A DNA stretch of 32,851 nt from Octopus bimaculoides (taxonomy: Eukaryota). Position 1 is the stretch's first letter. Each line of letters starts with the position of its first letter. The DNA is taken from NCBI RefSeq assembly GCF_001194135.2, contig NC_068994.1:5837309-5870159 (forward strand), in the 5' to 3' direction. This document shows positions 1 through 32,851 of the stretch, piece by piece. The position numbers were made by a program, and so were the translations under genes. The notes beneath the pieces are model-generated. The model was not told the origin of the DNA. It saw only the letters and a program-made list of their open reading frames with translations, and did no database searches.

Positions 1-137
1 ATATATATATGTATGTATATATATATATATGTATGTATGTATATATATGTATGTATGTATATATATATATATGTATGTATATATATATATATGTATGTAT
101 ATATATATATATATATGTATGTATATATATATGTATG

Positions 138-205
<68 letters not shown>

Positions 206-217
206 TATATATGTATG

Positions 218-255
<38 letters not shown>
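1..255. repeat. (TA)n/(TATG)n compound microsatellite
   Basis: Direct reading; source of the YIYI ORFs. Confidence 0.98.
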
Positions 256-1265
256 AATCCGGAATAACCGGAATAACTACATATCAAAACAAATATTTTA
301 AACGATAGAAAAAAGAAAAATCAAGATTATTTTTTTCTATCTTTTTTTTTACTTGTTTCACTCGTGAGAATGCGGCCATGCTGGGGCACCATCTTGAAGA
401 GTTCAGTCAAACAAATCGACCCCAGGACTTACCACTAGTATTAGGAATCCTATTAGGAATGACAGACCACTGGTATTAGGAATCCTAGCTCGTTACATAA
501 AAGCTTCTAATTTGGCTGATTGAAGCTGTGATGTCACCTTGGTGTTGTGGTTTGCACAGCTACATTCCTAACTGCAAATATAAGATTTCAATTCTTGCAG
601 GTTATGTTAAACCCATTTCCTCTGTTGCATACGAGATCATCATCATCATCATCATCATTTAATGTCTGTCGTCTGTGCTTGCATGGGTTGAACAGTTGTG
701 ACCAGTGCTGGTAAGCTGAGGGGCTGCACCAGACACTCCAGTGAACCCAGAACCATGTGGTTGGTAAGCAAGCTACTTTATTTCATTAACGATTTGCCAT
801 GAAGGCATTACAATGAGGGGACGAACAAGGACAGACAAACATAAAAGGTGTAGTAGCTGCTATTTAGCGATTAAATACAAAAATATAATTAATATATTAC
901 TAGTTTTCTTATTCGGCTTTGCTCATTACGATTTGTAATGGCTGCTCTGAAGGACAGGCATCCGACCACCAGGGTAGACCCCTTGCTTGTTCTTCCCTTT
1001 TCTGGCTTTCACTTACCTGGAGTCAGATACTCCCAGCTACTTACCACACAGCCATTCCTACACCTATATTTACCAAATAACTCTTACAAGGTTATGCAGG
1101 GTTGATCATGGAGGATTGATTATAAGGTTATGGAGTATTATAAGGTTTTGCCAGACAAACTTCTTAAGGACATTGTTGGATCTGTGCAAGGTGAAGGTTA
1201 CAAGTATTCAAACCAGATAAAGGAAATACCAGTTTGTCCCACCAGAAAGTATGCATAACTACACA

Positions 1266-1297
<32 letters not shown>

Positions 1298-2456
1298 ATG
1301 CATTCATGCATATATGAATACAACCATAAATACACACACAAACACACATGCATATTACACAGAAGCATACACACATATGCACGCACACACAGAAATACAT
1401 TTTTAAAGTTTTTATGTTTATTTTTTTTATTTTTACTGTCTATTTTGTTGTTGTTGTTGCTATTATTGTCATGTCATCGTTGTTGGTGGTGGTAGTTTTT
1501 TTTGTCTTTTTGTGTGTCTTTTGTGCTTTTGGCCCACTTTGACTGCCCAATCAGCTCAGTGTTCTCATAGAAAGAGAGAAATAGTTTTATAATTTATTTC
1601 AATGATTTTACACACACAGAGAAACCATCATCATCATCATCATCATCATTTCATCATATCCACTTTCCTTCCTGGCATGAGCTGGAAGAGTTTACACAAT
1701 CCAACAGGGTAGGGGACCACATTGCACTCCAAAGTTGCATGCTTTCTACCTCTGATTGCCCTTCCTAACAACAACCATTTTGTAAGGTGTTCTGCATGCT
1801 TTACCTTTTCTCTGTGACACCAGCATGACTAAAAAGCCCCTACATCTGAAGGCAAGAATAGGGGACAAGATGGTGACTTTAGGCAAGAAATGTGTATGTC
1901 TCTCTTTCTCTCTCTCTCTTGCCATGCCACACTCTGTTCTTATCCACTAATTAGAAGCCACAATCAACACATCCTGCCAGGCCTTCAAACCCTCCATAAA
2001 GAGAACAACTGAAATCAGAGACTCAAACATTACCAAATTATATATAGTACCCTCACACGCTCTCGCACACACACAACCTAAACACTTGAACTCATCACTC
2101 TAAAATCCCTGCTAATGCTTCGTGCTGATCCACTCTTGTTGCTACATGATACTGCTGCTGCCAACAGCAAAATACATTGTCACAAACGCTTTGCTTCCTT
2201 GTTTTTGAAGCCATAATTAAAAATCGCCACAATTATATACAGCGACACAAACCGCTTTGCCTTCACTGGATAACTGGACACAACTTGCAAATTCAAGGCT
2301 GCAGATCTGTATGAAGGCATGTGATCCACTGGTTAGAGTGTTGGTCTCATCATTGGGTTATGAGTTCAATTCCTGGATCAACGTGGTGGTGTTGTGTCCT
2401 CGGTCAAAATATTTCATTTCACTCTGGTTCTGTTCATTCAGCTGCAAACACTGGTA

Positions 2457-2582
2457 CATCTCTCTCTATCTCTCTCTCTCTCTCTCTCCCCTTCCTCCAC
2501 CTCTCCTCTTTCTCTCCTCTCTCTTCCTCTCTCTCACCCTCTCCTCATTCTCTCTCTTTCCCCCTCTCGCTCTCTCTCTTCT
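2457..2582. repeat. CT-rich microsatellite / polypyrimidine tract
   Basis: (CT)n with interruptions. Confidence 0.9.
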
Positions 2583-3535
2583 CAGATGTTACATCCTTGA
2601 AGTCATATTAGCCAACAGTGGGAAATTTGAGGTGTTTGATGTTTGCTTGTGACTAAACAGGCAACCTAAAATAACAAGCAAAATCTTGGTACAAGCTATC
2701 ATGTGATTCCCTCTTGTGAATCATTGCTAAGCCTTTTGTACCTGCAACACCATCTCTTTCCCTCTTTCCATCTGGAATATCCGTGTATCTCATCTTCAGC
2801 AAGACACTTGCTCTTGTCTCTCTGTCATAATTTTTTTTAACCATCCTTAGTACTACATCCCCACTTAGTTGAGTGTGGGGCAGGAATTTTGGGATCTTAT
2901 GTGAGTTACTTGAGTTACAAGTATTAGCGTCATGAAAAAGCACCAACTTCTCTCAGTGAAGTGGATGACATTATGAAGGCCATCCGGTTGTAGAAATCCT
3001 GTTGGAGCAGACATTGGAGCTTGGAGCACTCCCCTTACTCATAAGTCCCTGTAGGAACCATCCAACTCATGCCCGCCTGGAAAACAAACATTAAACAATG
3101 ATGACGGTAATGAAATACAGATATTGAAGATTAAACCCAAGCTACCATGGTTGTGTAGTTCAGAAGTTCTCTTAACAACTGCATGGTTTAAGGTTCTTTA
3201 AGGATCTTCTACCAAGGCCTCACACTAACTAAAGCCTTGTGAGTGAATATTATTAAACTAAAGCTATCTGGTAGCATTTCAGGAGTATTATTCTGGTGGA
3301 CTTCATCTGTCTCCTGCTTTAAACCTTTTCTTCCCAGATTTTTATTGAAATACGCTTAATTTTGAAAACAGGGGGATCGATGCTAGATGTGTCAAAACAA
3401 TTGTCACGATTAATAAGAAATTTTCGTATATTCCATCTTCCGTCTTTCATTTACCATATACATAACAATCACTGTGAAAGTGAATGTGCTTTAACAGTAA
3501 GCTACCAGGTGTAAACCATTTGTTTTATTATCCAT

Positions 3536-3595
<60 letters not shown>

Positions 3596-3720
3596 AAATG
3601 TCAACCATGAGTGTGCCTGCAGACAACGTGGACAACCTTCCTAATCTTCATTCACAAAGTCAAGCCAAGATATATATATATATATATATATCTTATATAT
3701 ATGTAGTTCGTATTTGATTT

Positions 3721-3832
3721 CAATGATGTGATTGCTTATTTTTAGAATGACACTGTAGGTGGGTGTGAGAGTCTAGATCTGGACAGTTTTTACATAAAAC
3801 AGAATATTTGGGCCAGAAATGGTTGGTTTAAA
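3721..3832 (-). mobile_element. Partial copy of the piggyBac-like MITE seen intact at 27328-27526
   Basis: Reverse complement aligns by eye with the 27328 element (tttaaacc...ggcccaaatattct...ctctcacacc...gtcattctaaaaa..agcaat.acatcatt). Confidence 0.7.
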
Positions 3833-3833
3833 G

Positions 3834-4145
3834 CAGTGGTTCCCAAACTTTTTTCAGGCTGCCACCCGCTTGACACCCACTCCACATTCCTAGCACCCCC
3901 ACCCCAACTAGCCATCACGAACATAAACTTCTCTCTGAAGCAAATTCAAAGCAACTGTATTTCACAAATAAAACTTAACTTAATGAACTCATTTTGTTGT
4001 TTTTACATGAATCGCTACCCCATTATCACCCCAGTTTTTACACGAATCGCTACCCTGTTATCGCCCCAGTTTTCTTTAATGCCCCCTTAGAACTTTCCAC
4101 CACTCCCAGGGGTGGGGTCAATACCGCCCAGTTCAGGAACCACTT
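3834..4145 (+). mobile_element. hAT-type MITE
   Basis: TIR cagtggttcccaaact vs agttcaggaaccactt (13/16); 8-bp flanks gtttaaag / gtttaacc; body matches 7295-7578 in reverse. Confidence 0.75.
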
Positions 4146-4151
4146 GTTTAA

Positions 4152-4374
4152 CCCTATCGTTACCAACCCGGCTGAAACCGCCTCTGGTTCTGTAGTACAA
4201 ATGTCTTGTTTTCATTAAGTTTTGAATTTAAATTTTCTACCAAACCTTAGTCACAATTTATGTTCCCAACACTAGCTGAATGATAACTAAGTTATTTTAC
4301 TAAATTCTTTGTTATATTTAAAATTAATTGAAAGAAACACAGAGCATCTCAAAAGAAATATGGTAACAAAAGAG
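4152..4374 (+). mobile_element. piggyBac-like MITE, copy 1 (decayed right end)
   Basis: TTAA|ccctatcgttacc ... ggtaacaaaagag|TCAA; direct repeat of 4406-4625. Confidence 0.75.
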
Positions 4375-4405
4375 TCAAGATATATAATAGAGAAACAATT
4401 TTTAA

Positions 4406-4625
4406 CCCTTTCGTTACCAACCTGGCTGAAATCACCTCTGGCTCTGAGTACAAATGTCTTGTTTCCATATGTTTTGAATTAAAATCTTCCACCAAACCTT
4501 AGTCACAATTTATGTTCTTAACACTAGCTGAATGATAACTAAGTTATTTTACTAAATTCTTTGTTATATTTAAAGTAATTGAAAGAAACACAGAACATCT
4601 CAAAAGAAATACGGTACTGAAAGGG
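4406..4625 (+). mobile_element. piggyBac-like MITE, copy 2
   Basis: TTAA|ccctttcgttacc ... ggtactgaaaggg|TTAA; TTAA target site and CCC/GGG ends. Confidence 0.82.
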
Positions 4626-4764
4626 TTAAATGCTAAACAGTTAATCAGAAGAGATCAAGACTTCTATTACATTTTGTCCAGTTTTTCATTCTAATCTTAG
4701 ATTACCAACATAAGCTGTCATTCCTGTTTCCAGTTCTCATTCTTTCTTTCATCTATTATTCCAG

Positions 4765-4814
4765 ACTGTATTCACCCAAAGAACAAGGTTGTAAAGATGC
4801 TTGGCGACCAAGAA
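4765..4814 (+). CDS. Exon, (x)CIHPKNKVVKMLGDQE, phase 1 to 0; in-frame ATG at 4797 could be the start
   Basis: Acceptor tctttctttcatctattattccAG, donor gaa|GTaaat. Only this frame joins the next phase-0 exon, and the join creates E|NYDTF. Confidence 0.6.
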
Positions 4815-7800
4815 GTAAATATATCTTTTATTTTCTTTATCATTTAATTGTTCCAGTCATTGGGCTGCAGTCATGCTGTAGCACTGACTTGAAGGGCTTA
4901 GTCGAACAAATTGACTCTAATACTTATTTTTTAAGTCTGACACTCATTTTATTGGTACCTTTTGCCAAAACACTAAGTTGCAGGTACATACACACACACA
5001 CACACATTTGGCACATGGCCTTGTGTGTCAAGAGACTGTGCATTATGTGTGTTTATGCGTGTTTATTGAGCCAAAACACCTAAAGCTCCACAAATATACA
5101 TAAAAAATGTATACACAAATATACATAAAAATATTATGCTCATTATTATATTAGGGGATATATAATATATTTTTTTTATTTTTCAAAATGAAACGAAACC
5201 AACAGCAAGATGGAAAACACTGATTATTTTGGCATATTTCCACTTTATATTTGCAAAGTTTTCTCTTACTGCTTTTAATTGCAAAATCATTAATCAGATC
5301 CTCATTATAACACCATGAACATTTTGAAATTATATTTCCAATCATAGAAACCACTTTGAATATCATTTCAGCAGGCTTAAAGTGATTTCTTTTGTGCCGT
5401 AAACCAGGGGTTTTCAAACTGTGGTCCGCGGACCACAGGGGGTCCGCAAGGACAAGACAGGGGGTTCATGGACAGCAGATGCTTTTTATGGGCAATTTGA
5501 TTTTATATATGTTTTTTAATTAAAATCTTTTAATTGACAATAAACCTATTTGTTAAATACTGTTAATTAAATAAATGTAAAAATATGTTATTTTAAGCAA
5601 ATATTTATGTATAAATTTCATAAGCGTTTATAAGGGGGTCCTAAGGTAAAGCCTGAAATATAAAGGGGTCTGCAAGTCAAAAAGTTTGAAAACCCCTGCT
5701 GTAAACCATTTGCCATTTCTCCGGTGCCCCCCTCCTTTCCTTGATGCCCTAAGTACATACTTATTTTTCTCAATTTTTAATCCGATGCTGGACATAAGTA
5801 ATTATAACAATTAGCAAAATCATAGTACAAGCCGTTGTTGCTGTTGTTGTGATTGTTGTTGTAGATGTTACTTCTGTTGTTGTTATTTTTGTAGTTATTA
5901 TTTCTGTTGTTGCTGTTAACACCATTGCTATCGCTACTATCACATGCTTGTACTGTTCGTTTTCAGAACTATGATACTTTTGAATATGATAAATCTGACG
6001 GGGAGGTAAGTAAATGTTTCTGTTATCCTTCTGCCCCCTCCCACTTTACTACTTCTTACTCCCCCTCTTATAACCTCACAATATTTCTAGTACTTTCCGT
6101 TGTGTTCTATAATTAATTAATTAGTTAATTCTAATGAAGGCTTGTCCTTTGGACAATTTGCAACAAGTATGGACTTGACAGCAAAAAATTGGTACAACCA
6201 CAAACCTGAAGGCATTGTCGAAAATGGAAATGCCAAGATCCTATGGGATTTTATGATTCAGTGCGACCATGAGAAAGAGAATAGGAAGCTGGACATAGTC
6301 TTAATTGAGAAAGAAAACAAACTATGCTGGATCCAGCCTTCTTCAGGTGTCTTGTGATTCACCTTAGTGCCTTGCCTGGGTTTGAACTTAGAACCTCTAG
6401 GTGACTGTACTGCATTTAGCAATACCTTTATCCACTACACTATGCCAGTAGACAGTGAATTTTCAAGGTTTATAAGCCTTCATTGATGTCGATAGATTTA
6501 CTTGTAACATGAATAATTTTGGACTTTGTTTCTGTTCGTCAATTAACCTTTGACCTGTTGTTGTATTGTCGTGTTGACTGATCCCTTTATTAACCTAATG
6601 ACCTATGCTTCATTATAACTTTTTGTTTAATTATTTAATCAATTATTCAATTAATTCTCTGCAGATGTATGAACCACTAACCGACACTGTTATCGTAAGT
6701 ATTTTTGCTGTTTTTGTGGTTGTTGCTGTTGTTGTTGTTGTACTATTATTGTTGTAACTGTCGTTGTTGTTGTTGCTCTTGTTGTTGTGACTTATTTTTG
6801 TTGTTATTGACACAAGGCTACAGATTTAGGACAAGGGAGGCGAGGCGTAAGTTCAAAGACAGGAAATATTTGAGGCCTCCTCGAATCTATTTTAATATAA
6901 TAAAGAATATAAAAGAGGAGAGAGAAGGAACAGAAAATCATTGAAGGGGTCATATAATGTGGGATGAAAGAACTCGGACAAATAAACAAATAATAATAAT
7001 AATAAATTCATTTCCTGCTATGACTATGGTATCTGACCCTCAGAGCTGGCTGGTCAAATGTCATCAACCATTCAGCCTGTCCTGGGTCACTTGCCCTATA
7101 GTGTCCATCTTCCCTGTACTCCTCTCTAACCCCTTTATTTTCCAGTCCTTCCTCACCAAAACATTATCCCACTGAAATTATCTATTTGTTAGTATGTAGT
7201 GGTTGGTACTAGGAAGGGTATTCAGCCAACCATGCCAAATTAGATTGGAACCTGCTGTCCAACTGCTTAGTAGTTTCAGTCAAATTGTCTAACCCAATGG
7301 TTCTCAAAGTGGGCGTTATTGCCCCCCCCCCCGGGGGGAGGGGTGAAAAGTTCCAAGTGAGATTTGAGGAAAAGTGGGGTGATAATGGCTGTAGCAATTC
7401 ATGTAAAAGCAACAAAATAATGGGTTCATTAGGTCAAGTTTTATTTGTGAAACACAGTTGCTTTGAATTTGTTTCAGAAAGAGGTCTGTGTTTGTGATGG
7501 TTAGTTGGGGTGGGGGTGCTAGGAATGTGGGGTGGATGTCAAGGGGAGGGGCAGTCTGAAAGTTTTTGAGAACTACTGGTCTAACCCATGCCAGCATTGA
7601 AAGCAGATGCTATATGATGATGATGATGATGATGATGATGATAAGGTATAATAAAGTTAAGGTGAAGATCAGATAAACAGTGTGTGTGTTTACTGGCAAA
7701 AATTACCATCCCCAACTATAACAATATCTGTTTCAACACACGATTTCACACCAAGAATTTTGCAAAACAAATACGTAAATGTAATTCCATTTAATGTGTA

Positions 7801-8435
7801 AAATGTAACTATAAATAATTCACCTCAGAAATTAATATGTAAACTAATTTTTTAATGATATTTTCAGAATAGTGCTATGTAAATCAATGAAAATGTATTT
7901 ATAAATGCAAACGTCAAACATCTTCCAGAAGTTTGAACTTAAAACCCAAAAGATTGTATTTAAATCTTCAAAGGTCTCACCTAGGTCCCCTGAAGGTCAC
8001 ATGTAACTCTTGGAGTTGTAGGTTTCTCTGTGCCTTGTATCTATATATATATAAAAGAGAGATTCTGTCTGTTTGTTTGTTTGTCCAACAAAGTGAAACT
8101 AAAACCAGACACTATCTCTCTATGATTTTATTTCTGTGTCTCCTCTGTTCTCTCCCCCCCCCCACCTCTGTATTCTGTCTGTGTGCCTTTCTGTCTCTCT
8201 GCCATGCTACTTCAAAGAGATTCTGTCTGTTTATCCCTCAAAGTGAAACTAAAACCAGGCATCATCTATCATTTTCTTTCTTCTCTATCTATTTTCCCTC
8301 TCTTTCTTTCTCTCTTTCTTTTTCTCTCTCTCCCTCACTAAAAGAACACACGTACATGGCATGGCACCTTCTACTATAGCTTTGGGCCAATCAAAGCCTT
8401 GTGAGTGGATTTGGTTGATGAAAACTGAAAGAAAC

Positions 8436-8480
<45 letters not shown>

Positions 8481-9080
8481 CAAGAATAAGGGCAGGGAAT
8501 CGTCAATTAATAATAGAATTAACAATTAACAATTTTGCCAAGTAGTTCAGTATGAAAAAACCTTTATCGGTAAAACCATTTATCATCATAAATATACAGG
8601 GATTATATATATATATATATATTTGTGTGTCTGTGTCTGTCTCCGCAACATCGCTTGNNNNNNNNNNNNNNNNNNNNNNNNNNNNNNNNNNNNNNNNNNN
8701 NNNNNNNNNNNNNNNNNNNNNNNNNNNNNNNNNNNNNNNNNNNNNNNNNNNNNNNNNNNNNNNNNNNNNNNNNNNNNNNNNNNNNNNNNNNNNNNNNNNN
8801 NNNNNNNNNNNNNNNNNNNNNNNNNNNNNNNNNNNNNNNNNNNNNNNNNNNNNNNNNNNNNNNNNNNNNNNNNNNNNNNNNNNNNNNNNNNNNNNNNNNN
8901 NNNNNNNNNNNNNNNNNNNNNNNNNNNNNNNNNNNNNNNNNNNNNNNNNNNNNNNNNNNNNNNNNNNNNNNNNNNNNNNNNNNNNNNNNNNNNNNNNNNN
9001 NNNNNNNNNNNNNNNNNNNNNNNNNNNNNNNNNNNNNNNNNNNNNNNNNNNNNNNNNNNNNNNNNNNNNNNNNNNNNNNN

Positions 9081-9118
<38 letters not shown>

Positions 9119-11467
9119 CAAGAATAAGGGCAGGGAATCGTCAATTAATAATAGAATTAACAATTAACAATTTTGCCAAGTAGTTCAGTATGAAAAAACC
9201 TTTATCGGTAAAACCATTTATCATCATAAATATACAGGGATTATATATATATATATATATTTGTGTGTCTGTGTCTGTCTCCGCAACATCGCTTGGCAAC
9301 TGATGTTGGTGTGTTTACATCCCCGTAACTTAACGGTTCGGCAAAAGAGACCGATAGGCTAAGTACTAGGCTTACAAAGAATAAGTGCTGGGGTTGATTT
9401 GCTCGACTTGAGGCAGTGCTCCAGCATGGCTGCAGTCAAATAACTGAAACAAATAAAAGAATTCTGCTGATAGGCCAGTTGACTGCAGTACTTGTCCCGA
9501 AATAACATCTCTTAGCAACTTCAGAAGAGATGTTATCTCAGAACAAATACTGTTGTAACAGGGCCTATCAACAGCATGAATGATACATAGATGACTATTT
9601 TAATTAAATACTCTTTCTTTGTGCCAGATAATAAAATGCAATGAAACTCGATACCCTAATCTTCCTCTTACCAACAGCTCTCTGATACCTCAGTTAAAAA
9701 GATTTGTAAATGTTTTGTTTGTTTTATTGCTCACCTTTTTTTTTCACCATTCCAGATACCCAAGAAGAATGCTCCGCCCCTGCCACCCGCACGGAACAAA
9801 TACAAAGTAAGTAATTACCTAGATTCAGTTCTTTGATTTATACAGTGATTACTGACATGGGTGTAGCAAGGCAGCACAAAATGCACCCTGATGCACCCCT
9901 TAATGATTGTAGAATCATCATCATCATCATCGTTTAACGTCCGCTTTCCATGCTAGCATGGGTTGGACGATTTAACTGAGGACTGGTGAGCCAGATGGCT
10001 ACACCAGGCTCCAATCTGATTTGGCAGAGTTTCTACAGCTGGATGCCCTTCCTAACGCCAACCACTCAGAGAGTGTAGTGGGTGCTTTTACGTGCCACTG
10101 GCACGAAGGCCAGTCAGGCGGTACTAGCAACGGCCACGCTCAAAATGGTGCATTTTATGTGCCACCCACACAAGAGCCAGTCCGGGGGCACTGGCAACGA
10201 TCTCGCTCGAAAGTCCTTATATATATNNNNNNNNNNNNNNNNNNNNNNNNNNNNNNNNNNNNNNNNNNNNNNNNNNNNNNNNNNNNNNNNNNNNNNNNNN
10301 NNNNNNNNNNNNNNNNNNNNNNNNNNNNNNNNNNNNNNNNNNNNNNNNNNNNNNNNNNNNNNNNNNNNNNNNNNNNNNNNNNNNNNNNNNNNNNNNNNNN
10401 NNNNNNNNNNNNNNNNNNNNNNNNNNNNNNNNNNNNNNNNNNNNNNNNNNNNNNNNNNNNNNNNNNNNNNNNNNNNNNNNNNNNNNNNNNNNNNNNNNNN
10501 NNNNNNNNNNNNNNNNNNNNNNNNNNNNNNNNNNNNNNNNNNNNNNNNNNNNNNNNNNNNNNNNNNNNNNNNNNNNNNNNNNNNNNNNNNNNNNNNNNNN
10601 NNNNNNNNNNNNNNNNNNNNNNNNNNNNNNNNNNNNNNNNNNNNNNNNNNNNNNNNNNNNNNNNNNNNNNNNNNNNNNNNNNNNNNNNNNNNNNNNNNNN
10701 NNNNNNNNNNNNNNNNNNNNNNNNNNNNNNNNNNNNNNNNNNNNNNNNNNNNNNNNNNNNNNNNNNNNNNNNNNNNNNNNNNNNNNNNNTGGGGAAGGCA
10801 TGGGTGGAGTGTGGGTTAGGCTGAGGGTGGGGTAGGGGGTGGGTGGTGGGTGTAAGGAATTGGATGGGGTGGAGTGGGAAGGTAGAGTAGGAGTGTGTTG
10901 GGGTGTGGTGGGATGAGCTTATGAGGGGGTGTTGACGATGAAGGGGGAAGGGGAAGGTGTATGTATGTATGTATGTAAGTGTGTGTGTGTGTATGTATTG
11001 GCACAGGTATTTTACTTGAAAATTTGCAAAATTTTGCTGAGTTCATTACCAAGGTGACAATGTAATTTAGTTTGTTAATAAAAATGCATTTACATATTTC
11101 AGTAACATCATCAAAAATAAAATAGACTTTATAAATTCATAATTTATCAAAAGTTCTATTATATATTTCAGTCAGATACACAGAAAAAGCCATTAGGTCT
11201 ACCAAAATTTTCCAAAGTAAGGACCTTTAAATTTGTTCCATTGTCCAGCAAGTGCTATATATGATATGCTCTCCACTTGCATGTTACAATGACTCACCCC
11301 CAACCCTGAACCAAACTACCTCCCATCATGTCCTTTGCTGACTTATTTGACATCAGACATTTTAGTACTTATCTCCCTCTCTGCTTATGCATGTGGGCAT
11401 ATTTCTTTTTATGTATCTGAGGAGGGGGCAATTATTTATGTCATTTGGTTTCAATTAATAAATTTTA

Positions 11468-11515
<48 letters not shown>

Positions 11516-13059
11516 ATATCTTTGTCTGTCCTCAGCATCAGAAAGTACTTTTCCTATAAGAGGTTTTGTGTGCAGTCTATGCCAAATTACCAGTGTACAA
11601 ACAGCTGTGTATGATCTCATTCCATAATATACTGGGTTAAACACCCTTTGAATAGAAAGGAAAAAAAAAAAATTAAGGTAGCCTATTCGGCATGAATGTT
11701 GCTTCTTTTGTAACCTTGACTGGCAAGGTTATNNNNNNNNNNNNNNNNNNNNNNNNNNNNNNNNNNNNNNNNNNNNNNNNNNNNNNNNNNNNNNNNNNNN
11801 NNNNNNNNNNNNNNNNNNNNNNNNNNNNNNNNNNNNNNNNNNNNNNNNNNNNNNNNNNNNNNNNNNNNNNNNNNNNNNNNNNNNNNNNNNNNNNNNNNNN
11901 NNNNNNNNNNNNNNNNNNNNNNNNNNNNNNNNNNNNNNNNNNNNNNNNNNNNNNNNNNNNNNNNNNNNNNNNNNNNNNNNNNNNNNNNNNNNNNNNNNNN
12001 NNNNNNNNNNNNNNNNNNNNNNNNNNNNNNNNNNNNNNNNNNNNNNNNNNNNNNAACGATGATGATGATGATATATATATATAAAATACAAAATGGGACA
12101 AGAACGCAAAACATCTTGACAGTTAGGTGATACAAAAATGGGACAACAAAACATCCAGATAGATGATACAAAGAAAACAAGGACGAGTCATTCGGAGTTT
12201 TCTTTCCTCAGTCGAGTACCAGATTATCTTTGCAATTTCAGTTATATGTATATAAGTATGTGTGTGTGTGTGTGTGTGTGTGTGACTGTATGCTTGTATT
12301 CCCTTGTTCCTTGTTGTGACCTATTAATGTTGAATATCTAATAACCACGATTGCTCATTGGCTGTTTGCAGGACTTCAAAAGTGGATCCCTCCCAAGAAA
12401 TAATCCAATCCCACAGGTAGGTTGATATTTTATATTAAATCAATGTTCAGACATTCTTTCATCTCATTTTCATTCTGTTACTTGTAGCAGTCTTTGGACG
12501 ATAACCATTCTTGAGCGCTGTCTTCAAAAATTTTTTAGTCACTCCTGAAGTAGTAGAACTGCCTTGCAATATTTGTTGCAAGTTTTTACATTCTGAGTTC
12601 AAATCCTACTGAGATCAATGTTGTCTTTCACCCTTCCTGAACCAATAAAACAATGTACCAGTCCAAGATAATAGATTGGTGGAATCACAAGAGCATTGGA
12701 CAAACTATTCTGTTGTACTGGTTCCAGCTCTTTACATTCTGAGTTCACCTTTAATAGCATCACTGGCACCAAGTTATATTGGTTTTTGCATTTCCCTTAA
12801 ACAATATGGCTGAGATGGAACGAGCTGCGTGGGCAGCTGCCAAATTTTTGATTAAACAAACAACAAAATCTTTAAGCATATTTTTTTATCTTTTATATGT
12901 TTCAGTCATTAGACTGTGGCCATACTGGTGCACTGCTTTGAAGAATTTTAGTTGAATGAGTTGACCCCAGGACTTTTCTTTTTAAAGCCTGATACTTATT
13001 CTATTGATCTCTTTTACCAAACTGCTAAGTTACAGGAACATGAACATACCAACACAAGG

Positions 13060-13134
<75 letters not shown>

Positions 13135-14724
13135 GCTTCTTTCAATTTCCATCTAGCATATCCACTTCTATCTTCCAATTCTGTCTACCAAATCTGGAAT
13201 CATGTGGTTGGGAAGCAAGCTTCTTTCTGCATAGTCACACCTGCATCTATAATATATATCATATAATGGATTTCCAAGAAAGCTGGTGAAAAAGTTTACT
13301 ACAAACTCAATAAACAATATGTTGCAGACTTTTCTGTTAGTGATTTCCATTTCCTAGGTTAGTTGCCTTCACCATATCTTAGAGTCCAAGCCACCCTGGT
13401 AGGCTAAATGCATCCCTTGGCACCACACCAGAAATTTCTAAATCCTCACACACACACATGTATCAATCATGTAATTGGAAGGCTACGGGCCATCTCTTAA
13501 GTTCATCTGCCTTTTGACAGTTCAGCCCACAGGGTATCAAAAAAAAAATCGGTGTTTAAAGGTTTCTGTGAAAGCATTAAGATGTTTTTTAAAATTTACT
13601 TATGTCAACATAAACATAAAGCTTAACTTGAGATTTAAACTAATTTTTTCATTTCTTTAGGTTCCAGACTGTGATGAAAATTATGAAGAGTTTCCTTGCC
13701 TTACACAGGTAAATTGGTGTTCTTCTGTTCAATATATATTTCTTTAATGGCTGCCTTTTCTGAATAGATTTAGAAGATTCCTTCAGAAGTCTAACATTTT
13801 AAATAGAAATAAGCGAGATATTGGGTGAAAAATTAGCAAACCTCATTTGAATATCAGAGAAATATACCTAGTAGATATAGCAAAAAGGTTAGATATGTGT
13901 AAATATTGACAGATAATTACGAAATTTGTAATTTTTAAGTGATCTCATATGAGATCACTGGTAGGTAATGGGTTAAGCAAATGCTTGTCACCCCACACAC
14001 ACACACACACACACACACATATCATATCTAGGATCCTAATGAAAAAAGATCTATCATTCAATAATGTTCATAAATAATTAATTACTATCTCTAATTGCAA
14101 TACATTCCAAGTCTATTGCGCCGTTCACAACTATCAGCCAACTTTCATCTTTCGATTTTACTGTTTATTTCAGGATGATTTTATGGAAGAGAACTATGAA
14201 TGTTTTGATAATGATCTAGTGGTAAGTGATGCATTTAACATATTGGGGCTTGATGATTGGGGCTACTGTAGTGATTGATTGCTTAGTTATTAACACTTTT
14301 ACAGTCAGATTACTCAGTCACATGTAGCATTCATATATTCACATTCTTTTCAATTAATCACATATTATGTCAAACCATCCAATCCATGCCAGCATAAAAG
14401 GCAGACATATATATATATATATATATATATATANNNNNNNNNNNNNNNNNNNNNNNNNNNNNNNNNNNNNNNNNNNNNNNNNNNNNNNNNNNNNNNNNNN
14501 NNNNNNNNNNNNNNNNNNNNNNNNNNNNNNNNNNNNNNNNNNNNNNNNNNNNNNNNNNNNNNNNNNNNNNNNNNNNNNNNNNNNNNNNNNNNNNNNNNNN
14601 NNNNNNNNNNNNNNNNNNNNNNNNNNNNNNNNNNNNNNNNNNNNNNNNNNNNNNNNNNNNNNNNNNNNNNNNNNNNNNNNNNNNNNNNNNNNNNNNNNNN
14701 NNNNNNNNNNNNNNNNNNNNNNNN

Positions 14725-14755
<31 letters not shown>

Positions 14756-15136
14756 GGAAATAATTCAGGAAAAAATAATTTGCGAAGATATCATTATTCT
14801 TTTGTGAATTATTTGCTCCGGATTGAAATTATTCTCACACTGGTGGCTGCCATGATTCGGTGCAAAACAAATCAGATGCAGTGCAGACTTCAACAGGATG
14901 GGTTGGGCCTCTCCATCATGGTAATGCATGCTGAGGAAGGTGAGGCTATAATGCCAGTCCAGAAACCGGTCCACGAGTCCAAATACTTGAATGTATGCTG
15001 AAAGATTGTCTTAGCCCGTTTGCCTTCGGACGGTTGACCTCTGTAGTTATTATCAGTGTATTTTGGTGATTTAAATAAGAGGTTTGACTGTTATTTCTAG
15101 CAGGTAGACATACTTAGTATGTCCTTTGATTAATTT

Positions 15137-15172
<36 letters not shown>

Positions 15173-18100
15173 ATGTAAAAAGCACTAAGTCCGCTCTTTT
15201 AGTGGTTGGTATTAGGAAAGGTATCCAGTTGTAAAAACCCTGCCAAAACAGTCACAGGGGTCTGGTGCAGGCTTCTGCCTGACAAGCTTCTGTCAAACCA
15301 TCCCACCCATGCCAGCATGGAAGGCAGATGTTAAACAATGATGAATGTGATGATATATACATACACGACACGCTTCTTTCAGTTTCCCTCTACCAAATCC
15401 ACTCGCTAGGCTTTGATCAGCTCAAGGATATAGTAGAAGACATTTGCCCATGGTACCATGCAGTAGGACTGAACTTGGAGCCATGTGGTTGGGAAGCAAG
15501 CTTCTTACCACACAATCACGTCTGCGCCTGTGAACTTTATGAGTTTTTTTTTTTTTCTTTAATCTTGCCAGGACAATGATCCACCCTTGAAAATGAAGCC
15601 ACCCTTGCCAGACCGAAAATACGGCAAAGAAAAACCAAAAATCGATGTATGTGTAAACCTAAAGCTTTCTGGAATGCATTATCAATCTAATGTGTTTTTT
15701 ACCCCACAATCTACTTTAATCTCTTGGCTTTTTATTGATTTACAGTTGTTGTTGCTGTTTTCATTGTTGTATAAAACTTGGTCAGCCCTACCTAGGCAGT
15801 TTTTTCATCAGAAACATTCCATGTGTGTTCACTCTGTCTTTTACAGGAGTAGGGTTCTATGCCCAGGACTTTGTTACATAATGTGTAATAATGTAATTAT
15901 GATGTCTTGATAATCTATATACAGATATAGATAGAGATATTTATAGAGATATAGAATATGAGTGGTCCCGAGACCAATACCTCTACCACAATTTTTAAGA
16001 AATGTGATAGAAAACTAGCTCAGGGAGGCAGGGATGCTACTCTTTGAGAACCCTTTCAGAACCCCCGCCACCTAAATTTTTATATTGTATATATATATAT
16101 ATATATATANNNNNNNNNNNNNNNNNNNNNNNNNNNNNNNNNNNNNNNNNNNNNNNNNNNNNNNNNNNNNNNNNNNNNNNNNNNNNNNNNNNNNNNNNNN
16201 NNNNNNNNNNNNNNNNNNNNNNNNNNNNNNNNNNNNNNNNNNNNNNNNNNNNNNNNNNNNNNNNNNNNNNNNNNNNNNNNNNNNNNNNNNNNNNNNNNNN
16301 NNNNNNNNNNNNNNNNNNNNNNNNNNNNNNNNNNNNNNNNNNNNNNNNNNNNNNNNNNNNNNNNNNNNNNNNNNNNNNNNNNNNNNNNNNNNNNNNNNNN
16401 NNNNNNNNNNNNNNNNNNNNNNNNNNNNNNNNNNNNNNNNNNNNNNNNNNNNNNNNNNNNNNNNNNNNNNNNNNNNNNNNNNNNNNNNNNNNNNNNNNNN
16501 NNNNNNNNNNNNNNNNNNNNNNNNNNNNNNNNNNNNNNNNNNNNNNNNNNNNNNNNNNNNNNNNCTTCATGTTATTTCTTTCTTTTATTATTTTTTTCCT
16601 TTTGTTTATTAATTATTTTATTTCCCATGATACTTCAGTTGGCATTCCAGTAAAATAACTTTCATTGAGAAACATGTGTCTCCCTTTACAGCCAAGAAAA
16701 CCAGTCTTTACCCAGCGCAAACCCCTTCTCAATAGCTGTGTAGAAAGAGACACAATGGTATGAATAAAATTTCTCCTGAAAGTATTTGTATGGCCACTGT
16801 TGTGACGCCTGCTTTTGTTGTAGTTGTTAATGAACTGACAGAATAGTCTTACACCATAGTGATTTATAGTACATCTATGTTTGTTTATCACATCGGGGAA
16901 GAAGAAGAGGTTTTTAGACAGTGATAAATGATTCAGTGTTAAATGAATCACTGATAAGTGAATCATCTCCAAGCTCTTTGGAAATGGAATGAACGATAGA
17001 TTCATATCCGCTAAACTTGCAGCTCGCAGCAGTAAAGCTTCCACTATTAAATATTTTCTTAATCGTTTTTACCTTTTGTTTGGATCCAGGTGCCTTTGTA
17101 TATTTTTCTGCTCACTGGTCCCATGTTGATGGGTACCAATACATAATCCCATATAAAAATATATATATATATGACCTCACAGCAAGGTCATATAAACACA
17201 AGCAATAGTCAGTGCATTCTGGGTAGCTGAGCATTGAAGGGGATCACTGAAGTATGGTTCTGCAGCCCAAGCAGAATCTTAAACTGGTATTCTTATAGAT
17301 AACATCTTTCTAATATTATCATATATCAGTTTATGTTAAGTGTAACATTTATCTCAGCAGTGATGAATGAATCAGTGATAAACAAGGTTGCATGTATATT
17401 ATAGTATATTGCAGTTGAATACATTGTGTTGTAAAGTAGTCTAAGGAATTGATTTAAAATATGTTATACAGGGTGGGCCAAAAATCATGAAAAGGTATGA
17501 AATTTTGAGAAATTGTTTTAATCATTTTTTTTATTTATATGTGATTCCCCGCTTCCCATCCCTAACTTACATCTATTTCTCATATATAAATATATATATA
17601 TATATANNNNNNNNNNNNNNNNNNNNNNNNNNNNNNNNNNNNNNNNNNNNNNNNNNNNNNNNNNNNNNNNNNNNNNNNNNNNNNNNNNNNNNNNNNNNNN
17701 NNNNNNNNNNNNNNNNNNNNNNNNNNNNNNNNNNNNNNNNNNNNNNNNNNNNNNNNNNNNNNNNNNNNNNNNNNNNNNNNNNNNNNNNNNNNNNNNNNNN
17801 NNNNNNNNNNNNNNNNNNNNNNNNNNNNNNNNNNNNNNNNNNNNNNNNNNNNNNNNNNNNNNNNNNNNNNNNNNNNNNNNNNNNNNNNNNNNNNNNNNNN
17901 NNNNNNNNNNNNNNNNNNNNNNNNNNNNNNNNNNNNNNNNNNNNNNNNNNNNNNNNNNNNNNNNNNNNNNNNNNNNNNNNNNNNNNNNNNNNNNNNNNNN
18001 NNNNNNNNNNNNNNNNNNNNNNNNNNNNNNNNNNNNNNNNNNNNNNNNNNNNNNNNNNNNNNNNNNNNNNNNNNNNNNNNNNNNNNNNNNNNNNNNNNNN

Positions 18101-20965
18101 NNNNNNNNNNNNNNNNNNNNNNNNNNNNNNNNNNNNNNNNNNNNNNNNNNNNNNNNNNNNNNNNNNNNNNNNNNNNNNNNNNNNNNNNNNNNNNNNNNNN
18201 NNNNNNNNNNNNNNNNNNNNNNNNNNNNNNNNNNNNNNNNNNNNNNNNNNNNNNNNNNNNNNNNNNNNNNNNNNNNNNNNNNNNNNNNNNNNNNNNNNNN
18301 NNNNNNNNNNNNNNNNNNNNNNNNNNNNNNNNNNNNNNNNNNNNNNNNNNNNNNNNNNNNNNNNNNNNNNNNNNNNNNNNNNNNNATATATATATATATA
18401 TATATGATATTGGGGTTTTAAAAATATATTTAGAACCCAAAAATTAAGAACTTGTTAAATATTGAAACACCTTCATGAGTTTTGGCCCATCCTGTGTAGT
18501 ACAGTACTGAGTCAAAATTTTTGCCATATTTTTGTAATTTATTTGTTTTGTTTGTCAAGTCACAACAAAAGCAGCGTAAGCATTCAAAGTAGAAGTTGAG
18601 GCCATTGTGTTGCAACATCTGAAGACACCTTTCTACCAGTTCTTTGATCCCATACTGGTCCCAGTTTTTGTCCTTTGCGGTAATTTTGTTGTAATTTGAC
18701 AAAAAAGGCAAATAAGTTACCAAAATATTGCAAAACTTTTGACTCAACACAATACTATAATATCGTGTATTGTATTGTAACATGGTATAGTATAGCCTGA
18801 TGTACAATGTTGTAATGTCATGTAAAGCGGCATATTGTAGCATAGTGCTGTGTTTAATAGTGTATCATTGGTTATCATAGTATAAAGTATTGTAGTGCAT
18901 TGTTGCATATCACGATATAGTGTGCTGTAGTATAGTAAGATGTATTGTAGTATGGTGTATTATAGTGTATTTGTAGTGTAGTCTATTGTGATGTAATGTA
19001 TTGTATAGCAGTATGATGTTTGTATTGTTTATTGTAGTCAAAAAAACAAATTAATCCCTTTTCTGTGTAAGCCACAAAGCCAGAGGAGAAGATCTGTTTC
19101 AATACATGATGCTGTGTTACTGTTAAATGCAAAAAACACCTGTCTGTCCCCAACAGTGTCCAGAAGAGCCAACGTGGGAGCATGTACGCGGTCATCCAAC
19201 CTGGTAAAAGTAGCAGTCAAATCACTCTCAAGCCACATTCTACTAGCTTAGAAAATGAATGCTCACACACTGGGAAATTTAGATGAAGTGACATGATAAT
19301 TGAACAAAAATGAGACATAATGGTCACAGATGGAACGCCTTTGATTACAGGTTAAATAAATTAAAGCCAACCTGAAACCAGACAGTGACAGCTTCAGCAT
19401 CGCATGTGCTTCACAGCCATCCTAACCTACGTGAGGTAGTCATAGTCATGGAAGTTTAGTGCTGCAATCAAAATGAAATATCGGTCCCTTAAATTCCTTA
19501 TTTGAATCTTCAACTTACAGTGTTGGTGTCTCCTTTTAAAAGTCCAGTTTAACAATGTTTGCCTTTCAGCATTTCTACTCATCATCAGGAGTTTTACTTT
19601 AGAAAATATTCAGTTGTTAGATACATTTGTTACTTCTTTTTTTTTTTAATTTTTATCTCCATTTATTTTAATCCTTCATTTTCATGCATGAGTTGGACAG
19701 AGTTTATTGAAGCAGATTTTTCTATGGCCGGATGCCCTTCCTGCCACCAACCCTCAAGTGTTTTCAAGTAAAGCAATATTTCTACATGGTCGTAAATGTT
19801 CTCGCAAAATGAAGGAAATGATCAACACTGCTTGTATGACTGTGACAACCATTTTAACAAGTATCATGTGATATCAAGACCAGGAAACACACTCACACGC
19901 ACATATGTACGGATGTATGCATGTACGTATGTATGCATTCAATCAGCTGGCTTTTTTCAGTTTCTGTCCACCAAAAAATCCACTCACAAGGCTTTGGTCA
20001 GCCCAAAACTGTAGTAGACTACACTTGCCCAAGGTACCATGCAGTAGGACTGAACTTAGAGCCAAGTTCTTACCACACAACCATGTCTATGTGGATTATG
20101 TAAAACTTATTGAAATTATTCAAAATTCAAAAACGTTGTAGAGGAAGAATAGAACTACAAAAGCAAAAGGAGCATGAAACATTACAATTAAATTATTTTT
20201 ATGCTAATTAATAACATGCAGATGTGGCTGTATGGTAAGAACTTTGTTTCCAAACCACCTGGCTCTAGGTTCAGTTCTACTGCATGGTACCTTGGGCAAG
20301 TGTATTCTACTACAGTTTTGGGCTGACCAAAGCTTTGTGAGTGGATTTTTTGGTGGACAGAAACTGAAAGAAGCCAGTTGAATGAATGCATACATGCATA
20401 CAATACATCCATACATATGGGTTACAGTCTGGGGAGTTAGGTAACCAGATGTTAGGTGTGATGTAGTCACAGAAATTGTCTGACAGCCATGACTGGATTC
20501 TCCTGCTTGTGTGGCAGGGTGCAGAATCCTGTTGCCAGACATAGGGTCTTCCAGCAGCCACCCTTTTGACCCAGGGCAGCACTACCTCCTCCAAGCACTT
20601 GATGTAGGCCTCCATATTGAGTCTGAAGTTGTGTGGGAAGATGAATGCAGGCATAACATCGCCATCACTAGTGATCACTCCAAACACCATGATGTTGACT
20701 GGATGTTTGATGTTTATCACTCTCGGTACATGTTTTGGGGACACTGCAAGCCAATGGTTGCTCTGTGTGTTCACCATCTGATCCTGGCAGAAATTTTTCT
20801 TGTTTGAGGAAAACCAAAGCATGTTCAGTTGGAGGGGGTGCTTGAGTTTCTTCAAAAGCTTCGTAGCATGGTCTTTCCTCTTGTCCTTGATGCCTTGGGA
20901 TAAAAACTGTCCCTTTCTCATACATACATACATACGTACATACATATTTATGTATGTATGTATGT

Positions 20966-21001
<36 letters not shown>

Positions 21002-22245
21002 CTGCATATATGTATGGATGTGTGTGCATGTATATATGTATGTGTATGTATGTATGTTTGTATATTTTTATATATATGTATATATATATATATATATGTA
21101 TGTATGTGTATGTATGTATGTATGTGTGTATATATATATATATGTGTGTGTATGTGTTTGCATATATATATATATATGTTTGTATTTGCATATATATATA
21201 TGTGTGTGTATGTGTTTGCATATATATATATATATATGTTTGTATTTGCATATATATATATGTTTGTGTATGTGTGTGTATCCAGTTGAGTAAAAAGTAA
21301 GCAACGTTTTGAGCCATGAAGAATTTTTATCAGATTTTTGCAGAGCTTTGAATTTTTTTAACATTTTTTTGGAAAACCATCTGTCATTGATGATGGTCAA
21401 TTAAAGACTGTCATTGAGAAAGATCTTGAATGAAAATCAAAAGAGGGCCAATCAATCTTCATGACTCGACCACACGTTTCACTAATGACACTCCAGAAGA
21501 TGAGGGAACTTGGCTACGAAGTTCTTCCCCACCCAGCTTATTCCCCAAACCTTTCTCCTACCAACTATCACTTTTTCAAACACCTTGATGGTTTCCTGTG
21601 AGAGAAGAAGTTAAAAAATCAAACTGATGCTGAAAGTATGTTCAAAAAGTTCATCAGCTCCAGAACTCCAGATTTTTATGTTACCGGAATAAACAAACTT
21701 GTGACTTGTTGGCAAAAAGTTGTTGATTGTAATGGTACTTACTTTGATAAATAAAATTTCCGCAATGTTGAAATATATAGTGATGAATTTCATATTTCAA
21801 AACGTTGATTACTTTTTACTCAGCCTGCTATACGTGTGTGTGTGTGTGTGTGTGTGTGTGCATGTGTAGTGTGGGTGTGTGTATATATATATATATTCAT
21901 ATTCTTTTATTAGTTTCAGCCAGTGGAGCAAGTCCATCCAAGGGCACTGACATTAAGGGATTAGTTCATCATTTTAACTCAAGTATATATGTAAAAGTTT
22001 TCTTTAGTCTCCGTCTTTCGTTCTCTTGGTTTCTTTTTGCTAAACTGCTGGGCTACAGGAATAGATATCAATGCCAAATAAATCAACCTCAGGATTTTTA
22101 TTTTTAAGCTTTCTACTTACTCTGTGGGTTTTTTTCTCTTACAAAGTTTTAGGGATGTAAACACACCAACACCGGATGTCCAGTAGTAGTTGGGGACAAA
22201 CACAGATACAAAGACATACATGTATGCATGCACACATACACACAT

Positions 22246-22308
<63 letters not shown>

Positions 22309-23452
22309 AGAGGCTTCTTCAGTTTCCTTCTGCCAAATCCACTCACGAAGTTTCTGTATGATCGATGACACTTGCTCAAAGTGCCATGCAGTGGGACTGA
22401 ACTTGGAACCATGTAGTTGAGAAACAAACTTCTTACCAGACAGTCATACCACACATATTTATATAAAGAACATCATTTTAACAACTACTTTTCCGAGAAC
22501 CATCTTTCTACTTTAACACTCGCTTTACCATGGTTGGATGAAATTTGTTGAAGCAGATATTCTACAGCCAGATGCCTTTCCTGTCACCAAGTCTCACCTG
22601 TTTTCCAGTAAGTTAATACTTCCTCGTGACCAAACATATTTTCATGGAAGATTGGAAATGAAGGATACTGGTTGTATGACAGTGCAACTTGTTTACAACT
22701 ATTGCACTATCTCAAGCCAAGAAGACACTAGCACACAGACACTCACACATAGATATACATACATACATACATACATATATATGTAGTAGAGCTACATAAC
22801 TTAGACATATGTGACCGGTGGCACTATGGTCAACCAACACAAAAGATGAATATATTGACCATGTAGCTAACCTCGCTTTGATACGCTAACCTCGCTTTGA
22901 TACAGTAGCCTTGTTCTGATACACTAGCCTCATTCTGAACTACACAGTAGAAGCAATCTCAGTTCCTGCCAGGCCGTGGTCAAAGATACATGTCTTCACT
23001 GCAGCTCCATGCACTAACTCCCACATGTGTTACTCACATGTCTATTCACCTCAACATAAGATATATGGTTTGTAAACAAAGATAATTTGTTATCACACAC
23101 ACATTCTCAAAATGACTGTTCTCATCACACACATGCATACATACTGTAATACGAATACTATATGTTACTTCTTTCAGTGCAAAAGCAGAAATCAAAACTT
23201 TCTTTCTATGTAAACACACATGTTTTTATATCATACCACATGCTTCCACCACAAAAGGTGAACATAGAATAAACAATATATTTATATACAAACATGTTTC
23301 ATGGCGATTCATACGAAGTGTTTTTCCATTCAATAACATGCCCTTGAACAGCCAATAACAGTTGCTATGTATACATGCATACATACCAACCCATGCCAGC
23401 ATGGAAAACTGACATTAAAGAATGGTAATAGACACTCACACACGCACACACT

Positions 23453-23505
<53 letters not shown>

Positions 23506-26500
23506 CAAATCCATTCATGAGACTTTCATAGGCCTGTGGCTATAGTAAGAGACACTTGACCAAGGTGTACCACATTGTAGAATTGAACCCAAAACCATGT
23601 GGTTGAGAAGCAAGTTTCTTACCCACACAGTCATAACTACAAACACATACATACATATATATAAAGATTTTGCTTTGGCATTGCACTACTAATAAGTTGC
23701 TGTTTGAACTCAATACATATGTGCTTCAAGAATGAAAGCTTGGGTGAGTACAGAGCATAATAGGAAGTTAAATGAATGACAAGTGAACAGGAATTATGTA
23801 ATCAACTGCATTAGCTTACAGATGTTTCTGCTACAAGATGCAGTGCATTCAGAGCTGAGTGCTTGTGCATTATGTTATGGTTTCCTCTGAGGAAGCTGAT
23901 GAAGTCGGCTGCATATTTCCTGTCTCCTCGTCCTTCCTTTAATTTCTTATTTCTACTTGGATGTGTGAGTGTGTTTGTGTAACATTTAGCTTTTACTTGT
24001 TTCATTCATTGGACTGCAGCCATGCTGGGGCTCTGCCTTGAAGGGTTTTAGTCAAGCAAATCAACCACAGTGCTTATTTTTTTAAAACCTGGTACTTAAT
24101 CTATTGGTCTCTTTTGCTGAACTGCGAAGTTACTTGTGTTGACAAGCATTGGTGTGGGACAAAAATGCACACAACACATACATGCACACAGACATGCACA
24201 CACACACACAAGTAAACACACACACACATATATATATACATTTAGCTACCTATCTACCTATTTATATATATATAACTATATATATACCACTCCCTCTCTC
24301 ACCTGAAAGGTCTTTGTCTTGCAAGCTAGTTGGCAACTCCAAAGGTGCACCACATAAAAAGCTCCTATGTTGGTGCCACATAAAAAGCACCCAAAACACT
24401 CTGTTAGGTGGTTGAAGTTAGGAAGCTCATCCAACTATGGAGATCATGTCAGAACAGACAATTAAAGCCTGATGCAGTGCTCCAGCTGGTCAAATCTTTT
24501 CAAACCATCCAACCATGTCAGCATGGAAAACAGACGTTAAATGATGATATGTATGACTGGTTTCTTTCAAATTCAGTCAACCAAATCCACTTACAAGATT
24601 TTGGTTTGCTTGGTATTATAGTGGAGTACACTTGCCCAAGGTGACATCCAGCGGGACTGAACTCAGAACTATGTGATTGGGAAGAAAACTTCTTACCACA
24701 CAGCCACGCCTGCCCTTTTATTGCATATAATACTTACAAATGTATGTAATAGATCAATCACTGAGGTTAAATACTCAGGGACAGCATCTGCTTGAAAACA
24801 ACAGTTAAGTTACATTTAATGTAGTATTAAATATCTCATGAGAAGTATTTCAAAAATATTTATGCAATGAGGAAAAACAACATTAGCTAAAATAACATTA
24901 GTCAAACTTCACTTTGCCATTTACTCTCCTGGGATGATGGTGGCTGATAACACAAAAGTACCAGTCACACACTGGAGTCAGTTTAAATTCATCTTCATCA
25001 CAAAACAACTTACTCTACCATATAAACATTTAACATTATTTACAAATGCAAAACATTTTGTTTCCATTTTCACTGGTTACACAGGTTTCAATTTAATTAT
25101 CTAACTTATGCAATCACTAACTTCATTAAATAATTAATTACAGCTCAACTCATTTTAATTTTTTTCTAATATCATTTAGTTTATATTTTCCAGTTTCACT
25201 TGGTGACAATGCATGCAATCCTTCCCTGGGTGAATTATTGCAAGCACGCAATAAGCTAAAACCTACAGTCAACGAGAATAGGGTTTCTATTCCTACAGAG
25301 TCTGACCCCACCCGTAAGTGTATGTAATTTTGTTTCAGGTTCCACAAATGTTGATCATGCTATGATTGAATAGCTTAAGGTATTAATGACTGGATCATGA
25401 TGAAGAGATTCTAAGCAAAAGATTTCTCTTCCTGCTTCTTACTCTCTTTCATTTCCTGATTCTTCTGTCATATCAATTAATTAATTAATTTTATTTATTT
25501 ATTTTATAATGCAATTTGTGAATAAATGCATCATTGATTACAGCTTTCCAACATACCAGCCTCAGGTTCATCCATTCATATTTCTTCATCTTCATCCATC
25601 CATATTTCTTCATCTTCAGGGACCATTATTTATGCAAGCATCCTGGGAGCAAAACCCTCATATACACCCATCAAAACTTCCTGTCAAAAGCGACTATGAG
25701 CAGATGTTTTGGCTTGATCTCCCAAGCAACACCAACCATGGCTCTTGATATTACTCTACTATCTTGCTCCTAATCCTGATCTACCTGTCAGTCTCCTCAC
25801 AGTTGTTGTTTCCCATAAAATATTTTCCTGTGATTCTTCCCTCAGATATTCCGATCACGCACCCATACAAATGGAGCTGTGACTTCTTGTTGCTGAAGAG
25901 TTATGAGTCAACCTGGAGTGACTCCCTGATCTCCAAGCTACACACTATTTCAAATAATATCATTTCAGTGTCCCTTCAAAAGAACCCGTTTCAGTCACTT
26001 TTCTTCACCAGTTTATTGTTGTTAAATGCCATGCTCTCTCTGTTACAGAAAGAGGAGCTCCATGGAAACAATTGAAAGCTCTGAGTATATTTTTAACATT
26101 ATGATATGCCTGTTTCTCTTAAAATATTCATACCAACTGAGAACCCAGTCGATGGTATTAGAAATATCAATGAGAGACCTATATGTGAAAAAAAAAAAAA
26201 AAACCTGTAGATATTCTCATTAGTTTATTCAATACATCCTTATATATATTTCATTAATGAATAAATCTGTAGTGCCAGGATTACCTTACAATCGAATTAC
26301 GTCATCAACTCATCAGAGTTTATACAATGAACAAAATATTCATAGTAGTGAGATAGTGATATTGCTCCTGCAGAATGTAAAATTTTATAACTCAGGTCAG
26401 AAAATTTATTCAAATAGATTTACTGCTTGTCGAAGTGTCTGTAACTTATCATAATAGATCTATTGGGAATTCAATCAAGGAACCATGTTGCGTTCTATAT

Positions 26501-26697
26501 AATTCTCAGAGGGATTTACAAATATCAGCCATCAAGGCTCAATGACAAGGAAAGAAATAGAAACATACTCAAAATTTTCTTTTATTTCTAATGTCAAGAA
26601 AAAAAGGGAAAAATTCTAAAGAAACGAACTGCTTCAATGTTTTTCTTTTTACTTAACATTTACCCATACATACATACATATTTGTACATATAGACTG

Positions 26698-26771
<74 letters not shown>

Positions 26772-29700
26772 CTCTAACATATATATGCCTACACACATAC
26801 ACATGTATATACCATTATCATCTTTATCATCTTCCATACGGGCATTGGGAACGTTTTGTGAGGAGGAGTGAAGCCAGATAACTGCATCAGGCTCCATTGT
26901 CTGCTTTGGCATAGTTTCTATGGTTAGATGCCCTTCCTAATCCCATCCACATTACTGGGGGTACTGGTGGGTAGGTTTTTTTGGGGGGGTTTTTTTCAGG
27001 GTACCATCACTGGAAAACTTCTTCAATGAAGTGGTCTTAATAGTTAAGAAAAAAATCAAAATGTAAAAAAGGAATTATGTAATGAGAATAGGCACAAGAG
27101 AAAAATAACAATTTTACTTTGCAATGAAAATCAATTAATTAGTTTTGATATTTTTTTTGTATTCTTTGAAAGGAAAATTATGATGTTATAATTTTTTTGT
27201 TTTTTTTAACCTCAGATTTGATTGCTTTTTTGAAGGGGAAACCAAAACTTTATTTTATTGGAATTGATAAGGGCTTGCAAAGTATAATAGCACCTCAGCT
27301 TATGCTCTTGTTTCTTTCCTTCTTTAACCCTTTAGTGTTTAAACCAGCTATATCCGGCCCAAATATTCTACACATTTTATGCCCAAACTGGCCAGAACCA
27401 GCCTCTCACACCTACCCTACAATGTCATTCTAAAAACAAGCAATTACATCATTCCTATCTTGAAGCGACAAAATAATAATAGATAATTTTTTTTAAATGT
27501 GAATAAATAAGAATTACACTAAAGGGTTAAACACTAAAGTTTCTTGATTATTTCTCAATCATTAAAATTTCTGCTTAATTCTTTTATAACCATATTTCAA
27601 ACGAAGGACTGTTTATATGTAATCTGAATTAGTTTAAAGAATAATCAAGAATTTTGGAGACATTTGTAAAAATAACTGACTTTTCCACACTTCTTTTTTA
27701 GCATGACATAATGAAAATTTTTTACAACAAAGTTATGATGGAAGATTTTGATTTAAATGTGCATGTTTTAAAAGAGGTGTTTCTGTATGACAAAACTAGT
27801 GATGGTCTTCTATTGGTTAGCATGAAAAAGTTTAACTCTTTGGTTCTTGACTGCTTTTTACCAATGGATCCTTTTAATTTCTGTCTTACTCTACTGCTTC
27901 TTCCCCTTGTTAAAAAAAAAATTCTGTTATATTTTTATAATTCAATATTATTAGGAATTGTATTAAAAGATTTGTTAAAATGTTTTGTGTATTGTAAAAG
28001 TATAACCAATTTATTGCTCATAAGGTTTAACAAAATTTTATAGGAACCTCAAGAGTCATTTGGGTCTCAGTTGAGAACCATGGGTTGAACTCAAATCCAG
28101 CTAACACTGTTTGTTCAGTCCTTAATCAGATGTTTTCATACTTTGCTGTTTACATATGATTAATTAAGATAATTTTCTCTTTCTAATTTTTTGTTGATGC
28201 TGTTGTTCTCCAGTCAAACATCCTGATGCAGCCAAAAACAAAGAGAAGCCTCAACCATCACAAAAACCTTCGTTCATATCTGAAATAAATAACAAATTTA
28301 AAAACATCCCCTTTCCAGGAAAGGAGTCTTCCCCAGCAATAAATCGAAAGAAAAGCTTCGGTTCTGAGCCCACAAATAAAGGTACCTAGTTATTTCTTAT
28401 ACTTTTTCACTGCTGGAAATGGTAATAGAAGTGGATCAGGTATGTACTTGGTGTTGTAGTCAGTGTTTATGTTTGTGAACTATTGAAAACACTCCATTAG
28501 AGGTATATACATATTAAGATCAATGATTTACTAGATTTTTGATAGCTTCACATGAAGTGAATTATAAACATTACCTATACTCTTTTACTTGTTTCAGTCA
28601 TTTTGACTGCGGCCATGCTGGGGCACCACCTTTTAGTCGAGCAAATCAACCCCAGGACTTATTCTTTGTAAGCCTAGTACTTATTCTATCGGTCTCTTTT
28701 GCCAAACCGCTAAGTTGCGGGGACGTAAACACACCAGCCTCGGTTGTCAAGCGAAGTTGGGGAGGACAAACACAGACACACAAACATATACACACACATT
28801 ATATATACACATATATATGACGGGCTTCTTTCAGTTTCCGTCTACCAAATCCACTTACAAGGCTTTNNNNNNNNNNNNNNNNNNNNNNNNNNNNNNNNNN
28901 NNNNNNNNNNNNNNNNNNNNNNNNNNNNNNNNNNNNNNNNNNNNNNNNNNNNNNNNNNNNNNNNNNNNNNNNNNNNNNNNNNNNNNNNNNNNNNNNNNNN
29001 NNNNNNNNNNNNNNNNNNNNNNNNNNNNNNNNNNNNNNNNNNNNNNNNNNNNNNNNNNNNNNNNNNNNNNNNNNNNNNNNNNNNNNNNNNNNNNNNNNNN
29101 NNNNNNNNNNNNNNNNNNNNNNNNNNNNNNNNNNNNNNNNNNNNNNNNNNNNNNNNNNNNNNNNNNNNNNNNNNNNNNNNNNNNNNNNNNNNNNNNNNNN
29201 NNNNNNNNNNNNNNNNNNNNNNNNNNNNNNNNNNNNNNNNNNNNNNNNNNNNNNNNNNNNNNNNNNNNNNNNNNNNNNNNNNNNNNNNNNNNNNNNNNNN
29301 NNNNNNNNNNNNNNNNNNNNNNNNNNNNNNNNNNNNNNNNNNNNNNNNNNNNNNNNNNNNNNNNNNNNNNNNNNNNNNNNNNNNNNNNNNNNNNNNNNNN
29401 NNNNNNNNNNNNNNNNNNNNNNNNNNNNNNNNNNNNNNNNNNNNNNNNNNNNNNNNNNNNNNNNNNNNNNNNNNNNNNNNNNNNNNNNNNNNNNNNNNNN
29501 NNNNNNNNNNNNNNNNNNNNNNNNNNNNNNNNNNNNNNNNNNNNNNNNNNNNNNNNNNNNNNNNNNNNNNNNNNNNNNNNNNNNNNNNNNNNNNNNNNNN
29601 NNNNNNNNNNNNNNNNNNNNNNNNNNNNNNNNNNNNNNNNNNNNNNNNNNNNNNNNNNNNNNNNNNNNNNNNNNNNNNNNNNNNNNNNNNNNNNNNNNNN

Positions 29701-30765
29701 NNNNNNNNNNNNNNNNNNNNNNNNNNNNNNNNNNNNNNNNNNNNNNNNNNNNNNNNNNNNNNNNNNNNNNNNNNNNNNNNNNNNNNNNNNNNNNNNNNNN
29801 NNNNNNNNNNNNNNNNNNNNNNNNNNNNNNNNNNNNNNNNNNNNNNNNGTAACAAAATTCAAAAAGTTTCTCTCTCTCTCTCTCTCTTTCTCTTTCCCTC
29901 TCTCTATTTCTCTCTTTTCACTTTCTCTTTGTCTTTCTCCCTCTCACTTTCTCCCTTTCTCTTTCTCTATCTTTCTCTCTGCCTCTCCTTCTCTCACTCC
30001 CTCTCTCTCTTTCTCTCCCTCTCCTTTTTCTACAACAACCAAAATGGCCCCTGCTCCTTAAATTGGCTCAGTTCAAGCTTCATCCACACAGTCTTTCCCA
30101 TATCATTTGTCTCTCCTCATTTCACCCACCTCATTGTGTCCATTCTCCTAATAAAGCCAATATATCATTAATGTACCTCAAGTTATCAGGGCTGAAAGAA
30201 CTATTGTAGTATAATGTACCTCAAGGTGCCAGCGGTAGATAGATCTAATGTATTATAATGTATTCCATGGTACCCTAATGAAGACACATCTAATGTACTA
30301 TTGTGTTCCTCAAATATCAGGTAGATTGAGCTAATGAAGTATACTGTACCTCAGAGTACCAGGGTAGGTAGAACACAAGTGTTGTAATGTACCTCGGGGT
30401 TCCTTGATGTAGGTACAGTTTCAATGATGTATGAATTCTAAATTGTTTTGTTCTTTATTGTAGGATGACACAGATGATGAAGACCCAAGAGAGGTTTATG
30501 CTGATGCTTGTGATGTCCGGGTATGTTCCAATTGAGTATTCAGGGTGTATTAAATTCTTTTATCTCTTTTACTTGTTGCAGTCATTAGACTGTGGCCATA
30601 CTGGGGCACCATCTTGAAGAATTTTTAGTCTGATGAGTCAACCCCAGTATTTCATTTTCTTTTAAATCCTGGTTTTTATCCTCTCGGCATCTTTTGCCAA
30701 ACCACTAAGATACAGAGATGTAAACATATCGACACTACTAGCTGTCAAAAACTGATGATGGACAA

Positions 30766-30797
<32 letters not shown>

Positions 30798-32738
30798 ACT
30801 TAAGCTGAGGGCAGCAAGCCTTTGGCAATTGTGCCATGGGAAAAACTCAGATCTACTCAGAAGGCTATGGTTGAAAATACTCGGCCAAAGTGCTAGTCCC
30901 ACTGAGTGACACCTTGGGCAAATGTCTTCTACTATAACCCCAGGTCAACCTGGGGTTGACCTTTGGCAATACTGCCATGGGTAAAACTCAGATCAAGGAG
31001 TGGTACGATCACTTTGAACATGGCCACACCTCTGTGGAGAGTGAGACATGCTCAGGCAGGCTGAAATGTGGGGCTGATTACTCCACAACTGGAAGAAGAC
31101 CCAACACTAGTCAATGACAGGATCATGACAACAAGACTATCATTCTACAAAAAAACACTGTGGATGTAGACTTTTAGTTGATCTAAATATTTATATCTGT
31201 TCAGTTAATTTGTTGCTGTATGTCATTCTTATAACTTGTTCAGTAAATATTTGTTGTTATGGTTGCATTTTGTTATTATCTCTTATCTTACATTCATCTT
31301 CTCCATGGATTTTGATTGAGTATGATACTTTTCTGCTTGTTTTGAAAAAAGAAAAAGGCTGTTAACATCAAAATACTCCTCAGGCGGTCTGGCAGTTGAG
31401 ATACATACATGTATACAAGATATGTATGTTTATATGTATCTGAATTTGTATGTGCATATATATATATATATATATACATGCATCTATCTATTTATCTATT
31501 TATGTTACAGTTGTTCCTGCAAAATAAACCATGGTACTTTGGAAAATTAGGCCGTAAAGCAGAGGAAAGTTTGCTGAATGAAATTAAACAGGTATGGTTT
31601 ACCTTCATATACATGTTTGTTTGTGTGTGTGTGCATGTGTGTTCTTCCTAGTTTTTATATTTTATTCTTATGTTCATTTTCTTCTATTTCATAAATGGTG
31701 TCACCTACAACATTAGATACCCTTCTGTTTCTTCTATTGGAATTATTTATCTTCTTCATACACTTATTTGATTGTTGTTTTTCCCCCTTTATATTTCTAC
31801 ATTTTTCCAGGTTTGAGCTTTGCCTATCTGACTCTGCATGTTATTTGTTTCTGTATCTTTTCTTTGCCTCATAATCTTCTCATAATCTTATGCATGGTAT
31901 CTCTCTCTATGTGTTTGTGAAAGACACTGTACCTCTTCCTCCATAGAAAAGAAAAACAGCCAATTCCATCCTGTCTAAACAGCTACATTCCGTTTCTTTG
32001 CTTCTTTATCACAGAATGGTGCCTTCTTGTTGAGAGACAGCAGCCAAGCATCATGCACTCATCCATTTACATTGACTGTTTACTCCAATAACCATTTTTA
32101 CCGACTCAAAATCCGACATCTTGAAAGTGGAAAATTTGTTGTTGGAGAGAAAAAGGATTCAGAAATTGTAAGTATATAAGGAGTTAGTTATAGGTTTACT
32201 TATAGAATTATTGATTTATAGATATTGTTTTTGTACCTAGGGTAAATGTGTTTCTTTGTTGTTGTTTAATTAATAATCTTAGTGTTAAATCCTTCCTAGA
32301 ATTAAGATTGTATGAATGTGGAGATATCTAAGGAATGTTTGTTCCCAAACAACACTTATTTTATATTTGATGGATATTTGTCCTCATCTTGTTTGTGAAA
32401 GGTACTGTTTCTCCTCCTCCATAGAAAAAAAAAACAGCCAATTCCATCCTGTCTTAGCAATTACAGCCCTTTTCTTTGCTCCACTGTCACTACTACAACC
32501 ACCATCACTACCACCACCACCATCACTACCACTATCACCATCATCACCACCACATTCTGATTCTGTGAAGTATTATTCTGTAACTCATTACACTGTCTAT
32601 TTCCAGGAATTCAACACTATTCAAGACCTGATCACCTACTATGAAACTGAACCACTGCTTCTGCTAGCAACAACCGATAACAGCAACTCTTGCACAACTC
32701 TAAAGTACATTCCAGAGAAATCTAAGACACCGAACTGA
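4765..32738 (+). CDS. Multi-exon gene for an SLP-76/BLNK/CLNK-family-like SH2 adaptor protein (5' end unresolved; exons listed separately)
   Basis: 15 exons with GT-AG boundaries and compatible phases except at two junctions. Acidic Tyr motifs and PxxPxR motifs precede a C-terminal SH2 with FLLRDS. The SH2 resembles SLP-76/BLNK from recalled sequences (DGTFLVRDSS..PYVLMVLY, PLVLID..STRLKY). Symbol left blank because orthology to a single vertebrate paralogue cannot be set by eye. Confidence 0.85.
5405..5698. mobile_element. hAT-type MITE
   Basis: Perfect 16-bp TIR caggggttttcaaact / agtttgaaaacccctg; 8-bp TSD ccgtaaac / ctgtaaac. Confidence 0.9.
5967..6005 (+). CDS. Exon, NYDTFEYDKSDGE (39 nt, phase 0-0)
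   Basis: Acceptor gttcgttttcAG, donor gag|GTAAGT; acidic Tyr motifs. Confidence 0.85.
6150..6333 (+). pseudogene. Fragment of an R4/Dong-like non-LTR retrotransposon ORF C-terminus (restriction-like endonuclease region)
   Basis: WTICNKYGLDS / frameshift / KNWYNHKPEGIVENGNAKILWDFMIQCDHEKENRKLDIVLIEKENKLCWI fits the WYeHkP..VvEn...kIlWD..IqtD...aRrPDIv motif of RLE-type elements; PD has decayed to LD. Confidence 0.8.
6665..6694 (+). CDS. Exon, MYEPLTDTVI (30 nt, phase 0-0)
   Basis: Acceptor ttaattctctgcAG, donor atc|GTAAGT; YEPL resembles the YEPP motifs of SLP-76/BLNK. Confidence 0.8.
7295..7578 (-). mobile_element. hAT-type MITE, same family as 3834-4145, opposite orientation
   Basis: Perfect 8-bp TSD gtctaacc at 7287-7294 and 7579-7586; ends caatggttctcaaa / tttgagaactactg. 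Confidence 0.85.
8441..9297. other. Probable assembly artefact: identical sequence on both sides of an N-gap (about 8441-8657 and 9081-9297)
   Basis: From aaaatatacaagaataagggcaggg to ccgcaacatcgcttg the two copies read identically. Confidence 0.75.
9292..9462 (+). mobile_element. SINE 3' part (cephalopod-type dispersed repeat); boundaries approximate
   Basis: gttggtgtgtttacatccccgtaactt...gaataagtgctggggttgat...ccagcatggctgcagtcaaataactgaaac; many reverse copies in the window (about 340-430, 4840-4990, 12885-13060, 23990-24170, 28573-28770, 30560-30760). Confidence 0.75.
9756..9806 (+). CDS. Exon, IPKKNAPPLPPARNKYK (51 nt, phase 0-0)
   Basis: Acceptor ttttttcaccattccAG, donor aaa|GTAAGT; PxxPxR class II SH3 ligand. 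Confidence 0.88.
9915..10212 (-). mobile_element. SINE or LINE-3' repeat with (GAT)n tail; boundaries approximate
   Basis: catcat tail followed by ttaacgtccgctttccatgctagcatgggttgga...ggatgcccttcctaacgccaaccac; related copies near 640-740, 1630-1830, 2980-3110, 15175-15345, 19680-19870, 22520-22720, 24350-24550, 26810-26960. Confidence 0.75.
10790..10990 (+). repeat. G-rich low-complexity tract with a canonical G-quadruplex motif at 10825-10850
   Basis: GGG t GGGG ta GGGGG t GGG tggt GGG. Confidence 0.7.
12372..12416 (+). CDS. Exon, DFKSGSLPRNNPIPQ (45 nt, phase 0-0)
   Basis: Acceptor cattggctgtttgcAG, donor cag|GTAGGT; open in phase 0. Confidence 0.7.
12885..13245 (-). mobile_element. Composite SINE: tRNA-like head, central (TA)(TG) microsatellite, conserved 3' part; boundaries approximate
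   Basis: Head remnant catgtggttgggaagcaagc..ct, then gggcttctttcaattt, (ta)n(ca)n, and gactgtggccatactgg...ccccaggact. Confidence 0.7.
13661..13708 (+). CDS. Exon, VPDCDENYEEFPCLTQ (48 nt, phase 0-0)
   Basis: Acceptor ttttttcatttctttAG, donor cag|GTAAAT; ENYEEF motif. Confidence 0.88.
14174..14221 (+). CDS. Exon, DDFMEENYECFDNDLV (48 nt, phase 0-0)
   Basis: Acceptor ttactgtttatttcAG, donor gtg|GTAAGT; ENYECF motif. Confidence 0.9.
15373..15523 (-). mobile_element. tRNA-derived SINE head copy
   Basis: Reverse strand reads gtgattgtgtggtaagaagcttgcttcccaaccacatggctccaagttcagtcctac, with A-box and B-box-like motifs; other copies near 22315-22450, 23505-23635, 24555-24712. Confidence 0.75.
15572..15646 (+). 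CDS. Exon, DNDPPLKMKPPLPDRKYGKEKPKID (75 nt, phase 0-0)
   Basis: Long T tract then cttgccAG, donor gat|GTATGT; PPLPDR SH3 ligand. Confidence 0.88.
16692..16757 (+). CDS. Exon, PRKPVFTQRKPLLNSCVERDTM (66 nt, phase 0-0)
   Basis: Acceptor tgtgtctccctttacAG, donor atg|GTATGA; open and Pro/basic like neighbouring exons. Confidence 0.75.
17469..18494. mobile_element. Non-autonomous Tc1/mariner-type element spanning an N-gap
   Basis: Left TA|cagggtgggccaaaaatcatgaa; right end reverse complement caggatgggccaaaactcatgaa (21/23); right flank TG rather than TA. Confidence 0.65.
18765..19037. repeat. Degenerate pentanucleotide (TAGTG/TATTG-like) simple repeat
   Basis: Direct reading of about 5-nt periodicity. 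Confidence 0.7.
19902..20419. repeat. Local inverted duplication of a SINE half (arms about 19902-20090 and 20215-20419)
   Basis: Arms share variants absent from other copies here (ctgtccaccaaaaaatccactcac; ggtcagcccaaaactgtagtag). Confidence 0.85.
20418..20921 (-). pseudogene. Inactive maT / DD37D-type Tc1/mariner transposase fragment
   Basis: MRKGQFLSQ...WFSSNKKNF...IMVFGVITSDG...LEEVVLPW...YVWQQDSAPCHTS...IWLPNSPDCNP. First catalytic D appears as N; third D missing. Spacing from QQD to the expected NPLD Asp is 37 residues. Confidence 0.88.
20922..21280. repeat. Compound (TATG)/(TG)/(TA) microsatellite with a ~40-bp higher-order repeat (atatgtgtgtgtatgtgtttgcatatatatatatatatgtttgtatttgc)
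   Basis: Direct reading. Confidence 0.9.
21281..21828 (+). mobile_element. Internally deleted mariner (DD34D, Hsmar1/cecropia-like) with both TIRs
   Basis: TA flanks; TIRs tccagttgagtaaaaagtaagcaacgttttga and reverse gcaggctgagtaaaaagtaatcaacgttttga. 21467-21754 encodes RPHVSLMTLQKMRELGYEVLPHPAYSPNLSPTNYHFFKHLDGFL*EKK...GINKLVTCWQKVVDCNGTYFDK*. Confidence 0.92.
22866..22940. repeat. 19-bp tandem repeat x4 (two identical gctaacctcgctttgatac, two diverged)
   Basis: Direct reading. Confidence 0.8.
25194..25313 (+). CDS. Exon, (x)SLGDNACNPSLGELLQARNKLKPTVNENRVSIPTESDPT (120 nt, phase 1-1)
   Basis: Acceptor tttatattttccAG, donor acc c|GTAAGT; joins the 28214 exon in frame (c+tc = Leu). Confidence 0.8.
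25640..26060 (-). pseudogene. Decayed RTE-clade (Rex3-like) LINE ORF2 C-terminal fragment; boundaries approximate
   Basis: Minus strand with stops and frameshifts: LEIRESLQVDS*LFSNKKSQLHLYGCVIGISEGRI.. then ILWETTTVRRLTGRS, matching EIReSLqVEPLLL..E.SQLrW.GHv.RM...R......GRP. Confidence 0.65.
27328..27526 (+). mobile_element. piggyBac-like MITE
   Basis: TTAA|ccctttagtgt ... acactaaaggg|TTAA; perfect 11-bp TIR and TTAA TSD. Confidence 0.88.
28214..28381 (+). CDS. Exon, (L)KHPDAAKNKEKPQPSQKPSFISEINNKFKNIPFPGKESSPAINRKKSFGSEPTNK (168 nt, phase 1-1; 3' boundary uncertain)
   Basis: Acceptor tgctgttgttctccAG; only one open frame. An in-frame TAG at 28387 forces a donor at or before g|GTacct (28382), which is weak. 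Confidence 0.75.
28573..28866 (-). mobile_element. Composite SINE (3' part, microsatellite, end of head part) running into an N-gap
   Basis: tttcagtcattttgactgcggccatgctggggcacc...ggggacgtaaacacacc..., (ca/ta), then gacgggcttctttcagtttccgtctaccaaatccac. Confidence 0.8.
29866..30030. repeat. CT-rich microsatellite
   Basis: Direct reading. Confidence 0.9.
30168..30420. repeat. Degenerate ~43-bp tandem repeat x6
   Basis: Core tgtacctcaa-like motif at 30172, 30215, 30259, 30304, 30345, 30388 (spacings 43, 44, 45, 41, 43). Confidence 0.75.
30464..30520 (+). CDS. Exon, DDTDDEDPREVYADACDVR (57 nt, phase 0-0)
   Basis: Acceptor ttttgttctttattgtAG, donor cgg|GTATGT; acidic Tyr motif. Confidence 0.9.
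31511..31591 (+). CDS. SH2 exon 1, LFLQNKPWYFGKLGRKAEESLLNEIKQ (81 nt, phase 0-0)
   Basis: Acceptor tttatgttacAG, donor cag|GTATGG; WYxG..R..AE..L start of an SH2 domain. Confidence 0.93.
31912..32480 (+). repeat. 91-bp direct repeat flanking SH2 exon 2 (31912-32002 and 32390-32480)
   Basis: Shared tgtttgtgaaag...ctccatagaaaa.aaaaacagccaattccatcctgtct...tttctttgct. Confidence 0.85.
32015..32167 (+). CDS. SH2 exon 2, NGAFLLRDSSQASCTHPFTLTVYSNNHFYRLKIRHLESGKFVVGEKKDSEI (153 nt, phase 0-0)
   Basis: Acceptor cttctttatcacAG, donor att|GTAAGT; GxFLxRxS signature with the betaB5 Arg. Confidence 0.96.
32497..32552. repeat. (CCA/TCA)n trinucleotide repeat, intronic
   Basis: Direct reading; gives the PPSLPPPP stretch of ORF 32316-32738. 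Confidence 0.85.
32607..32738 (+). CDS. SH2 exon 3 / last coding exon, EFNTIQDLITYYETEPLLLLATTDNSNSCTTLKYIPEKSKTPN*
   Basis: Acceptor ctgtctatttccAG; F.tI.dLI.yY alphaB helix, PLLL and LKY betaG; TGA at 32736-32738. No AATAAA before the window end. Confidence 0.95.
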   Translation, partial: EFNTIQDLITYYETEPLLLLATTDNSNSCTTLKYIPEKSKTPN

Positions 32739-32851
32739 CCTAATTGACTGGTTTTCCCTACAACACATTTGATTCATTAGCGTTATTCCACATTTGATTA
32801 CTTGATGTTATGTAATTGTGACTGGTTACAGTAATCAATATATATATATAT

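What the first reader, a model, noticed from the sequence alone, without database searches (positions are those of the whole stretch)
4765..32738. Hidden SLP-76/BLNK-type immunoreceptor signalling adaptor in an apparent cephalopod genome
Seen: 15 spliceable exons, mostly invisible in the ORF track, encode acidic Tyr motifs, PxxPxR motifs and a C-terminal SH2. Established: this order defines vertebrate SLP-76/BLNK/CLNK adaptors, which are phosphorylated by Syk/ZAP-70 downstream of ITAM receptors. Inference: an animal without lymphocytes carries the scaffold, suggesting a haemocyte or other ITAM/Syk-type signalosome. Invertebrate homologues may already be annotated as BLNK-like, so the novelty is likely in the motif content rather than the gene's existence.
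Basis: partly seen in the sequence, partly recalled or inferred. Interest (0 to 1): 0.75.

Follow-up and report, generated by a model that had tools for sequence, protein, structure and literature searches.

The report
Octopus BLNK/SLP-76-family adaptor gene, fragmented
The window holds the Octopus bimaculoides copy of a signalling-adaptor gene that sister octopus genomes already annotate as "B-cell linker protein"; it looks hidden here only because its exons are tiny and assembly gaps swallowed two of them, which split the public gene model in two.

Summary
On the + strand, 4797-32738, 16 coding exons with canonical AG/GT sites are readable, and 11 of them are 57 nt or shorter. They encode acidic Tyr motifs, two PxxPxR motifs and a C-terminal SH2 domain. 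They align end to end with O. sinensis "B-cell linker protein isoform X2", about 81% identical over readable residues.

All seven gaps lie in introns. The visible exons still do not make one ORF. Two short exons known from orthologues (28 nt and 59 nt) are absent, and exon phases show that coding sequence is missing. The two introns concerned contain gaps 16110-16564 and 17607-18385, and gap 28867-29848.

Public O. bimaculoides models split the gene. One is an "uncharacterized" N-terminal protein that reads into intron 9. The other is a 124-aa SH2-only protein that starts inside an acceptor tract.

The SH2 domain is closest to mouse BLNK by sequence and by fold, and it groups with LCP2/BLNK/SH2D6. 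It is not a 1:1 BLNK orthologue: it clusters with a second cephalopod paralogue. It has no SAM domain.

Homologues are widely auto-annotated in molluscs, so the gene itself is already known. The Syk/ITAM role is inferred only. One modest new point is a mollusc-wide ExYxDA motif 15 residues before the SH2 domain, which resembles the ExYDDV ligands of vertebrate SLP-76/BLNK SH2 domains.

The parts
4765..4814 (+). First coding exon (E1). ATG at 4797, encodes MLGDQE, donor GT at 4815. 4765 is a possible acceptor used by longer 5' isoforms in O. sinensis.
   Evidence: tblastn. The O. bimaculoides RefSeq model P0195 and the O. vulgaris isoforms start at this Met.
5967..6005 (+). E2: NYDTFEYDKSDGE, two acidic Tyr
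6665..6694 (+). E3: MYEPLTDTVI, the YEP motif that corresponds to vertebrate YEPPP
9756..9806 (+). E4: IPKKNAPPLPPARNKYK, a PxxPxR motif. PPLP is invariant in both cephalopod paralogues.
11172..11216 (+). E5: SDTQKKPLGLPKFSK, a cassette exon skipped in P0195 and in O. vulgaris P0154/P0156
12372..12416 (+). E6: DFKSGSLPRNNPIPQ
13661..13708 (+). E7: VPDCDENYEEFPCLTQ, an acidic Tyr motif
14174..14221 (+). E8: DDFMEENYECFDNDLV, an acidic Tyr motif
15572..15646 (+). E9: DNDPPLKMKPPLPDRKYGKEKPKID, the second PxxPxR motif; ends in phase 0
   Evidence: The RefSeq model P0195 reads through this donor into 15647-15910.
15647..21913 (+). Intron holding gaps 16110-16564 and 17607-18385. Expected site of a missing 28-nt exon (TKPQPIVPK+T in O. 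sinensis and O. vulgaris).
   Evidence: Phase 0 -> 1 mismatch. No candidate in readable sequence.
21914..21982 (+). EY: (F)SASGASPSKGTDIKGLVHHFNS, a 69-nt cassette exon, phase 1 -> 1
   Evidence: Present in O. sinensis isoform X2 (P0194) and absent from X4
25194..25313 (+). EX: (I)SLGDNACNPSLGELLQARNKLKPTVNENRVSIPTESDPT, a 120-nt cassette exon, phase 1 -> 1. Its motif is shared with the LCP2-like paralogues.
   Evidence: (best six-frame hit to the motif HMM, E 0.066)
28214..28381 (+). E11: basic/Pro-rich linker KHPDAAKNKEKPQPSQKPSF...TNK; ends in phase 1
   Evidence: (E 2.6e-17)
28382..30463 (+). Intron holding gap 28867-29848. Expected site of a missing 59-nt exon ((A)PKRNSFG.SSIPQPSNTEQ).
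   Evidence: Phase 1 -> 0 mismatch. No candidate found.
30464..30520 (+). E13: DDTDDEDPREVYADACDVR, the juxta-SH2 ExYxDA motif
31511..31591 (+). E14: start of the SH2 domain (LFLQNKPWYFGKLGRKAEESLLNEIKQ)
32015..32167 (+). E15: SH2 core with FLLRDS (pTyr-binding Arg)
32607..32738 (+). E16: SH2 C-terminal part and the BLNK-type tail (...CTTLKYIPEKSKTPN), then the stop codon

Best explanation
This is the Octopus bimaculoides gene for a cytosolic SLP-76/BLNK-family scaffold protein. It is the orthologue of the O. sinensis gene that RefSeq names 'B-cell linker protein'.

Shown here:
- The longest isoform has about 18 coding exons spread over 28 kb and encodes about 421 residues.
- The N-terminal half is disordered, with no Pfam domain.
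- It carries six Tyr residues in acidic contexts (NYDTF, EYDKS, MYEPL, NYEEF, NYECF, EVYADA) and two PxxPxR motifs.
- Three exons (E5, EY, EX) are cassette exons.
- The protein ends in a BLNK-type SH2 domain with the pTyr-binding Arg intact.

Inferred by homology:
- A Syk-family kinase, and/or Src- or Tec-family kinases, phosphorylates the acidic tyrosines after receptor engagement.
- The phosphotyrosines recruit SH2 effectors. The YEP site would serve Tec-kinase or PLC-gamma-type SH2 domains, and the other sites Vav, Nck or Src-type SH2 domains.
- The PxxPxR motifs hold Grb2-type SH3 adaptors constitutively.
- The C-terminal SH2 domain anchors the complex to an ExYDDV-like phosphosite on a partner.

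Why it looks 'hidden': the exons are very small and the assembly has gaps. Two short exons are missing from the readable sequence, so the public annotation splits the gene into an N-terminal 'uncharacterized protein' and an SH2-only protein.
For: Gene structure:
- The model aligns end to end with O. sinensis BLNK X2, 315 identities in 423 columns, and only the two missing exons are unaligned.
- Both public O. bimaculoides fragments are reproduced exactly from the window. P0195 equals E1-E4 and E6-E9 plus intron read-through. A0A0L8FP21 equals the ATG at 31502 plus E14-E16.

Family assignment:
- Pfam finds SH2 at E 7e-16.
- BLNK SH2 2eo6 is the best match by sequence and by fold, with TM 0.82.
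- The top library hits are named LCP2, BLNK and SH2D6.
- The NJ bootstrap separates the family from outgroups in 85% of replicates.

Motifs:
- YEP in an acidic context occurs in 46 of 150 family representatives.
- DYEPPP is the Itk-binding site of SLP-76 (PMC5431462).
- The PxxPxR motifs were found.

Context: an ITAM receptor signalling through Syk has been shown in oyster haemocytes (PMC6994640).
Against: - No expression or junction-read data for O. bimaculoides were available.
- Two exons are not visible, so an intact ORF in this species is inferred rather than shown.
- There is no SAM domain and no Gads-type RxxK motif.
- The +3/+4 prolines of YEPPP are replaced (YEPL).
- The kinase, the partners and the cell type are all inferred from vertebrate biology.
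- No paper on a molluscan BLNK/LCP2 homologue was found.
Confidence: 0.88

Rival explanations
1. The locus really holds two separate genes, as in the public O. bimaculoides annotation: an N-terminal proline/tyrosine-rich 'uncharacterized protein LOC106882076' and an independent 124-aa SH2-only protein.
For: Both models exist in public databases and are reproduced exactly from the window.
Against: - P0195 ends by reading through a consensus GTATGT donor into intron sequence.
- The SH2-only model starts at an ATG inside the polypyrimidine/acceptor tract of E14.
- In O. sinensis, O. vulgaris and Argonauta the two halves form one protein.
- The intervening exons EY, EX, E11 and E13 are intact in the window.
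Confidence: 0.03
2. The gene is a decaying pseudogene in O. bimaculoides. On this view the frame breaks between E9 and EY/E11 and between E11 and E13 are real losses of exons, not assembly gaps.
For: Direct joins of the visible exons shift frame into stop codons. No candidate for either missing exon was found in readable sequence.
Against: - All 16 visible exons are open, keep AG/GT sites and are about 81% identical to O. sinensis, with conservative changes.
- Both problem introns contain N-runs large enough to hide a 28-nt or 59-nt exon.
- At least one gap in the window is an obvious assembly artefact.
Confidence: 0.05
3. It is the strict one-to-one orthologue of vertebrate BLNK, as the RefSeq name implies, and a separate gene is the orthologue of SLP-76/LCP2.
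For: - RefSeq names it 'B-cell linker protein' and names the paralogue 'lymphocyte cytosolic protein 2'.
- The best solved-structure match is BLNK.
- It lacks a SAM domain, like mammalian BLNK.
Against: - In the NJ tree the window clade joins the cephalopod LCP2-like clade plus two unnamed relatives in 71.5% of replicates. It joins vertebrate BLNK in 0 of 200.
- Vertebrate LCP2, BLNK, SH2D6 and hagfish BLNK-like cluster together.
- Both cephalopod paralogues share the EX motif, the PPLP motif and the juxta-SH2 motif.
- No SLP-76 SH2 structure appears among the PDB hits (best 60 by sequence, top 50 by fold). 'Best hit is BLNK' therefore cannot discriminate between family members.
Confidence: 0.05
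4. The SH2 domain belongs to another adaptor family (SHB/SHD/SHE/SHF, SHC, Grb2, Nck and so on), and the Tyr/Pro motifs are coincidental low-complexity sequence.
For: SH2 domains are all alike at low resolution. Many SH2 structures match at E about 1e-7 to 1e-6.
Against: - There is a 26-bit margin for BLNK over every other solved SH2 domain.
- The fold match runs over 127 columns, including the C-terminal extension, against about 110 columns for other SH2 domains.
- The named top hits are only LCP2, BLNK and SH2D6.
- The outgroups split off in 85% of bootstraps.
Confidence: 0.02

Closest known systems
Octopus sinensis 'B-cell linker protein' isoforms X2/X4 (XP_029644983 and relatives), O. vulgaris CAI9733275-79, Argonauta hians GAB1604389
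   Same: Orthologues. They have the same exon order, the same motifs and the same SH2 domain. Identity to X2 is about 81% over readable residues, and the same cassette exons are used.
   Different: In O. bimaculoides the public models are split and truncated, and two short exons are not in the readable assembly. The alternative 5' coding exons of O. sinensis (MFRHKKYNLPP..., MQEKLQ...) are not found in the window.
Vertebrate BLNK/SLP-65
   Same: It has the same layout: an acidic Tyr region that includes a YEP site, then a proline-rich region, then a C-terminal SH2 domain, with no SAM domain in mammals. BLNK is the closest SH2 domain by sequence and by fold.
   Different: It is not a 1:1 orthologue. 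It is shorter, about 421 aa. It has YEPL rather than YEPPP. No N-terminal leucine-zipper-like segment is evident, because the first Tyr motif starts at residue 8. It carries a juxta-SH2 ExYxDA motif that vertebrate BLNK lacks.
Vertebrate SLP-76 (LCP2) and amphioxus bbslp76 (PMC5431462)
   Same: Same family, with a YEP-type Tec-kinase docking motif, a proline-rich region and a C-terminal SH2 domain.
   Different: It has no SAM domain and no WW domain. It has no YESP sites and no Gads-type RxxK motif.
O. bimaculoides 'lymphocyte cytosolic protein 2' XP_052828603 (P0005), the cephalopod paralogue
   Same: It shares the PPLP motif, the EX-type motif (DLTNARKCLKKV against ELLQARNKLKPT), the juxta-SH2 VYADxxD motif and the SH2 clade.
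   Different: It is a different locus. Identity is about 31%, and it lacks the ENYEEF/ENYECF repeats.

Membership tests
SLP-76/BLNK adaptor family (LCP2, BLNK, CLNK, SH2D6) | SH2 domain of the family-specific subtype | tested here: met
   - Pfam finds SH2 at E 7e-16.
- 2eo6 (BLNK) is the best match by sequence, 72 bits against 46 for the next hit.
- It is also the best match by fold, with TM 0.82.
- The named top hits are LCP2, BLNK and SH2D6.
- The family separates from outgroups in 85% of bootstraps.
SLP-76/BLNK adaptor family | SH2 domain at the extreme C-terminus, with no catalytic domain and the rest of the protein disordered | tested here: met
   The SH2 domain is the only Pfam domain and it ends about 30 residues before the stop codon. 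Residues upstream of the SH2 domain have pLDDT below 50.
SLP-76/BLNK adaptor family | N-terminal acidic region with several tyrosines, including a YEPP-type site | tested here: met
   Six Tyr residues sit in acidic contexts, and GEMYEPL is conserved in Octopus and Argonauta. YEP occurs in 46 of 150 family representatives. The +3/+4 residues are L/T, not PP.
SLP-76/BLNK adaptor family | Central proline-rich region with SH3-ligand motifs | tested here: met
   PLPPAR and PPLPDR (PxxPxR) are present. PPLP is invariant in the cephalopod paralogues. Binding was not tested.
SLP-76 (LCP2) subtype | N-terminal SAM domain | tested here: not met
   There is no SAM hit in the window model or in any molluscan homologue scanned. 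An echinoderm homologue, a caecilian LCP2 and a frog BLNK do give SAM hits in the same search.
SLP-76 (LCP2) subtype | Gads-binding RxxK motif and YESP sites | tested here: not met
   The readable model has no RxxK match and no YESP site. About 29 residues are unread.
BLNK subtype | One-to-one orthology with vertebrate BLNK | tested here: not met
   0 of 200 NJ bootstraps join the window clade to vertebrate BLNK. A clade of both cephalopod paralogue groups plus the unnamed relatives P0053 and P0065 appears in 71.5%. This is NJ on 110 columns only.
BLNK subtype | N-terminal leucine-zipper/basic membrane-targeting segment | not tested
   No profile was available. The protein begins MLGDQENYD, so only 7 residues precede the first Tyr motif.
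SLP-76/BLNK adaptor family | Phosphorylated by Syk/ZAP-70, and nucleates PLC-gamma, Vav, Nck and Grb2 complexes | not testable with these tools
   Needs biochemistry. The only context available is that oyster Syk acts downstream of an ITAM receptor (PMC6994640).

The most novel reading that the evidence does not exclude
Molluscan SLP-76-family adaptors, this one included, carry a strictly positioned tyrosine motif. The consensus is D-D-I-Y-D-D-A...D-P-L, and in this window it reads EVYADACD. The Tyr lies 13-18 residues, mostly 15, upstream of the SH2 Trp. The motif mimics the ExYDDV/DxYDDV ligands that vertebrate SLP-76 and BLNK SH2 domains bind on ADAP and HPK1.

Once phosphorylated, the motif could be bound by the protein's own SH2 domain. 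In cis this would give autoinhibition. In trans it would give head-to-tail oligomers. Either way the scaffold would self-assemble without an ADAP-like partner. Vertebrates would then have moved this ligand onto separate proteins.
Probability: 0.15. Interest if true: 0.45.

Novelty: already known. Interest (0 to 1): 0.17.

Why it matters
The practical value is a corrected gene model. In O. bimaculoides one adaptor gene is currently represented by two unrelated-looking entries, 'uncharacterized protein LOC106882076' and an SH2-only protein. Studies of cephalopod immune or tyrosine-kinase signalling that rely on that annotation would therefore miss it.

Biologically, it confirms that cephalopods keep two SLP-76-family scaffolds that arose independently of the vertebrate LCP2/BLNK/CLNK/SH2D6 set. 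The RefSeq names 'BLNK' and 'LCP2' should therefore not be read as orthology.

The family's presence in invertebrates is already documented: amphioxus (PMC5431462), sea star (PMC11593052) and automated annotation across molluscs. A specialist would not be surprised by the gene.

The conserved juxta-SH2 ExYxDA motif and the shared cassette-exon motif are small, testable leads on how the ancestral scaffold was wired.

Tried and rejected
1. A candidate for the missing 28-nt exon at 16050-16079 (TLSEPPPPKF, the best ungapped score). Rejected: there is no AG directly before it and no GT after AAAT, the frame is incompatible with E9, and it abuts a (TA)n gap edge.

2. A splice-aware enumeration of all AG...GT open segments of the right phase in both problem introns. 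It gave nothing resembling the orthologous exons. It did surface EY (as a variant in the wrong register) and part of EX.

3. Alternative 5' coding exons of O. sinensis and O. vulgaris (MQEKLQ..., MFRHKKYNLPP, MVTTSLRY). None was found upstream in the window. A weak match at 4360-4389 lacks a donor site.

4. The first word-indexed homology search returned only the window's own 124-aa protein. The exhaustive representative search was needed.

5. Fetching orthologous or newer-assembly DNA to place the missing exons.

6. A first AlphaFold run on a 5-sequence alignment gave pLDDT 51 and was discarded. The second run, on 25 molluscan sequences, gave pLDDT 84. It leaves the juxta-SH2 motif disordered, so it provides no in-silico support for docking.

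7. MAFFT did not align EX to the paralogue motif. A small motif HMM was used instead (E 0.066, the best of 1424 open segments). The inclusion of EX in O. sinensis X2 settled the point.

8. Pfam found nothing for the transposase-like minus-strand ORF.

9. A first Biopython bootstrap timed out and was redone.

Full report
SOURCE AND OBSERVATION

The window is 36% G+C and has seven N-runs. The spliced SH2-coding part is 100% identical to UniProt A0A0L8FP21 of Octopus bimaculoides, so the 'apparent cephalopod' guess is right.

The three 3' exons (31511-31591, 32015-32167, 32607-32738) splice in frame into a 121-residue SH2 domain. Pfam SH2 matches at E 7e-16.

FINDING THE UPSTREAM EXONS

A phmmer search of the SH2 domain against 1.84 billion representatives returned two close full-length relatives. 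They are O. vulgaris CAI9733275 (P0002, 93% identical in the SH2 domain) and Argonauta hians 'B-cell linker protein-like' (P0003). Their clusters also hold O. sinensis 'B-cell linker protein isoform X4'.

tblastn of P0002 on the window gave a strictly collinear + strand chain from 4770 to 32735. Every segment has an AG acceptor and a GT donor.

A later search with my spliced model found O. sinensis isoform X2 (P0194, 445 aa). It revealed two further cassette exons in the window: EY at 21914-21982 and EX at 25194-25313.

The final model aligns with P0194 from the first Met to the last residue, with 315 identities in 423 columns. That is about 81% of readable positions.

There are 16 readable coding exons totalling 1179 nt, about 4% of the 28-kb span. 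Eleven are 57 nt or shorter, which is why a 50-aa ORF track shows almost nothing.

THE GAP QUESTION

All seven gaps lie in introns, and no exon abuts or is cut by an N-run. The visible exons are nevertheless not one ORF.

- E9 ends in phase 0, while EY, EX and E11 all begin in phase 1.
- E11 ends in phase 1, while E13 begins in phase 0.
- The direct joins give stop codons.

At exactly these two places the orthologues have a 28-nt exon (TKPQPIVPK+T) and a 59-nt exon ((A)PKRNSFG.SSIPQPSNTEQ). Ungapped peptide scans and a splice-aware enumeration found neither in readable sequence.

The first intron concerned (15647-21913) holds gaps 16110-16564 and 17607-18385. The second (28382-30463) holds the 982-nt gap 28867-29848, which the scan program's note did not list. 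The simplest reading is that the two exons sit in unread sequence.

Assembly quality here is poor. Gap 8658-9080 is flanked by identical 215-bp copies, 8443-8657 and 9081-9295, which indicates an unmerged contig overlap.

WHY THE GENE LOOKS HIDDEN

Two public O. bimaculoides models can be rebuilt exactly from the window.

- RefSeq 'uncharacterized protein LOC106882076 isoform X2' (P0195) consists of E1-E4 and E6-E9 and then reads through the E9 donor into intron 15647-15910.
- The UniProt SH2-only protein starts at an ATG at 31502, inside the acceptor tract of E14.

So the gene is annotated in two halves, and neither is recognisable as an adaptor. The P0195 match also independently confirms my boundaries for E1-E4 and E6-E9.

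FAMILY ASSIGNMENT

- By sequence, the best solved structure is mouse BLNK SH2 (2eo6), at E 3e-19 and 72 bits. The next hit, RasGAP, scores 46 bits, and Src, Grb2 and PLC-gamma score lower.
- An AlphaFold model of E13-E16 built on 25 molluscan homologues has pLDDT 84, and above 90 in the domain.
- That model matches 2eo6 first, with E 6.5e-12, TM 0.82 and 2.1 A over 127 columns. All other SH2 domains come in at E of about 2e-7 or worse.
- The named members of the top 150 hits are LCP2 (tortoise, caecilian, killifish, Mytilus, O. bimaculoides), BLNK (pika, frog, hagfish, Mya, Ostrea, Argopecten) and SH2D6 (frog).
- In an NJ tree with 200 bootstraps, the family separates from Src, RasGAP and other SH2 domains in 85% of replicates.

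The same tree does not support the RefSeq name as orthology.

- The window clade is monophyletic in 100% of replicates.
- It joins the cephalopod 'LCP2-like' paralogues plus two unnamed relatives in 71.5%.
- It joins vertebrate BLNK in 0 of 200.
- Vertebrate LCP2, BLNK, SH2D6 and hagfish BLNK-like group together.

The octopus gene is therefore a family member derived from a molluscan or cephalopod duplication. This rests on NJ with 110 columns and should be repeated with maximum likelihood.

PROTEIN ANATOMY

SH2 is the only Pfam domain. There is no SAM domain, although an echinoderm homologue, a caecilian LCP2 and a frog BLNK give SAM hits in the same run.

Tyrosines in acidic contexts are QENYDTF, FEYDKSD, GEMYEPL, DENYEEF, EENYECF and REVYADA.

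The YEP core in an acidic context is a family hallmark. It occurs in 46 of 150 representatives, nearly all as acidic-x-YEPPP. In SLP-76, DYEPPP is the Itk-binding site and a ZAP-70 target, and it is conserved in amphioxus (PMC5431462).

Two PxxPxR motifs are present, PLPPAR and PPLPDR. No RxxK motif is present.

The SH2 domain keeps the FLxRxS arginine (alignment).

The EX exon carries ELLQARNKLK. This recurs in Argonauta (QLKAARGFLK), in the cephalopod LCP2-like paralogues (DLTNARKCLKKV) and in unionid bivalves. An HMM of that motif finds EX as the best of 1424 open segments in the window, at E 0.066.

A MOTIF WORTH NOTING

E13 encodes DEDPREVYADACD, with the Tyr 15 residues before the SH2 Trp.

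- The pattern [IVLE]Y[ADGM][DE][AGVC], placed 13-18 residues before the Trp, occurs in 21 of 150 representatives. Shuffling predicts 0.15.
- In 25 molluscan homologues (bivalves, gastropods, cephalopods) the Tyr is at least 90% conserved. The consensus is DDIYDDAxSxxxDPLxxxxWY.
- The vertebrate SLP-76 SH2 domain binds EVYDDV sites on ADAP, and the BLNK SH2 domain binds a DxYDDV site on HPK1 (PMC2211848).

The molluscan proteins therefore carry, next to their own SH2 domain, a sequence resembling that domain's vertebrate ligand.

AlphaFold leaves this segment disordered, with pLDDT below 50. That neither supports nor excludes a phospho-dependent interaction. This remains a lead only.

MECHANISM

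The architecture is shown; everything else is inferred by homology. The protein would act as a cytosolic scaffold. After receptor-proximal activation, a Syk-family, Src-family or Tec-family kinase would phosphorylate its acidic tyrosines. The phosphosites would then recruit SH2 effectors. The PxxPxR motifs would bind SH3 adaptors. The SH2 domain would tether the complex to an ExYDDV-like phosphosite.

An ITAM receptor that recruits Syk and activates ERK has been shown in oyster haemocytes (PMC6994640), so the upstream module exists in molluscs. No paper in the searchable library links a molluscan BLNK/LCP2 homologue to it.

NOVELTY

The gene is auto-annotated as BLNK or BLNK-like in O. sinensis, in Argonauta and in many bivalves. 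The family has also been described in amphioxus and sea star (PMC5431462, PMC11593052).

What is new here is limited to three points:
- a corrected, unified O. bimaculoides model;
- the evidence against 1:1 BLNK orthology;
- the conserved juxta-SH2 motif.

Interest is low.

Noticed in passing
window 8443-8657 and 9081-9295 (flanks of gap 8658-9080): The 215 bases on the two sides of this gap are 100% identical. This looks like an unmerged contig overlap, that is, a spurious gap plus a duplication. It lies in intron 3, so coding is unaffected.
   Followed up: partly
window 28867-29848: A seventh N-run of 982 nt lies inside the finding's span but was not in the list added by the scan program. 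It sits in the intron where a 59-nt exon is missing.
   Followed up: yes
window 20310-21317, minus strand: A 335-aa ORF sits in the large intron. By eye its C-terminal half looks like a Tc1/mariner-type transposase (WQQDSAPCH...), and its N-terminal half is translated microsatellite. Pfam gave no hit, so this rests on recollection only.
   Followed up: partly
window 30938-31114, + strand: An open segment in the intron before the SH2 exons gives a weak match to the Mos1-transposase HTH domain (HTH_48, E 0.024, below the Pfam cutoff). It is probably a mariner relic.
   Followed up: partly
window introns, e.g. 19902-20067 / 20419-20257, 9254-9460 / 28790-28581, 3824-4038 / 7588-7370, 15372-15525 / 20374-20218: Dispersed 150-230-bp repeat copies, 75-92% identical and in both orientations, resemble a SINE-like family. 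They account for many of the spurious ORFs, such as '...HAVGLNLEPCGWE...' and 'FQFPSTKSTYK'.
   Followed up: no
window 4137-4365 and 4392-4616: A 229-bp tandem duplication, 91% identical, lies immediately upstream of the first coding exon. Its significance, whether promoter, UTR or repeat, is unknown.
   Followed up: no
window 1-255 and 20920-21275: Long imperfect TA/TG-rich microsatellite blocks, about 80% alike, translate as '[10 protein letters not shown]'. Five of the seven gaps have (TA)n on at least one edge.
   Followed up: no
window 25194-25313 (exon EX) and 21914-21982 (exon EY): Two phase-preserving cassette exons are included in O. sinensis isoform X2 but not in X4 or the O. vulgaris isoforms listed. 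EX encodes a motif (ELLQARNKLK) shared with the cephalopod LCP2-like paralogues and with unionid bivalves.
   Followed up: partly
homologue P0004 (Dimorphilus gyrociliatus) and P0007, P0095, P0114: Some invertebrate relatives carry two BLNK-type SH2 domains in one protein, an arrangement not known for vertebrate family members.
   Followed up: no
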